Shown here piece after piece: positions 1 to 64,000 of a stretch of 64,000 bases of DNA. Position 1 is the first letter of the stretch. Every line of letters begins with the position of its first letter. Position numbers and translations under genes: made by a program. The notes beneath the pieces are model-generated. The model saw nothing but the letters and a program-made list of their open reading frames with translations, was not told the origin of the DNA and did no database searches. Source of the DNA: Myxococcota bacterium (GTDB lineage Bacteria; Myxococcota_A; UBA9160; UBA6930); the NCBI GenBank assembly GCA_965223415.1, contig OZ245002.1, forward strand, positions 2,912,001 through 2,976,000. The letters are read 5' to 3'.

Positions 1-75
1 TCGCGGGTGGCCAGGGGAGCGTAGCATCGGCTTGTAGTATCGTTCCGAGCGTTCGGGATCGGCGGTACCTGCTCT

Positions 76-606
76 TTGGCTAGGCGGTGGATGCGACACC
101 TCGTGATCGCGCTTCTCATCACGGTCTCCGCCGGCATCGCCCGCGCGGACGAGCCCCCGACCGAGGTGCAGGAACCGCTGTTCAAGCTGTCGCTTCCGGG
201 CCGATGGCGGGAGGTGCCAGCAGCCGAAGACGGTCTCTGGCAGTACCGCCACGCCGGGATCGAGGCCCAGGTCTCGGTATCGATCGCCACCTCCGAGCCC
301 CACTTCGCGCGAGACGAGCTCGCGAAGGTCTTCAGCGAGTTCGAGGCGGCGCGTCGGCGCGCGGTCGGGGAGCAGTCCCCGGGGTGCGAGCTATCCGCCG
401 TCGAGAAGCGAGAGCACCTCGATGCGATCGCCGGCTCCTACCTCGGCCATTGCCTCCCGGACGGGCCGCGCATCGGCGACCTCATGGTGAGCCGAACCGA
501 CCTGGTCGCCTCGTTCCTCGTCGAGGCCTACGGCCTCTCGGAAGAGGAGTTCCGCGAGCTGTTCCATGCGGTCGTGCGCGGCTCGGGTCTGGCACGAGAA
601 GAGTGA
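76..606 (+). CDS. Hypothetical exported protein
   Basis: Signal-peptide-like MRHLVIALLITVSAGIARA (true start may be ATG at 91); coding-like codon usage. Confidence 0.6.
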   Translation: MARRWMRHLVIALLITVSAGIARADEPPTEVQEPLFKLSLPGRWREVPAAEDGLWQYRHAGIEAQVSVSIATSEPHFARDELAKVFSEFEAARRRAVGEQSPGCELSAVEKREHLDAIAGSYLGHCLPDGPRIGDLMVSRTDLVASFLVEAYGLSEEEFRELFHAVVRGSGLAREE

Positions 607-645
607 CGGCAGGTAGGCGATCCGGATGAGAGCGGAAGCGGCTGC

Positions 646-1062
646 CTAGCCCGTGCCCCCGGGCAGCAGCCCGAGCTGCCCCAGCAGCCCCACCGTGTCC
701 GAGTAGCGGTAGGCCCGCGTCACCCGCTCTCCCTCGACCTGGAGCAGGGTGCAGTTCTCCACATGGAAGCGCTTTCCCGTCGCGGGCTGGCCGAAGAACT
801 CGCCGTCGTTCGTGCCGCTGAGGGTGTAGCGGAGGGTGACGAGGCCGTCGGTCTCGACCATCGTGACGGGCTCGAGGTGGACGTCGCTGGCGGCGACCCA
901 CCACTGCTGGAGGGCGGCGACCTCGGCGTCCGGGCCGCGGGTCTGCTCCTGGCCGTGGACGTAGGAGACGTAGCCCGGGTCGAGCAGCGCCCGGTATCCC
1001 TCGGCGTCGCGGCCGTTGTCACACGCGATGACGCGCTTCACGCAGTCGACGGGGCTGGGCAT
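646..1062 (-). CDS. SnoaL-like / ester cyclase (NTF2-like) protein
   Basis: Start MPSPVDC with GAGGAGG RBS; VTLRYTLSGTNDGEFFGQPATGKRF typical of ester cyclases. Confidence 0.85.
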   Translation of the reverse strand: MPSPVDCVKRVIACDNGRDAEGYRALLDPGYVSYVHGQEQTRGPDAEVAALQQWWVAASDVHLEPVTMVETDGLVTLRYTLSGTNDGEFFGQPATGKRFHVENCTLLQVEGERVTRAYRYSDTVGLLGQLGLLPGGTG

Positions 1063-1108
1063 CGGTCTTCCTCCTCGCTCCAGGGTATGCCTGCGGTAGG
1101 ATCGGCGC

Positions 1109-2266
1109 ATGACGTACGCAGGCCACCGCCGGATCATCGACGCCGACAGCCACGTGATCGAGCTCGACGACTTCCTGTTCGAGGCGGCGGAGCCCGCCGA
1201 GCGCGCCGTGCTCCCGCCGATGGACGCCCAGACCGAGCTGCCGGTCAGCCACGAGGGGCTCGCCCGGGGCCGCGAGCTCTTCGCGAGGCGCCAGGGCGAC
1301 CCGGAGGTGATGGCGAAGTTCGAGGCGAAGCTGCTCGACAACCGCAAGAGCGGCTGGAACCGCATCGGTGCCTTCGACGCGGCGGAGCGCTCTCACTGCC
1401 TCGACTTGATGGGCTTCGAGCTTCAGCTGGTCCTCCCCACCTTCGCCTTCCACCAGGTCGCTCACGTGGACGACCCGGAGGTCCTGCGCCTCGGTGCCCG
1501 CGCCCTGAACCGCGCCATGGGGCGCTTCTGCGCCCAGGACGCTCGGTTGATGGCGGTGGGCTACGTGCCGCTCGCCCTCGGGCCCGAGGAATCCCTGCAG
1601 ATCCTGGACGAGGCCCTTGCCGCGGGCTGCACGACGCTCATGGTCGACACCAACCAGCCGGACGACGGCGCACGCTCGTTCACCCATCCGGACTACGACC
1701 CGGTCTGGGCGCGCTTCGAAGCCGCCGGCGTTCCCTTCGTGGTGCACGTGGCGGTGAACGGGGAGTACCGCGCCGTCCCGAAGAGCTTCGCGAACAACGG
1801 CCGCGCCGAGCGGGCCCTCGGCGGCGACGCGCCCACCGGCGAGCTCGGCCTGCTCACGATCGGGAACAGCGCGCAGATCTTCCTGGCGGCGATGATCTTC
1901 GACGGGGTGTTCGAGCGGCACCCGGGGCTGCGAGGCATCTCGATGGAGCACGCCGCCTTCTGGCTGCCGTCCTGGCTCGAAGGGCTGGACTACACGGGGC
2001 GGCTGTTCCGTCTCCCCGAGCCTCCTTCCGAGACCGCGCGCCGCCACGTCAAGGTGTCGCCCTTCCCCGGCGAGCCCGTCGGCTGGATCATCGAGCAGGC
2101 CGGCCCGGAGATGCTCGTCTTCGCGTCGGACTATCCGCATCCCGAGGGCACCTCGGACCCGATCGGGAAGTTCGAGGCCACGATGACCGGCTGCGACGAG
2201 GCGACCTTGGACGCCTTCTACCACGGCAACATGGAAGCGCTGCTCGGGATCCAGCTTCCTCGTTAG
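1109..2266 (+). CDS. Amidohydrolase family protein (Amidohydro_2)
   Basis: IIDADSHV at N-terminus, FASDYPHPEG near C-terminus. Confidence 0.9.
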   Translation: MTYAGHRRIIDADSHVIELDDFLFEAAEPAERAVLPPMDAQTELPVSHEGLARGRELFARRQGDPEVMAKFEAKLLDNRKSGWNRIGAFDAAERSHCLDLMGFELQLVLPTFAFHQVAHVDDPEVLRLGARALNRAMGRFCAQDARLMAVGYVPLALGPEESLQILDEALAAGCTTLMVDTNQPDDGARSFTHPDYDPVWARFEAAGVPFVVHVAVNGEYRAVPKSFANNGRAERALGGDAPTGELGLLTIGNSAQIFLAAMIFDGVFERHPGLRGISMEHAAFWLPSWLEGLDYTGRLFRLPEPPSETARRHVKVSPFPGEPVGWIIEQAGPEMLVFASDYPHPEGTSDPIGKFEATMTGCDEATLDAFYHGNMEALLGIQLPR

Positions 2267-2269
2267 GCG

Positions 2270-3808
2270 TCAGGCGAGCCAGCGCCCGATCGGCGTCTTC
2301 TGCCAGAGCAGGCGGATGAACCTCTGGGTGCCGTCCTCGGACTTGCGCCTGTAGGGGTAGCCGCCCTGGATCGGGCCCTTCCCCTTCTTGTCGGCGATGA
2401 TCGGGTGGGCGTGGGTGTAGCCGCGCAGGCCGCTCTTGCCGTTCACGGAGCCGAGGCCGCTCGACTTCACGCCGCCGAAGGGCGCCTCGGGGACGCCGTA
2501 GGTGAGGGTCATGTCGTTCACGCACACGCCGCCGGTGTCCATGCGCTCGGCGAGGCGGAAGCCCTTCTCGGTGTCGGTGGTCCAGACCGTTCCGTTCAGG
2601 CCGTACTCGGAATCGTTGGCGAGGCGCAGGGCCTCCTCCTCGTCCTTCACCTTCTGGATCGCGACGACGGGGCCGAAGGTCTCGTTCTGCATCATCTCCA
2701 TCGAGGGGTCGACGTCGGTGAGCACGGTGGGCTCGAAGTAGAGGCCCGGGAGGTCGGGGTTGCGTCGGCCGCCGACGTGGATGCTGGCGCCTTTCTGCTT
2801 GGCATCGTCGACGTGGCGCTCGATGATGTCGAGCTGGCGGTCCCAGAAGGTGGCCCCCACGTCGAACTCGCCCTCCGCTCCCTGGCGGAGCTGCTTCGCG
2901 CCCTCGACGACCTTGGCGACGAAGGCGTCGTAGATGGGCTCCACCGCGTAGATGCGCTCGGTCCCGCAGCAGTACTGGCCCGTGTTCATGCAGGAGCCGG
3001 CCAGGGCGCCCTGGGCGGCGCGATCGAGATCCGCGTCCGCGCACACGATCATCGCGTCGTTGCCGCCGAGCTCGAGAGTGCAGGGGATGAGCAGCCGCCC
3101 GCAGGCCTCGCCCACCTTGCGGCCGGTGGCGACGCTGCCGGTGAACGACACCTTGTCGACGCCGGCTTCGATGAGGGCCGCGCCGGTGGCGCCGTCGCCC
3201 TGCACCACCTGGTAGAGATCCGGCGGGAAGCCCGCCTCGTCGAAAAGGCTCTTCACGACCAACGCCGAGAAGGGCGTCACCTCCGAGGGCTTGTGCACGA
3301 CGGCGTTGCCGGCCATCACCGCCTGCACCATCGGGTTGACGGCCAGCACGACCGGGCCGTTCCAGGGCGTGATGAGGCCGACCACGCCCAGCGGCTTGTA
3401 GACGACGCGGAGCCTCTTCGCGAAGCCCATGAGCCCGTGGATGCGCCGCTTCTCCGGCGCCAGGAACTTCTTCGCGTTCTTCGCGTAGTAGGAGATGGAG
3501 TCGCAGGCCGAGAAGACCTCCATGCCGATCGCTTCGGTCCGAGGCTTGCCGGTCTCCCGGACGACCGCGTCGATGACCTCCTCCTGGCGGGTCACGTAGA
3601 CGTCGAGGAAGCGCCACATCCGCTTGGCGCGCTCCTCGATCGGGAGGGCGCCCCACCCGGCCTGGGCCTTGCGGGCCCGCTCGACCGCGGCCACCACGTC
3701 CTCGCGGGTGCCGCACTCGATCTCGCCGATGGGCTCGAGGGTGACCGGGCTGTTGATGCGCAGCTTCTTGCGCGGGCCGCTGGACTCGATGGGCTCGTAG
3801 ATGGCCAT
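2270..3808 (-). CDS. Aldehyde dehydrogenase
   Basis: ITPWN, KPSE, FTGS, LELGGND, GQYCC, ETFGP, PFGGVKSSG motifs. Confidence 0.95.
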   Translation of the reverse strand: MAIYEPIESSGPRKKLRINSPVTLEPIGEIECGTREDVVAAVERARKAQAGWGALPIEERAKRMWRFLDVYVTRQEEVIDAVVRETGKPRTEAIGMEVFSACDSISYYAKNAKKFLAPEKRRIHGLMGFAKRLRVVYKPLGVVGLITPWNGPVVLAVNPMVQAVMAGNAVVHKPSEVTPFSALVVKSLFDEAGFPPDLYQVVQGDGATGAALIEAGVDKVSFTGSVATGRKVGEACGRLLIPCTLELGGNDAMIVCADADLDRAAQGALAGSCMNTGQYCCGTERIYAVEPIYDAFVAKVVEGAKQLRQGAEGEFDVGATFWDRQLDIIERHVDDAKQKGASIHVGGRRNPDLPGLYFEPTVLTDVDPSMEMMQNETFGPVVAIQKVKDEEEALRLANDSEYGLNGTVWTTDTEKGFRLAERMDTGGVCVNDMTLTYGVPEAPFGGVKSSGLGSVNGKSGLRGYTHAHPIIADKKGKGPIQGGYPYRRKSEDGTQRFIRLLWQKTPIGRWLA

Positions 3809-3879
3809 GGACGTCTCCTACCGTCGTGCGACGGGGGAGTGTACCCTGCGCCGGTGGCGGCGCCCCAGGGAGAACGGAC

Positions 3880-4953
3880 ATGACGAGCGGCGACCAAGGG
3901 CCCACGAGCTTCACCCCGGAGGAGCTCCTGGCGAGCGGGAGCTACGAAGAGCCGCTGATCGCCGGCGGCGTTCGCTGCCACGGCGGCTTCGACCCGGACG
4001 GTCGCTACCACTCGCCGCGCACCCTGCACCGGGCGCCGGCGATCCTGGCCTGGCAGGACCGGCTCGCCCGCGAGGGCCAGGAGCTGATCGACATCCCGCG
4101 CACGATGATGCCTCCCCAGTACCCGAACGTGGAGCAGGCCAAGCTGCTGCTGCGCCACGGCGTGCGGGATCCGATCGTGCGGACGCTCACGATCATCTCC
4201 ATCGTCGAGGGCTTCGGCGCCGTGATCCGCGACGTGCGTGTGCCGAAGCTCGACGAGCTGGTCGTCGAACCGATCGGGGGGACGGCGCTGGCGCACCTGG
4301 GCGGCGGCCTCTTCGAGGCCCACGCCCGGGACGAGGCGGGCTACGAGGACGAGGGCGGCCACAAGCAGATGTGGGAGGCGGCCCGCGACCTGGCTCTCGA
4401 GAGCCCGAAGATTCCCGGTGACGTGCTGATGCGCATGATGGGCCGGCGCGGGCGTGCGCCGAAGCGCGAGCGTCCCTTCCCTCAGCTCGATGAGAACCTC
4501 GAGCGCATGCTCGCGCTCATGGCGCAGGTGCTGGTGATCGAGGTCTTCGCCGAGGGGACCTTCCAGTGGGGGATCGACGTGCTGTCGGATCCCGAGGTCT
4601 CCGCCGAGCCGGAGAAGGCCGGCGACATGGTCCGCTACATCCAGGCCGACGAGAGCCCCCACGTCGAATACCTGCGCACCGCGCTCTCGGAGCTGCGCGC
4701 GCGGACCCTGCGCACCGTGGACGGCGGCACCCTGGCCGGTCGCGAGGTGGTCGACGGCTTCCTCCACGACGTGCTGCACAACCTGACGCGCAACCGGCCT
4801 CGGGAGCAGCGCGACGACATCCGCGAGGGGCTGGTGGAGGCGATGCAGGCCGCAGCGAACCCGGCGGCGCTCGAGGAGGAGTTCGAGGGCCTCTCGAGCG
4901 CCTGGACGCCGCCGGAGCGCACGGGCTTCGAGCCGACCCCGAACGCCGCATGA
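3880..4953 (+). CDS. Conserved hypothetical protein, probable ferritin-like diiron fold
   Basis: Ligand-like pattern IVEG ... DEGGH ... IEVF ... DESPH; ATG after GGAGA. Confidence 0.65.
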   Translation: MTSGDQGPTSFTPEELLASGSYEEPLIAGGVRCHGGFDPDGRYHSPRTLHRAPAILAWQDRLAREGQELIDIPRTMMPPQYPNVEQAKLLLRHGVRDPIVRTLTIISIVEGFGAVIRDVRVPKLDELVVEPIGGTALAHLGGGLFEAHARDEAGYEDEGGHKQMWEAARDLALESPKIPGDVLMRMMGRRGRAPKRERPFPQLDENLERMLALMAQVLVIEVFAEGTFQWGIDVLSDPEVSAEPEKAGDMVRYIQADESPHVEYLRTALSELRARTLRTVDGGTLAGREVVDGFLHDVLHNLTRNRPREQRDDIREGLVEAMQAAANPAALEEEFEGLSSAWTPPERTGFEPTPNAA

Positions 4954-6221
4954 ATCCCTGGACGCGCGCCGGACGAAGCGCGCGCGTGACCCGCGCCTTC
5001 GTCCACCTGTGGTTCCTGTACAAGGTGCCGGGCTACTGGCGGCGGCTGCGCGGCCTGCCGCCCCGGACCGAGGCGGAGCTCGGCCCGACCCACGAGCGCG
5101 CAGCCAAGGTCGTGCTGGCCACGGCCCTCGCCATGCGCGGCGTGATCATCAAGAGCTGCCAGTTCGTCGCGACCCGCTCCGACGTCTTCCCGCCCGGCTT
5201 CATCGAGGAGCTGAAACAGCTCCATGACGCGGTGCCGCCGAAGCCCTTCGCGGTGGTGAAGGAGACCGTCGAGCGCGAGCTCGGCAAGCCGCTCGACGCG
5301 GTATTCGCCGAGCTCGACGAGGAGCCGGTGGCGGCGGCCTCTCTCGCCCAAGTGCACCTCGGCCGGCTCCACGACGGCCGCGAAGTGGCGGTCAAGGTCC
5401 AGTATCCGGACATCGAGGAAATCATCCAGCTCGACATCCGCAACCTGAAGCGCGCCTGCCGGGTGTACGAGCGCTTCGATCCCCAGCCGCTGCCGTTGCT
5501 GCCGCTCCTGACCGAGCTGACCACCCACATCGGCTACGAGCTCGATTTCCTGCGCGAGGCCGACAGCGCGAACCGGGTGCGCGAGCTCTTCGCCGACGAC
5601 CCGGGCGTCGCCGTGCCCGAGATCTACCGGGAGTGGTGCACGCCGCGGGTGCTCGTGATGCAGCGGGTCGGCGGCATCAAGATCACCGACGTGGAGGGCC
5701 TGGAGGCGGCGGGCCTCGACCCCGCGGACGTCGTGCAGGACCTGATGGCGGTGTGGGTGCGCATGATCATGGGCGCGGGCTTCTTCCAGGCGGATCCGCA
5801 CCCGGGCAACCTCTTCGTCAGGCCCGACCGCACCCTGGTGCTGCTCGACTTCGGCCTCTCGAAGCAGCTCCCGGAGGGCTTCGGCCTGGGCATCTTCGAG
5901 CTGATGTTCTCGCTGATGACCCGCAGCGAGGCGGCCATGATCCGCGCCTTCCAGGAGCTGGGCTTCCAGACGAAGTCCGGCGACACCACCCACTTCGTCG
6001 CGATCGCCCGGCGCATGCTCGATCGCAGCGAGTCCGGCCGCTTCGAGGGTGAGTTCACCGAAGACATGACCGACGAGATGTTCGACGCGGTCCGTGAGGA
6101 CCCCCTCGTCCACATCCCCAGCGATTTCGTCCTCGTCGGCCGCAGCTTCGGCATGCTCTCCGGCATCGCCCACACCCTCGGCGCCCGAGCCAACGTCCTC
6201 CAAGCCATGGGCGGTGGCTGA
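4950..6221 (+). CDS. ABC1/AarF/UbiB family atypical kinase
   Basis: AAASLAQVH, VAVKVQYP, ADPHPGN, LLDFG; ATGA overlap with the upstream gene. Confidence 0.92.
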   Translation: MNPWTRAGRSARVTRAFVHLWFLYKVPGYWRRLRGLPPRTEAELGPTHERAAKVVLATALAMRGVIIKSCQFVATRSDVFPPGFIEELKQLHDAVPPKPFAVVKETVERELGKPLDAVFAELDEEPVAAASLAQVHLGRLHDGREVAVKVQYPDIEEIIQLDIRNLKRACRVYERFDPQPLPLLPLLTELTTHIGYELDFLREADSANRVRELFADDPGVAVPEIYREWCTPRVLVMQRVGGIKITDVEGLEAAGLDPADVVQDLMAVWVRMIMGAGFFQADPHPGNLFVRPDRTLVLLDFGLSKQLPEGFGLGIFELMFSLMTRSEAAMIRAFQELGFQTKSGDTTHFVAIARRMLDRSESGRFEGEFTEDMTDEMFDAVREDPLVHIPSDFVLVGRSFGMLSGIAHTLGARANVLQAMGGG

Positions 6222-6299
6222 CCCTACGATAGTGTTGCTTTCGGGGCCGGTTCCGTTTGCTGCGTCGTTCCGGCTCGCGGGGGGATGGAGCGGAGTGAG

Positions 6300-7427
6300 A
6301 TGAGCGAGTCGGAGTTCCAGGAGGTCGAGCGCTCGACGCTGGACCGGGAGGAGGCGCGGGCGCGGCTCGAGGGCTGGCTCGCCGCGCAGCTGCCGGCGGG
6401 TGCGGAGCCGGCGGTCTCGGAGCTGGATGCGCCGTCCGGGACGGGGATGTCGAGCGAGACCCTGCTCTTCGACGCGACGTGGAGCGAGGGCGGCGCCCGG
6501 GAGACGGTACCCCTCGTCGGCCGCCTGGCGCCGGATGCGCGGGACGTGCCGGTCTTCCCGAGCTACGACCTCGAGAACCAGTTCCGCCTGCTGCGGCTGA
6601 TTGCCGAGCACAGCGACGTGCCCGTGCCCCGGGTGCGGTGGCTCGAGAACGATCCCTCGGCGCTGGGCTCGCCCTTCTTCGTGATGGACCGGGTCGAGGG
6701 ACGCGTGCCTCCGGACATCCCGCCCTACCTGTTCGCCGGCTGGGTGTTCGACGCGTCCGCCGACGAGCGCCGCGTTCTGATGGACACGACGATCGCGGCG
6801 ATGGCCTCCCTGCACGGGATCGACCCGGCGAAGGCGGACGCCTCCTTCCTCGAGTTCCCGGTCGCCGGTGGCACTCCCTTGCGTCGCCACCTCCAGAACC
6901 AGCGGGACTACCATGCCTGGGTCGTCGCTGACGGCGTGCGTCACCCGATCCTCGAGCGCACCTTCGCCTGGCTGGACGAGCACTGGCCGGCTGACGAGGG
7001 CGAGACGGTCATCAGCTGGGGCGATTCGCGCATCGGCAACGTGCTGTACGCGGGCTTCGAGCCCGCCGCCCTGCTGGACTGGGAGATGGCCGGCCTCGGC
7101 CCCCGCGAGCTGGACCTGGGCTGGCTGTGCTTCATGCACGCCTTCTTCCAGGACATCGCCGAGAGCGCGGGGCAGCCGGGGCTACCGGATCTCCTGCGCC
7201 TGCCGGAGGCCGCCGCGAGCTACGAGCGCGCCTCCGGCCACGCGCCTCGCGACCTGCTCTGGTACTTCACCTACGCGGCATTGCGCCACGGCATCGTGAT
7301 GGCCCGCATCCACCGTCGGATGATGCACTTCGGGCAGGCGGAATGGGGCGACGACCCGGACTCCGTCATCCCCCACCGCGGCCTGCTCGAGCGCATGCTC
7401 GGCGGCGCCTGGAGTCCGCTGGCATGA
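6300..7427 (+). CDS. APH-like phosphotransferase (Rv3168-like)
   Basis: GMSSET, DVPVFPSY, PFFVMDRVEG, WGDSRIGN, LDWEMA. Confidence 0.88.
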   Translation: MSESEFQEVERSTLDREEARARLEGWLAAQLPAGAEPAVSELDAPSGTGMSSETLLFDATWSEGGARETVPLVGRLAPDARDVPVFPSYDLENQFRLLRLIAEHSDVPVPRVRWLENDPSALGSPFFVMDRVEGRVPPDIPPYLFAGWVFDASADERRVLMDTTIAAMASLHGIDPAKADASFLEFPVAGGTPLRRHLQNQRDYHAWVVADGVRHPILERTFAWLDEHWPADEGETVISWGDSRIGNVLYAGFEPAALLDWEMAGLGPRELDLGWLCFMHAFFQDIAESAGQPGLPDLLRLPEAAASYERASGHAPRDLLWYFTYAALRHGIVMARIHRRMMHFGQAEWGDDPDSVIPHRGLLERMLGGAWSPLA

Positions 7428-8581
7428 ACAACCCCATCGGTGAGCTGCTGCCCGAGGACGAGTCCTTCACCCATCAGGTCACCGAGACCTTCGCCAGCGT
7501 CGCGAGCAGCGATCCCTCGTGGACCGAGAAGGTCTGTGCCATGGCGATGGCCCGGGATGGCAGCCTGCAGATCGGCTTCGGTCTCGGGAAGTACACGAAT
7601 CGCAACGTGATGGACGGGTACGCGGCGCTCTCCCGCGGCAGGGAGCAGCTGACGGTGCGGGCGAGCCGCGCCCTGGCTCCGGAGCCGACCCGGACCGTGG
7701 TCGGACCGATCCGCTACGAGGTGGTCGAGCCGTTCCGCAAGGTGCGCTTCCGGCTCGAGCCGAACGACACGCAACCGATCGCCTTCGACTGGCTCTTCGA
7801 AGCGGTGCTGCCGCCCTTCCCAGAGGACCGCACCCACCTTCGAGCGGGCTACCGGCTCTCGTCGGACCTGGTCCGCTACCACCAGACCGGCGTCGCCTCC
7901 GGTTGGCTCCTCCTCGACGGCGAGCGCACCGAGATCGATCCCGAGGGATGGGTTTCGACCCGCGACCACTCCTGGGGCGTGCGCTACGACGTGGGGACGC
8001 CGCCTGCAGACGTGGAGCCGCGCCCGGGCATTCCGCCGGGCATGGGCTTCATGATGATCTGGTGCCCGGTGCTGATGCAGAAGACGGACGGAACGCGCTA
8101 CGGCCTGCACCTCCACTTCACGTGGATCAAGGGGCACGGCTTCGAGCAGAAGATGACGACGGCGCGGGTCGAGCACGTGGACGGCAGCGAAGAGACGATC
8201 GCCGACATCGAGCCCCACCTGCGCTTCGACGCGGACAACCGGCGGCTCCTCGGCGGGAGCCTCGTGTGCACGATGGCCGACGGCTCCGCCCGGCCCCTCG
8301 AGATTCGCCCCATGGGCGACACCGGCGTGCACCTCGGCGCCGGGCTCTACTTCGGCTTCGACGGCCACCATCACGGCGAGTGGCGCGGCCCGCTCCACGT
8401 CGACGGCGAGCGGATCGCCGACTGCACCACCCCCGAGCAGGCCCGCCGCCTCCACCAGATCCGCGACACCTGTGTCTTCGTCCGCGACCCGGTGGCCGGC
8501 GGCGAAGGCGTCGGCAACTGCCAACCCATCGCCTCCGGCCCCTGGCCCGAGCTCGGCCTCGCCGACGAAGACTGGATGTAG
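7424..8581 (+). CDS. Conserved hypothetical protein (Rv3169-like)
   Basis: YEVVEPF, RYHQTG, RDHSWGVR motifs; ATGA-coupled to the phosphotransferase. Confidence 0.75.
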   Translation: MNNPIGELLPEDESFTHQVTETFASVASSDPSWTEKVCAMAMARDGSLQIGFGLGKYTNRNVMDGYAALSRGREQLTVRASRALAPEPTRTVVGPIRYEVVEPFRKVRFRLEPNDTQPIAFDWLFEAVLPPFPEDRTHLRAGYRLSSDLVRYHQTGVASGWLLLDGERTEIDPEGWVSTRDHSWGVRYDVGTPPADVEPRPGIPPGMGFMMIWCPVLMQKTDGTRYGLHLHFTWIKGHGFEQKMTTARVEHVDGSEETIADIEPHLRFDADNRRLLGGSLVCTMADGSARPLEIRPMGDTGVHLGAGLYFGFDGHHHGEWRGPLHVDGERIADCTTPEQARRLHQIRDTCVFVRDPVAGGEGVGNCQPIASGPWPELGLADEDWM

Positions 8582-8648
8582 AAACGGGGCCAGAGTTAAG
8601 AATGTAGTTCCCATGGGGAACTACATTCTTAACTCTGGCCCCGTTTCT
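8580..8648. repeat. Perfect long palindrome, copy 1 (33-bp arms, 3-nt ATG loop); REP/REPIN-like or bidirectional terminator
   Basis: AGAAACGGGGCCAGAGTTAAGAATGTAGTTCCC (8580-8612) is the exact reverse complement of 8616-8648; lies between convergent stop codons. Confidence 0.95.
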
Positions 8649-9136
8649 TAACCCAGGCTGGCGGGGGTTTCGTTCTTGGGGAGCTTGCCGTGGTCCCAGC
8701 TGATGAAGCGCTGGGGCTTGATGCGGATGAGGACGCGCTTGCCGGCCATACCCTGCTTCACGGCGTCCGGGAGCTGCGAGACGTCGGGCAGCTCGTTGGC
8801 GGTGGCGTCCATCGCCTCGATCATCGTGCGGACGGTGGCGTTGAGATCCTTCGAGAGCTCGGCCTCGCCGTAGATCATCACGCCGCGCAGCTCGTCGTAG
8901 GCGGAGCCGGTCTCGACGAGGAGCGTCACCCGCGGATCGCGCTCGATGTTCTTCACCTTCTGGCTACTCTCGTAGGTGGCGATGCGCACGGTCAGGTCGT
9001 CGTCGATGCCATAGAACATCGGCATCGCGTGGGGAAAGCCGCGCGGCCCGTTGGTCGTGATGATGATCGTGTGCCCGTCCACGAGGAACTCGCGGATCTC
9101 GTCGTCGGTCATCCGGATCTCGTCGCGCCGCGACAT
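8648..9136 (-). CDS. Pyridoxamine 5'-phosphate oxidase-like (PPOX, possibly F420-dependent) protein
   Basis: MTDDEIREFL, PHAMPM, SQKVKNIERDPRVTLLVE, ELRGV, SWDH; GGAGG RBS. Confidence 0.88.
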   Translation of the reverse strand: MSRRDEIRMTDDEIREFLVDGHTIIITTNGPRGFPHAMPMFYGIDDDLTVRIATYESSQKVKNIERDPRVTLLVETGSAYDELRGVMIYGEAELSKDLNATVRTMIEAMDATANELPDVSQLPDAVKQGMAGKRVLIRIKPQRFISWDHGKLPKNETPASLG

Positions 9137-9144
9137 GCTACCTC

Positions 9145-10248
9145 CTATTCCTCGAACTCGGCCTTCGACGGGGAGCGACCGCCGGGGCCACTGTAGGCGA
9201 GGCCGACGCCCGGCGGCTCGGTGAACTCGACCGGCGGGACCGCCGCCAACGCCTTGCGCCAGCCCTCGATGAGCCGGTCTTCGGCCGGGTAGTCGAAGGG
9301 ATCCTGGAGGACGGTCTCCTCCAGGCCGCCAGGCTCCGGGGGGTGCTCGGCGAGCCAGCGCGCCGTTCGCGCCAGCGCCTCCCGGGCGGGCACGACGTCC
9401 CGGTAGCCGAGCTGGTGGCGGATCTTCCCCAGATCGAGGACCCGATGGCTGGTGATCGGCTGCGCGACCAGCGGCCGGGCCGGAGCCGCCAGCTCCCAGG
9501 GCAGCGACACGATCTCGAGCCGCGCCTCCAGCGCGTCGGCCACGATCTCCACCACCTGGCGCAGGCTCAGCACCTCGTCGTCGGCGCAGTTGTAGATCTG
9601 GCCGGCCGCCGCCTCGGGCTGGTCCACGGCCAGCAGCAGCGCGTGGGCCAGGTTCTCCGTGTAGCCGTGGTGGTGCAGGGTGAGGCCGTCCTCGGCCAGG
9701 ATGATGTGTCGCCGGCCGTCGAGGACGCGCCGCACGATGCACCACTCCCGCGGCACGAGCTGGTAGGGCCCGTAGACGTAGGGGTAGCGGAAGTGCGTCG
9801 CCCGCGGCTGGTGGGCGAACACCGCCTCCTCCGTCTTCACGATGCGAAAGCCCTTCTCGTCCTCCTGCGGCTCACGGACGAGGGGGGCGTCCTCCGGTGT
9901 CGGCACCGGCAGCCCGGCGGGCGAGAACAGCCCGGCGTTCATGAACCCGCGATAGGCAGGCACGCCTCCCACCGAGACGAATCGCTCGCAGCGCCCCGCC
10001 ATCAGCTCGGCCAGGCGGCGCAGCCGGCCGTACATGGCGACGCACAGGTCGAAGCTCCGGCCGGAGAGCGCCGCCTCCGTCGCGTCCATGTCGTAGGGAT
10101 CGACGTGGACGTGCTCGATATCCTCCGGGTTGTCCGGGTTCTCGTGCCGGCCCGTGTGGAGGATCGTCACCTCGTGCTCACGCGCCCGCAGGCCGCGTAC
10201 GACCAGGTGCCCGGTGGGCCCGGTGCCGCCGATCACGAGGGAATGCAT
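9145..10248 (-). CDS. NAD-dependent epimerase/dehydratase family protein
   Basis: LVIGGTGPTG, FRYPYVYGP, GQIYNC. Confidence 0.85.
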   Translation of the reverse strand: MHSLVIGGTGPTGHLVVRGLRAREHEVTILHTGRHENPDNPEDIEHVHVDPYDMDATEAALSGRSFDLCVAMYGRLRRLAELMAGRCERFVSVGGVPAYRGFMNAGLFSPAGLPVPTPEDAPLVREPQEDEKGFRIVKTEEAVFAHQPRATHFRYPYVYGPYQLVPREWCIVRRVLDGRRHIILAEDGLTLHHHGYTENLAHALLLAVDQPEAAAGQIYNCADDEVLSLRQVVEIVADALEARLEIVSLPWELAAPARPLVAQPITSHRVLDLGKIRHQLGYRDVVPAREALARTARWLAEHPPEPGGLEETVLQDPFDYPAEDRLIEGWRKALAAVPPVEFTEPPGVGLAYSGPGGRSPSKAEFEE

Positions 10249-10273
10249 GGGCCCGGATGATATCGTGGACGGC

Positions 10274-11233
10274 GTGAAGGCCCTCTTCTTCGACGGCCGC
10301 CGCGCCAGCGTGGAGGATCGCCCGGATCCCGAGCCCGGCGGCGACATGGCGCTCGTGCGGGTACGGCTGGCGGGCGTCTGCAACACGGATCTCGAGATCG
10401 CTCGGGGCTACATGGGCTTCCGGGGCGTGCTCGGCCACGAGTTCGTCGGCGAGGTGGAGGAGGGGCCGGAGCCGTGGCGCGGCCGGCGCGTGGTGGGCGA
10501 GATCAACTTCGCCTGCGGGAGCTGCGAGCGCTGCCGCGCGGGCATGGGCCGCCACTGCGCCACTCGCAAGGTGATGGGCATCCTGGGGGCGGACGGCGCC
10601 TTCGCCGAGCGGGTCGCCGTGCCCGTCGCCAACCTGCACCGGGTGCCGGAAGCGCTGCCGGACGAGAGCGCCGTCTTCACCGAGCCCCTGGCTGCCGCCT
10701 TCGAGATCCTCGAGCAGGTCCGGGTGACCCCCGAGATGCGTTGCGTCGTGCTCGGCGACGGCAAGCTCGGCCTGCTCGTCGCCCAGGTGCTCGCGGGCAC
10801 CGGTGCCCAGGTGAAGGCCGTGGGACGGCACGAGGAGAAGCTCGCGCACCTGGAGAGGGCCGGCATCGAGACCTCCGCGGCGGGTGCCTTCGACGCGGCG
10901 GCGGAGGACGCGGACCTGGTCGTCGAGGCCACCGGCAGCGCTCGCGGCTTCGAGCAGGCCGTCGCCGCCACGCGGCCCCGCGGCACCCTCGTGCTGAAGA
11001 GCACCGTCGCCGAGCGCCCGGAGCTCGATCTCGCGCCGCTGGTGATCGACGAGATCCAGCTGGTGGGCTCGCGCTGCGGCCCCTTCGAACCGGCGCTCGA
11101 CGCCCTGGCCGAGGGCCGCGTCTCCGTCGCGCCCCTCGTGAGCGAGACCTTCCCCCTCGCCCGCGCCCCCCAGGCCCTCTCCCGCGCCGCCGAGCCGGGC
11201 GTGCTGAAGGTCATGATCGACTGCGCAGGCTGA
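10274..11233 (+). CDS. Zinc-dependent MDR alcohol dehydrogenase-like protein
   Basis: GVCNTD, GHEFVG, CGSCERC...HC, GDGKLG, GSRCGPF. Confidence 0.92.
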   Translation: MKALFFDGRRASVEDRPDPEPGGDMALVRVRLAGVCNTDLEIARGYMGFRGVLGHEFVGEVEEGPEPWRGRRVVGEINFACGSCERCRAGMGRHCATRKVMGILGADGAFAERVAVPVANLHRVPEALPDESAVFTEPLAAAFEILEQVRVTPEMRCVVLGDGKLGLLVAQVLAGTGAQVKAVGRHEEKLAHLERAGIETSAAGAFDAAAEDADLVVEATGSARGFEQAVAATRPRGTLVLKSTVAERPELDLAPLVIDEIQLVGSRCGPFEPALDALAEGRVSVAPLVSETFPLARAPQALSRAAEPGVLKVMIDCAG

Positions 11234-11253
11234 CGCCTCGAAGGGAGACGCCC

Positions 11254-11748
11254 ATGGCGGAAACCGCTGCGGCACTCAGCGCCGTACAGATCACGCTGAT
11301 CGAAGAGGCCAGGCTCTTCTTCGTCGCCTCGGCCCATCCACGGCTCGAGCCCGGCCCGGAGGGCCAGGGCCCGGTCAACTGCTCACCCAAGGGAAACGTC
11401 CCCCTCACCGTCCTCGACGCGCGGACCGTGGCCTACCTCGACTACCACGGAAGCGGCAACGAGACGGCGCGCCACGCGCTCGCCGACGGGCCGGTCACCG
11501 TGATGGTCATGTCGCTCGATGCCGAAGACGCGGCGATCCTGCGGCTCTACGGCCGCGCCGAGATCCAGCCGCTCGAATCCTCGCCCCTGGCTGACCGCCT
11601 CCTCCAACGATGCCGGGATCGCAAGGGGCTGCGCCAGGTGGTGTTGCTGCACGTCGAGAGCGCGCGCATGAGCTGCGGCTACGGCGTCCCGGTGTACGAG
11701 TATCGGGGCGACCGCGAGAGGTCCCAGCGCGGCCGCCGCTTCAAGTAG
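11254..11748 (+). CDS. Pyridoxamine 5'-phosphate oxidase family FMN-binding protein
   Basis: FFVASA, VNCSPKG, YLDYHGSGNET, ILRLYG, SCGYGVP. Confidence 0.88.
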   Translation: MAETAAALSAVQITLIEEARLFFVASAHPRLEPGPEGQGPVNCSPKGNVPLTVLDARTVAYLDYHGSGNETARHALADGPVTVMVMSLDAEDAAILRLYGRAEIQPLESSPLADRLLQRCRDRKGLRQVVLLHVESARMSCGYGVPVYEYRGDRERSQRGRRFK

Positions 11749-11751
11749 GGC

Positions 11752-12723
11752 TCACGGCAGCAACAGCACCTTTCCGGTCGTGCGGCGGCCTTCGAGGGCG
11801 CGATGGGCCTCGGCCGCTTCGGCCAGGGGGAAGCGCGCGCCGATGCGCACCTCGAGGCTTCCGGCGGCGACATCGCCGAGGATGGCGCCGGCGCGCAGCT
11901 CGAGCTCCTCCCGGGTGGCGGTGTAGTGGGCAAGGGAGGGCCGCGTCACGAACAGCGATCCACCCAGGTTCAGGCGCTGCAGATCGAAAGGCGCGACCGG
12001 CCCGCTCGACTGCCCGTAGAGCGCCAGGAGGCCGCGAGGACGAAGGCACTGGAGGCTGCCGTCGAAGGTCGCCTGGCCCACGGCGTCGTAGACGACGTCG
12101 CAGCCGCGGCCGCCGGTGAGCTCCGCCACCCGGGGCGCGAAGTCGACCTCGTCGTAGCGGATCACGTGGTCGGCGCCGGCCTTGCGCGCGAGCTGGACCT
12201 TCTCGGCCGCTCCGCAGGTGCCGATCACCGTGGCGCCAGCCTGCTTCAGCAGCTGGATCAGGAGCAGGCCGACGCCACCGGCGGCCGCGTGCACGAGCGC
12301 GGTGTCGCCCTCGGCGGGCGTCCGGCAGCCGTGCACCAGGTAGTGCGCGGTCATTCCCTGGAGCATCGCGGCCCCGGCGGTCTCGTCGTCCACGGCATCG
12401 GGCACCTTCACCAGGTTCGCGGCGGGTGCCACGACGGCCTCGGCGTAGGATCCCGGCGCAGCGGCCCAGGCCACCCGGTCACCGGCCGCGAGACCGTCCA
12501 CCTCCGGTCCCACCGCCTCCACCACGCCGCAGCCCTCGAGGCCCGCCACGAAGGGAGTGGGACGCGGGTAGAGCCCGCTGCGCATGTAGACGTCGATGAA
12601 GTTCACGCCGGCTGCGCGCAGCGCGATTCGAACCTGTCCAACGCCGGGCTCTTCCGGGTCGTGCTCCTGCCACGACAGGACCGAGGCATCTCCCGGCTCG
12701 CGGACGACGATGGCGTGGGGCAT
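11752..12723 (-). CDS. qor: NADPH:quinone oxidoreductase (zeta-crystallin type)
   Basis: GVNFID, AMLQGMTAHYL, HAAAGGVG, YGQSSG, GSLFVTRP, TTGKVLL. Confidence 0.92.
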   Translation of the reverse strand: MPHAIVVREPGDASVLSWQEHDPEEPGVGQVRIALRAAGVNFIDVYMRSGLYPRPTPFVAGLEGCGVVEAVGPEVDGLAAGDRVAWAAAPGSYAEAVVAPAANLVKVPDAVDDETAGAAMLQGMTAHYLVHGCRTPAEGDTALVHAAAGGVGLLLIQLLKQAGATVIGTCGAAEKVQLARKAGADHVIRYDEVDFAPRVAELTGGRGCDVVYDAVGQATFDGSLQCLRPRGLLALYGQSSGPVAPFDLQRLNLGGSLFVTRPSLAHYTATREELELRAGAILGDVAAGSLEVRIGARFPLAEAAEAHRALEGRRTTGKVLLLP

Positions 12724-12759
12724 GGCCGCCATGCTACGCCGTCCGGTGAAGGAGATCCC

Positions 12760-13422
12760 ATGGGCGAGATCGGGCTCTACGAGGCGATGTCGACGCTGCG
12801 GGCCGTGCGCCGGCTGCGACCGGACCCGATCCCCGAGGAGGTCCTGCGGCGGATCCTCGAGGCGGCCACCTGGGCGCCGAGCGGCGGCAACCGGCAGCCG
12901 TGGCGCGTCGTCATCGTGCGGGAGCCCGGGACGAAGCAGCGCCTGGGTGAGTTGTACGCGGAGCGATGGAAGGGCTTCGCCGCCGGCTACGCAGAGAGGC
13001 TCGAGGGCCTTCCCGCGGAGGTCGCCGCTGCCACGAAGAAGATGCTCGGTGCCGGTGACTTCCTGGCCGAGCACTTCCACGAGACGCCGGCCATCTTGAT
13101 CTTCTGCTTCGACCCGCGCGAGATGGCGATCACCGACGCGAGGCTGGATCGCGTCTCCGTGGTGGGCGGGGGCTCGGTGTATCCCGCCGTCCAGAACGCA
13201 TTGCTGGCCTGCCGCGCCGAGGGACTCGGCTGCACGCTCACCACGCTGCTGTGCGCCTGCGAGGGCGAGGTGCGGGAGCTGCTCGGCATCCCCGAAGGCT
13301 GGGGCACCGCCTGTGCCATCCCGATCGGCTACCCGCGCGGCAAGGGCCACGGACCGATCTCGCGGCGTCCGCCGGAGCGCATGGCCTTCGCCGACCGCTG
13401 GGACGCCCCGTTTCCCGGATGA
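12760..13422 (+). CDS. Nitroreductase family protein
   Basis: TLRAVRR, APSGGNRQPW, SVYPAVQNALLACRAEGLG, IPIGYP. Confidence 0.92.
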   Translation: MGEIGLYEAMSTLRAVRRLRPDPIPEEVLRRILEAATWAPSGGNRQPWRVVIVREPGTKQRLGELYAERWKGFAAGYAERLEGLPAEVAAATKKMLGAGDFLAEHFHETPAILIFCFDPREMAITDARLDRVSVVGGGSVYPAVQNALLACRAEGLGCTLTTLLCACEGEVRELLGIPEGWGTACAIPIGYPRGKGHGPISRRPPERMAFADRWDAPFPG

Positions 13423-14570
13423 GTCACGGAACGGTCGCCGCCGCCGAGGCCCTCGTGCCGCTCCTGCGGGAACGCGCCGACGAGATCGAAGCGACCCGGC
13501 ACCTTCCGCGGGATCTCTCCGACCGCTTCGCGCGCGAGGGCTTCTACCGCCTCTACGTGCCCGAGAGCTGCGGTGGTCTCGAGGCGCCGCCCGCCGACGC
13601 CATGCGCACGGTGGAGACCCTGGCGCGGGGCGACGGCTCGGCGGCCTGGTGCGTCTTCATCGGCGCGACCTCCGGCACGGCGCTCGCCCTGCTCCCGGAC
13701 GATGCCGCGAAGGAGATCTTCGTCCGGCCGGAGACGCTCTTGTGCGGCGTGTTCGCACCGCGCGGGACGGCGGATGCCGAGCCCGGCGGCTTCCGGGTGA
13801 ACGGGCGCTGGGCCTGGGGCTCCGGCACCGAGAACGCCGACTGGATCCTGGCCGGCTGCGCCGTCCGCCGCGACGGCGAGACCGAGACCTTCCCGAACGG
13901 CGCCCCGCGCCCCTACATGATGGTCGTGCCCCGCGCGGAGGTGGAGCTCCTCGACACGTGGCACGTCGCCGGCTTGTGCGGGACCGGGAGCACGGACTTC
14001 CAGATCCGCGATGCCTTCGTTCCGGAACGCCACGTCGCCGGCCTCCTGGCGCGCCGTCCCCGGGATCGCCCTCTCTATGCGTTTCCCCAGTTCGGGCTCC
14101 TCGCGATGGGTGTCGCCGCAGTCGCCCTCGGGCTCGCGGCAGCCGCCGTGGAGGAGCTCGTCGCCCTGGCCGACGCGAAGACGCCGAGCATGAGCAGCCG
14201 CACCCTGGCCCGCCGGCCCAGCACCCAGGCCGCCGTCGCCGAGGCGGAGGCCCTGCGCCGCTCGGCCCGGGCCTTCTACTACGAGGCCGTCGACCGCGCC
14301 TGGGATGCGGCCCGACGAGGCGGCCAGCTCGACGTCGAGCATCGGCGCGACCTTCGCCTCGCCACGACCCACGCCACCCACGCGGCGGCCCAGGCGGTGG
14401 ATCGGATGTACCACGTGGCCGGCGGCAGCTCGGTCTATCGCAGCTCCCCGCTGCAACGCATCTTCCGCGACGTCCACGTCGCGACCCAACACATGATGGT
14501 GTCTGCCAGCACGCTGGAGCTGACCGGCCGGCTGCTCCTCGGCCTCGAGACCGACGTGGCCCAGCTCTGA
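13419..14570 (+). CDS. Flavin-dependent monooxygenase, oxygenase subunit (HsaA/ACAD-like)
   Basis: GSAAW, VNGRWAWGSG, TWHVAGLCGTGS, LQRIFRDVHVATQH. Confidence 0.88.
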   Translation: MSHGTVAAAEALVPLLRERADEIEATRHLPRDLSDRFAREGFYRLYVPESCGGLEAPPADAMRTVETLARGDGSAAWCVFIGATSGTALALLPDDAAKEIFVRPETLLCGVFAPRGTADAEPGGFRVNGRWAWGSGTENADWILAGCAVRRDGETETFPNGAPRPYMMVVPRAEVELLDTWHVAGLCGTGSTDFQIRDAFVPERHVAGLLARRPRDRPLYAFPQFGLLAMGVAAVALGLAAAAVEELVALADAKTPSMSSRTLARRPSTQAAVAEAEALRRSARAFYYEAVDRAWDAARRGGQLDVEHRRDLRLATTHATHAAAQAVDRMYHVAGGSSVYRSSPLQRIFRDVHVATQHMMVSASTLELTGRLLLGLETDVAQL

Positions 14571-15496
14571 TGCCCGGCCCCATCCGTGTTGGCCCCCTGG
14601 CCAGCCCCGAGATGCTCACGGCGCCGGTCCCGCGGCGCCGTGAGCTCTTCGCCCGCGTCGAGAGCGCCGGCCTCGATCACGTCTTCGTCGCGGATCACGT
14701 GAGCTTCTTCGTCGGCGCCGGCATGGACGGCCTGGTCCAGGCCGCCATGGCCGCGACCCTCGCTCCGGGTCTCCGCGTCGTCGTCGGCGTCTACCTCCTC
14801 GCGTTGCGCCACCCGGTTCCCGTCGCCCGCCAGATCGCCACCCTGTGCGAAGCCGCCCCGGGCCGCCTGATGCTCGGCGTGGGCGTCGGCGGCGAGGATC
14901 GCCACGAGATCGAGGTCTGCGGGGTCGACCCCCGCACTCGCGGTCGGCGCACCGACGAATGCCTGGCGATCCTCCGCCGCCTGCTCTCGGGCGAGAAGCT
15001 CACCTGGAAGGGCGAGTTCTTCGCCTTCGAGGACGCCTGGATCCTCCCCGCTCCGGACCCGCCGGTACCCCTGGTCGTCGGCGGCCGCAGCGACGCCGCC
15101 GTCCGCCGCGCAGGCCGCCTGGGCGACGGCTGGCTCGGGGTCTGGTGCTCGCCGCGACGCTATGCGGGCGTGCTCGCCGAGATCGCCGCCCACGCCAGGG
15201 AAGCCGGACGCGACGCTCTCCCGAACGAGCACGGTCTCCAGGTGTGGGTCGGCGTCGACCGGGACCGATCCCGCGCCCGCGAGCGTCTCGCGAAGGGAAT
15301 GCAGGATTTCTACCGCATCCCCTTCGATCGCTTCGAGCGCTACAGCCCGTATGGATCGGCGAAAGAGGTGGCCGACGAACTCGCGGGGTACGTGGAGGCG
15401 GGGTGTCGATTCTTCAACGTGATGCCGGTGGCTGAATCTGCGGAGGCGGGGATCGATGCTGTGGCGGAGATCCGGGAGCGGCTGAACCGGGGCTGA
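14570..15496 (+). CDS. LLM class flavin-dependent oxidoreductase
   Basis: DHVFVADH, LRHPVPVARQIATL, GRLMLGVGVG, GGRSDAAVRRAGRLGDGW. Confidence 0.9.
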   Translation: MPGPIRVGPLASPEMLTAPVPRRRELFARVESAGLDHVFVADHVSFFVGAGMDGLVQAAMAATLAPGLRVVVGVYLLALRHPVPVARQIATLCEAAPGRLMLGVGVGGEDRHEIEVCGVDPRTRGRRTDECLAILRRLLSGEKLTWKGEFFAFEDAWILPAPDPPVPLVVGGRSDAAVRRAGRLGDGWLGVWCSPRRYAGVLAEIAAHAREAGRDALPNEHGLQVWVGVDRDRSRARERLAKGMQDFYRIPFDRFERYSPYGSAKEVADELAGYVEAGCRFFNVMPVAESAEAGIDAVAEIRERLNRG

Positions 15497-15514
15497 GAGG
15501 ACGACCGCGACCCG

Positions 15515-16324
15515 CTACACCAGCTTCTCCGGGCTCTCCAGGTACGCCTTGATCCCCGCCAGCGTGATTCCGGCGTAGAGGCCGTCCTCGATGCGCTCGT
15601 CGTAGGAGTACCGGACGTGCATGACGCGCTTGCCGTCGGCGCGCTCGCGGACGCGGCCGAGCATGGCGAAGGCCGGGCAGGTGCCGTGCTCCCAGAGGTG
15701 GTGGTAGCCGGGGTCCATGTCGAGGGAGCCGAGGTTGGCGACGAAGACGGAGGTGAACATCGGATCGCCTTCGATCATCGAACGGGGGAGCAGGCCGAAG
15801 TGGTCGGCCAGGTGGATCAGGCCCATCACGCCCCGGATGAGCAAGGGAGGGAGGAGGCCCAGCGCGAGCTTCATCTCCTTGTCGCTGGCGGTCTTCTCGC
15901 CGCCGCGCTGGCGGGTGAGGCGGTCGAGCACCGCGTCGGTCATCTCGCCGAGTCCCTCGTCCTCGGCGAACTCCCGCTTCACGGTCAGGAGCTTCGCGCC
16001 GTCCACGATCTCCTGCTTGGCGCTGAAGGTGATCCACACGCCCTTGCGCTGCCACAGGCGGCCGCCGCTCGTGAAGCGATTGACGTGGGGACGCATGTGG
16101 AAGTGCATCGACAGGGAGCGGAGGTAGAGGTGGAAGAGCGTCATGCGGCGCTCGGGCGGACGCTTCGCGTTCCGCTCCTCCAGGAAACGCAAGGCAGTGT
16201 CCACTTCGATCTCGCTGTCGAAATAGACCAGCGATTCGTTCCGCCGAGGCGAGACGAAGGGCATGAAGCGACGCATGGTCGAGAGATCGCGCACCAGCGT
16301 GGCGTCGGCACGGCGTCCGAACAT
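15515..16324 (-). CDS. Stand-alone 2-oxoacid dehydrogenase E2-like (CAT-fold) acyltransferase domain
   Basis: P-x-VNRF, FVANLGS, YHHLWEHGT, DERIEDG in place of DHRxxDG; no lipoyl domain. Confidence 0.8.
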   Translation of the reverse strand: MFGRRADATLVRDLSTMRRFMPFVSPRRNESLVYFDSEIEVDTALRFLEERNAKRPPERRMTLFHLYLRSLSMHFHMRPHVNRFTSGGRLWQRKGVWITFSAKQEIVDGAKLLTVKREFAEDEGLGEMTDAVLDRLTRQRGGEKTASDKEMKLALGLLPPLLIRGVMGLIHLADHFGLLPRSMIEGDPMFTSVFVANLGSLDMDPGYHHLWEHGTCPAFAMLGRVRERADGKRVMHVRYSYDERIEDGLYAGITLAGIKAYLESPEKLV

Positions 16325-16518
16325 GAGGTCCTCCCGTTCTCCAGAACATAGAGCCGATGGGCCGGGCGGTCGCGGCGGCTGCCTTCCGGGCCTACCCCGG
16401 GTCGGCGGGAGATGGAGCCGGAGCTGCTCGTCGAGGGGCTGCCCTTCGACATCGCCTGGATCGCAGGCCGGTGCGCCGACGTCAACGTGGGCGAAGCGAA
16501 GCGCTAGCCGGGAGCGCC

Positions 16519-17427
16519 TCAGTCGTGGAGGTCGGGCTCCATGAAGAGCCAGCCGAGGTCCGGCACCTCCTCGCGGAGACGGCGCTCGAGGGCGTTGATG
16601 TGGGCGATCGCCTCGTTCAGGGGCAGACCGGGCGTCATACGCAGCTTCGCCGCCAGCATGATCTGCGGCCCGACCTGCAGGGTGATCACGTTGAAGATCT
16701 CGATGATGTCCGGATCGCGTTCGATCTCCCGGGCGATGACGGCCGCGATCTCGGGATCCGCGGAGCGACCGATCAGCAGCTTCGCGATTCGGAAGGCGAC
16801 GAACAGCGCGACGATCACGAGGAGCCCCCCGATCGCCATCGAGCCATAGGCGTCCCAGATCCCGTCGCCGGTGACGGTCGCGATGAGGACGAAGACGAAG
16901 GCGATCGCCAGGCCCGAGAGCGCCGCCAGGTCCTCGCCGAAGACCACGACCAGCTCGGAGTTGCGCGACTGGTTGAGCCAGCTCCAGAGGCTGCGGCCGT
17001 GGCGCACCTTCTCGACCTCGACCATGCAGCCTCGCATGCTGATCCCCTCGAGCACGATCGAGAAGGCGAGCACGAGGAGGGCCACCCAGGAGTTCTCGAT
17101 CGGTCCGGTCTCGTGGAGCTTGTGGTAGCCCTCGTAGAGGGAGAAGAGGCCGCCGATGCTGAAGAGCAGCATCGCGACGATGAAGCTCCAGAAGTAGGTC
17201 ACCTTGCCGTAGCCGAGCGGGTGCTCCGCATCCGCCGGCTTCTGGGCGCGCTTCAGACCGAGCAGCAGCAGGAGCTGGTTGCCCGAGTCGGCGTAGGAGT
17301 GGATCGCCTCGGCCGTCATGCTCGAAGAGCCCGTGGAGACGGCGGCGGCCGTCTTCGCAATGGCGATGCCCGCGTTCGCGAAGAACGCGTAGAGGATGGC
17401 CTTGATCGGATTGCTGCCACCTGCCAT
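16519..17427 (-). CDS. Cation diffusion facilitator (CDF) transporter
   Basis: AEAIHSYADSGNQ, HPLGYGK, EDLAAL, FMEPD. Confidence 0.92.
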   Translation of the reverse strand: MAGGSNPIKAILYAFFANAGIAIAKTAAAVSTGSSSMTAEAIHSYADSGNQLLLLLGLKRAQKPADAEHPLGYGKVTYFWSFIVAMLLFSIGGLFSLYEGYHKLHETGPIENSWVALLVLAFSIVLEGISMRGCMVEVEKVRHGRSLWSWLNQSRNSELVVVFGEDLAALSGLAIAFVFVLIATVTGDGIWDAYGSMAIGGLLVIVALFVAFRIAKLLIGRSADPEIAAVIAREIERDPDIIEIFNVITLQVGPQIMLAAKLRMTPGLPLNEAIAHINALERRLREEVPDLGWLFMEPDLHD

Positions 17428-17438
17428 GGGGCGGAAGT

Positions 17439-18362
17439 CTACGCCTTCTTCCGCTTCTTCGCGGGCAAGCGGACCGCGTCGTCCCACGCGGGAGATTCGA
17501 GCACCTCGACCATGTAGTCGATGAACGCACGCACCTTGGGGGAGAGGTGACGGTTGGCGGGATAGACCGCCCAGAAGCCGGCCTCGCGCTCGCTCGTGTC
17601 GTCCACGAGGAGCGGGACGAGCCGGCCGGCGCGAAGCTGGTCGGCGACCAGGAACACCGGGAGGTAGACGATCCCCGCGCCCGCCAGGGCCGCCTGGAGC
17701 AGCGCGTCGCCGTTGTCGATATTGAGTCGGCCGTGGGTCGTGACCTTGCGGCCGCCGTTGAAGTTCCACGTGTCCGGGGGCGGGGCGTAGCCCAGACACT
17801 CGTGGTCCTCGAGGTCTTCCGGCGCCCGCGGCGTCCCGTGGTCCTTCAGGTAGGTCGGCGAGGCGCACACGACGGCATGGACCGAGGCGAGGCGCCGCGC
17901 GACCAGGCTCGAATCCCGCAGCGTGCCGACCCGCAGGGCGAGGTCGAACTTCTCGCGCACCAGGTCGATCATCCGATCGGTGAGATCCAGGTCGATCCGC
18001 ACCTCCGGGTGGCGCTCCAGGAAGCCGGGCAGGAGGGGCGCGAGCTGGCGCTGACCGAAGGACATCGGTGCGGCGATGCGGATCTCGCCGCGGGGCTCCG
18101 CCTGGAGCTCGCTCACCGAGAGCTCGGCGAGCTCCGCCTCCTCGACCACCCGCTGGCAACGGGCGTGGAAGGCCTCGCCGATCTCGGTGAGGCTCATGGT
18201 CCGCGTGGTGCGCCGCAGGAGCTGGGCGCCGAGACGCTTCTCGAGGGCCGCGATCTCCTTGCTCACGGCGGCCTTCGATCGGCCCAGGTGCTTGGCGGCC
18301 GCCGTGAAGCTGCCCCGGGCCACCACCTCGTGGAAGACGAGCATGGCGGCGGTGTTCTGCAT
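17439..18362 (-). CDS. LysR family transcriptional regulator (CrgA-like)
   Basis: GSFTAAA...AVSKEIAALE...LLRRTTR, FDLALR, LSPKVRAFID. Confidence 0.95.
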   Translation of the reverse strand: MQNTAAMLVFHEVVARGSFTAAAKHLGRSKAAVSKEIAALEKRLGAQLLRRTTRTMSLTEIGEAFHARCQRVVEEAELAELSVSELQAEPRGEIRIAAPMSFGQRQLAPLLPGFLERHPEVRIDLDLTDRMIDLVREKFDLALRVGTLRDSSLVARRLASVHAVVCASPTYLKDHGTPRAPEDLEDHECLGYAPPPDTWNFNGGRKVTTHGRLNIDNGDALLQAALAGAGIVYLPVFLVADQLRAGRLVPLLVDDTSEREAGFWAVYPANRHLSPKVRAFIDYMVEVLESPAWDDAVRLPAKKRKKA

Positions 18363-18381
18363 TCGGGCTTCGTTTCCCACT

Positions 18382-18416
18382 GGAAACAATCATATCGTGA
18401 TGACCCTATTGTCTCC
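18382..18416. promoter_or_regulatory. Probable LysR binding region in a divergent promoter
   Basis: AT-rich imperfect inverted repeat GGAAACAAT...ATTGTCTCC just upstream of the LysR gene. Confidence 0.5.
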
Positions 18417-18461
18417 ATAGCTGCACCCACCGATGCTGCTCTCATCGCGCCCCGGAGACCC

Positions 18462-18857
18462 ATGATGTTCCGATCCCTTCGAGCCCCGTTCACGATCCTG
18501 GCGCTCACCGCCCTTCTGGCCGCGCCGAGCACGGGCCAGAGCCTGGCCACCCCCCGCGCCGCTCTCGTGGTGCTGCCGGCGGTCGCCGGCCAGCGCGCCG
18601 CGGTGCCCGCCGACCAGCGGGTCGTCTTCCGCAACGACGCGGAGCAGACCACCCGGGTCGTCTTCCACCGCCGGGACGCGAAGCGCGTTCGCTGCGATGG
18701 GGCCGTGGGGGTGAGCCGCTCCCGGGCGGGCCAGTACACGGTGCAGCCCGGAGCCGAGCTGCTCTGCTCCCTCGAGCCCGGCGGCTACCGCTACGAGACC
18801 CTGACGTCGGTGCACGGCGCGATCGAGCGCGAGAGGGCGCGCATCGACGCACGCTGA
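18462..18857 (+). CDS. Hypothetical exported protein, possibly cupredoxin-like beta-sandwich
   Basis: Signal peptide, RVVFRND, LEPGGYRY; divergent from LysR. Confidence 0.6.
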   Translation: MMFRSLRAPFTILALTALLAAPSTGQSLATPRAALVVLPAVAGQRAAVPADQRVVFRNDAEQTTRVVFHRRDAKRVRCDGAVGVSRSRAGQYTVQPGAELLCSLEPGGYRYETLTSVHGAIERERARIDAR

Positions 18858-18862
18858 CCCGA

Positions 18863-19543
18863 CTACTGGAGCAGCGGAGCCAGGGCCTGCCAGACCGTCT
18901 CCGCGACGATCTGCTGCCCCTCCGCAGTCGGGTGGATGCCGTCGGCCTGGTTCAACGCCGGGTCGGCGGCCACCCCCTCCAGCAGGAAGGGGATGCGGAC
19001 GGCGCCCTGGGACCTGGCGAACTCCTCGAAGGTCGCCTCGAATGCGGCGCCGTAGTCCGGGCCCAGGTTCGGCGCTGCGCGCATCCCCGCCACGATCAGC
19101 CGGGCCCCGGGATGGGCGGTGCGGGTCTTGTCGGCGATCCCGCGCAGGTTGGCCCGCAGGGCCGGAACGTCCAGACCGCGGAGCATGTCGTTGGCCCCGA
19201 GCTCGATCACGAGCACGGCCAGCGGGAGGCGCAGCAGCCAGTCGAGCCGGCGCAGGCCGCCCGCCGAGGTATCGCCGCTGACGCCCGCGTTCACCACCCG
19301 ATAGGCGAGGCCGGCCCGGTCGATGCGCTCCTGGAGGAGGGCGGGGTAGGCCTCCTCCGCCGGCAGGCCGTAGCCGGCGGTAAGGCTGGTTCCGAGGAAC
19401 GCGATCACCGGTCGCGAATCCGCGCGGGCCTGCGGCTCGGACGAGGGCGCAGGCGCACCGCGAGGAGCCCCGTCGCCACAGGCGAGAAGCCATGCGACGA
19501 GCCACGCCAGCCAGTAACGTTGCCTGCGCGTTGCCCCGTGCAT
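18863..19543 (-). CDS. tesA: GDSL/SGNH arylesterase (TesA-like lipoprotein)
   Basis: FLGTSLTAGYG, NAGVSGDTS, ELGAND, DGIHP; LLAC lipobox. Confidence 0.92.
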   Translation of the reverse strand: MHGATRRQRYWLAWLVAWLLACGDGAPRGAPAPSSEPQARADSRPVIAFLGTSLTAGYGLPAEEAYPALLQERIDRAGLAYRVVNAGVSGDTSAGGLRRLDWLLRLPLAVLVIELGANDMLRGLDVPALRANLRGIADKTRTAHPGARLIVAGMRAAPNLGPDYGAAFEATFEEFARSQGAVRIPFLLEGVAADPALNQADGIHPTAEGQQIVAETVWQALAPLLQ

Positions 19544-20231
19544 GCCGATGATCGTCGCCAGGAATCTTGCCCAGCGCTACCCGCGCGCTGACGGCTCGCC
19601 GTTGACCGTGCTCGAAGACGTCGACCTCGACGTGGACGAGGGCGAGGTAGTGGTCGTCCTCGGCCCCTCCGGAAGTGGCAAGACGACCTTGCTCGGCCTG
19701 CTGGCCGGGCTCGACCTGCCGAGCGAGGGAAGCGTCACCCTTGCCGGCATCGACCAGGGTGCGCTCAGCGAGGACGAACGCGCCAGCTTCCGCGCAGAGC
19801 ACGTCGGCTTCGTGTTCCAGAACTTCCAGCTGATCCCGACGCTCACGGCCCACGAGAACGTGCGGGTGCCGCTCGAGCTCCTGCCGGAGGCGCGGGCGCC
19901 GGGTGCGCCGGAGGCCGAAGCCCGCGCCGACGCCCTGCTCGCGCGGGTCGGCCTGGCGGAGCGCACCGACCACTTCCCGAGCCAGCTCTCCGGCGGCGAG
20001 CAGCAGCGGGTCGGGCTGGCCCGCGCCTTCGCCGCCGAGCCGGCGGTGCTGTTCGCCGACGAGCCCACGGGCAACCTCGACCGGGCCACCGGAGAGCGCG
20101 TGGCGGACCTCCTGTTCGAGCTGAACCGGGAGGCCGGCACGACCCTCGTCATCGTCACCCACGACATGGCGCTGGCCGAACGCGCCGGCCGCGTCGTGCG
20201 TCTCGAGGCGGGGCGGGTCCAGGCCCCGTGA
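19542..20231 (+). CDS. ybbA: ABC transporter ATP-binding protein (YbbA-like)
   Basis: GPSGSGKT, LSGGEQQR, ADEPTGNLD; divergent from tesA. Confidence 0.92.
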   Translation: MPMIVARNLAQRYPRADGSPLTVLEDVDLDVDEGEVVVVLGPSGSGKTTLLGLLAGLDLPSEGSVTLAGIDQGALSEDERASFRAEHVGFVFQNFQLIPTLTAHENVRVPLELLPEARAPGAPEAEARADALLARVGLAERTDHFPSQLSGGEQQRVGLARAFAAEPAVLFADEPTGNLDRATGERVADLLFELNREAGTTLVIVTHDMALAERAGRVVRLEAGRVQAP

Positions 20232-22774
20232 GCCGGCGCTTCGTCCCGGCGATGACCGCTCGCGAGCTGCGCGGCTCCGGGCGACGGCTCGCCCTGTACG
20301 GCGCCTGCATGGCGCTCGGCATCGCGGCCCTGGTGGCCCTCTCGGGGCTGCGCGTCTCGATCGCCGACGCGGTGGCGGGACGCGCACGGGAGCTGATGGG
20401 CGCGGATCTGATGCTCCGCGCCCGCACGCCCTTCTCCGAGCCGGTCGAGGCGGAGATCGCCCGGCTCACGCAGGACGGCGGCGCCGTCTCGCGGGTGACG
20501 AGCTTCGCGTCCATGGCGCTGGCCGAACGCTCGGGGCGCAGCCGGCTGGTGCACGTCCAGGCGCCGGAGCCGGGCTTTCCCTTCCACGGCGAGGTGCGGA
20601 CGGATCCGCCGGACCAGTGGTCGCGTCTGGCCGAGGGCGCCCATGCGGTGGTGGACCCGGCCGTGCTCATCCAGCTCGACGCGGAGGTGGGCGACCTGCT
20701 GCGGGTCGGCCGTGAGCGGTTCACGATCCTGGGCGTGGCGACGCGGGCGCCGGGGACCTTCGGCCTGCGCGCGTCGGTGGCGCCGCGGGTGTTCATCCCG
20801 GCGAGCCGGCTCGAGGCGACGGGCCTGGTCCAGCAGGGCTCGATGGTCGAGTACCTGGCCTACCTGCGCGCCGGGGGAGACCTGGACGGCTGGGCTCGGG
20901 AGAAGCGCTCGTTCCTGGAAGCCGAGCGGACCACGGCCCGAACCGTGAGCCGCTACCAGGACGACCTCTCCGAGAGCTTCGGTGCGCTCACCCGCTACCT
21001 CGGGCTGGTCGGCCTGACGGCGCTCTTGCTAGGCGGCGTGGGTGTGGCGGCGGGCATCCGTGTGTTCGTGCAGGAGAAGCTCGACACCGCGGCGGTGCTT
21101 CGCGCACTGGGAGCACGCTCCGGCGAGGTAATGCGCGTCTACCTGGGCCAGGCGGCGGTGCTGGGCCTGGCCGGCGGCGCCCTCGGCGTGGCGCTGGGCT
21201 ACGGCGTGCAGGCGCTCCTGCCGAGGGTGCTGGCGGGCTTCCTGCCCGTGGCGCTTCCCTTCCGGCCGGATCCGTGGGTCGGCGCGCTCGGCTTCGCCCT
21301 GGGACTCGGTGTGGCGGTGGTGTTCGCGGCGTGGCCGCTCCTCGAGCTGCGGGAGGTGGCGCCCCTGCGGGCCCTGCGTCGGGACGTGGAGCCCCGCGCC
21401 GCGGGCGCGATGCCCACGCCGTGGGTGCCCGTGCTGCTCGCGGCGGCGCTGCTGGGCGCTGCCTTGTGGCAGGCGCCGACGCCGAAGGTCGGCCTGGCCT
21501 TCGGCGCGGGGCTGTTGGCGGCGCTCGGCGTCCTGGCCGGGGCGGCGCGGGGGCTGATCGGCGCGCTTCGTCGCCACGTTCCCCGCAGCGCGCCCTATTG
21601 GCTGCGGCAGGGCGTCGCGAACCTCTTCCGCCCCAAGAACCAGACCCTGCCGACGACACTGACCATCGGCTTCGGCCTCTTCCTCGTCGCGAGCGTGCAG
21701 CTCCTGCAGACGAACCTGCTCTCGGAGCTCCGGGACGACGCGGCACCGGACCGCCCGAACCTGGTGCTCTTCGACGTGCAGCGGGACCAGCGCGACGCGG
21801 TCGTCGGACTGCTGGAGGAGCGCGGCGTGCGCCTCGACGACCGCGCGCCGATGGTGGCGGCCCGCATCGCGGGCATCGACGGGCGCACGGCGGAGACGGT
21901 GCTCGCCGAGCGCGGCCGCGAGGCACCTCGGAACGAGGAAGAGCGCGACGCCCGCTGGGCCCTTCGCCGTGAGTACCGCCTCACCTATCGCGCCGACCTC
22001 AAGGAGACGGAAGAGGTGGTGGAGGGCCGCTGGTGGAACGAGGCGGCGAGCGGGGACGCTCCGACGCCGGTCTCCATCGAGCGCGAGCTAGCGGAGACCC
22101 TGGGCGTCTCCGTCGGCGACCGGGTGCAGTGGGACGTGCAGGGCGTGCCGATCGAGAGCGTCGTGACCAGCCTGCGCGAGGTGGACTGGGGCCGCTTCGC
22201 GACGAACTTCTTCGTCGTGTTCCCGCCGGGCGTGCTCGAGGAGGCGCCCCAGAGCATCGTGCTCATCGGCCACCTGCCGGGCGAGGAGGCCCGGGCGGTC
22301 CTCCAGCGGGATCTCGTCGGGCGCTTCCCGAACCTGAGCGTCCTCGACGCGACGCAGCTGCTGCGCGCCGTCGACACGATCGTGCGTCAGGTGAGCCTGG
22401 CGGTGCGCTTCATGGCCGCTTTCACCCTGGCGACGGGCCTGGTGGTGCTGCTCGCCGCCGCGAGCACCGCGCGCTTCCAGCGCGTGCGCGAAGCACTGTT
22501 GCTGCGCACCCTGGGCGGCCGCGCCCGAACCCTGCGGCGCATCCTCACCACCGAGTCCTTCCTGCTGGGTGCCCTGGCCGCGACCGTCGGCCTGGGCCTG
22601 GCGGGCATGGCCGCCTGGGCCCTCGTCATCTTCCTCTTCGAGCAGCCCTTCCGGCTGCCGGTGACGGACCTGGCCGCCCTCTGGCTCGCGACGGTCCTCC
22701 TCGCCACCGCCCTCGGCTGGAGCCACGCCCGCCCCGTCCTGCGCAGCCCACCCCTCGCCGGCCTCCGCGAATGA
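20228..22774 (+). CDS. ybbP: ABC transporter permease (YbbP-like, duplicated FtsX domains)
   Basis: 848 aa, two FtsX-like halves, NLVLFDVQ, REVDW...NFFVVF; tesA-ybbA-ybbP synteny. Confidence 0.9.
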   Translation: MSRRFVPAMTARELRGSGRRLALYGACMALGIAALVALSGLRVSIADAVAGRARELMGADLMLRARTPFSEPVEAEIARLTQDGGAVSRVTSFASMALAERSGRSRLVHVQAPEPGFPFHGEVRTDPPDQWSRLAEGAHAVVDPAVLIQLDAEVGDLLRVGRERFTILGVATRAPGTFGLRASVAPRVFIPASRLEATGLVQQGSMVEYLAYLRAGGDLDGWAREKRSFLEAERTTARTVSRYQDDLSESFGALTRYLGLVGLTALLLGGVGVAAGIRVFVQEKLDTAAVLRALGARSGEVMRVYLGQAAVLGLAGGALGVALGYGVQALLPRVLAGFLPVALPFRPDPWVGALGFALGLGVAVVFAAWPLLELREVAPLRALRRDVEPRAAGAMPTPWVPVLLAAALLGAALWQAPTPKVGLAFGAGLLAALGVLAGAARGLIGALRRHVPRSAPYWLRQGVANLFRPKNQTLPTTLTIGFGLFLVASVQLLQTNLLSELRDDAAPDRPNLVLFDVQRDQRDAVVGLLEERGVRLDDRAPMVAARIAGIDGRTAETVLAERGREAPRNEEERDARWALRREYRLTYRADLKETEEVVEGRWWNEAASGDAPTPVSIERELAETLGVSVGDRVQWDVQGVPIESVVTSLREVDWGRFATNFFVVFPPGVLEEAPQSIVLIGHLPGEEARAVLQRDLVGRFPNLSVLDATQLLRAVDTIVRQVSLAVRFMAAFTLATGLVVLLAAASTARFQRVREALLLRTLGGRARTLRRILTTESFLLGALAATVGLGLAGMAAWALVIFLFEQPFRLPVTDLAALWLATVLLATALGWSHARPVLRSPPLAGLRE

Positions 22775-22856
22775 AGAAGCGGGGCCAGAGTTAAGAATTC
22801 AGTTACCCCCCGAAGGGGGGTAACTGAATTCTTAACTCTGGCCCCGCTTCTTCATT
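22770..22856. repeat. Perfect long palindrome, copy 2 (42-bp arms, GAA loop); same family as 8580-8648
   Basis: AATGAAGAAGCGGGGCCAGAGTTAAGAATTCAGTTACCCCCC (22770-22811) is the exact reverse complement of 22815-22856; lies between convergent stop codons. Confidence 0.95.
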
Positions 22857-24209
22857 TCAGCGGCGGGCGCGGCATTCTGCGAGGCCGGTGGGGGGGCTCG
22901 TCAGGGGCTGCACACCGGCGGGGAAGTCGCCGGGGAGCTGCTTGGTGAGGATCTCGCTGCGCCGCATCTCGGCCCGGCGAAGCGGGTCGTCCTGGCCATC
23001 GGGCTGGCGGAGGGGGTCGGCCTCGCCGAGGCCCACGGCACGCGAGCGCCTCAGGAAGAGCTCCTGCGCATCGGGGTCAGCGGCGAGCTGCTCCGCGATG
23101 TAGGAGCGCACCTCCCAGGCCCGGAGCTCCGACAGGCACTGGTTGTAGCCGGCCGTGTCGATCGGGTCCGTGCGGCCCGTGATGAAGATGGGCTCGTCCG
23201 GGTTCCGACGCAGGGCGTCGGTGATCTTCGGCAGGAAGGCCCGCAGCTGGCGGGGGCCGAGAGCGTCGGGGCAGGGCCCGGGGCGTTCCTCGCGTTGGCG
23301 GTTCGCCGCCAGGCTCTCGGCGTAGGCCTCCGCCGCGTCGCTCGCCGAGCGCACGTAACACAGCGAGTACTGGTTGAACAGGAAGTTCAGGGAGAAGGTG
23401 ATGCCCGGGCCCGTCGGCACGCTGGGCGCCACGTCCCCCGGACCGAGCATCACATCGCGCACCAGCTGCAGGACGCCAGCACCGTCGCCGCCCCCGGCGG
23501 CCGGCGCGAGCTCCTCGCCCTTCCGGAAGCCGCCGCACGCGGTCAGCGCCCCGAGGTCGCGCATCAGCTTCTCACCGGAAACCTCGTCCGTCGGCAGGTC
23601 CTGTCCGACGTGCACCGCCCACAGGCACACCTCGCCAGCGCTCTCCTGCACGAGGGCCTTGGCGACGTCGATCGCCTCCTGCTGCAAGGCTTCGTTGGGG
23701 CCGCTCCCGTTGTCGCCGAGGCCGTCGCTGAAGATCACCACGGCCTTGCGCAGCTCACCGGCGCCCACCGCATCGTGAGAGAGACGCAGCACGTAGGGAA
23801 TCGGCGTGAAGGTCTCGGTGCGGGAGGCGAAGCCGTCCGCATCGGCGCGCAGCGTCGCCGGGTCGTAGGGCGCCGCGGCGGGGACACCGGGCAGGAACGA
23901 AGTCGAGCGGAAGCCCGTGAACGAGGCCAGGTAGTCCGTCGGCGCGCCGGAGCGGGTGGGTGCGTCCGGCGAGGGCAGGCCGGCGACGAAGGACCTCGCG
24001 AGCTGGGAGCCCAGCGAGAAGCTCCCGCGGTCGTGCATCGTGCCCGAGCCGTCGAGTAGGACCACGGCCTGGTTCGTGATGCGCACCTCCGCATCCCCGA
24101 TCTCCACCGGCGACGTGACGAGTCCGGGCAGCTCGGGCGGCGGCACGGGCGTCGCGCAGGCGAGCGCCAACGCGAGCAGCGGCGGGAAGGTGCGGACACG
24201 GGCGTGCAT
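22857..24209 (-). CDS. VWA-domain plus OmpA-like C-terminal domain lipoprotein
   Basis: LALAC lipobox, VLLDGSGT, IFSDG, ITGRTD...YNQCLSELRA...GLGEADP. Confidence 0.8.
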   Translation of the reverse strand: MHARVRTFPPLLALALACATPVPPPELPGLVTSPVEIGDAEVRITNQAVVLLDGSGTMHDRGSFSLGSQLARSFVAGLPSPDAPTRSGAPTDYLASFTGFRSTSFLPGVPAAAPYDPATLRADADGFASRTETFTPIPYVLRLSHDAVGAGELRKAVVIFSDGLGDNGSGPNEALQQEAIDVAKALVQESAGEVCLWAVHVGQDLPTDEVSGEKLMRDLGALTACGGFRKGEELAPAAGGGDGAGVLQLVRDVMLGPGDVAPSVPTGPGITFSLNFLFNQYSLCYVRSASDAAEAYAESLAANRQREERPGPCPDALGPRQLRAFLPKITDALRRNPDEPIFITGRTDPIDTAGYNQCLSELRAWEVRSYIAEQLAADPDAQELFLRRSRAVGLGEADPLRQPDGQDDPLRRAEMRRSEILTKQLPGDFPAGVQPLTSPPTGLAECRARR

Positions 24210-24283
24210 GGGTGTGGCCCTCCGACGGTTGCCAAATAGGGTGTCAACTCGACGGCGCCGTGGAAAGGGAGAGCCGGACCGTC

Positions 24284-24640
24284 CTAGAACTGCCAGCGGC
24301 CGTCCGCGAATGGGAACAAATGCCGCATCGGGCGGGTGTGGAGCAGGCGACATCCCGCAGAGCGGCCCTGCGGGCACTCGTACCTGGAGCGCTCGTAGTG
24401 GAGGACTCCCAGGTAGGGCAGCAGGGGGTCGCCGGTCTCCTCGATCTCGATGCGATAGGAGCCGCTGAACCGCCAGATCGGAGCGCCACCGGTGCGAGCG
24501 CGCTCCATCCACCTCTCTGCGAAGCTCGCGAACGAGCGCGTCACCTCCTGGGGCGACGGAATGGCGGTGGACGCCGCCGCATCGGTGGCGCCGGCCCAGG
24601 CGAGCAGGAGCAGAGCGGGCAGGGCACGGTGGAGCAACAT
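24284..24640 (-). CDS. Hypothetical exported protein
   Basis: Signal peptide; PYLGVLHY, Cys pair, aromatic C-terminus DGRWQF. Confidence 0.65.
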   Translation of the reverse strand: MLLHRALPALLLLAWAGATDAAASTAIPSPQEVTRSFASFAERWMERARTGGAPIWRFSGSYRIEIEETGDPLLPYLGVLHYERSRYECPQGRSAGCRLLHTRPMRHLFPFADGRWQF

Positions 24641-24737
24641 GAACGGGGATCCCTCCCGAGGATCGGCTCGGCGGCCGGGGGAGCGGCGGCCCCAGGTTAG
24701 CGCGAACCGGCGGGCCGAGATCCCCTACGCTCGCTTC

Positions 24738-25706
24738 GTGCTCTCGCTGCGCGGACGTCACCTCCTCGCCGTACTCCTCCTCGCCTGCACGGCCCCGCCC
24801 CAGCCGATCCCGCCCGGGCCGATCGACGTCCAGGGCCACCGGGGCGCCCGCGGCCTGCTGCCGGAGAACACGCTGCCCGCCTTCGAGCATGCTCTGGAGC
24901 TGGGCGTCACCACCCTGGAGCTCGACCTGGGAAGGACCCGCGACGGCACCCTCGTCGTGACGCACGATCCGCGGATCGAGCCCGGTGTGTGCCTCGGCCC
25001 CCAGGGCACACCGGTCGCCGAGCCGGGGCCCCGCATCCATGAGCTCACCCTGGCCGAGGTCCAGGCCTTCGACTGCGGGAGCCTGAACCCGGACCCGGCC
25101 CGCTTTCCCGAGCCACCGCGCCGCGCCGTGCCCGGGGCGCGCATCCCCACCCTGGGCGAGGTGCTCGACCTGGCCGCTCGCCGCGGCGACGATGGGGTTC
25201 GCTTCAACGTCGAGGTGAAGGTGGTGCCGGGCAGCGAGGACACGCCGGCCCTGGAGCCTTTCGTCGCGGAGGTCATCCGGGTGCTGGAGCGCCACGACGT
25301 GGTGGCGCGAGCGACGCTCCAATCCTTCGATTGGCGCGCCCTCGCCGTGGCCAAGCGCCTCGAGCCCAGGCTGCGCACCGTCGCCCTGCTGGCCCGCGAC
25401 ACCCTGGACGCGCGCTGGCTCGCGGGCCTCGAGCCCGAACGACACGACGGCGTGCCGGGCCTGCTCCGCGCCGCCCGCTCCTTCGTCGACGACTTCTCGC
25501 CGAGCTGGCGGCTGCTCCTGCCGCGCCTCGGGCGCGGCCTCGACGTCGCCGCCCTCCAGCGGGAAGGCTTCCAGGTGATCCCCTGGACCGTGAACGACCG
25601 CGCCACCATGGAGCGGCTCCTGGCCCTGGGCGTCGACGGCATCATCACCGACTACCCGGATCGGCTGCTCGCGCTCCTGCGGGATCACGGGATCGCCGCC
25701 CGCTAG
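24738..25706 (+). CDS. Glycerophosphodiester phosphodiesterase
   Basis: QGHRGARGLLPENT, LELD, VTHD, QSFD, WTVND, GIITDYP; start approximate. Confidence 0.92.
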   Translation: MLSLRGRHLLAVLLLACTAPPQPIPPGPIDVQGHRGARGLLPENTLPAFEHALELGVTTLELDLGRTRDGTLVVTHDPRIEPGVCLGPQGTPVAEPGPRIHELTLAEVQAFDCGSLNPDPARFPEPPRRAVPGARIPTLGEVLDLAARRGDDGVRFNVEVKVVPGSEDTPALEPFVAEVIRVLERHDVVARATLQSFDWRALAVAKRLEPRLRTVALLARDTLDARWLAGLEPERHDGVPGLLRAARSFVDDFSPSWRLLLPRLGRGLDVAALQREGFQVIPWTVNDRATMERLLALGVDGIITDYPDRLLALLRDHGIAAR

Positions 25707-25715
25707 GCTCGCGCG

Positions 25716-26177
25716 ATGACACGAGCCCACCTCCTCTCCGCCGCCTTCGCTCTCCTGGTCGCCCTCTCCGCCGGACCCGCCCGGGCCGAGGCGCCGACCA
25801 TCAAGGTCTACAAGTCCCCGACCTGCGGCTGCTGCAACGACTGGATCGACCACCTGAAGGCGAACGGCTTCCGGGTGGAGGCCGAGAACCGGAGCGACAT
25901 GCAGACGGTCAAGGCGAGCAATGGGATCCCGAGCAAGCTCAGCTCCTGCCACACGGGCTTCGTCGGCGGCTACTTCGTCGAGGGTCACGTGCCCGCCGCC
26001 CAGATCCAGCGGCTGCTGCGGGAGAAGCCCGAGCTGGCCGGCCTCTCGGTGCCGGAGATGCCGATCGGCTCGCCGGGCATGGAAGGGCCGAACCCGGAGC
26101 CCTACGACGTGCTCGCCATCGGCAGCGACGGGACCGCCCGCGTGTGGTCCTCCCACGGGCCCGGGCACGAGCACTGA
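25716..26177 (+). CDS. DUF411 metal-binding protein
   Basis: YKSPTCGCC, SCHT, EGHVP, GSPGME. Confidence 0.92.
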   Translation: MTRAHLLSAAFALLVALSAGPARAEAPTIKVYKSPTCGCCNDWIDHLKANGFRVEAENRSDMQTVKASNGIPSKLSSCHTGFVGGYFVEGHVPAAQIQRLLREKPELAGLSVPEMPIGSPGMEGPNPEPYDVLAIGSDGTARVWSSHGPGHEH

Positions 26178-26224
26178 CCGACGAGCTACCCTCCCGAGGA
26201 CGCGAGAAGACGGGAGGGCAGGTG

Positions 26225-27073
26225 ATGACGGACTTCCGCACCCCGACGACGCTCGGGACCACCGGCCTCCAGGTGGGCCGGCTCGGCATCGGATCGAGCT
26301 TCGGCGCGCCGACGAACGTGATCGAGGACGCCGTCGAGCGCGGTGCCAACTACCTCTACTGGGGCTCGATCCGCCGCCCGGCCTTCGGCCGCGCCATGCG
26401 CAACGTGGCGAAACGAAATCGCGACGGCGTCGTGCTCACGATCCAGTCCTACTCCCGGGTGCCCGCCCTGACGGGGCCCTCCGTCGAGCTCTCCCTGCGC
26501 CGGATCGGCGTCGACTACTTCGACTTCCTGCTCCTCGGCATGTGGAACAAGCGGCCGAGCGACGGGCTGATCGAGACGGCGCTGCGCCTGAAGGAGCAGG
26601 GCAAGGTGCGTCACCTGATGATGAGCACCCACAATCGCCCGTTCCTGCCCTCGATGTTCGAGGAGTACGAGAAGGGCGAGAGCCCTTTCGACGTGTTCAT
26701 GTTCCGCTACAACGCGGTGCACCGCGGGGCCGAGCGCGATGTCTTCCCCTTCGTCCCGGGATCGCCGAAGCCCGGCATCATCACCTACACCACGACGCGG
26801 TGGGGTCACCTGCTCGACCCGAAGAAGATGCCCCCCGGCGAGGCGCCGCCGCCAGCCAGCGATTGCTACCGCTTCGCCCTCTCCCACGACGCCGTCGACG
26901 TCGCCCTGTGCGGCCCCGCCGACGAATCCCAGATGGAGGAGGCCCTGCGCGCCCTCGAGCGCGGCCCGCTCCGGCCCGAGGAGATGGAGCGGATGCAGCG
27001 CATCGGCGATTTCATCTACGGACACCACAAGGCACAGTTCGGCGACAAGGGCGACGAGCGCCCCGCGGCCTAG
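26225..27073 (+). CDS. Aldo/keto reductase-like protein
   Basis: LGTTGLQVGRLG, LKEQGKVR, STHNR, RYNAVHRGAE. Confidence 0.8.
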   Translation: MTDFRTPTTLGTTGLQVGRLGIGSSFGAPTNVIEDAVERGANYLYWGSIRRPAFGRAMRNVAKRNRDGVVLTIQSYSRVPALTGPSVELSLRRIGVDYFDFLLLGMWNKRPSDGLIETALRLKEQGKVRHLMMSTHNRPFLPSMFEEYEKGESPFDVFMFRYNAVHRGAERDVFPFVPGSPKPGIITYTTTRWGHLLDPKKMPPGEAPPPASDCYRFALSHDAVDVALCGPADESQMEEALRALERGPLRPEEMERMQRIGDFIYGHHKAQFGDKGDERPAA

Positions 27074-27762
27074 TCGAGGGCTTCCCGCCCGCCCAGGGCC
27101 AGGTGCACGGCGGCGAAGACGCGGGGCGAGAGCAGCACGTCCATGTGGCCCAGGTCGTCGAAGACCACGCGCTCGCCGAAGGGCGCTTCCCCGGCGACCC
27201 TGGGCACGACGAGCAGGTCCTGTCCCGCGACGACCGAGAGGAGCTCGACGCTCGGAGGCACCGGCAGCCGGTTCAACCGGCCGATGAACTCGCCCTCGGG
27301 ATCGAACTGGGCCAGCAGGGAGGTCGGCGCGTTCGCCGCAATCCAGGTGCCCTGATGGGGCGTGGCGAGGGTGACGATCCGCGCCACCCGCGCGTGGCCG
27401 CCGAGCGCCTGCACGTACCAGCGCGCGGCGAGCCCCCCCATCGAGTGGGCGACGATCGTGACGGGCCCCTCCGGAGCGGCGCGCTCGACGAAGCGTCCGA
27501 CCTGCTCCCCCATGGCCTCGATCGAATCGGGCACGCCGAAGTTGCGCGAGCGTTGGGCCGCATAGCCCATCAGACGCAGGTAGCCCTGGAGGGGGAAGAA
27601 GCTGGCGCGGTTCATCGCCAGACCGTGCACGAACACCAGGGTGTGTCGCTCGCCGACACCGCGCTGGACGGGGCGCGGCCGCAGGTAGCCGAAGCCGTAG
27701 AGGGCACCCTGGGCGGCCCAGGCGAGAAGCTCCCGGCCGGGGCGCTCCCGGAGGACGCTCAC
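27070..27762 (-). CDS. Alpha/beta hydrolase (lipase/esterase)
   Basis: VFVHG, AHSMGG nucleophile elbow, LATPHQGT, D and GH triad; start approximate. Confidence 0.88.
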   Translation of the reverse strand: MSVLRERPGRELLAWAAQGALYGFGYLRPRPVQRGVGERHTLVFVHGLAMNRASFFPLQGYLRLMGYAAQRSRNFGVPDSIEAMGEQVGRFVERAAPEGPVTIVAHSMGGLAARWYVQALGGHARVARIVTLATPHQGTWIAANAPTSLLAQFDPEGEFIGRLNRLPVPPSVELLSVVAGQDLLVVPRVAGEAPFGERVVFDDLGHMDVLLSPRVFAAVHLALGGREALD

Positions 27763-27772
27763 GGCTCCGACT

Positions 27773-28294
27773 TCACGAGCCGCTGGGCTCGGAGCCGCCG
27801 CGCTCGGAGTCACCGGACTCGAAGCTGCGGGGCAGGCACGCGGGGGCGACGATCAGCGGCGGCCCGCCGCCGTCGCGGATCCCCAGGTAGGCCTGCTCGC
27901 CGGCCCCGAGCTCGCGGCCCGAGAGGGCGCAGACGGTGGCCTGGGCCAGGATCAGGGGCTGGAAGCCGATGACGCCCGCGAGCGGCGGGCCGGCCGAGGG
28001 AGAGGCCCGCTCGGGAAGGGCGGGCCTGGGCAGGGGGGAATCGGCGGGGCGGGCTCGCTCACCGAGCCGGTCGGCGAGGCCCTGGAGCTCGCCCTCGGCC
28101 CGGTCGCTCACGGCGGCCACCGCGTCGACGGCGTCCTCCAGGACGGTCCGCACGACGTTCGAGACCGGCACCCGCATGCTCTCGGCCAGCCGCTTCAGCT
28201 CCTCGGCCAGAACCTCCGGAACCCGGGTGTGGAGCACCTTCTCCTTGCGGGCGCTGCCTCGCTCCGGGTCCCGGCGTCCCGCGTCGTCGGCCAT
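27773..28294 (-). CDS. Ribbon-helix-helix-like DNA-binding protein
   Basis: KVLHTRVPEVLAEELKRLAESMRVPVSNVVRTVLEDA strand-helix-helix pattern. Confidence 0.7.
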   Translation of the reverse strand: MADDAGRRDPERGSARKEKVLHTRVPEVLAEELKRLAESMRVPVSNVVRTVLEDAVDAVAAVSDRAEGELQGLADRLGERARPADSPLPRPALPERASPSAGPPLAGVIGFQPLILAQATVCALSGRELGAGEQAYLGIRDGGGPPLIVAPACLPRSFESGDSERGGSEPSGS

Positions 28295-28323
28295 GAGGAA
28301 CCGTGTAGCACGTCGTGACACGA

Positions 28324-28515
28324 CTAGTCGCGCTCGACTTCGTCCTCGATGTCCTCGGCCAGGCGCGAGAGGGCGTCGGCGGTGGCCTGGAGGCCGTCGG
28401 CGGTCACGCTCATGGCGGTCTGTCCGAGCCTGGCGCCGGCCTGGATCCAGGCCGTGGCCACGTCCATCACGCCGTCCACCACCGGGTCGAGGGGTCGCGG
28501 GGTCTGATCGCTCAT
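28324..28515 (-). CDS. Small acidic helical hypothetical protein (63 aa)
   Basis: MSDQTP start with AGGAGA RBS; co-oriented with the RHH and lipase genes. Confidence 0.65.
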   Translation of the reverse strand: MSDQTPRPLDPVVDGVMDVATAWIQAGARLGQTAMSVTADGLQATADALSRLAEDIEDEVERD

Positions 28516-28538
28516 CGGGAGTCTCCTGTGTCGGGAAC

Positions 28539-28566
28539 GTGATACGTTTGTATCACAACGTACTAC
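28539..28566. promoter_or_regulatory. Operator-like phased boxes upstream of the RHH operon
   Basis: GTGATAC-N4-GTATCAC inverted repeat plus a third box GTACTAC. Confidence 0.6.
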
Positions 28567-28999
28567 GACGTCAAGGGTACCCGGAACGGCGAGCAAGTGG
28601 CGATGGCGACGGCCGCCATCAGGGCGAGCTGGGGCGGAGCCGAAGCCCGCCCAGAGCGCGGGCGAGGCACAGGCCGGCCACCGAGCCGATGGTGATCGCG
28701 GCGAGCACCCAGGCCAGCCCCACCGCCCAGCGCCCGCCGGGCCGGAACACGGCCAGCGAAGCCCAGCATCGCGAGCCTGCCGCCGCCGAGCCGGATACGG
28801 CCGACCACGCTGAAGCGGATGGTGAGGGCCGTCTCCACCTCGAGGCCGATCGGCGTGGGAATGGGCATGGTGAGGGTGCCGAGCCCGCCGGCGCCGAGCA
28901 GCGCGAGGCCGAGCCAGCGTTCCGTGGCCCCCGGCCGGGCCACGAGCCGCTTGCCCAGGAAGTCGCGGGCACGTAGAGCAGGTGGCAGACGGCGCCCAT
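28563..28999 (-). pseudogene. Possible frameshifted membrane-protein remnant
   Basis: Hydrophobic segments alternate between two reading frames (WLGLALLGAGGLG; WAVGLAWVLAAITIG). Confidence 0.3.
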
Positions 29000-29054
29000 C
29001 GCTCCCACCTCCGACCGGGTCGGCCTGCGATGGGTCTCGGTTGCGTCGACCGGC

Positions 29055-29195
29055 TCAGGGAAGCGGGCGGAGCTCGGACGTGACGGTGCTGTAGACGGGA
29101 GCGTCGTCGCCGAGCGAGGGCGGGCCGATGGCCGCGAGGGTTCCCAGTACCAGAAAGACGACGACGAACAGAAGCGCGACCATGTGCTCGTTCAT
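29055..29195 (-). CDS. Small single-TM protein (46 aa), absent from the ORF track
   Basis: MNEHMVALLFVVVFLVLGTLAAIGPPSLGDDAPVYSTVTSELRPLP; AGGAG 7 nt upstream of ATG. Confidence 0.55.
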   Translation of the reverse strand: MNEHMVALLFVVVFLVLGTLAAIGPPSLGDDAPVYSTVTSELRPLP

Positions 29196-29332
29196 GTCGA
29201 ATCTCCTAGGGGGCAACCCCAATCTACGTCAGGCGCTTCCCCCACTCCTGTGAAGTGCTTCACCCACGTCGGCGGAACGACGGACGGCCCGGGGAGCGTG
29301 TAGACTCGCCCGGGGGAAGGCAGGGAGAGGGC

Positions 29333-30475
29333 GTGGACCTTCGCACCAAGCTCGTGTTCGCCCTGGTCGCGGTCTCCCTGGCCAGCCTGCTGGCGCTGGG
29401 TGCGGTCGCCTACAGCGTGGTGGCGGGCCTGCTGCAGGACGCTGCCGTCCGCCAGCTGGAAGCGGTGGCAGCCAGCAAGGAGCTCGATCTCCGCAACGTG
29501 GCCCAGGCCTGGCGGGACCGGGTGCGCCTCATCACGAGCCGCACCCAGCTGCGGGAGAGCATGCGGCGGCAGGCGAGCGGCGGCCCGGACCAACGCGCCC
29601 GGATCGCCCGCATCGTCGAGGACGCCCTCGACGCAGCGCCGACCCTTCGCGGGATCGCCCTGTTCACGTCGGACGGAAGCCCGGTGGTGATCCGTGGCGA
29701 TGTCGGCGGCGCGGCGCCGTCCGCCCCCACCGAGCGCGTCGGCGAGCCGCCCTGGGTCGAGACCGACGTCACGACGAGCGCCGACGGCCGCCTCGTCGTC
29801 ACCTTCCTCGGGCCCCTCGAGCTGGAGGGCACGTCCGTGGGCGTGGCGCGCGTCGCGCTCGATGCCGCCGCCCTCGCCGACGTCGTGTCCGACGCCACCG
29901 GCCTGGGCGAGACGGGCGAGACCCTCGTGGCGAGGGCCGCACCGGAAGGTGGTGCCTCGCTCGTCGCGCCCCGCCGGCACGCGAGCGCGCCGGCGGCCGG
30001 CTCCTGGAAGCCTACGAACCCGGATGCCGACCCGGTGCTGGCCGCGATCGATCGCCGGGAGGCGACGCTCCTCCACGCCGTCGACGATCGCAGCGAGCAG
30101 GTGTGGGCGGCCACGCGTTTCGTCGAGGAGATGGGTTGGGGACTCGTCGTCAAGCTGGACGCTTCCCAGGCGACCGCCCCGGCCCGGGCCCTGCGCGAGA
30201 CGATGGTCCGCATGGCCCTGTCTCTCTCCGCCCTGGCGATCGTGGTCGGCATCCTGCTCGGCATCGCGTTGGCCAGGCCGATCAGCGCGCTGGCCGACGT
30301 CGCCCGGCGCATCGAGGACGGCGACCTGGAGGCGCGGGCCGACGCGCGGGGTGAGGACGAGGTGGCGCGGCTCGCCGGCGCGTTCAACGAGATGACCGAA
30401 CGCTTGATCGCCGCGAACCGGACCCTCGAGCGGCGCGTGCGCCAGGCGGAGAACGGAGAGCACCCCGGGCCATGA
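29333..30475 (+). CDS. Membrane sensor (Cache-like) plus HAMP protein with no output domain
   Basis: TM1, GLGETGETLV Cache-like motif, TM2, HAMP (DEVARLAGAFNEM), ends shortly after. Confidence 0.82.
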   Translation: MDLRTKLVFALVAVSLASLLALGAVAYSVVAGLLQDAAVRQLEAVAASKELDLRNVAQAWRDRVRLITSRTQLRESMRRQASGGPDQRARIARIVEDALDAAPTLRGIALFTSDGSPVVIRGDVGGAAPSAPTERVGEPPWVETDVTTSADGRLVVTFLGPLELEGTSVGVARVALDAAALADVVSDATGLGETGETLVARAAPEGGASLVAPRRHASAPAAGSWKPTNPDADPVLAAIDRREATLLHAVDDRSEQVWAATRFVEEMGWGLVVKLDASQATAPARALRETMVRMALSLSALAIVVGILLGIALARPISALADVARRIEDGDLEARADARGEDEVARLAGAFNEMTERLIAANRTLERRVRQAENGEHPGP

Positions 30476-31440
30476 TCGACGCGATCGAGCTACTCGGCGG
30501 GCTCGTCTACCTGCTGGTCGCGGGGGACTTCCTCGTGCGCGGCGCCCTCGCCCTGGCGCGGCGCGCCGACGTGTCGCCCCTGGCCGTCGGCCTGACCGTC
30601 GTCGCCTTCGGAACGAGCGCTCCAGAGCTGGTCGTGTCGGTGCAGGCGGTGCTCGTGGGGCACCCGGGCATCTCGATCGGCAACGTCGTGGGCAGCAACA
30701 CCGCCAACGTGCTGCTGGTGGTCGGTCTGCCCGCGATGCTCCGGCCGACCCTGCAGGACGGCGTGTCCTCTCGCGCAGAGCTGGTCCTGATGCTCCTCGT
30801 CAGCCTGGCCTTCGCCCTCGTGTGCGGCGCCGGCCCGCTGCTGCGCAGCCACGGCCTGATCCTCCTGGTGGGCCTCGCCCTCTACGTCGTGCGCGCCTGG
30901 CGCCAAGGCCGCGCGGAGGGCCAGGCTCCGGGCGAAACCGACGAGCTCGAGCGGCCGCTCGGTCTCCCCGAACGGCGACGGATGATCGTCGCGTTCCTCT
31001 TGTTCGGCGCGATCGGCCTCCCGATCGGGGCCGAGCTGGCGGTCCACGGCGCCGTCGGGCTGGCGGAGCGCTTCGGCGTGAGCGAAGCCGTCATCGGCCT
31101 GACGATCATCGCCCTCGGCACCTCGCTTCCCGAGCTGGCCACGACCCTGATCGCCGCCGTCCAGCGCCAGAGCGAGATCGGCATCGGCAACGTCGTAGGC
31201 AGCAACCTGTTCAACATCCTCGCGATCATGGGTGCCACGGCAACCGTCGCACCGATGCCCCTCGTGGTGCCCGCCTCCTTCCCGACTTTCGAGCTGCCGG
31301 TGATGGTCGGGTCCGCCGCGATGTTGGTGTGGCTGGCCGGCCTGCGGGGGCGGATCGGCCGCGGCAGCGGCAGCACGTTGGTCGCCTGCTACGTGGCCTA
31401 TCTGGTGCTCCTGCTGAGCGGGATCGCCGGTGCCGGCTGA
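30472..31440 (+). CDS. yrbG: Calcium/sodium antiporter (CaCA, YrbG-like)
   Basis: Two alpha repeats GTSAPEL/GNVVGSN and GTSLPEL/GNVVGSN. Confidence 0.92.
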   Translation: MIDAIELLGGLVYLLVAGDFLVRGALALARRADVSPLAVGLTVVAFGTSAPELVVSVQAVLVGHPGISIGNVVGSNTANVLLVVGLPAMLRPTLQDGVSSRAELVLMLLVSLAFALVCGAGPLLRSHGLILLVGLALYVVRAWRQGRAEGQAPGETDELERPLGLPERRRMIVAFLLFGAIGLPIGAELAVHGAVGLAERFGVSEAVIGLTIIALGTSLPELATTLIAAVQRQSEIGIGNVVGSNLFNILAIMGATATVAPMPLVVPASFPTFELPVMVGSAAMLVWLAGLRGRIGRGSGSTLVACYVAYLVLLLSGIAGAG

Positions 31441-31443
31441 GCC

Positions 31444-31956
31444 TCAGTAGCCGGGAAGGGTCGAGCCGTCGTCTTCGGGGCGGTAGAGCCTTCGGATGTC
31501 GCTCTTCTGCCGATCCTGCCGCTTGCCGCCCCACCACAGCTCCGCTTCGAGCCAGAGCGCACCGGTCGGAGGCGAGCTCAGCCGACGCTTCGCGTAGAGC
31601 GGGAACTTCACCTTCACGATGTCGTCCGGCGGCGGCGCCGTGTTGGCGACGGTGGCCGGGTTGGGGCGATTCCCGGAGCCGAACTCGGCACCGTGGATGA
31701 CGTCGTTGGCGGCGATGTAGGTCCAGTCGAACTCGGTGTCGTTCTGGAGGGCATCCGATCGGAACACCACACGGACGTTGGTCGGATCGATGCCGGCCGG
31801 AGCCTCGTCGAACTGGAGCCGGAGCCAGCACTCGAGCTCGCCGGTCATGATGCCGCCGCCGGGCGTCATCTCGTCGATCCGTGCCTCGCGGCAGGCGAGA
31901 AGGCACACGACCAGAGTGAGGTTCGCGAGGAGCCGATACGAGTGGCCCGACTTCAT
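31444..31956 (-). CDS. Hypothetical lipoprotein
   Basis: MKSGH...VCLLAC lipobox; GGAGG RBS. Confidence 0.7.
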   Translation of the reverse strand: MKSGHSYRLLANLTLVVCLLACREARIDEMTPGGGIMTGELECWLRLQFDEAPAGIDPTNVRVVFRSDALQNDTEFDWTYIAANDVIHGAEFGSGNRPNPATVANTAPPPDDIVKVKFPLYAKRRLSSPPTGALWLEAELWWGGKRQDRQKSDIRRLYRPEDDGSTLPGY

Positions 31957-32107
31957 GGTGCACCTCCGAAAGGCGGCTCGGAAGCTGGATCGTCCGAGCC
32001 GGGCGCCGGCTGAAGTCCCGCTTGGGGTGCGGTGGGACAGCCCCGCGAAGGCCTGTCCGGCGAAGCCCCAAGGCCCCCTGGAAGGGCGGTGAACGCCGGT
32101 CAGCGCC

Positions 32108-32123
32108 GGGTACGCCGCTTGCA
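32108..32123 (+). promoter_or_regulatory. Sigma-54 (-24/-12) promoter
   Basis: GGGTACGCCGCTTGCA, GG-N10-GC, upstream of the BCAM0308-like gene. Confidence 0.7.
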
Positions 32124-32149
32124 CTCGGGTGGAGACGGAGGAATCGGTC

Positions 32150-32611
32150 ATGAGCCGACGCGACCGCCTGATCGAACCGCGCAGCCACGATCCCTACCGC
32201 CCGAAGGAGGGTCTGCCGGACCCGAGCGTGTGCCCGGATTGTGAGGCGACCTGGCGGGACGGCCGTTGGACCTGGCGGAACGGCCCGGCCGACGCGCCTC
32301 GCATTCGCTGTTCCGCCTGCGCACGCATCCGCGACGGCTACCCGGCCGGCATCGTGCGCCTCTCCGGCGAGTTCCAGCGCACGCACCGTGCCGATATCGA
32401 AGCCCTCATCCGCAACGTGGAGAAGCGGGAAAGAGGCGAGCATCCGGTCAACCGCATCATGCAGGCGCGAGACGAAGACGGAGACCTCGTCGTGACGACG
32501 ACGGACATCCACCTCGCGCGCGCCATCGGATCAGCCGTGGAAAGCGCCTATCACGGCGATCTCGACCTCGACTACGCCGAAGACGTGCTACGCGTCGACT
32601 GGAGTCGTTAG
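32150..32611 (+). CDS. BCAM0308 family (NMD3-like zinc ribbon) protein
   Basis: HDPY, CPDC...GRWTW...CSAC.RI.DGYPAG, EHPVNRIM, TTDIHLARAIG. Confidence 0.85.
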   Translation: MSRRDRLIEPRSHDPYRPKEGLPDPSVCPDCEATWRDGRWTWRNGPADAPRIRCSACARIRDGYPAGIVRLSGEFQRTHRADIEALIRNVEKRERGEHPVNRIMQARDEDGDLVVTTTDIHLARAIGSAVESAYHGDLDLDYAEDVLRVDWSR

Positions 32612-32848
32612 GCCGTCGTCGCGGCCGGGGAGCCCGACGCAGGGCATGTTCGCGCGGAGCGCACTCGGTATGCGGGCCTTCCCGCTCGAGGCGAGGGGTG
32701 CCCGGGCTCGCGCCCGAGTCGAATCCGCTCGTGCACCGGGGCGCACGGCGGGCGCCCTACAGACACGCTGACGCGCCTGCGCCGGGCTCGGGGATGAGCT
32801 CCCTCCTCGCGTCGCCGGTCCGGGGGGAGACCGGCGAGGCGGGTGGTG

Positions 32849-32956
32849 CTAGTGCGGCCGGTGGTGCGGCTTGCGGAGGCCGGAAATCAGCCAGCCTCCG
32901 AGGAAGACGCCGCCCACCACGGCCCCGACCAGCAGCGTGATGACGAGTTCCCACAT
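32849..32956 (-). CDS. Small single-TM protein (35 aa)
   Basis: MWELVITLLVGAVVGGVFLGGWLISGLRKPHHRPH; GGAGG 7 nt upstream. Confidence 0.55.
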   Translation of the reverse strand: MWELVITLLVGAVVGGVFLGGWLISGLRKPHHRPH

Positions 32957-33315
32957 GGTTCGACCTCCGGAGACCTGGGGCCTCCTGGGGGGAACGGTCC
33001 TCTCGAGGGAGCCCTTCCCGGGGCTCCGTCGGGCCGGAGCGTCCGAAGCCGGCACCGGGGCCGACCCCGGCGGTGTGGGCCGGGCGGGGTGCTCTCCATG
33101 GCGTCCTCCACGAAAGAGGGCTTGGACATCATACACCACGTTGTGACGCCGGGGTCGAATTTCGCCATCCCGCGGGGCGAGGTCCCCGGCATACGGTCCG
33201 ATGGCGCTCCGGGAGCACGGCGGGGAAGCCCCCGTCGTCGAGCTGGGCCCAGCATGGGGTGGGCGGGCGGCCATCCTCGGCTACACCCTGGGAACCCGCG
33301 CGCCAGCGAGCCTCC

Positions 33316-34422
33316 ATGATCCGACACCTCCTCTGCCTGCTCGGGGCCGGCCTGCTCTTCGCAGCGACCTCCGCCTCCGCCGAAGAGCCTCACGCCCACC
33401 ATGGCCCGGAAGGTTTCGTGAACCCCCACGTGGAAGTCCCCCACGGCGGCCAGGGCAGCTTTCTTCGCGCCCGCTTCGCGAGCGGACCGTGGCCGGGCCA
33501 CGACCCGGACGTCTTCACCGTGCCGACGGCGACTCCGGAGCCGGTGCCGGCGGGGGGCGCGACGGACAATGCCCGGGTCACCTGGATCGGCCACTCCACG
33601 GTGCTGATCCAGCACCGCGGTGTGAACGTGATCACCGACCCGATGCTGAGCCCGTACGCCTCGCCGATCCGCTTCGCCGGGCCGCGGCGCATCTCCGAGC
33701 CGGGCATTGCCCTGGAAAACCTGCCGCCCATCGACGTCGTCGTGATCTCCCACGACCACTACGACCACCTGGACGTGCCCACGATCGAGGCCCTCGGAGA
33801 GGGGCCACGCTATCTGGTCCCCCTGGGCCTGCGGAGCTGGTTTGCCGGGCGAGGCGTCGATCCCGCCCGGGTCGACGAGCTGGACTGGTGGGACCAGCGG
33901 GAGCTCCAGGTGCGCGGCGAGCGCCTCCGCGTCACGGCCACTCCGAGTCAGCACTTCTCGGGGCGCGGCCTGACCGATCGGGACGAGACCCTGTGGGCCG
34001 CCTGGGCCCTCGAGTGGATCGACTTCTCCGCCTGGTTCGGCGGCGACACAGGCTACAACGGCGTCCAGTTCAAGGAGATCGGCCGGCGCTTCGGCGGCTT
34101 CGACCTCGGCATCATCCCGATCGGCGCCTACCGACCCCGCTGGTTCATGGGCGTCGTCCACGTGAACCCGGCGGAGGCGGTGCGGATCCACCAGGACCTC
34201 GGCGCGCGCCGGTCGATCGGCGTCCACTGGGGCACCTTCGTGCTCTCGCAGGAGGCCTCGCACGAGCCGCCGCAGGAGCTGCGCGCCGCCGTGCGCGAAG
34301 CGGGGCTCGCCGAGGGCGCGTTCTCCGCCTGGAAGGTGGGCGAGACCCGGGCGTTCCAGGCTCCGCCGCCGCGCGATCAGGCGTCCGCGGCGTCCTCCTC
34401 GGGAGCCACGATCACGCCGTAG
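33316..34422 (+). CDS. MBL-fold metallo-hydrolase (NAPE-PLD/RomA-like), exported
   Basis: TWIGHST, SHDHYDHLD, PSQHFSGR, GDTGY, PIGAY, HWGTF. Confidence 0.92.
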   Translation: MIRHLLCLLGAGLLFAATSASAEEPHAHHGPEGFVNPHVEVPHGGQGSFLRARFASGPWPGHDPDVFTVPTATPEPVPAGGATDNARVTWIGHSTVLIQHRGVNVITDPMLSPYASPIRFAGPRRISEPGIALENLPPIDVVVISHDHYDHLDVPTIEALGEGPRYLVPLGLRSWFAGRGVDPARVDELDWWDQRELQVRGERLRVTATPSQHFSGRGLTDRDETLWAAWALEWIDFSAWFGGDTGYNGVQFKEIGRRFGGFDLGIIPIGAYRPRWFMGVVHVNPAEAVRIHQDLGARRSIGVHWGTFVLSQEASHEPPQELRAAVREAGLAEGAFSAWKVGETRAFQAPPPRDQASAASSSGATITP

Positions 34423-34580
34423 CCCTCGAGGTCTTCCCGGTCCGCCACCTCGGAGCGAGGCGCGTCGTCGGCGGGGGCCGATCGCTGCTGGGCCTTGAGC
34501 TCGCGCTTGAGCGCGGCCGCTTCGGCCTTCTTCTTCTCTCGAAGCCGCTTCTGCACCGACATTCGCTTGGATCGTGCCAC
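34377..34580 (-). CDS. Small protein with basic N-terminus and acidic C-terminus
   Basis: KRLREKKKAEAAALKRELK; purine-rich RBS; 46-bp convergent overlap with the MBL gene. Confidence 0.6.
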   Translation of the reverse strand: MARSKRMSVQKRLREKKKAEAAALKRELKAQQRSAPADDAPRSEVADREDLEGYGVIVAPEEDAADA

Positions 34581-34773
34581 GTTGCCCCCTTTCCGAGAGA
34601 GCCCCCCGCTGCGATCGTGGATCGGGCGGATCGGGCGGAGACCGGGCCGGCCAGGAGCGAGAGCGGGGCGCCCCCGCGGGTCACTGCACCCGGGCCCGGG
34701 AGAGACTCCTCGGCTGCGGAGGGTAACGAAACTTGCGGGGAGTGCCGGCGGGGGTGAAACACCCTACCTAGAC

Positions 34774-36441
34774 CTATTCCAGACCCGCGATCTCGCCTTC
34801 GACCAGGCCGATCTGCTCCGCCAGGGGGTGTCGGGGCAGGCCGGGCATGCGCAGGATGTCGCCGGTCAGCACCACCAGGAAGCCGGCGCCGGCGTTCACC
34901 TGGACCGAGCGCACGGTCACCTCGAAGCCCTCGGGGCGGCCCCGGAGCTTCGGGTCGTCGGAGAGGGAGCCCGGCGTCTTGGCGATGCACACCGGCAGGC
35001 CTGCGTAGCCGAGCCGCTCCAGGTCCCGGATCTCGCGGCGCGCTTGCCGGTTGAGCTCGAGGCCGGTGGCGCCGTACATGCGGCGCGCGACGGCGAGGAT
35101 CTTGTCCGGGATGGCATCGCCGAGGTCGTAGAGCGGCGTGAAGCGGCGGGCCGGGTCGGCGTGGGCCTGCACCGCCCGCGCCAGCTCCAGCGCCCCCTCA
35201 CCACCGCGGGCGTGGTGATCCGAGACGGCGAAGGGCACGCCGGCCGCTTCGCAGCGTTCACGGACCGCGGCGATCTCCTCCTCCTCGTCGTCGGCGAAGC
35301 GATTCAGGGCCACGATCGGCGCCAGCCCGAAGTGCCGGATGTTCTCCACGTGCTTGTCCAGGTTGGGGAGGCCGCGCCCGACTGCTGCGGGGTCGGGCGC
35401 CGCCAGCGCCTTGCGGAGAATGCCGCCGTGCATCTTCAGGGCGCGCACCGTCGCGACCAGGACCACCGCCGCAGTCTCCAGGCCGGCGGCCCGGCTCTTG
35501 ATGTGGAAGAACTTCTCCGCGCCCAGGTCGAAGCCGAAGCCGGCCTCGGTGATCGCCCAATCCGCCAGGTGGAGGGCCATGCGCGTGGCGATGACGCTGT
35601 TGCAGCCGTGGGCGATGTTCGCGAACGGGCCGCCGTGGACGAGCGCCGGCGTCCCCTCGAGCGTCTGCACCAGGTTGGGCCACAGGGCGTCGCGCAGCAG
35701 GGCGAGCATGGCACCGGAGCCCGAGAGCCTCTCGGCGGTGACCGGCTCGCCGTCGTAGGTGAAGCCGATCAGGATGCGGTCGAGCCGCGCCCGCAGGTCT
35801 TCCTCGTCCTCGGCGAGGCACAGGACCGCCATCACCTCCGAGGCGGCCGTGATGTCGAAGCCGGTCTCCCGGGGGACGCCCTGCTTGCTCCCACCGAGGC
35901 CGATGATCACGTCGCGGAGCGCCCGGTCGTTCATGTCCATCACCCGTCGCCAGAGGATCCGGCGGGGGTCGATGCGCAGGGCGTTGCCGAAGTAGAGGTG
36001 GTTGTCGACGAGGGCCGCCAGCAGGTTGTGGGCCGTCGTCACCGCATGGAAGTCGCCGGTGAAGTGGAGGTTGATCCGCTCCATGGGCAGCACCTGGCTG
36101 TAGCCGCCGCCGGTGGCGCCTCCCTTCATGCCCAGCGACGGGCCGAGGGAGGGCTCGCGCAGGGCGAGGCAGGTGGACTCGCCGAGCCGCGCCAGGCCCT
36201 GGGCCAGGCCGATGCTGGTGGTCGTCTTGCCCTCGCCGGCCGGGGTTGGCGTGATGGCCGAGACGAGCACGAGGCGGCCGGTCCCGGGGCGGCGCCGGCG
36301 CTTACGAAGCGCGGCGGGAGACACCTTGGCGACATCGTCACCGAACAGGCGAACCTGTTCGGTGGGAAGGCCCAGCTCCCCGATGACCTCGTGGATCGGT
36401 CGGGGACGTGCGGCGCGGGCGATCTGGACGTCGGTCGGCAT
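34774..36441 (-). CDS. fhs: Formate--tetrahydrofolate ligase
   Basis: TPTPAGEGKTT, REPSLGP, KGGATGGGYSQV, HGGPFANIAHG, TEAGFG, MPGLP. Confidence 0.97.
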   Translation of the reverse strand: MPTDVQIARAARPRPIHEVIGELGLPTEQVRLFGDDVAKVSPAALRKRRRRPGTGRLVLVSAITPTPAGEGKTTTSIGLAQGLARLGESTCLALREPSLGPSLGMKGGATGGGYSQVLPMERINLHFTGDFHAVTTAHNLLAALVDNHLYFGNALRIDPRRILWRRVMDMNDRALRDVIIGLGGSKQGVPRETGFDITAASEVMAVLCLAEDEEDLRARLDRILIGFTYDGEPVTAERLSGSGAMLALLRDALWPNLVQTLEGTPALVHGGPFANIAHGCNSVIATRMALHLADWAITEAGFGFDLGAEKFFHIKSRAAGLETAAVVLVATVRALKMHGGILRKALAAPDPAAVGRGLPNLDKHVENIRHFGLAPIVALNRFADDEEEEIAAVRERCEAAGVPFAVSDHHARGGEGALELARAVQAHADPARRFTPLYDLGDAIPDKILAVARRMYGATGLELNRQARREIRDLERLGYAGLPVCIAKTPGSLSDDPKLRGRPEGFEVTVRSVQVNAGAGFLVVLTGDILRMPGLPRHPLAEQIGLVEGEIAGLE

Positions 36442-36505
36442 GGATCGCACGATAGCCGCCCGGCGCGGCGCCGGGGCCAGCGTCCGCCGGCCCCGGCGCA
36501 CGGAG

Positions 36506-37225
36506 TCACGGCGTGGCGGAGGGTGTGCCCCAGGTCTTGACGGTGCGCAGCACGAAGGCGCCGTGGAACTCGGAGATGGCGTCGGTGGCCTTCTGGAAGG
36601 CGGCCCAGTCGTCGCTCGCGAACAGCATCTCGTTCGATGCCTCGGCTTCCGCCGCACTCGCGAAGCCGGTCGAGACGATGTGGGTCACGGCCGTCAGACC
36701 TGCGGCCGCCACACCCGAGAGATAGGTGGTGCCGGGAATCCCCTTGCCCGTTTCGGATTGGAGCAGGGCGTCCATCGCGGCGAGGTAGGCGGGCGGGTCG
36801 TCGACGCTGACCGCGTAGAGGACCCAGTACGCGTCGGTGTCGCCTTCCTCCCCCCAGCTCTTGGCGAAGACCATGCGGGAAGTGGCGCCGAGGTCCGTCA
36901 GGCTGGCGACCGTGTCCCGGAACGCGGCCCAGTCCGGATTGCCCTGGAGCTTCTGCTGCCAGGCTTCGCGAGCGGCCAGCGACTCCATCGAAGTGATGAA
37001 GCCATGAGTCGCGGGATCGCCGCCGTCGATCTCGTTCGCCATCAGGGACAGAGTGCCGGGCATCTCCTTGCCGATGGGCGAGGCCATGAACTTGTCGGCC
37101 GCCGCCACGATCTTGGCGACGTTCTGTGGGTCCGTCCGGAAGGTGAGGGATTGCCAGTTCGGGGCAGCGTGCGCCGAGGCACTCAGGAACAGGAGACCGG
37201 TCACGAGAACGAGAAGTCTTGTCAT
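36506..37225 (-). CDS. Hypothetical exported protein with two internal repeats
   Basis: Signal peptide; two halves each ending TH...S.A..EA....L....DWAAF. Confidence 0.75.
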   Translation of the reverse strand: MTRLLVLVTGLLFLSASAHAAPNWQSLTFRTDPQNVAKIVAAADKFMASPIGKEMPGTLSLMANEIDGGDPATHGFITSMESLAAREAWQQKLQGNPDWAAFRDTVASLTDLGATSRMVFAKSWGEEGDTDAYWVLYAVSVDDPPAYLAAMDALLQSETGKGIPGTTYLSGVAAAGLTAVTHIVSTGFASAAEAEASNEMLFASDDWAAFQKATDAISEFHGAFVLRTVKTWGTPSATP

Positions 37226-37290
37226 GGGGAGATCCTCCTGGGACGTTTGTGCCACGCCCGCGTACCGAAGTCACGCCCTATTCGGGGCGC

Positions 37291-38325
<1,035 letters not shown>

Positions 38326-38344
38326 CGGGCTCCTCCGATTGATG

Positions 38345-38391
38345 TCTACACTGTAGATTCGATTTCGGGCAGTGTAGTCTACGCCGTAGAC
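38345..38391. promoter_or_regulatory. Two TetR operator palindromes
   Basis: TCTACA-C-TGTAGA (38345-38357) and GTCTACG-C-CGTAGAC (38377-38391) in the divergent intergenic region. Confidence 0.8.
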
Positions 38392-38421
38392 TCGTCAAGA
38401 CCCTTCAGCTAGATTCGCCGG

Positions 38422-39096
38422 GTGCCCGCAACCCCTCGGACTTCGGCCCGAAAACGGCCTGCCCTCTCCCCGGACCGCATCGTCGCGGCCGCGCTGGCCC
38501 TGGCGGACACCCGCGGCGATTTCTCGATGCGCGCCCTGGGCCAGAAGCTGCGGGTGGACCCGATGGCCATCTACCGGCACTTCCGAGACAAGGACGCGGT
38601 GCTCGACGCGATGGTCGACGCGGCCCTGGCCGAGCTCGCGGCGCCGCCGAAGAGCGCCGGCACCGCCCGCGCCCGCCTGCGTCGCATGTGCATCGACTTC
38701 CGAGCCTGCCTCGATGCCCATCCCGGCGTGGCGATGCGCGTCTCGACCACCCGACCGACCCTGGGGCCGCACACCGTCGGGCTTACCGAGGCGTGCCTCG
38801 GCCTGCTGCGCGAGATGGGCTTCGACGCCCGGGAGGCGACCCGCGCCTTCATGATGGTCATCCGCTTCATCACCGGCGTGGCGGCCGCCGACGGCCACCT
38901 GCGCGCCGAGGGCCTCGACGAGGACGCCTGGCGCGAGGACCTGCGGGCGGGCTACGCCTCCGTGTCGCCCGCGGAGCACCCGAACGTCGCCGCCATGGCG
39001 GAAGAGGTGGCGAGCCTCGGCATGCAGGAGGAGTTCGAGTACGGACTCGATCTGCTGCTCGAGGGCTTGGAGCGCCGGGCGGGGACCGGGGCCTAG
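38422..39096 (+). CDS. TetR family regulator (TetR_C type)
   Basis: FSMRALGQKLRVDPMAIYRHFRDK; FEYGLDLLL. Confidence 0.92.
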   Translation: MPATPRTSARKRPALSPDRIVAAALALADTRGDFSMRALGQKLRVDPMAIYRHFRDKDAVLDAMVDAALAELAAPPKSAGTARARLRRMCIDFRACLDAHPGVAMRVSTTRPTLGPHTVGLTEACLGLLREMGFDAREATRAFMMVIRFITGVAAADGHLRAEGLDEDAWREDLRAGYASVSPAEHPNVAAMAEEVASLGMQEEFEYGLDLLLEGLERRAGTGA

Positions 39097-39111
39097 CCGC
39101 CTCACCGTTCC

Positions 39112-39528
39112 CTACTCGACCTGGATCGTGCGCAGGTGGTCGGCCAGTGCCCGGGCGTCGAGAGTGGGCCCGTAGGTCGCGAAGGGCTCGCCCGCGTGCT
39201 CCTGGGCGAAGACCGCCCCCCAGACCGGCATCTCCTGCGGGCCGTGCTGGGCGGCGAGGAAGCGCCCGTCGATCACCATCATCACGGCGGACTCGTCGAA
39301 GCGTCCGCCGCCCCGACGGGCCAGGGTGGTGAGATCCGCCGGGGCGGCGGTGAGGGATTCGGCCAGGGGGCCGTCGCCGGCTCCCGAAACGCCGTGGCAC
39401 GAAGCGCAGTGGCGCTTGTAGAGGACGGCGCCGGCGACCTCGTCGGTGCGCTTGTCGATGCAGCCGCCGGCGGAGACCCCCGCGCACAGGAGAAGCACAA
39501 AGATCGGAACGATGCTCCGCGCCTTCAC
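39112..39528 (-). CDS. Monoheme cytochrome c
   Basis: CASCH heme motif, G.GDGP, MPVWG. Confidence 0.9.
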   Translation of the reverse strand: MKARSIVPIFVLLLCAGVSAGGCIDKRTDEVAGAVLYKRHCASCHGVSGAGDGPLAESLTAAPADLTTLARRGGGRFDESAVMMVIDGRFLAAQHGPQEMPVWGAVFAQEHAGEPFATYGPTLDARALADHLRTIQVE

Positions 39529-39665
39529 GCTGCCCCCTCACTGCTGCACACGATGGGCCCGTGCTCGACACCGTCAAGGGATGGGCCGACTGAGGCCCGC
39601 GACCCCACCGGGCGCCCATTCCTCCTCAATGCGGCGGGCTGTCGCGACCACGGCGAGCTACGGCT

Positions 39666-39681
39666 CGGCACGCCGATTGCG
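39666..39681 (+). promoter_or_regulatory. Sigma-54 (-24/-12) promoter
   Basis: CGGCACGCCGATTGCG upstream of the 39707 gene. Confidence 0.72.
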
Positions 39682-39706
39682 GTGGTCTCGACGTCGGAGG
39701 AACGAC

Positions 39707-40054
39707 ATGCGAATCGCAAGGATCGTCTTCGGCGCCTGCGTCGCCACCCTCGTGCTGGGACTCACCCTCCCGACCACGGTCGTCGCACAGCAGGAGCCTC
39801 CCGCAGCGGACGAACGGCCGATCTACGGCCGCGACCTGATGACGGAGCAGGAGCGGATCGAACACCGCGAACGGATGCGGAACGCGACCTCGGAGGAGGA
39901 GCGAGCTCGGATCCGTCAGGAGCACCACGAGCGCATGCGCGAGCGGGCGAAGGAGCGGGGCGTCGAGCTGCCGCCGGTGCCGCCGCCCCGCGGACGGGGC
40001 ATGGGACCGGGGCAGGGCGCGGGACCCGGAAAGGGGAAGGGCCCGCGTCGCTGA
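39707..40054 (+). CDS. Small exported helical protein
   Basis: Signal peptide, IYGRDLMTEQER...EHHERMRERA, Gly-rich tail; GGAGG RBS. Confidence 0.8.
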   Translation: MRIARIVFGACVATLVLGLTLPTTVVAQQEPPAADERPIYGRDLMTEQERIEHRERMRNATSEEERARIRQEHHERMRERAKERGVELPPVPPPRGRGMGPGQGAGPGKGKGPRR

Positions 40055-40263
40055 CGTCTGGCCGGACCTCGCTCTCGAGTCGGCACGGGACGTCGAGGGC
40101 TACGCGCCCAAGGTGGCGACCCTGCGCCCGGATGCGTCCCTCGCCGAGGCGGGTCGCGTCCTCGCCCGCGAGCACGCGCCGATGCGGGGCCCGTGCAGCG
40201 GAAGGGATGCCGGCTCGCGGACGAGTGGTAGGCTTGGAGATCGGGTTCGCCACGGAGGGCGAG

Positions 40264-41061
40264 ATGCAGACGTCACGTCGGAGTTCCTGGATCTGGGTGA
40301 CGATTCTCCTCGTCTCGGTATCGGCCGGGCGGGCAGCCCGCGCGGACTCCCATCTGAACTGCTCGGCCTATGCCGGCATGGCCGTCTCGCAGCAGGAGCA
40401 GAACGTTGCGCAGGCCTGTGGCTTCACCGGAGGCGCATGGTCTACGGACTTCCAGGCCCACTTCACGTGGTGCAACACCAGTGCCCAGATGGCCGACCTC
40501 GTCCGTGAGGACGAGGCGCGCAAGCAAGCCCTGGCCCAGTGCGCCAACAAGCCGAAGCTCGACCAGGCGATCTGCCAGGAGTATTCGGCCAACGCAGTGC
40601 TGCAGGCCCGCATGGCCGAGCAGGCGAAATGCGGCCTGAAGGGCGGCCGATGGTCCGAGGACTATGGGCCGCATTTCGACTGGTGTTTCGGGGCCCCTCG
40701 GGCGCAGCGCGATCTCGAGGCCCAGGCCCGCGAGTCCGAGCTGTCGGGCTGTCTGGCGGTGAGGAAGTCGGACCAGGAAACCCGTTGTCTGGCCTATGCG
40801 GAGGCTGCGGTGCTCCAGAACGAAGACAACCTGGCGCGGAGCTGCGGGTTCGACGGCGGGCGCTGGAGCGCTGACTCGCCGGGCCACTTCAGCTGGTGCA
40901 TGGGCGTGCCCGAATCCGCCTCAGCGGCCGAAGGAGACGCGCGCAACGCCGCCCTGCGGGACAGCTGCAAGAAGGCGAAGAAGACGACCTGCTGGACCGA
41001 GACCAAGCCGGCGGTCGGGATTCCGCCCTGGCGCGTCGTGCGGCACTGCAAGACGCAGTGA
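40264..41061 (+). CDS. Secreted cysteine-rich protein with three tandem repeats
   Basis: Three copies of C..Y...AV.Q........CG..GG.WS.D...HF.WC...R...L..C; signal peptide. Confidence 0.8.
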   Translation: MQTSRRSSWIWVTILLVSVSAGRAARADSHLNCSAYAGMAVSQQEQNVAQACGFTGGAWSTDFQAHFTWCNTSAQMADLVREDEARKQALAQCANKPKLDQAICQEYSANAVLQARMAEQAKCGLKGGRWSEDYGPHFDWCFGAPRAQRDLEAQARESELSGCLAVRKSDQETRCLAYAEAAVLQNEDNLARSCGFDGGRWSADSPGHFSWCMGVPESASAAEGDARNAALRDSCKKAKKTTCWTETKPAVGIPPWRVVRHCKTQ

Positions 41062-41159
41062 TCGCGCCGGCCCGGTCGGGAGCTGAGGCACGGGCGGCCC
41101 GCCTGGGGCGGACCGCCCCAGACCGCGGCCTTGCGCCGCGCCTGCCGCCGGTGGAGCGG

Positions 41160-41175
41160 CGGCGCGTGCCTTGCA
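41160..41175 (+). promoter_or_regulatory. Sigma-54 (-24/-12) promoter
   Basis: CGGCGCGTGCCTTGCA upstream of gdhA. Confidence 0.65.
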
Positions 41176-41200
41176 GAGTCGCCTCCCCGAGGAGCAACGC

Positions 41201-42586
41201 ATGTCGGAGCCCATCCCGGGCGGCGCGGCCAGCGAGGTCGGCCCGGAGGATCTGAACCCCTACCACATGGCCCAGGCCCAGTTCGACCTGGCCAGCAGCT
41301 ACCTGCCGCGGCTCAAGACGGGCCTGATCGACTTCTTCAAGCGGCCGCGCCAGACGCTCACGGTCGAGTTCCCGGTGCTCACCGAGGAAGGCGACGTGCG
41401 CATGTTCACCGGCCATCGGGTGCTGCACAGCCGCATCCGCGGGCCCGGCAAGGGCGGCCTCCGCTACCACCCGGACACGAACGCCGACGAGGTGCGCGCG
41501 CTGGCTTCCTGGATGACCTGGAAGTGCGCCGTGGTGGACGTCCCGTTCGGCGGCGCCAAGGGCGGCGTGGCCTGCGATCCGAAGCAGCTCGACGAGGCCG
41601 ACCTGCGGCGGATCACCCGCCGCTACATCTCGGAGCTCGGCGACTTCATCGGTCCTCAGACCGATATCCCCGCGCCGGACATGAACACCGACGCCCAGAC
41701 CATGGCGTGGGTGTACGACACCTACAATGCGCTCCACCCAGGCGTGAACAACCTGCCGGTGGTGACCGGGAAGCCGCTCGACATCGGCGGCTGTCAGGGG
41801 CGCGACGAGGCCACGGGGCGGGGCCTTCTCTATGTCACCCAGGCCGTGCTCGACCGGGAGCTCCTGCCGGGCCGCAGCTCGCTGAGCGGTGCCGACGTGG
41901 TCATCCAGGGATGGGGGAACGTCGGCACCCACGTGGCGGAGCTCTTCCGGGAGGAAGGCGCGCGGATCATCGCGGTCGCGGATTCCCAGGGCGGCATCGT
42001 CAACAAGGAAGGCCTCGACGTCGAAGCGGTGCGGGAGCACCGGGGAGAGATGGGAACGGTCGTCGGCCTGGCCGGCACGGCCACGGTCACCAACGAGCAG
42101 CTCCTCGAGCTGCCGTGCGACGTGCTCGTTCCCGCCGCGGTCGGCGGACAGATCCGTCGCGACAACGCGCCCCTCGTGGCCGCCAAGATGATCGTCGAAG
42201 GCGCGAACGGCCCGGTCACGCCGGCCGCGGACCGCATCTTGACGGAGCGGGGGATTCCGGTGGTTCCCGACATCCTCGCGAACGCCGGCGGCGTCGTGGT
42301 CAGCTACTTCGAGTGGGTCCAGAACTCCGAGAACCAGCAGTGGGACCTGGAGGACGTGCACACGAAGCTGCACACGCGCATCACCCGCGCCGCCGAGGCG
42401 GTGCTGGACAAGCAGCAGCAGCTCGTGCGCGACCTCCCGGCCATCCGGGAGGCTCTCGACGGGGTTCGCGCGAAGCACCCCGTTCCCGAGGTCCCGCTGG
42501 ATCCGGTCACGCTGCGCTCGGCGGCGTACGTGCTGGCGATCGAGCGGGTCGCCAGCGTCGCGCTGGCGCGCGGGATCTGGCCCTAG
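41201..42586 (+). CDS. gdhA: Glu/Leu/Phe/Val dehydrogenase (glutamate dehydrogenase type)
   Basis: GPGKGGLRY, MTWKCA, GGAKGG, DIPAPD, VTGKP, EGANGP, NAGGV..SYFEW. Confidence 0.93.
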   Translation: MSEPIPGGAASEVGPEDLNPYHMAQAQFDLASSYLPRLKTGLIDFFKRPRQTLTVEFPVLTEEGDVRMFTGHRVLHSRIRGPGKGGLRYHPDTNADEVRALASWMTWKCAVVDVPFGGAKGGVACDPKQLDEADLRRITRRYISELGDFIGPQTDIPAPDMNTDAQTMAWVYDTYNALHPGVNNLPVVTGKPLDIGGCQGRDEATGRGLLYVTQAVLDRELLPGRSSLSGADVVIQGWGNVGTHVAELFREEGARIIAVADSQGGIVNKEGLDVEAVREHRGEMGTVVGLAGTATVTNEQLLELPCDVLVPAAVGGQIRRDNAPLVAAKMIVEGANGPVTPAADRILTERGIPVVPDILANAGGVVVSYFEWVQNSENQQWDLEDVHTKLHTRITRAAEAVLDKQQQLVRDLPAIREALDGVRAKHPVPEVPLDPVTLRSAAYVLAIERVASVALARGIWP

Positions 42587-42611
42587 GCACACACCCGAAC
42601 CAGGAGGTCCC

Positions 42612-44363
42612 ATGGGCTCCATCACCGGCGGCGAGCTCGTCGCCCGCATGCTCGCAACGGAAGGTGTCGAGGTGGTGTTCGGCATCATCGACGGCACCTA
42701 CTTCGGGCTCACCTCGAGCCTCGACCAGCACGGCATCCGGCTCGTCTCGCCGCGCCACGAGAGCACCGCGGCCCACATGGCCGGCGCCTACGCCCGCAGC
42801 AGCGGACGCCTCGGCGTGTGCCTGGCGAGCAACGGCCCCGGCGCGGCCAACGTGCTGCCCGGCATCGCCGTGGAGAACGGCGAGGGCAACCGCGTGCTCG
42901 TGCTCACGAGCTGGCGACGCGCACCGATCGTCGGGCCGGACCGGGGCGGCACCTACCAGTACTTCGACCAGCTCGCGGTGACGAAGCCGATGACCAAGTG
43001 GTCCGGAGCCGCCACCACCTTCGAGCGCATCCCCGAGGCCCTGCGTCGCGCGTTTCGCGTCTCCTTCCAGGGGCGGCCGGGTGTCGTGCACGTGACCATT
43101 CCGGAGGACGTGCTGAACGGCGCCTGCGAGGCGGAGCCCGAGGTGCGGGCGCCGGCGCGCTACCGGCGGGTGGAGCCCGTGCGGCCGTCGCCGGAGCAGG
43201 TGCGCGAGACGGCGGACCTGCTGGCAGCGGCGAAGGCACCGCTCCTCCAGGTGGGCAGCGGCGCCGTGCACGCCGGCGCCGGCGACCGCGTGGCGGAGCT
43301 GGCGAAGCGCCTGTGCGCACCGATCACCTCGAGCTGGGGCGGACGCCCGGCGGTCGACGAACGCCTTCCGAATGCGATCCCCATCCTCCCGCCCCTGATC
43401 GACCAGGTGCGCACCGGTGCCGACGTCGTGCTCGCGCTCGGCAGCCGCTTCGGTGAGACCGACTGGTGGGGGAAGGAGCCCTACTGGGGCCCGCCGGAGC
43501 GCCAGAAGCTCGTGCAGGTGGACGTGGACGAGGCCGTGCTCGGCCTGAACAAGCCGGTGGACCTGCCGGTCGTCGCCGACGTCGGCGCGTTCCTGGACGC
43601 GCTCCTCGCCGAGCTCGAGAGCCGTGAGCCCCCGGCGGGCCTGGCCGCGCGGGAGGCGAGGCTCGAGGAGTACGTCGGCACGAAGACCGGGCTGCGCACG
43701 TTCCTGCGCAGCGCACCGAACCCGCCGGACGAAGCGCCCCTTCACACGGCTCACGTGCCCCTGCTCTGCCGGGAGTTCTTCGACGACGACGCGGTGCTCG
43801 TGATCGACGGCGGCAACACCGCCGTGTGGACGAACCTCTATCACGAGAACCGGGTGCCGGGCTGTCTGCTCAGCACCTTCAAGTTCGGGATGCTGGGCGC
43901 CGGCGTGGGTCAGGCCCTCGGCGCGAAGGTCGCCCACCCGGATCGGCAGGTCTACTGCATCCTCGGGGACGGAGCGATGGGCTTTCATCCCCAGGAGGTC
44001 GAGACTGCCGTGCGCTGCGACCTCCCCATCGTCTTCCTGGTGCTGTGCGACGGCGCGTGGGGGATGGTGAAGTTCGGCCAGAGCATGGCGCTGGACCCGG
44101 ACCAGATGGCCGAGAAGCGTATGCTGCCGAAGGGCAAGACGCTGAACACGGACTTCCACGACGTTCGCTTCGACAAGCTGGCGGAGAGCATGGGCGCCCA
44201 CGGCGAGCGGGTGGCGCGGGCCGACGAGCTCGTGACAGCCCTCGAGCGCAGTGTCGCGAGCGGGCGGCCCGCGGTGATCCACGTGGACGTGGATCCGGTC
44301 GCCCACCTCTGGGCCCCCGGGCTCGACGTGTTCAAGAAGATGCACCTGGAGCCGGGCGCATGA
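42612..44363 (+). CDS. Thiamine pyrophosphate-dependent enzyme (acetolactate synthase-like superfamily)
   Basis: RHE..A.HMA, GPGAAN, GDGAMGF TPP motif. Confidence 0.9.
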   Translation: MGSITGGELVARMLATEGVEVVFGIIDGTYFGLTSSLDQHGIRLVSPRHESTAAHMAGAYARSSGRLGVCLASNGPGAANVLPGIAVENGEGNRVLVLTSWRRAPIVGPDRGGTYQYFDQLAVTKPMTKWSGAATTFERIPEALRRAFRVSFQGRPGVVHVTIPEDVLNGACEAEPEVRAPARYRRVEPVRPSPEQVRETADLLAAAKAPLLQVGSGAVHAGAGDRVAELAKRLCAPITSSWGGRPAVDERLPNAIPILPPLIDQVRTGADVVLALGSRFGETDWWGKEPYWGPPERQKLVQVDVDEAVLGLNKPVDLPVVADVGAFLDALLAELESREPPAGLAAREARLEEYVGTKTGLRTFLRSAPNPPDEAPLHTAHVPLLCREFFDDDAVLVIDGGNTAVWTNLYHENRVPGCLLSTFKFGMLGAGVGQALGAKVAHPDRQVYCILGDGAMGFHPQEVETAVRCDLPIVFLVLCDGAWGMVKFGQSMALDPDQMAEKRMLPKGKTLNTDFHDVRFDKLAESMGAHGERVARADELVTALERSVASGRPAVIHVDVDPVAHLWAPGLDVFKKMHLEPGA

Positions 44364-45307
44364 CCTCGGTGCTCGTGACCGGGGCCTCGGGCCTGATCGG
44401 CCGGCAGGTGGTGGCGCAGCTCGCGGCGGAGCCGGAGGTGTTCTCGCGCATCGTCGCCATGGACGTTCGCGATCCGGGCTCGGCCCAGGAGCCGGGCGTC
44501 ACCCACCTGAAGGGCGACATCCGCGAGCCGGGGCTCGACAAGGTGCTGCGCAAGCACGGCGTGGAGTGCGTCGTCCACCTGGCGGCGGTCGTGACGCCGG
44601 GGCCGGACAGCAGCCGCGAGCTGGAGCACTCGATCGACGTAGTGGGCTCCGAGAACGTGCTGCGGGCATGCCTCGAGGCCGGCGTGCGCCAGCTCGTCTA
44701 CACCAGCAGCGGCGCGGCCTACGGCTACCACGCGGACAACCCGGTCCCTCTGGGCGAGGACGCTCCGCTGCGCGGCAATCCGGAATTCGCCTACTCGGAC
44801 CACAAGCGCCTGGTCGAAGAGATGCTGGCCCGCGCCCGCGAGGAGCATCCAGAGCTCGCTCAGCTGATCTTCCGACCCGGCACCATCCTGGGCGAGAGCG
44901 TGCGCAACCCGATCACCGCGATCTTCGAGCGGCCGGTGGTGGTGGGCGTGCGCGGCTCCGACGCGCCGTTCGTGATCATCTGGGACGAGGACGTGGCCGC
45001 TGCCATCGTGAAGGGCATCCGCGAGCAGCGTAGTGGGATCTACAACCTGACCGGGGACGGGACGATCACGCTCCCGGAGATCGCGCGACGGCTGGGCAAG
45101 CCCTACCTGCCGATCCCCGCGCCGCTCCTGGCCGGCGCCCTCCGCGTGGCCCGCACCCTCGGCCTCACCCAGCTGGGTCCGGAGCAGGTGCGCTTCCTGC
45201 GCTACCGGCCCGTGCTCTCGAACGAGCGGCTGAAGCAGGAGTACGGCTTCACGCCGGGCGCCACCAGCGAGGGCTGCTTCGAGCGCTACCGCGCGCGGGT
45301 GTCGTGA
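44360..45307 (+). CDS. Extended SDR / NAD-dependent epimerase
   Basis: TGASGLIG, HLAA, SSGAAYG, YSDHK. Confidence 0.9.
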   Translation: MTSVLVTGASGLIGRQVVAQLAAEPEVFSRIVAMDVRDPGSAQEPGVTHLKGDIREPGLDKVLRKHGVECVVHLAAVVTPGPDSSRELEHSIDVVGSENVLRACLEAGVRQLVYTSSGAAYGYHADNPVPLGEDAPLRGNPEFAYSDHKRLVEEMLARAREEHPELAQLIFRPGTILGESVRNPITAIFERPVVVGVRGSDAPFVIIWDEDVAAAIVKGIREQRSGIYNLTGDGTITLPEIARRLGKPYLPIPAPLLAGALRVARTLGLTQLGPEQVRFLRYRPVLSNERLKQEYGFTPGATSEGCFERYRARVS

Positions 45308-46074
45308 GCGGCGCGCGGGTCGTCGTCACCGGCGCCGCCGGCGGCATCGGCGCGGCCGTGGCGGAGCGCTACGCGCGGGAGGGCGCGCGGGTCGCCCTGC
45401 TCGACCGGGAGGAGACACGGCCCCCGTCGCCGGACGGGCTCGCCCTGCGCTGCGACGTGACCCGCGAGGACGAGTGCCGGAAGGCCATCGACGAGGCGAC
45501 CCTGGCCTTCGGCGGACTGGACGTGCTCGTGAACAACGCCGGCGTGACCCACCTGAGCGCCTTCGAAGAGACCGACGTGAAGGTGCTGCGCCGCGTGATG
45601 GACGTGAACTTCTTCGGCGCCGTGCACTGCACGAAGGCGGCGCTCCCCGCCCTGCTCCAGGCCCGCGGGCAGGTGATCGCCCTTTCCAGCGTCGCTGGCT
45701 TCGCCCCGCTCGTGGGACGCACCGGCTACGCCGCCAGCAAGCACGCCCTGCACGGCTTCTTCGACTCCCTGCGGGCGGAGTTCGGCGACCGCGGGCTGCG
45801 AGTGATGCTCGTCTGTCCGTCCTTCGTGGACACGGCGATCGGCGCGCACGCCCTCGGCGGCGACGGCGGCCCTGCTCCGGTGGGCGCGCGAACCGGCGTA
45901 CGGCACCCCCTCGCCCCGGAGCAGGTGGCAGACGCCATCGTCCACGCGGCCGCCCGCAACCGGCGGCTGCTCTTGATTCCGCGCGAGGCCCGCCTGGCCT
46001 GGTGGATGGCACGCCTCCTACCCGTCCTCTACGAACGCCTGATGATCCGGCGGACACGAGCGGAAGGCCCTTGA
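45304..46074 (+). CDS. Classical SDR oxidoreductase
   Basis: TGAAGGIG, NNAG, YAASK. Confidence 0.92.
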   Translation: MSGARVVVTGAAGGIGAAVAERYAREGARVALLDREETRPPSPDGLALRCDVTREDECRKAIDEATLAFGGLDVLVNNAGVTHLSAFEETDVKVLRRVMDVNFFGAVHCTKAALPALLQARGQVIALSSVAGFAPLVGRTGYAASKHALHGFFDSLRAEFGDRGLRVMLVCPSFVDTAIGAHALGGDGGPAPVGARTGVRHPLAPEQVADAIVHAAARNRRLLLIPREARLAWWMARLLPVLYERLMIRRTRAEGP

Positions 46075-47420
46075 GCGAGCGGGAGGAGGCCCTCCCTCGC
46101 CACGTGAAGAGCGGCTACGCGCTGGGCGACCACACCATCAACGTCCAGCTCGCTTCTGTCTCCCTCTTCTTCCTGTTCTTCCTGACGGAGGTGGCCGGGC
46201 TCGCGCCGTCGCAGGCCGGGCTCGTCCTGCTGCTGGGCCGCGCGGTCGACGCTTTCACGGATCCGCTGATGGGCCGCATCTCCGACGCCACCCGCTGGAA
46301 GCTCGGCCGCCGGCGGCCCTGGTTCCTGATCGGCGCGCTTCCGTTCGGGCTGAGCTTCGCGCTTCTCTGGTCGCCGAGCGGCCTCGAGCGCGAGGCCGCG
46401 GTCTTCGCCTTCTACGCGCTCGTGTACGTGGCGAACACCCTGTGCTCGACGCTCCTCGCCGTACCCTACGTCGCGCTGCTTCCCGAGCTGGTCCTGGGCT
46501 ACGACGAACGCACCTCGATGAACACCTTCCGCTCGGTGGTGGTGATGGCGGCCATCCTGCTGACCGCCGTGGGGATGCCCGCGCTGGTTGGCGCCTTCGG
46601 AGGGGGCGCCGAAGGCTACGCCGGCGCCGGGCTGGTGCTCGGCGTGTGGGTGGCGTTGCCCTGGCTCGTGGTCTTCGGCGTCACCTGGGAGCGGCCCGGG
46701 TTCCGCCGGCCCGGTGGGCAGGGCCTGGCGGCGGGCCTGCGCGAGCTCGCCGGCCACCGCACCTACTGCATCCTGGCGGCGCTCTTCGTCTCCGCGCGCA
46801 TCGCCGTGGACGTGAGCGGCGCCATGTTGCTCTTCTACTTCACCCATTGGCTGGGCCGCGGCGAGGACTTCCCCTTCGCGATGGGCGCCATGCTCGGTGC
46901 CGTGATCCTCTCCCTTCCGCTGTGGCTCCATCTCGCCCGCAAGCTCGACAAGCGCACCATCTTCGTCACCGGTGCGCTCTGGTGGAGCGTGGGCTCGATC
47001 GGCGTGCTGCTCTGCCAGCCGCACCACGGCCGCGGCCTCGTGCTCCTGCTCTTCGCCTTCTGCGGCGTCGGCTATGCGGTGGCCGACCTGATCCCCTGGT
47101 CGATGCTCGGCGACGTGATCGACGAAGGCGAGCTGAGGAGCGGCGAGCGCAAGGAGGGCCTCTACGGCGGCTTTTTCACCTTCCTGCGCAAGCTCGGAGG
47201 CGCGCTCGGCGTCGCCGCCGCCGGCTTCATCCTCGACGCCGCCGGCTTCCTGCGCGGCGGCGCGGCCCAGAGCGAGACCGCGCTCTCCGCGATCCGCTGG
47301 CTCACCGCGATCGGCCCGATGGCGTTCCTGCTCCTCGCGGCCTGGATCGCGCTCCGCTACCCGCTGACCCGCGCGCGGCACGAGGGGGTCCTCGCCGAGC
47401 TGGCCGGGCGGCGGGGCTGA
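46071..47420 (+). CDS. MFS transporter, GPH (MelB-like) family
   Basis: DAFTDPLMGRISD, GRRRPW, ERTSM, RKEGLY. Confidence 0.9.
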   Translation: MSEREEALPRHVKSGYALGDHTINVQLASVSLFFLFFLTEVAGLAPSQAGLVLLLGRAVDAFTDPLMGRISDATRWKLGRRRPWFLIGALPFGLSFALLWSPSGLEREAAVFAFYALVYVANTLCSTLLAVPYVALLPELVLGYDERTSMNTFRSVVVMAAILLTAVGMPALVGAFGGGAEGYAGAGLVLGVWVALPWLVVFGVTWERPGFRRPGGQGLAAGLRELAGHRTYCILAALFVSARIAVDVSGAMLLFYFTHWLGRGEDFPFAMGAMLGAVILSLPLWLHLARKLDKRTIFVTGALWWSVGSIGVLLCQPHHGRGLVLLLFAFCGVGYAVADLIPWSMLGDVIDEGELRSGERKEGLYGGFFTFLRKLGGALGVAAAGFILDAAGFLRGGAAQSETALSAIRWLTAIGPMAFLLLAAWIALRYPLTRARHEGVLAELAGRRG

Positions 47421-47563
47421 GGACGGCCCCCACCTTCGTCGCAGCCACCCTGCTCGGTGAGCCGATCATGGCCCTGCCGGCCGCGGTCTACGCCGCGTGG
47501 AGGCTGCCCGCCGCCCTGGCCATCGGCGCCCTGCGCATGCACCTCGGCCGCGATTTCGCCTGA
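47417..47563 (+). pseudogene. Remnant resembling the last TM helices of a bile acid:sodium symporter
   Basis: FVAATLLGEPIMALPAAVY with no start codon or N-terminal part. Confidence 0.4.
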
Positions 47564-47866
47564 CCGGGCTCGCGTGCACGCGCCGCCGCGCCCGCCGCCG
47601 AAGTGGAGGATGACGGAGGGGCCTGCGAGCGCCGCGGGCACCCGATGCGTGGCGCGTGGCCTCGCTGTGCGGCGCCCGCAGGCCCCGGGGAACGCGCTTC
47701 AGGATCGAACGGTCCCCGGCGAAACGCGGTGACGGAACTCACCGCGGGTGCTCGTCTGCGTACGGCCGGTTCGAAAGGGGACGCCACCACCGGCGCTCCC
47801 CTCCCGCGGCACCCGCATGCTTCTCGCACGCCGGACTTCGTCGGGGCGCTTTCGCCCCAGGCGCCC

Positions 47867-47882
47867 GGGCACGCGGATTGCT
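47867..47882 (+). promoter_or_regulatory. Sigma-54 (-24/-12) promoter
   Basis: GGGCACGCGGATTGCT, 28 nt upstream of ATG 47911. Confidence 0.75.
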
Positions 47883-48616
47883 CTACGGGGAGTCAGGACG
47901 GAGCCCCCCGATGCGCGCGGCGCACAGCGAGAACATCCTCGAGACCCTGCGAGCCGGTGGTGCCCGACCCGGCGGCCCGGAATCCCTCGCCTCTCTCCTC
48001 GCCGACGTGTCACTCCTGGCGCGCACGGGACCCCGTGACCGATTCGTGGAGCGCTATCTCGTCGCCGGCGCGCCCATCGTCGACCGGGTCGCCTTCCGGC
48101 TCCGCGCGGCCGCGGCGGAGCTCCGGGTCTCGGTGGCGACACGCGTGTCGTCGACGCGGCCGCTCCTGATCGACCCGTGGCGCGTGGAGCGGGGCCTGAT
48201 CGGTCTGGCGCTGGCCGTCCTCGCGGCCAGCTCCGGTCGGCCCTCGGCGCTGCGCATCGGCTTCGAGCGACGCGGCGATGCCGGGGCGTTCCGTGCGACG
48301 TCCTGCCCGCAGGCAGCCGGCGGGGTCGCGGACCCCTCGGCGCCCTCGGCCGACTCCGCGGCCCTGGGCCTGCTCGCCGCCGGACGTGCGGCGGAGGCCC
48401 ACGGCGGCTGGGTGGCCCTCTCCCTCGAACCTGAAAGAGAACTGAATCTCTGGCTTCCGGCCGATCCGGAGGCGTTTCGGAGCCCTTCCGGGTTCGCGGC
48501 GTCTCCTCACGACTTGCCGTGCAGGCCCTGGAACCGAGAAGGTGTGAGAGGTCACACAAGTCGGTGTTGGGGGGCAGGGTCTGCACGGCTCCTGGGGGGG
48601 AAGGACGGGGACCTCA

Positions 48617-50011
<1,395 letters not shown>

Positions 50012-51536
50012 CCCTGATCCGGCATTGCGAGGTGTAGGGAAAGCCCGGAATTGAAAGTGGCTCCGTCGGTGTGCTTGATGGAAGTGCCAACCACCATCAT
50101 GCCTCCGAGGAGCCACATTCGTGAAGCTAAGCAGACACCGGATTCGAGCCCGCGTCAAGGGCGAATTGTCGATCGCCTTCACGGATGAGGCGCTGACGAG
50201 CTACGGCGGGCTGGAGCTGTTCCGGCGCTTCTTCGACCGCTTTTGGGCAGAGCGCCTGAAAGCGGCCTTTGCGGATCGGGCGTTCGACTCGGACTACGGA
50301 TCCTTCCGCTGCATGCTGGTGGTGGTGGGGATGCTGCTGCTGGGAGGGAGCCGTCTCTCGCATGTCCGGGTGCTCGATCGGGATCCGTTGTTTCGGCGGT
50401 TCGTCCGATTGCAGCGGCTTCCGGACGAGCGGACCCTGGCGAGGAACCTGAAGGAGCTGACGTCGGGCTACCGCGATCGTCTGAACGAACTGCTGCGGGA
50501 CATGGCCTATGGAACCCACACAGGGCTCGGCTTGGAGCGGGCCACGATCGAGCTGGACGGCACCGTGCTTCGGACGGGCGAGTACGTGGACGGCGCCGAG
50601 CGCGGCTTCAACCCACATCACCCGAAGGACCCGTCCTACTACCCGCTGACGGCGCACCTGGCGCAGACGAGCCAGCTGCTCGGCGTATGGAACCGGCCGG
50701 GCAATGTGAACGATGCGGTGGGCGCTGCGGAGAAGCTGGCCTTTCTCCTGGGCGACGCGAAGCGGCGCCTCGATCGGGTCCCGATCGAGGTGCGGCTCGA
50801 TGGCGCCTTCTTCCAGAAGGCCGTTCTCGAGGTTCTCACGGCCTCTCGCGTGGAGTACGCCCTCAAGGTCCCCATGTGGCGCTGGCTCGGCGTGCGTGAG
50901 AAGATCGCCGCCCGGAAGCGTTGGCACCGCGTCAACGCGAGCGTCGACGCCTTCTCCGTCGTCCACCGGATCCCACAGTGGAAGCGCTGCGAGCGGATCG
51001 TGGTGTTCCGCAAGAAGGTCTCCGGGCGAAGCGCGAAGAACTTCCAGCTCGACCTCTTCACCCCGGACGATGGCCACTACGAGTACTCGATGGTCGCGAC
51101 GAACAAGCGGACCAGCGAGGCCGCCGTCTGGGCCTTCATGGCCGGACGCGGCGGCCACGAGAAGACGCTGGCCGAGCTCAAACAGCACCTGGCGTTCGCC
51201 ACCATCCCGACCCAGGACTGGGACGCCAACAGCAACTGGCAGCTGCTCAGTGCCCTGACCCACAACCTGGTGCGGGACTTCCAAGCCACGCTTGGCCTGC
51301 CAGAGCGACCCAACGGCCGAAAGCGGACCGCCCGGCTCCGCTTCCCCTCGCTCCGCACGCTCCGCTTCGAGCTGATCCAGCTCCCTGGCCGCATCGCTCG
51401 GCCTGCCGGACGCGCTTCGCTCCGAATCGCCGCGTCCTCGCGCAGCCGCTCCACCATCCGGGCCGCCGAGACCGCGCTCGCCGCGTGAGCCCGCCAGACC
51501 TACGCTCGGATCCGTGATCTCAATGCCGGATCAGGG
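50012..51536 (+). mobile_element. Complete IS1380-family insertion sequence (1525 bp)
   Basis: 16-bp terminal inverted repeats CCCTGATCCGGCATTG; CTAG duplicated at 50008-50011 and 51537-51540. Confidence 0.92.
50121..51488 (+). CDS. IS1380 family DDE transposase
   Basis: LTSYGGL, IELDGT, YYPL, RPGN, VRLDGAF, RGGHEKTLAELK. Confidence 0.93.
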   Translation: MKLSRHRIRARVKGELSIAFTDEALTSYGGLELFRRFFDRFWAERLKAAFADRAFDSDYGSFRCMLVVVGMLLLGGSRLSHVRVLDRDPLFRRFVRLQRLPDERTLARNLKELTSGYRDRLNELLRDMAYGTHTGLGLERATIELDGTVLRTGEYVDGAERGFNPHHPKDPSYYPLTAHLAQTSQLLGVWNRPGNVNDAVGAAEKLAFLLGDAKRRLDRVPIEVRLDGAFFQKAVLEVLTASRVEYALKVPMWRWLGVREKIAARKRWHRVNASVDAFSVVHRIPQWKRCERIVVFRKKVSGRSAKNFQLDLFTPDDGHYEYSMVATNKRTSEAAVWAFMAGRGGHEKTLAELKQHLAFATIPTQDWDANSNWQLLSALTHNLVRDFQATLGLPERPNGRKRTARLRFPSLRTLRFELIQLPGRIARPAGRASLRIAASSRSRSTIRAAETALAA

Positions 51537-53213
51537 CTAGCGGTCCTCTGCGGGCGCCGCGAGGACCGGCAGGCGGAGGATGAAGGCGGCGCCGCCGCCG
51601 AGCCGGTTCTCGGCCTCGAGCTCGCCCCGGTTCTGCCGGGCCAGGTCGAAGCTCAGGCTGAGGCCCAGGCCCAGGTGTCCGTCGTCGTCCTTGGTGCTGA
51701 AGAACGGATCGAAGACGTGGGGCAGGAGGTCCGGCGGGATCCCCGGGCCGCGGTCGATCACACGCACCTCCGCGTGATCCGCGAGAGCCCGCAGCTCGAT
51801 CTCGATCGGAGGCGCCTTGCCCGCGGCCTGGATGGCGTTGATCAGGAGGTGGAGGATGATCTGGACGACATCCTCCTCTCGCGCGAACACCGGCGGGAGC
51901 TCGTCCTCGCGGCCGATCCGCAAGAGGTCCGGCGACCGGCCCATGGCGGCCATCTCGATCGCCCGGCGCACGACCATCGCCAGATCGAGCTCGCGCGCCG
52001 GCGCCCGGTCCTCGTCGCGTGCGAAGGTGCCCAGGCGGCGGACCAGGCCCGTGATCCGATCCGCGCCCTCGATGGCCTCGTCGGTGATGGCCATGGCCTC
52101 CCGCGCGACGCGACGCGCCCGCGCGGGCAGCCGGGCCACGAGCTCGGTTTCCTCCCCGATCGCCACGGCGAGCGTGCGCAGCATGCCGAGGTTCCCTCGC
52201 ACGTAGGACAGTGGGTTGTTGATCTCGTGGGTCACGCCGGAAATCAGGAAGCCGAGCGCCTCGAAGCGGGTCGCCAGCTCGACGCGACGCTCCGCGCTGC
52301 GCAGCTCGGTGCGGTCCTCGAGCAGCGCGGCGGTTCCGAAACGGATGCCGCCCCGGGAGAGCGGCGCCACGCTGACCTCGATGTTCCGCAGCGGGTGGCT
52401 CCTCGCACGGGCGACCACCTCGTGGAGGAGCTGGCCGATCGGGTCGTCGATCCCGGTAATCTCCGCGGCCGCCGCGTTGGCGTCGACGACCCGGTTGCCC
52501 GCGTCGGCGACCAGCAGCCCCGCGTCGATCTGCTCGATGACCTCGCGCCGCGCGAAGGGCTGGTAGTAGGGAGCCAGCCCCGTCTCGAGGAAGAGGAACC
52601 GGAAGACGACCGCCACGGCGCCGAGCACGGCGGGCGTGGGATCGACGGCGGGAACGCCCCAGAGGTTGAACACGACGTTCACGCCGAAGGGGATGCCCGC
52701 GCCCAGGGCGAGCAGCCAGACGACACGCTGGCTCTCGGCGTGCTGGGCGAGGAAGCGCGCGAAGATCGCGAAGCCCGCGAACACCATCGTCCAGGAGGCC
52801 GCGGCGTGGAAGAAAAAGAACGGGCCGTGGCGCGGCGGCCGGGCCGTCGGGTGGACGAACCACTCGCTGCCGGCCCAGAGCGACAGGTAGCCGACGACGC
52901 CGGGCGCAGCGAAGAGGGCGAAGAGCCAGAGCCTCTCTCGGCTCCAGCTGGCGCGGGTCGCCTGGCTGGCGCCCCACAGGAAAGCGGGGCCCAACGTGCA
53001 CACGCCCAGGAAGAGGATCCTCCTGGCCAGCCACACCTCCGCATCGTCGGCCGCGTGCCGGACGAGCAGCTCACCGGCGGACCACGCGACGATGGCCAAG
53101 GCCGAGACCGCGATGCCCGGGAAACGCCGGCGCCAGCCCGGGGCGAGCAGGAGATCGACGGCGATGGAGCCGTAGACGATGGCCGCGAAGAGGAGGGCGA
53201 GGTCGAATAGCAT
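51537..53213 (-). CDS. Sensor histidine kinase with N-terminal 7TM region and PAS domain
   Basis: Multi-TM N-terminus, DANAAA PAS, HEINNPL, LLINAIQA, DRGPGI, FDPFFSTK, GLGL. Confidence 0.93.
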   Translation of the reverse strand: MLFDLALLFAAIVYGSIAVDLLLAPGWRRRFPGIAVSALAIVAWSAGELLVRHAADDAEVWLARRILFLGVCTLGPAFLWGASQATRASWSRERLWLFALFAAPGVVGYLSLWAGSEWFVHPTARPPRHGPFFFFHAAASWTMVFAGFAIFARFLAQHAESQRVVWLLALGAGIPFGVNVVFNLWGVPAVDPTPAVLGAVAVVFRFLFLETGLAPYYQPFARREVIEQIDAGLLVADAGNRVVDANAAAAEITGIDDPIGQLLHEVVARARSHPLRNIEVSVAPLSRGGIRFGTAALLEDRTELRSAERRVELATRFEALGFLISGVTHEINNPLSYVRGNLGMLRTLAVAIGEETELVARLPARARRVAREAMAITDEAIEGADRITGLVRRLGTFARDEDRAPARELDLAMVVRRAIEMAAMGRSPDLLRIGREDELPPVFAREEDVVQIILHLLINAIQAAGKAPPIEIELRALADHAEVRVIDRGPGIPPDLLPHVFDPFFSTKDDDGHLGLGLSLSFDLARQNRGELEAENRLGGGAAFILRLPVLAAPAEDR

Positions 53214-53416
53214 CGGACACCCACGTGAAACGGTGTCGTGTGTGAAGGAGTCGCCACCCGGCCCTCCAACCGGCTTGCGCTCACGAAAGGAGTCTGGCAT
53301 TCGACGCGCCGACCCTCAGTGACCGCACTCACCCGCGGCGCGATTCCGGGAGATCGCCGCTGCGCCAGCTCCGGCGTGCAGCTGCGTCGACTCTTGCCGC
53401 TCCGCTGCCGTTCGCT

Positions 53417-54205
53417 TCAGGCGCCCGCTTCGATGTTCCCCTCGAGACGGCGCAGCAAACGGCCGGCCTCGGGCAGGCCTTCCGGATGCACCTCTTCGGA
53501 GGGACGGAGGCCGATCCGGCGGCGCGCCTCGGCGAGGGGCAGGGGGAGCATGGCCTCGTAGTCGACGCAGGCCAGGTTCGGGGGTCGGCGTCCCTGGCGG
53601 AAGGCGCGCGCCATGAAGCGGAGCCACTGGATCGGCCGGGACGGCTTCAGCAGCGCCATGTACACGAGGAGTAGCTTCAGCGGCAGGAGGGGGATCTGGC
53701 CGGCGGTGAAAGAGTTGACTCCGATCTCGCCAACGATGTCGCGGCCGTAGCCCGAGAGGATGTGGAAGAGGTCGTGACTGTTCGCGAGACGCCGCACGAA
53801 CCAGAGCTGGTCCTCGCTCCAGCCGAAGCGGGCCGCCTTCTCTTCGAGGCCCGCGGCCGACAGGAAGGCGTCCGACGTCCCCATCCCCTCGCCGCCCATG
53901 TAGTCGAGGTACGCTGCGGCGAAGCTGTCCGGGGGCATCGCGGCGAGGGCGGCGCGGTCGGCGAGCAGTTCGTTCAAGTCGCGGCGGGGGCGCTCGGCCA
54001 GGAGCGCCCGGCCGACGTCGTCTCGCGCGAAGAGCTCGAGCTCCTGCTGCACGGTCGGGCCCGCCAGGGCGAACATCCCCTCGAACGCATCATCGAGTCC
54101 ACCGGAGCCGCCGAGGAAACGCCACAGGCTTCCGAGGCCGCTCCGCCAGTGGCGCCGGAGCCGCACGAGCTCGGGATCGGGCGACGCGTGGCTCGCTGCG
54201 GACAT
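53417..54205 (-). CDS. Coq4 family protein
   Basis: HDLFHILSGY....GE (HDxxH-x11-E), LAAMP.DSFAAAY, LPL..AR..IG. Confidence 0.85.
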   Translation of the reverse strand: MSAASHASPDPELVRLRRHWRSGLGSLWRFLGGSGGLDDAFEGMFALAGPTVQQELELFARDDVGRALLAERPRRDLNELLADRAALAAMPPDSFAAAYLDYMGGEGMGTSDAFLSAAGLEEKAARFGWSEDQLWFVRRLANSHDLFHILSGYGRDIVGEIGVNSFTAGQIPLLPLKLLLVYMALLKPSRPIQWLRFMARAFRQGRRPPNLACVDYEAMLPLPLAEARRRIGLRPSEEVHPEGLPEAGRLLRRLEGNIEAGA

Positions 54206-54318
54206 GGGTCCTCCTGGACGGGCGGCGGTCAGCTGGAGACGCCGGTCCCGAACACGTTGATGGCGCGATGCACCCTCCCGGTGACGTTCCGCGAGAGAAG
54301 ATAGGACGCCTCGGCGGA

Positions 54319-55734
54319 CTACGGATCGCCGTCCGCTGCGAACGCCCAGACGCCGCGGGACATCACCCGCCGCACCCGGCGGGTGTTCTCGATGTCGACC
54401 AACGGGTCGGCGTCGAGCAGCACCAGGTCCGCCAGGAAACCCGGCTCGATCCGGCCGAGCTCCCCCTCGAGTCCGAAGAACGCCGCCGGCACGAGGGTGG
54501 CGGCGGCCAGGGCGGCGCGGGGCGAGAGACCGGCACGCACGAGGAGCGCCAGCTCCGTGTGCAGGCTGTCGCCGGGAATGGCGAGCCCGATGGGCGTGTC
54601 CGTGCCGGCGCCGATGGGGACCCCCCGCGCCCGGAGCCGGCCGACGAGGAAGAGGCTCCACTCGGCGAACCGGGTGAGCTCCTGCGCCGCTTCGCCGGCC
54701 GGGATCTGGCCGACCACGGCGCGCCAGCGCCGGCGCACCTCGTCAGGCAGGCCATCCAGGGCGCGGACCCAGTCCTCGCGCTCGAAGCGCCGGGTGATCG
54801 CGAGGGCGTTGAGCCGCAAGGTCGGCACCTGGATCGTCTCGGTGAGTGCGTCCAGCACCCGATCACACTGGGCTTCGTCGTAGGCCGCGATCGCCGGGAG
54901 ACGCTGCTCCGCGTGGAGGGAGCGGCGCAGGTCGTAGCCCCGATCCCCGGCGAAGGCGCGCATCGCCGCCCGCCGCGCCTCGAGCCGCGGCGCCCAGTCG
55001 CGGGCGCAGGCCAGCTCGAGGTTGCGCAGGTGTTCCATCGAATCGACCCGCGGCCCGGCCTCCGCCGCCGTCATGGCGAGGGGAACGTGGGCGGCGATCG
55101 GCAGCCCGCGGGCGCGCGCCGCAGCGACCAGCGCGTCGAAGACCTCCGGCTCGACAAGCTCGTAGACCTTGACGAAGTCCGCACCGCCGGCCGCCAGGGC
55201 TTCGACCCGGCGCTGCGCCGCGTGGGCGTCCGGCACCGCGACGCCGAGCTTCGGGCGGCCCGGATCGCCGCCGTCGTAGACGGGTAGGGCACCGTCCAGG
55301 AGAGGCCCGGAGAGGAAGATCCGCGGCTCCGGCGCGGGGTCCTCCGCGAGCCGGGCGCGCAGGGCGGCGAGGCGCGCGAGATCCCCGCCCGTGTCGCGCA
55401 CGCTGGTGATGCCATGGCGCAGGAAGAGCTCCGACATCCGTCCGGTCAGGGCCTCGTCGTAGAGGAAGTGGACGTGCATGTCCCAGAGGCCCGGGATCAG
55501 GAAGCGGCCCCGAGCGTCGTGGCGGCTCCGGCTCGCCGGCGCGGGGCCGCCCATCGCGCCGACGGCGACGATGTGCTCGCCGCGCACCGCGACGCGCTGG
55601 CCCCGGCGCAGCCCGTGCTGCGGGTCCACCAGGGTGACGTTCTCGAGCAGGACGTCCGCCGGCTCGGGTGCCAGAGCGCAGGCCGTGAGGCCCGCGATCA
55701 GCGCGGCCAGGGCCACGGCTCGCCCGTTCTGCAT
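54319..55734 (-). CDS. Amidohydrolase family lipoprotein
   Basis: LTAC lipobox, PGLWDMHVH, FVKVY, AGTD, G..ADLVLLDADP. Confidence 0.9.
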   Translation of the reverse strand: MQNGRAVALAALIAGLTACALAPEPADVLLENVTLVDPQHGLRRGQRVAVRGEHIVAVGAMGGPAPASRSRHDARGRFLIPGLWDMHVHFLYDEALTGRMSELFLRHGITSVRDTGGDLARLAALRARLAEDPAPEPRIFLSGPLLDGALPVYDGGDPGRPKLGVAVPDAHAAQRRVEALAAGGADFVKVYELVEPEVFDALVAAARARGLPIAAHVPLAMTAAEAGPRVDSMEHLRNLELACARDWAPRLEARRAAMRAFAGDRGYDLRRSLHAEQRLPAIAAYDEAQCDRVLDALTETIQVPTLRLNALAITRRFEREDWVRALDGLPDEVRRRWRAVVGQIPAGEAAQELTRFAEWSLFLVGRLRARGVPIGAGTDTPIGLAIPGDSLHTELALLVRAGLSPRAALAAATLVPAAFFGLEGELGRIEPGFLADLVLLDADPLVDIENTRRVRRVMSRGVWAFAADGDP

Positions 55735-55800
55735 GGTGAGGAAGCTCCCGGGGCGAGTCTACACCCACGGGGCTTCAGCGGTGCGTGTGCGGGTCCTCGT

Positions 55801-56547
55801 TCAGCTCGTCGGGCGGTGCCGAGCGTAGGTCGCCTTCACCCACAGGGTCGCGGGATGCTCGGCATAGGCGCCCAGGAACGCGACGACGGACGCCGGCATC
55901 GGCCGGGGCTTGGCCATGTCCGGGTGGTCCAGGTCGGCGAGCGGCGCGAGCAGCGCTGCCGCCGTGAGATCGGCGATCGTGAATTCGTCCCCGACCAGGT
56001 AGCCCGTCGCGGAGGTCCGCTTCGCTACCAGGTCGAGCGCTTCCGCGGTGCGCGCGAAGGCACGCTCCACGTTGGCGGGATCGACCACGCCGTTCCCCTT
56101 CGCGATCAACGGGCGCGCGAGGGGAAAGCTGGCCCGGTAGAGCCCGCGGGCGAGCCGCGGCTTGTCGCGAGCGAAGATCCGGCAGAGGAAGCCGCCCTCG
56201 TTCACCAGCACCGAGAAGAGGGCGGTGCGCACGGCCGGCCCGACCTCCGCGTCGAAGCGCGCCTGCAGCTCCAGGGCTTCCGCCTTCGCAGCGGGATCTT
56301 CCGGGTAGAGGCGCGGCTCCGGCCATCCGGCTTCGAGGCGATCGAGGATTGCCGCCGATCCGGCGACGACCTCGCCGTCCTGGACGAGAACCGGCGTCTG
56401 GGTCTGGCCGCTCAGCCGCCGGATCGCCGGGATGTGCGGCCCGGGCAGGTGGCTCACGCGCTCGTGATCGACCCCCTTCAGGGCCAGGCCCCACCTCGCC
56501 TTCTCGTTGAAGTGGGAGGCAGAGAACTGGTGCAAGACGATCGTCAT
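55801..56547 (-). CDS. Glutathione S-transferase family protein
   Basis: SHFNEKARWGL, TPVL, GSAAI, YLVGDEFTIADL. Confidence 0.9.
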   Translation of the reverse strand: MTIVLHQFSASHFNEKARWGLALKGVDHERVSHLPGPHIPAIRRLSGQTQTPVLVQDGEVVAGSAAILDRLEAGWPEPRLYPEDPAAKAEALELQARFDAEVGPAVRTALFSVLVNEGGFLCRIFARDKPRLARGLYRASFPLARPLIAKGNGVVDPANVERAFARTAEALDLVAKRTSATGYLVGDEFTIADLTAAALLAPLADLDHPDMAKPRPMPASVVAFLGAYAEHPATLWVKATYARHRPTS

Positions 56548-56576
56548 CGGAGGGACCTCCTGCTAGCATCTGGTAA

Positions 56577-56594
56577 AGATGATAATCATCATCT
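56577..56594. promoter_or_regulatory. TetR operator palindrome
   Basis: AGATGAT-N4-ATCATCT between the divergent GST and TetR genes. Confidence 0.75.
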
Positions 56595-56610
56595 ATCAGG
56601 AGAGGCGAGG

Positions 56611-57222
56611 ATGCCGCGCTACTCCCGGGAACACAAGGCCCGCTCGCGGGCCGCGATCGTGGACGCCGCGGCGGCGGCCTTCCGTCGCCGCGGCTACGAG
56701 GGCGTCGGCATCGACGAGATCTGTGCCGCCGCCGGGCTGACCCGGGGCGGCTTCTACGGCCACTTCGACTCGAAGGCCGACCTCTATCGCGAGGTCCTGG
56801 CCGGCCGTCACGACCTGGTCCGCAGGCTCTCCGAGCGCCGCGGGCGCTCTCCCGACGGCCTCATCCGCGGCGCCGCGCGCATCGCCCGCGACTACCTGAA
56901 GCCCGCTCACGCGGAGGGCGTGCTCGGCGGCTGCTCCCTCGCCGCCCTCGCCATGGACACGATCCGCTCCCGCCCGGAGGCGCAGCGCGCCTATGGCGAG
57001 GCCGTCGAGCAGGTCGCGGCGGAGTTCGCGCGGGGCCGCCCGGACGCGGCCGACGACGACGAGCGTGCGCTCACCGACGACGAGCGTGCGCTCACCGCCA
57101 TAGCCCTCTGCGTCGGCGGCCTGCTGGTCGCGAACGCCTGCGGTGAGCACCCGGTCGGGCGGCGGGTTGCGAAGGCGGCGAGCCGTACGGTGACCCGTAT
57201 CCTCGAAGGAGAGCCCGCGTGA
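56611..57222 (+). CDS. TetR family regulator
   Basis: MPRYSREHK, GIDEICAAAGLTRGGFYGHFDSK, GC.LAAL. Confidence 0.92.
   Translation: MPRYSREHKARSRAAIVDAAAAAFRRRGYEGVGIDEICAAAGLTRGGFYGHFDSKADLYREVLAGRHDLVRRLSERRGRSPDGLIRGAARIARDYLKPAHAEGVLGGCSLAALAMDTIRSRPEAQRAYGEAVEQVAAEFARGRPDAADDDERALTDDERALTAIALCVGGLLVANACGEHPVGRRVAKAASRTVTRILEGEPA
57055..57096 (+). repeat. Perfect 21-bp in-frame tandem duplication
   Basis: GACGACGAGCGTGCGCTCACC twice, encoding DDERALT-DDERALT. Confidence 0.95.
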
Positions 57223-58157
57223 GGCTCCTCGCATGGCTCGGCGGCGTCGCAGCGGTCGCGTTGGCCCTGCCCTTCGCGGGGCCGATGCTGGGGCTCGCCG
57301 GGTACCGCGAGCTGGCCCCCGAGCCGGGCGTGCGCGTGAACATCCCGGCGGGCACCCTCGACGTCCATCAGGCGGGGCGCGGACGCGACGCGGTGCTGGT
57401 CCACGGTCAGCCGGGCTGGGCGGGCATGATGACGCCCCTGGCCGAAGCGCTGGTACCGCAGGGGATGCGGGTCACCTGGTACGACCGGATGGGCTGGGGG
57501 CACTCGGGCCAGCGCCTGCCGGACCAGATGGCCAATCCGACCGCCCACGCGAAGGACCTGCTCGCCTTGATCGACGTCCTCGGGCTCCACCGTCCGGTGA
57601 TCGTCGGATACTCCTACGGAGGCGGCGTCGCGATGGAGGCGTTGCGTCTCGACCCGGGCGCCGCCGACGGGCTCGTCCTGATCGGAAGCGTGGGTGCGCC
57701 CGGAGACCGGCGTGGCCCCCAGGGCGCGGAGCGCTTCCTCTTCTCTCCCGTCTTCCTGCGCTGGGCGTTCGGAACCTCCTTCACGGCCCGCGCGGTCATC
57801 GGCCCGGCGCTGGAGGCGGTCGCCGCACCGGAGACCCTGAGTCCCCGCCAGCGCGATCTCTTCCTGGCCGCGCTCGCGCCTTCGGGCGTCGCGGGCCACT
57901 GGGAACGGGAGCAGCGGGAGCGCTACGAGGGCTTCGACGATCACCAGCCGGCAGCGGTCAGCGCCTGTGCGCTCGTGATCCACGGCGCGGGCGATCGGGT
58001 CGTCTCTCCGGACGTGGGCCGGGCCGTGGCCGAAGCGATTCCAGACGCAGAGCTCGTCCTGCTCGAAGGATCGGGCCACGCCGTCGTCCTGACCCGTGCA
58101 GCGGCCCTGGCGGAGCGCATCGCCGGACACGTGGAACGCTGCGAGGCCGCGGGATGA
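57219..58157 (+). CDS. Alpha/beta hydrolase
   Basis: LVHG, YDRMGWG.S, GYSYGG, HGAGD, GSGH. Confidence 0.9.
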   Translation: MRLLAWLGGVAAVALALPFAGPMLGLAGYRELAPEPGVRVNIPAGTLDVHQAGRGRDAVLVHGQPGWAGMMTPLAEALVPQGMRVTWYDRMGWGHSGQRLPDQMANPTAHAKDLLALIDVLGLHRPVIVGYSYGGGVAMEALRLDPGAADGLVLIGSVGAPGDRRGPQGAERFLFSPVFLRWAFGTSFTARAVIGPALEAVAAPETLSPRQRDLFLAALAPSGVAGHWEREQRERYEGFDDHQPAAVSACALVIHGAGDRVVSPDVGRAVAEAIPDAELVLLEGSGHAVVLTRAAALAERIAGHVERCEAAG

Positions 58158-59188
58158 GGAGACTCCTGGGCACCTTCGTGGCGCTCGCTTCACTCGTGGC
58201 CGCGCTCGGCACCTACGTGCTGTGGGGGAGCGGGATCAGCCGGCGCATCGAGCACCGCTTCGAGGGAGGCTGCCGCAAGGTCGAAGGCATCGCCGGGGCC
58301 GAAGACCTGACGGTGCACCCGGAGACCGGCATCGCCTACCTCACCGGCATCGAGCCCGGCTCCCTGGGCGTGTACGCCTACGATCTCCGGTCTCCCGACG
58401 CCGTGCCGGTGCCGGTGCTGCCCGAAGGCTTCGAGGGCCTTCGGCCGCTCGGCCTCTCACTGTGGCGAGGCGAGCCCCGGGACCGACTCTTCGTGGTGAA
58501 CCGGCGCCAGCCCGACCCGGGTGTGGAGATCTTCCGGCTCGCGACCCCGTGGACGCTCGAGCACGTCCGCAGCATGCGCGACGCCTCCATTCGCTACCCG
58601 AACGACGTCGTCGCCGTGGGCCCCGACGCCTTCTACGTGAGCAACACCCACGCCAGCCCGCCGGGCAGCCGCCGGCGTTGGGTCGAGACCTTCCTTCGCC
58701 TTCCCACCGGTGACGTCACCTACGTCGACGGCTCCGCCGCCCGTGTGGTGACGGCGGGGCTCGCCTACCCGAACGGCGTGAACGTGAGCCGCGATCTCCG
58801 CGAGCTCTACGTGGCGAGCACCGCCACCTCGGAGGTCCACGTCTTCGCACGCCAGCCGAATGGGGACCTGGAGCGGAGCCGGAGCCTTCCGGTGCCCGGC
58901 CTCGCCGACAACATCGACCGGCGCGCCGACGGCAGCCTCGTGGTCGCGCTCCACCCGAAGGCCCTCGATGCGGTGGCCCACCTGGGAGACCCGGCGAAGC
59001 GGGCTCCCACGCGCATCGTCCACCTGGACCCGCGCAGCCCGAAGGGAGACGCGATCCGGATCCTCTACGACGATCCCGGTACCGAGATCTCGGCGGGCGC
59101 CACCGGGGTCTGGTGGAACGACCGGCTGCTCATCGGTCCGGTGCGGGAGCCGTTCTTCCTCGATTGCCGGCTGTCCGAAGGGGTCTGA
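58154..59188 (+). CDS. Paraoxonase/arylesterase-like beta-propeller (SMP-30 family)
   Basis: GAED, PNDVVAVG...FYVSN, YPNG, ADNI, HPK. Confidence 0.88.
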   Translation: MRRLLGTFVALASLVAALGTYVLWGSGISRRIEHRFEGGCRKVEGIAGAEDLTVHPETGIAYLTGIEPGSLGVYAYDLRSPDAVPVPVLPEGFEGLRPLGLSLWRGEPRDRLFVVNRRQPDPGVEIFRLATPWTLEHVRSMRDASIRYPNDVVAVGPDAFYVSNTHASPPGSRRRWVETFLRLPTGDVTYVDGSAARVVTAGLAYPNGVNVSRDLRELYVASTATSEVHVFARQPNGDLERSRSLPVPGLADNIDRRADGSLVVALHPKALDAVAHLGDPAKRAPTRIVHLDPRSPKGDAIRILYDDPGTEISAGATGVWWNDRLLIGPVREPFFLDCRLSEGV

Positions 59189-59452
59189 CGAACGACGAGG
59201 CGCGACTACGCCGAACGGCGGATACCGGCCGAAGCGCGATCGAGAGTGCTCCCCAACTCGGGACGCCCGTTACGTCCCCACGCAAGGGAGCGGGACGGGC
59301 GGCGGCGAGCTGCGAGCGCCGGCGAGTCGGTGATTTCGCCGAACCAGGCTCCGGTCAACGGCCAGCACCAGGCCCTCCGTTCCCGGGAAAGAGGGGCGGG
59401 CGGCACGCGTCCCGGATGTGCTGACTCAGCTCGAAGGGGAGACGGGTCGATC

Positions 59453-60400
59453 ATGACCCTCAACGGGGGCACCATGGCCGAGATCGATCTCCAGCACAGG
59501 ACGCTCGAAGGACTCACGGGCAAGCTCGAAGACCTCCCCGTGCTCCCGCTGGTCGTCGCCCGTCTGATGGCGCTGTCCCCGTCGTCGGAGGACTACTTCG
59601 ACGACGTCCTTTCGCTGGTCGAGAGCGATCCTCCCTTCGCGGCGCGTGTGATCCAGGCGGCGAACTCTTCCAAGTCCGCGCCGTTGGAGCCGATTCGGGA
59701 TCTCCGACAGGCCCTCGCGCGAATGGGTGCCCGTCTGATCGGCGAGCTGGTCACCGCCGTGGCCGTCACCCGGGTGTTCGTTCCCCGAACGGATAGCCAG
59801 CGCGCGCTCTGGTCCCATGCCCTGGACGTCGCCCTGATCGCCCGCGAGCTCGCCCATCGGCTCGGCGTCGAGAACGCGCGCCTGGACGCGGTCTACCTGG
59901 GCGGCCTTCTCCACGACCTGGGCCGCTTCGTCATGTTCGACGGCTCGCCCGAGGAGCTCGGGGCCATCGAAGAGCACGGCTGGTCCAGCCCGAACGAGCT
60001 CATCGAGGCCGAACGTGAGCTGTGCGGGTACGACCACGCAGAGCTGGGCTGGCTCGCCTGCCGGCACTGGGGCTTCCCCGACGAGGTGGCGACCATCGTG
60101 CGCGACCACCACCTGGACGAGTTTCCGGCGGAGGAAGGCGACGACGCCGACCACGCGATGGTTCTCGCCTGCATACAGGCCGCGGACGTCGTCGCGGTCC
60201 GGCTACGCCTCCGCCCCGAGCTGCGGGAGGCGGATCCGCGGGAAGCCGCCGACCCCCCGGCAGGCTCCGACGCATCGCTGCCCCAGGCGCTCAGCCGGCT
60301 CACGGTGGACGGCTTCCCGGCCCTCGTCGCGGCCCTGGAGCGCTCCGACGAGTTGGCGGCGGAGCTCGGACTCTCCTCGCCGACCCCGGCGCCCTCCTGA
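59453..60400 (+). CDS. Stand-alone HDOD domain protein
   Basis: LPVLP, DP.FAARVIQAANS, W.HA, GLLHDLG, DHAELG..WGFP; start could be 59474. Confidence 0.92.
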   Translation: MTLNGGTMAEIDLQHRTLEGLTGKLEDLPVLPLVVARLMALSPSSEDYFDDVLSLVESDPPFAARVIQAANSSKSAPLEPIRDLRQALARMGARLIGELVTAVAVTRVFVPRTDSQRALWSHALDVALIARELAHRLGVENARLDAVYLGGLLHDLGRFVMFDGSPEELGAIEEHGWSSPNELIEAERELCGYDHAELGWLACRHWGFPDEVATIVRDHHLDEFPAEEGDDADHAMVLACIQAADVVAVRLRLRPELREADPREAADPPAGSDASLPQALSRLTVDGFPALVAALERSDELAAELGLSSPTPAPS

Positions 60401-60449
60401 TCCATCCGCCCCTTCGCGCGTGAACGGCTTCACGGCGACGCGATCGACC

Positions 60450-60779
60450 TCAGTCGCCGGGCTCCAGGAACTCCACCAGGATCGCCCGGTAGGGCCGGCT
60501 CCCGGTGTTCGTGGCTACCTCGTGGGAGCCACGGGGCACGAAGTAGACGTTCCCTCGGGCCGCGGGCAGCTCGAAGCCCTTCTGGAAGTGGGGGTTGGCC
60601 CGGCCGCCCAGGGGCTCGACCCACACCTTCTCGCCGCCGAGCTCGATCAGGGCGTAGTCGTGTTCGTGGTGATGGGGGGCTGTCGCCTCCCCGGGCCGGA
60701 TCTCCTGCTCCCAGATCCGGACGCGTTCGTCCTCGTGGAGGATGCGGGTGGCGATCGGGCCGAGCTCCGGATCGGTCAT
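60450..60779 (-). CDS. Cupin domain protein
   Basis: EDERVRIWE, PGE...HHHEHDY, H...N.G, ILVE. Confidence 0.85.
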   Translation of the reverse strand: MTDPELGPIATRILHEDERVRIWEQEIRPGEATAPHHHEHDYALIELGGEKVWVEPLGGRANPHFQKGFELPAARGNVYFVPRGSHEVATNTGSRPYRAILVEFLEPGD

Positions 60780-60962
60780 GGGGGCCTCCGGGTGACGGGA
60801 ACAGGGTAGCCCGGCGCCGGGCGCGGGCCGGAGCGCCCCTCCGGCGGCCTCACACCCCCGCAGGGGCGCGGAACGCGGAAGCAGCGTTCTCCCGAAAGGA
60901 AGCGATCTTCCTTCTCGACGGCCCTCAGCGCCCCGAAGCGCGCAGGGAAGGCTCCAGGGCAT

Positions 60963-60978
60963 AGGCCCGGATCTTGCT
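60963..60978 (+). promoter_or_regulatory. Sigma-54 (-24/-12) promoter
   Basis: AGGCCCGGATCTTGCT upstream of the PEP-CTERM gene. Confidence 0.65.
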
Positions 60979-61027
60979 GGGGCGGGGGCGTCCTTCCTGG
61001 GTTTGGGGCACCGGAGGGACTGTTCCC

Positions 61028-61684
61028 ATGCGCAAGCTCCTGTTGGGAGCCGCGGCCCTGCTCCTCGTGGCCGCCCCCGCCTTCGCCACCCCGGCCACCT
61101 ACCACTTCACCGGCGGCCAGGTCACCGCGACCTTCTGGATCTCGGGCGTGCCGATGACGAACACGCTCACGCTCCAGATGGACGGCGACTTCGTGGTCTT
61201 CGACGGGATGATCCCTGCGATCACGGACTTCTCCCTCTCGATCTCGGGTACGGGCATCGCGCTCAGCCCGGCCATCAACGGCTACGACACCCTCGACCTG
61301 GACGTCTCGATCGTGCCGGGCGCGGGCTACGTCTCCAACGGATCGGGAACGAACCCGACGGTTCTCACGAACGGCCCCATCGACGTGGTCGGCAGCTACA
61401 CGGTGACAGGCCCCGGCCTTCCGCCGGTCAGCGCCAGCGGTGCGCCGCTCTTCTCCACCAGCAACCTCCCGATCACGCTCTGGGGCGGTCTCCCGGGCGC
61501 AATGGCGATCGAGATCGGCGGCGCGACCCTCTTCGAGTTCACGGCGCCGGGCGGGGCGCGGGTGGAGCTGATCGCCGACATCTTCTGGCGGGGCGAAGTC
61601 CCGGAGCCCGGGATCGCGGGGCTCGTCGTCCTCGGCCTCCTGGGCGCGATGGCGCGCGGCTCCCTGGGGCGGGGTGCCCGGTAG
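61028..61684 (+). CDS. PEP-CTERM sorting domain protein
   Basis: Signal peptide, Thr/Gly/Ser-rich body, VPEPG followed by a TM helix and Arg tail. Confidence 0.9.
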   Translation: MRKLLLGAAALLLVAAPAFATPATYHFTGGQVTATFWISGVPMTNTLTLQMDGDFVVFDGMIPAITDFSLSISGTGIALSPAINGYDTLDLDVSIVPGAGYVSNGSGTNPTVLTNGPIDVVGSYTVTGPGLPPVSASGAPLFSTSNLPITLWGGLPGAMAIEIGGATLFEFTAPGGARVELIADIFWRGEVPEPGIAGLVVLGLLGAMARGSLGRGAR

Positions 61685-61789
61685 GCCGAAGCCTGCGATC
61701 CCTCCGGTCGCGCGCCCCGGGGACCCACGCCTCCTGCCGTCCCGTGCCGTGACTGGTAGCGTCGGTAGGGTCCGCATTCGGAGGTCCCC

Positions 61790-62410
61790 GTGATCCCTCG
61801 CGCCACGCTGGTTCTCGCTCTCGTCCTGCTCGTCTTCCTCTCGGGCTGCACGTCGTTCTCGCTCTCGAAGCAGTCCGGACCCCTCGCCATCTCGCGCCAC
61901 GAGCAGGCCACCGAGAAGACCCTGGCCGTGCTCCGCTTCGAGTTCGAGGACGACACCATCGCCGCCTTCGAGGATCGAGCGAAGTGGCAGCAGATCCTGG
62001 CCGCCGGGCTCGGCCAGTCGAACGTCTTCGAGACCGTGAGGGAGGCCTCCGTGCTCGATCCGGAGTTCGACGGCTACGTCCTCACCGGCAAGGTCCGGCG
62101 GTTCACCTTCGAGAAGAACTGGGTCCCCACGTTCTTCCCGTTCCACGTCGCCTTGAGCTTCTTCACCCTGGGCGGCTACACGATCTTCGGCGGTCCGACG
62201 ACGGGCACCGCCGTCCGGATCACCGTGGACTTCCAGCTCGAGGACGCGGATGGCCGGCCGATCACCGCGTTCACGGAGAACTACGCCTCCACCCGGGCGG
62301 TCAACATCTACACGAGCGACGCCAAGAACCCTTACGACAACCCGAACCTGGCGCTCTCGAGGATGATCGACTCGACTGCCGCGCACCTCGCAGCCGCCCT
62401 CTCCGACTAA
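61790..62410 (+). CDS. Hypothetical lipoprotein
   Basis: LSGC lipobox; GGAGG RBS. Confidence 0.78.
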   Translation: MIPRATLVLALVLLVFLSGCTSFSLSKQSGPLAISRHEQATEKTLAVLRFEFEDDTIAAFEDRAKWQQILAAGLGQSNVFETVREASVLDPEFDGYVLTGKVRRFTFEKNWVPTFFPFHVALSFFTLGGYTIFGGPTTGTAVRITVDFQLEDADGRPITAFTENYASTRAVNIYTSDAKNPYDNPNLALSRMIDSTAAHLAAALSD

Positions 62411-62567
62411 CGCCACCTCGCACGCCGAACCCCCTGGCGGACCGACCCGTTTCGGATGCGAAGCCCGCCAGACTCCGGGCGAGGGCAGGACGGCTCCCGC
62501 CCGGAGGCTGGGCATGCATCGTCGACCGACGCTCCTTGCGCTCGCATCCCTCGGCCTGGTCGCACTG

Positions 62568-62940
62568 ACGCTTTCTTCTCCGGAGCCGGCCGCGAGATCC
62601 ACGTGCGCTTCGCGCCGGAGGACGCCGAACGGGTCTGGGTGGGAGCGCTCGCCGACGGCTCGGGGCGGTTCCAGGCCAAGATTCCGCCGCAGCTGCACGG
62701 GCGGCCGGCGCGGGCGCAGGCCTTCTTCGGCGGCGGCAAGGGCATCGGCCGGTGCGCTCGGCGGAGATCCTGATCAAGATCCCGAGCGGCGGGGGCGGCG
62801 TGCAGCCCCCGGTCATCGTTCCGGACGATCCGCTCGTGCCCGGAGGCGGTATCGGGGTCGAGGACGACCCGCAGGCGCAGACGCCTCGCGTTCAGCCAGC
62901 TGGCGTCTCGGTGATGTCGGCCTCGAGATCGAGCCCGTAG
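62568..62940 (+). pseudogene. Possible frameshifted gene remnant
   Basis: Protein-like ...GSGRFQAKIP...QAFFGGGKGIG continues in another frame as SAEILIKIP...; no good start. Confidence 0.3.
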
Positions 62941-64000
62941 TAGCGCGCCGGATTCTCCAGCAGCATGGTGCGCCGCAGCTCGTCCGGAACGCCTTCGAAG
63001 GCCTCCTCGAGGAATTGGCGCGTGTTCGGGAACGAGCCGACCGAGTGCGGGAAGTCGGTGCCGAACATCAGCCGGTCGAAGGGCACATGCTCGTGCATCT
63101 GCACCGCCCGTGGGTCGCGGATGATCCCGAACCAGCAGTGGTCGAGGATGTACTCGCTCGGCTTGCGCTCGAGCTTCCGGTCGAAGACGCCGCGGAAGAT
63201 CTCGTAGTTGTCGTCGAGCACGAACAGGCCCCAGGGCAGCCAGCTCGCGTTCACCTCGGCGAAGTAGAACTCGAGCTCGGGCAGCCGATCGAAGACGCCC
63301 GCGCAGATCAGCTGACTCAGGGTGTAGAGGGGAGGCGTCCCGCTCGCCCGCTGGGTGATCGTGGCGGCGAAGGGATCGGCGGCGATGCCGATCCCGACGG
63401 CGTTCATCGGCGGCGAGAAGGCCCCGAAGCCGAAGTGCGGCGACAGCTTGACGCCCAGCTCGAGGCTCCGCTTCCAGAAGGAGTCGTCCTCGGGAGCCGC
63501 GAAGCCGCTTCCGTTCGGGAACTGGTGGAAGGACACCGAGCGCAGTCCGAGGCTCTCGACGTACTCGAGCTCGGCGATCGCGTCGTCCACGCCGGTCACA
63601 GGGATCACGGCGTTGCCGATCAGACGGTCGGGCGCGACGGAGCAGAAATCCTTCGCCAGGAAGGTGTTGTACGCGCGAACCAGCGCCCGGTAGGCGTCCT
63701 TGTCCGAGATCGACTCGATCATGCGCGAGGCGAAGATCGGCGGGAACAGCACCTCGGCGTCGATGCCGTCCTCGTCCTGCTCGCGCAGCCGCTGGGCGGC
63801 GTCGCCGGCTCCCTCGGCCGGGGAGCCGTCGGGCTTGAAGTAGCTGCCGCCCTTGATCTTCACCGGGCCGCGGCCAGTGATGTTCTGTCCGTTGGGGACG
63901 AGGGGCTGGCCCTCGATCAGCCACGCCTCCCCGCCGTCGCGCAGCGGGATCAGCTGCGGCGCGTGGGGCCGGTACTGATCGTCGAGGTAGCGGATCCAGG
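62892..64000 (-). CDS. Amidohydrolase family protein, 5' end outside the window
   Basis: QDEDGIDAEVLFP, RAYNTFLA, FGTDFPHS; frame stays open to the window edge. Confidence 0.9.
   Translation of the reverse strand, partial: WIRYLDDQYRPHAPQLIPLRDGGEAWLIEGQPLVPNGQNITGRGPVKIKGGSYFKPDGSPAEGAGDAAQRLREQDEDGIDAEVLFPPIFASRMIESISDKDAYRALVRAYNTFLAKDFCSVAPDRLIGNAVIPVTGVDDAIAELEYVESLGLRSVSFHQFPNGSGFAAPEDDSFWKRSLELGVKLSPHFGFGAFSPPMNAVGIGIAADPFAATITQRASGTPPLYTLSQLICAGVFDRLPELEFYFAEVNASWLPWGLFVLDDNYEIFRGVFDRKLERKPSEYILDHCWFGIIRDPRAVQMHEHVPFDRLMFGTDFPHSVGSFPNTRQFLEEAFEGVPDELRRTMLLENPARYYGLDLEADITETPAG

Follow-up and report, generated by a model that had tools for sequence, protein, structure and literature searches.

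Head-to-head terminal inverted repeats of the TIRYT type form perfect hairpins at gene ends in a Myxococcota genome

We have found that two long hairpins in a window of 64,000 nucleotides (the whole stretch of DNA that was analyzed) are terminal inverted repeats (TIRs) of the TIRtron/TIRYT type, a kind of repeat that is already known but has barely been studied. The firm parts of this account are the association of the arms with a transposase gene, their copy number, their positions at the 3' ends of genes, their mirrored variation in excess of chance, their co-evolution with that gene in a congener and, in the flanks, a base skew polarised by strand. We think it likely that the hairpins are doublets of the TIRs that flank the TIRYT gene, and that the enzyme, which probably spread them, probably also keeps their arms identical by nicking and recopying.

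Results

Two hairpins at convergent gene ends

The first-pass annotation described two hairpins with a common core and with differences mirrored between the arms, a pattern that was borne out at 8580-8648 and 22770-22856. Both are richer in AT than their surroundings, as had been stated (GC 48% and 49% versus 71% for the window), and at both the arms touch or overlap the stop codons of the neighboring genes:

7424-8581, + strand: gene for an Rv3169-family protein; its TAG stop (8579-8581) overlaps the copy 1 arm
8577-8583, + strand: outer heptamer of copy 1, TGTAGAA, which includes the host TAG stop 8579-8581
8580-8612, + strand: left arm of copy 1 (family A TIR), 33 bp
8586, + strand: GGGG core of the copy 1 left arm
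8596-8602 and 8603-8609: heptamers of the copy 1 left arm, TTAAGAA and TGTAGTT, the latter a mirrored private variant
8613-8615, unstranded: loop of copy 1, ATG
8616-8648, - strand: right arm of copy 1, perfect reverse complement of the left arm
8648-9136, - strand: gene for a PPOX-class oxidoreductase; its TAA stop (8650-8648) lies within the outer heptamer of the right arm, TTAAGAA
20228-22774, + strand: gene for an FtsX/YbbP-like permease, TGA stop at 22772-22774
22770-22811, + strand: left arm of copy 2, 42 bp, with its GGGG core at 22781
22772-22778, + strand: outer heptamer of copy 2, TGAAGAA, which contains the permease TGA stop
22791-22797 and 22798-22804, + strand: heptamers of the copy 2 left arm
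22812-22814, unstranded: loop of copy 2, GAA
22815-22856, - strand: right arm of copy 2, perfect reverse complement of the left arm (100% complementary)
22857-24209, - strand: gene for an OmpA-domain protein (limits from our own codon-model gene finder, not a standard annotator); its TGA stop (22859-22857) adjoins the copy 2 right arm

The folding z-scores were -14.8 and -16.9, with no equally good fold among 200 shuffles, and in both hairpins, whichever strand is read, there is a U-rich tract after the stem. A search of the window against Rfam gave no matches. Two relatives without the element have kept the same end of the Rv3169-family gene.

A dispersed family and its transposase gene

The two hairpins had been proposed to belong to a dispersed non-autonomous family, and they are indeed 2 of the 44 head-to-head doublets of what we call family A. 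Genome-wide, 92 arms were found, grouped in 48 clusters, i.e., 44 inverted doublets and 4 single arms. The statistics on family A refer to 43 doublets, since the filter dropped the one at C1:4548967, which has one decayed arm. According to our own codon-model gene finder 38 of the 43 are intergenic, and the predicted enrichment between convergent genes is clear (22 of the 38, against a background of 16%, p 7e-9), with no doublet (0/43) between divergent genes. The same entire A doublet was found four times.

The original suggestion of a REP-like element did not stand. Single arms fold at only -0.1 and -1.3 kcal/mol (z +1.0 and +0.5), that is, they have no internal hairpin, which is why we do not class family A as REP, and neither a GTAG nor a CGTC end tag appears in its consensus; the GTAG letters of copy 1 come from the host stop context plus the private variant. 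The arm instead belongs to a TIRYT, as its terminal inverted repeat, a kind that has been on record since 2013 (PMC3733652). As had been noted, there is no transposase in the window (no Y1 matches, against 8 elsewhere in the genome), and the HUH transposase gene flanked by the motif that had been suggested as something to look for was found 1.2 Mb away, intact and bracketed by two of the four single A arms:

G000:C1:1714162-1715028: TIRYT-A gene, coding for a Y1/HUH transposase with a DnaA-domain-IV-like tail

The bracketing arms are 31 nt inverted repeats with 2 mismatches. The protein matched PF01797 with 32.3 bits, above the cut-off of 23, and NF047646 with 61 bits, below the cut-off of 80. 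Its H60-x-H62 and Y119 are invariant in 13 aligned homologues. The structure model (pLDDT 86) matched TnpA-REP 4er8 (Z 15.9, rmsd 3.4, 158 aligned), and its residues 207-287 matched DnaA domain IV 1j1v (Z 11.1, rmsd 2.2, 81 aligned). The Pfam family Bac_DnaA_C was weak on TIRYT-A (E 0.022, under the cut-off), and HTH_23 was above the cut-off for the family B enzyme. This DNA-binding tail points to a Group 1 RAYT, and the putative assignment of the enzyme to that group is based on domain layout and TIRs. Group 1 RAYTs, or TnpA-Y1 subclass 2.1, are probably the same thing as TIRYTs. Among named genomes, only 15 relatives of the enzyme were found, all of them distant.

There are three sibling families, B, C and D, and each of them flanks a Y1 gene of its own, one gene per family. 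The remaining four Y1 matches (one IS200-like and three of another type) lack these arms. The core motif is GGGGCCAG in family A, GGGGACGT in families B and C and GGGGCCGG in family D. There are from 9 to 44 doublets per gene across the families, and family C has 38 despite the frameshift in its gene. Two C doublets have a 31-nt spacer in common; long spacers compared with their own genome gave no convincing match except to spacers of the same family.

Mirrored variation between the arms

Variants of the family A core were found mirrored in both arms 43 times and in one arm only 16 times, whereas shuffled pairs gave a mean of 8.9 mirrored and a maximum of 18. The cores were identical in 39 of 43 doublets, and the variants private to one doublet were mirrored in five out of five cases, with no one-armed intermediates. 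Private variants were one-armed in family B (5/5) and C (2/2), and family D had both kinds (5 mirrored and 3 not mirrored), which means that the arms are not equalised constantly. Short loops go along with closer symmetry: 89 of 104 doublets with loops of up to 7 nt are symmetric, versus 14 of 32 with longer ones.

In this genome the mirroring has a sharp outer edge. Positions -3 to -1 were mirrored 11 times and never discordant, and positions -7 to -4 were discordant 20 times and never mirrored; beyond about -3 there is only a weak excess (p 0.03). In the congener G005 the flanks of partner arms match further outward, by a mean of 13.3 nt in 9 A pairs and 21.4 nt in 5 D pairs, whereas non-partners match for about 3 nt, with pairings inferred by mapping its broken contigs onto this genome. 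Mirroring thus exceeds chance and, in the congener, reaches flanks that are specific to each site, indicating that the arms were likely equalised in place. The templated copying put forward as one of the causes of the symmetry is therefore likely. Copying between the outer and the inner heptamers was also considered; copy 1 fits such a scheme, but the whole of family A does not back it (7/16, null 5.4, p 0.19).

Related genomes

Congener G005 has an orthologous TIRYT gene (61%) at the same site, together with 39 A arms. There the gene ends and most of the arms carry TTCACTT, where those of this genome carry TTCAGTT, i.e., the doublets have co-evolved with the orthologous gene. Sites are common to both genomes or reused at 21 of 51 mapped G005 flanks (9 of 60 were unmapped), compared with 7% of gene ends, and at shared sites each lineage has its own arm version or another family altogether. 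Genome G004 has an A orthologue with the same downstream neighbor and other TIRs, and the A pattern was not found there. In a survey of 40 relatives, which are non-independent samples, doublets of GGGGAC type were present in 15 of 16 genomes with a TIRYT match and in 5 of 24 without; at least 2 doublets were found in 3 of these 24, one of which has 18.

Empty orthologous sites, which a mobile family was expected to leave, exist in relatives, clean ones included. No target-site duplication was seen in comparisons with these relatives, which at about 70-84% identity are too distant for exact junctions. The family A pattern had no matches in a metagenome collection that possibly does not include near kin, and a doublet pattern applied to the phylum was too loose, its control matching about equally often.

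Base skew in the flanking genes

We have detected a skew at the silent sites of genes that run into doublets, which are rich in C and poor in G for about 300 nt. The median C/(C+G) at fourfold sites was 0.81 in 171 genes abutting doublets, against 0.56 in 1017 convergent controls. Relative to genome G002, changes from G to C outnumbered those from C to G (172 vs 77), with 2951 vs 2916 in the controls. The skew has the opposite sign in 30 genes whose starts lie at a doublet, and it does not depend on the direction of transcription. Single arms have the same outer skew (-0.22 for 66 D singles, -0.20 for 15 B singles), and it is weak or absent at 15 doublets of three relatives that are further removed (negative in 19 of 29 flanks). 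The families with this weak skew are mostly devoid of the outer heptamer. The flanks of the window hairpins follow the pattern:

8370-8570, + strand: C-rich, G-poor flank into copy 1, with 90% C and 10% G at fourfold sites (n=39; codons 5-70 from the gene end, 61% C and 39% G further in)
8660-8860, - strand: C-rich flank into copy 1, with 76% C and 21% G at fourfold sites (n=33)
22560-22760, + strand: C-rich flank into copy 2, 65% C and 31% G (n=51; 48% and 45% further in)
22870-23070, - strand: C-rich flank into copy 2, 67% C and 24% G (n=42)

Cytosine deamination was considered as the cause. A hint appeared over all sites (G>A 136 vs C>T 72); the fourfold sites did not back it (45/40 near, 209/228 far, p 0.41). 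Literature listings held nothing relevant on flank skew or on later TIRYT work.

Discussion

How the doublets may arise

From sequence and models we infer binding, nicking and movement by the enzyme as follows. Each arm has three TnnAG(A/T)(A/T) heptamers, which the tail of the TIRYT would recognise. The HUH domain would then nick near the GGGG ends, and one arm would be recopied from the other. Entire doublets would also be copied into new sites, surviving only where reading frames are spared, i.e., at stop codons. Repeated resynthesis primed at the nicks would account both for the identity of the arms and for the skew in the flanks.

A different division of labor, in which the TIRYT did no more than seed the doublets, template switching by the host equalises the arms and stalling of forks or repair at the hairpin gives the skew, seems unlikely to us. 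Such switching perfects inverted repeats in Escherichia coli with no transposase required (PMC7202029), the tighter symmetry of short-loop doublets (89/104 vs 14/32) is in line with it, and family C is largely symmetric although its gene is broken. However, single arms cannot form a hairpin and yet show the same outer skew (D -0.22, B -0.20), and the edge between -7 to -4 and -3 to -1 is sharp. Copying within a site is by itself insufficient, because shared sites carry lineage-specific arm versions or another family. We regard it as improbable that the doublets persist because they serve as bidirectional terminators or stabilisers of mRNA 3' ends, selection for pairing having produced the compensatory changes. 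The bias towards convergent genes (22 A doublets, 0/43 divergent), the U-rich tracts on both strands and the sharing or reuse of G005 sites (21/51 flanks vs 7% of gene ends) would all fit, and a similar co-option has been proposed for Pseudomonas REPINs (PMC3337134), but perfect pairing is needless in a stem of 33-42 bp, the private variants of family A lack one-armed intermediates, neither window hairpin was called by a simple terminator scan and the skew ignores the direction of transcription. A terminator role may nevertheless explain why copies are retained.

That the doublets are scars joining genes after rearrangement or adjacent deletion is very improbable. The two genes that flank each window hairpin are not adjacent in the congeners compared, two gene tails are shorter, and G002 has extra DNA between the genes at 6 of 45 junctions with an element, compared with 30 of 1111 control junctions (p 0.002). 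The G002 comparison nonetheless largely refutes this reading, with broken convergent junctions in 8 of 14 cases with a doublet versus 105 of 141 controls (120 of about 280 G002 contigs), and clean empty sites exist. As for a fold-back artefact of the assembly, the perfect symmetry would be its natural product, but independent genomes hold their own mirrored doublets and the arms lie at stop codons and match the TIRs flanking the gene. The reads speak directly for the copy 1 palindrome, with an exact 63-nt contig over the loop (8583-8645) in three of four public runs, from two samples, and flank depth in X1 and X2, which refutes the artefact for copy 1; these runs are possibly the assembly's own source. 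Taken as a whole, we give this explanation practically no chance.

Beyond the preferred reading of TIR pairs spread and recopied by their TIRYT, a bolder version is tentative, and we hold it as possible rather than likely. Group 1 RAYTs (TIRYTs) would be domesticated initiators, each an HUH nickase fused to a DnaA-domain-IV-like reader of heptamers that fires short bursts of nick-primed synthesis at more than 100 hairpins in a single chromosome. Each doublet would then be a miniature two-way origin with self-rewriting arms, updated in place as the enzyme evolves, swappable for another family, and giving about 300 nt of the neighboring genes a mutation bias polarised as at a replication origin.

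Significance

These data bear on the spread of REP-type repeats and on the reasons why their transposases are retained by hosts. The largest RAYT group has been described as devoid of REPINs, and the term TIRYT appears in just two works of the literature collection searched; here four gene-repeat pairs in a single genome, with orthologues in a congener, act like REPIN-RAYT systems. Four tails and four heptamers provide natural swaps of specificity, and there are two measurable outputs, the equalisation of the arms and a bias of mutation in host genes that is local and strand-specific; the mechanism is therefore directly testable in vitro and in a laboratory strain. If the skew is made by the enzyme, a selfish repeat would be steering the silent-site composition and the C-termini of about 170 host genes.

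Comparison with known systems

TIRtrons and TIRYTs were described in 2013 by Di Nocera, De Gregorio and Rocco (PMC3733652). Like in our case, they have a tyrosine transposase gene inside long inverted repeats unrelated to REPs, moderately abundant TIR families with many dimers, a core with a run of G and several such genes per genome (PMC3733652). The GGGGWSAS motif is common to some TIRtron TIRs only (PMC3733652), and the core of family A is GGGGCCAG instead. The available excerpts of that work (PMC3733652) mention neither doublets that form perfect hairpins and have mirrored private variants, nor co-evolution between gene and repeats at a fixed site, nor flank skew. With TnpA-Y1 subclass 2.1, equivalent to Group 1 RAYTs, the enzymes share the Y1 core and a C-terminal Bac_DnaA_C, HTH_23 or HTH_28 domain (PMC6006769, PMC5581495). 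In the sections available, Quentin et al. (2018) reported no REP-like sequences near subclass 2.1 genes and doubted that the tail recognises TIRs (PMC6006769); here, unlike in that description, there are 9-44 doublets per gene and the arms have repeated heptamers.

REPIN-RAYT systems also consist of an inverted doublet that forms one hairpin, extragenic, with a variable spacer and compensatory changes, and have a single-copy transposase per population, vertical inheritance and mostly symmetric arms (PMC3116915, PMC3337134, bioRxiv 10.1101/2021.07.10.451892, 10.1101/2022.05.22.493013). The available parts of the Bertels and Rainey papers restrict REPINs to Group 2 and 3 RAYTs (PMC3116915, PMC3337134, bioRxiv 10.1101/2021.07.10.451892, 10.1101/2022.05.22.493013). 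In contrast to REPINs, the arms described here have neither a nested REP palindrome nor GTAG, and the enzyme has a predicted DNA-binding tail. Finally, template-switch mutagenesis at quasi-palindromes similarly copies one arm onto the other and yields perfect inverted repeats (PMC7202029) but, as presented in the available text of that source, it is a host process that acts at any inverted repeat with neither a dispersed family nor a cognate gene, whereas the doublets described here have both.

Two hairpins of a dispersed family

We have found both hairpins to be as the first-pass annotation described them, in arm length, AT-richness, filling of the gap between convergent genes and stop codons at the arms. 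The features of the window are:

8580-8648: copy 1, hairpin with 33-bp arms and a 3-nt loop
22770-22856: copy 2, hairpin with 42-bp arms and a 3-nt loop
6234-6267 (+): single arm of the sibling family D, between genes 4986-6221 and 6285-7427, absent from the first-pass list

The GC content of the copies was 48-49% against 71% in the window, and their folding was far better than that of 200 shuffles (z of -14.8 and -16.9). Each occupies the whole gap between two convergent genes, and the four flanking stop codons all touch or overlap the arms. Reads were checked for copy 1, whose loop was spanned by an exact 63-nt contig in three of four public runs, all from a single study that may be the assembly's own source; depth was about that of the flanks in two runs (X1 and X2). 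The inner variant that is private to copy 1 (8600-8609) repeats the host ATGTAG ending the left gene (8572-8581); across the family this was not significant.

The arm of both copies (family A) occurs 92 times in the genome (5.83 Mb, a single contig, C1, on which the window spans 2912001-2976000), in 48 clusters that comprise 44 head-to-head doublets and 4 singles, so that the dispersed family proposed from two copies is real. Each arm contains three TnnAG(A/T)(A/T) heptamers, with variation mostly at two free positions, one of which is the GT/TC difference between copies 1 and 2. The start GGGG-N-C is common to three sibling families, B (44 doublets), C (38 doublets) and D (9 doublets, 66 singles and 11 tandem pairs). 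Using the gene calls of our own codon-model gene finder, the 43 family A doublets that passed the filter were located between convergent genes in 22 cases and co-directional ones in 16, with none separating divergent genes; the remaining 5 were called within genes. Convergent junctions make up 16% of the total (p 7e-9), which bears out the placement first suggested. Among the 60 A arms facing a gene end, the stop was 5-7 nt outside GGGG in 38, with all three frames represented, and at 10-12 nt in 9; 7 used an inner TAA and 6 had the stop further off.

Some other structures were detected on C1. Twelve family C doublets (at 712476, 717554, 830680, 1370630, 1464733, 1537617, 1927169, 2228001, 3997513, 4537692, 5165826 and 5543855) are of constant length, 77-79 nt, with variable, non-palindromic spacers of 31-33 nt, for which no source was found in the genome; two of them have 31 identical nt in common. 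In four collapsed hairpins (1511176-1511220, 1748001-1748070, 1761089-1761129 and 3814314-3814346) only the outer portions of arms, from family A, B or D, are left; two of these hairpins lie where the congener G005 carries A arms. At 1111195-1111234 a long C run is followed immediately by a long G run. An identical multi-copy sequence weakly matching the D core (241833, 425510, 2411473, 2772115, 3023244, 3071336 and others) is probably an insertion sequence.

Transposase genes bracketed by arms

The genome has eight Y1 transposase matches, none in the window. The cognate HUH tyrosine transposase to be expected from the first-pass reading was identified at C1:1714162-1715028 (288 aa), bracketed by two single A arms. 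Arms of B, C and D bracket one further Y1 gene each, and the other four matches are without flanking A-D arms. The family A protein scored above the Pfam Y1_Tnp cut-off and below the NCBIfam cut-off for RAYTs (REP-associated tyrosine transposases). H60, H62 and Y119 were invariant in an alignment of 13 homologues. In the predicted structure (pLDDT 86), the first half matches TnpA-REP (Z 15.9) and the tail matches DnaA domain IV (Z 11.1, rmsd 2.2, 81 aligned).

The family C transposase (L007, C1:3235897-3236672) has a frameshift between the HUH motif and the catalytic tyrosine, yet 38 C doublets remain. No inverted repeats were found flanking the genes of three Y1 proteins that are related to one another and of another type (L005, L006 and L008, at C1:4075689, 5825888 and 13756); L006 and L008 look degraded. 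An IS200-like transposase at C1:5490161-5490679 has short inverted ends.

Arms and genes in related genomes

Of 40 relatives, two showed the family A pattern, G005 with 39 arms and G009 with one. Arms and gene have co-evolved: the G005 orthologue (61%) has the same neighbour on either side, and in G005 the gene ends and most of the arms read TTCACTT where the genome under study has TTCAGTT. G005 also carries the D orthologue with 45 D arms; four other congeners gave no family D match. In another relative, G004, the A orthologue has different TIRs (terminal inverted repeats) and a different recognition helix. A script search in the relatives detected inverted repeats around 24 of 26 loci resembling TIRYTs (tyrosine transposase genes flanked by TIRs), and in L085 (G016) on both sides and L075 (G004) upstream these genes are bounded by whole doublets instead of single arms. 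Of the 16 relatives with a TIRYT match, 15 had doublets of GGGGAC type (the exception being G005), as did 5 of the 24 without such a match; these relatives are kin rather than independent, and mostly fragmented assemblies. In five proteins the recognition helix contains S-Q-A, and the TIRs of all five have AGAA heptamers, which also occur with one protein that lacks the motif; this possible pairing is only a lead.

The empty orthologous sites that a mobile element should leave were found. Family A was absent at the readable orthologues of the window's flanking genes (one 15 nt from a contig end), and clean empty sites exist in G002 (1.70 Mb, 120 of about 280 contigs). Small GGGG-core hairpins lie 3' of window-gene homologues in G002, G003 and G004 (L025, L039 and L040), and more in G002 at two sites occupied here by C or D elements. 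Doublets as marks of breakpoints were rejected (8/14 convergent doublet junctions broken in G002 against 105/141 controls).

Of 60 G005 flanks, 51 could be mapped onto the genome under study, and they fell on sites holding an element there in 15/20 cases for D and 6/31 for A, paired flanks not being independent; the background is 7% for gene ends and 16% for convergent junctions. At shared sites each lineage has its own arm version, and one site is A here and D in G005. The sites are thus either ancient or used more than once, and the sequence they hold has been updated. At eight G005 loci (L062, L064, L065, L071, L253, L255, L264 and L266) the outer end of the arm is partly repeated in tandem, in short copies of ~12-20 nt that stack outwards and rewrite gene tails.

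Mirroring of the arms

Core variants of family A were mirrored in 43 cases and one-armed in 16, against 8.9 mirrored under shuffled pairing (maximum 18 in 2000); the corresponding values were 24/13 for B, 40/14 for C and 16/2 for D. Copying of whole subfamilies as units could have raised these numbers, so we also counted variants private to one doublet, which were mirrored in 5/5 cases in A, 5/8 in D, 0/5 in B and 0/2 in C. By this measure mirroring is clear for A and contrary to the reading for B and C. Symmetric doublets were 89 of 104 with short loops against 14 of 32 with long loops. The main rival explanation for the symmetry is template switching by the host, which produces symmetric arms according to the part of PMC7202029 consulted, and we consider it unlikely. 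Mirroring in the genome under study stops near position -3. In G005 the match between putative partner arms continues outwards, on average by 13.3 nt in 9 A pairs and 21.4 nt in 5 D pairs (non-partners: about 3 nt), and one such match takes in a host gene end, which points to copying of the arms in place.

Base skew of the flanking genes

In 169 doublet-abutting genes, C made up 80% and G 14% of the fourfold sites in codons 5-25 from the end (3497 controls: 51% and 41%), and the per-gene median C/(C+G) was 0.81 against 0.56 in 1017 convergent controls. The skew faded by about 100 codons, was reversed in 30 genes starting at a doublet and was present in all four genes flanking copies 1 and 2. 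The left flank was negative and the right one positive in 111 of 136 doublets, the polarity of a replication origin. The skew is largely lineage-specific: compared with G002, 35 doublet-abutting genes showed 172 G-to-C and 77 C-to-G changes (2951 and 2916 in controls), G002 itself being slightly C-rich at the same flanks (0.60 vs 0.53). G005 has the skew at sites empty in the genome under study (G kept in 142/358 positions near the element and 1307/2425 far from it). The skew was weak or absent at 15 doublets from three more distant relatives. Deamination was rejected as its cause, as the signature did not hold. No description of this skew was found in a literature search.

Mechanism and relation to known systems

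The association of arms with genes, their numbers, positions, mirroring and co-evolution, and the skew are observed directly, and one mechanism seems probable to us. The protein tail would bind the arm heptamers and the HUH domain would nick near GGGG; doublets would be copied as units, selection leaving only copies with reading frames intact, and repeated rounds of nick-primed resynthesis would equalise the arms and bias the flanks. A putative terminator role may be why doublets are retained.

Of the REP/REPIN-like label of the first-pass annotation, the REP part had to be abandoned, since a single family A arm does not fold. Family A and its Y1 gene operate like a REPIN-RAYT system but are not a REP family, and the layout of gene and arms is that of the TIRtron/TIRYT, going by passages of Di Nocera et al. 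2013 (PMC3733652), where TIR families are moderately abundant, many of them as dimers. In the literature collection searched, two works use the term TIRYT. Most TIRYTs belong to subclass 2.1, equivalent to Group 1 RAYTs, according to passages of Quentin et al. 2018 (PMC6006769), and two REPIN papers, in the parts consulted, restrict REPINs to Groups 2 and 3 (excerpts of related literature: PMC5581495, 10.1101/119743, PMC3337134, PMC8049555). REPIN arms are also reported, in the excerpts available, to be mostly identical, with compensatory spacer changes, so that arm symmetry as such is not new. Judged on the text passages of PMC3733652 and PMC6006769, the kind of element is already known, TIR repeats, and what appears to be new here is the perfect self-mirroring of the doublets, their vertical co-evolution with the gene and the flank skew.
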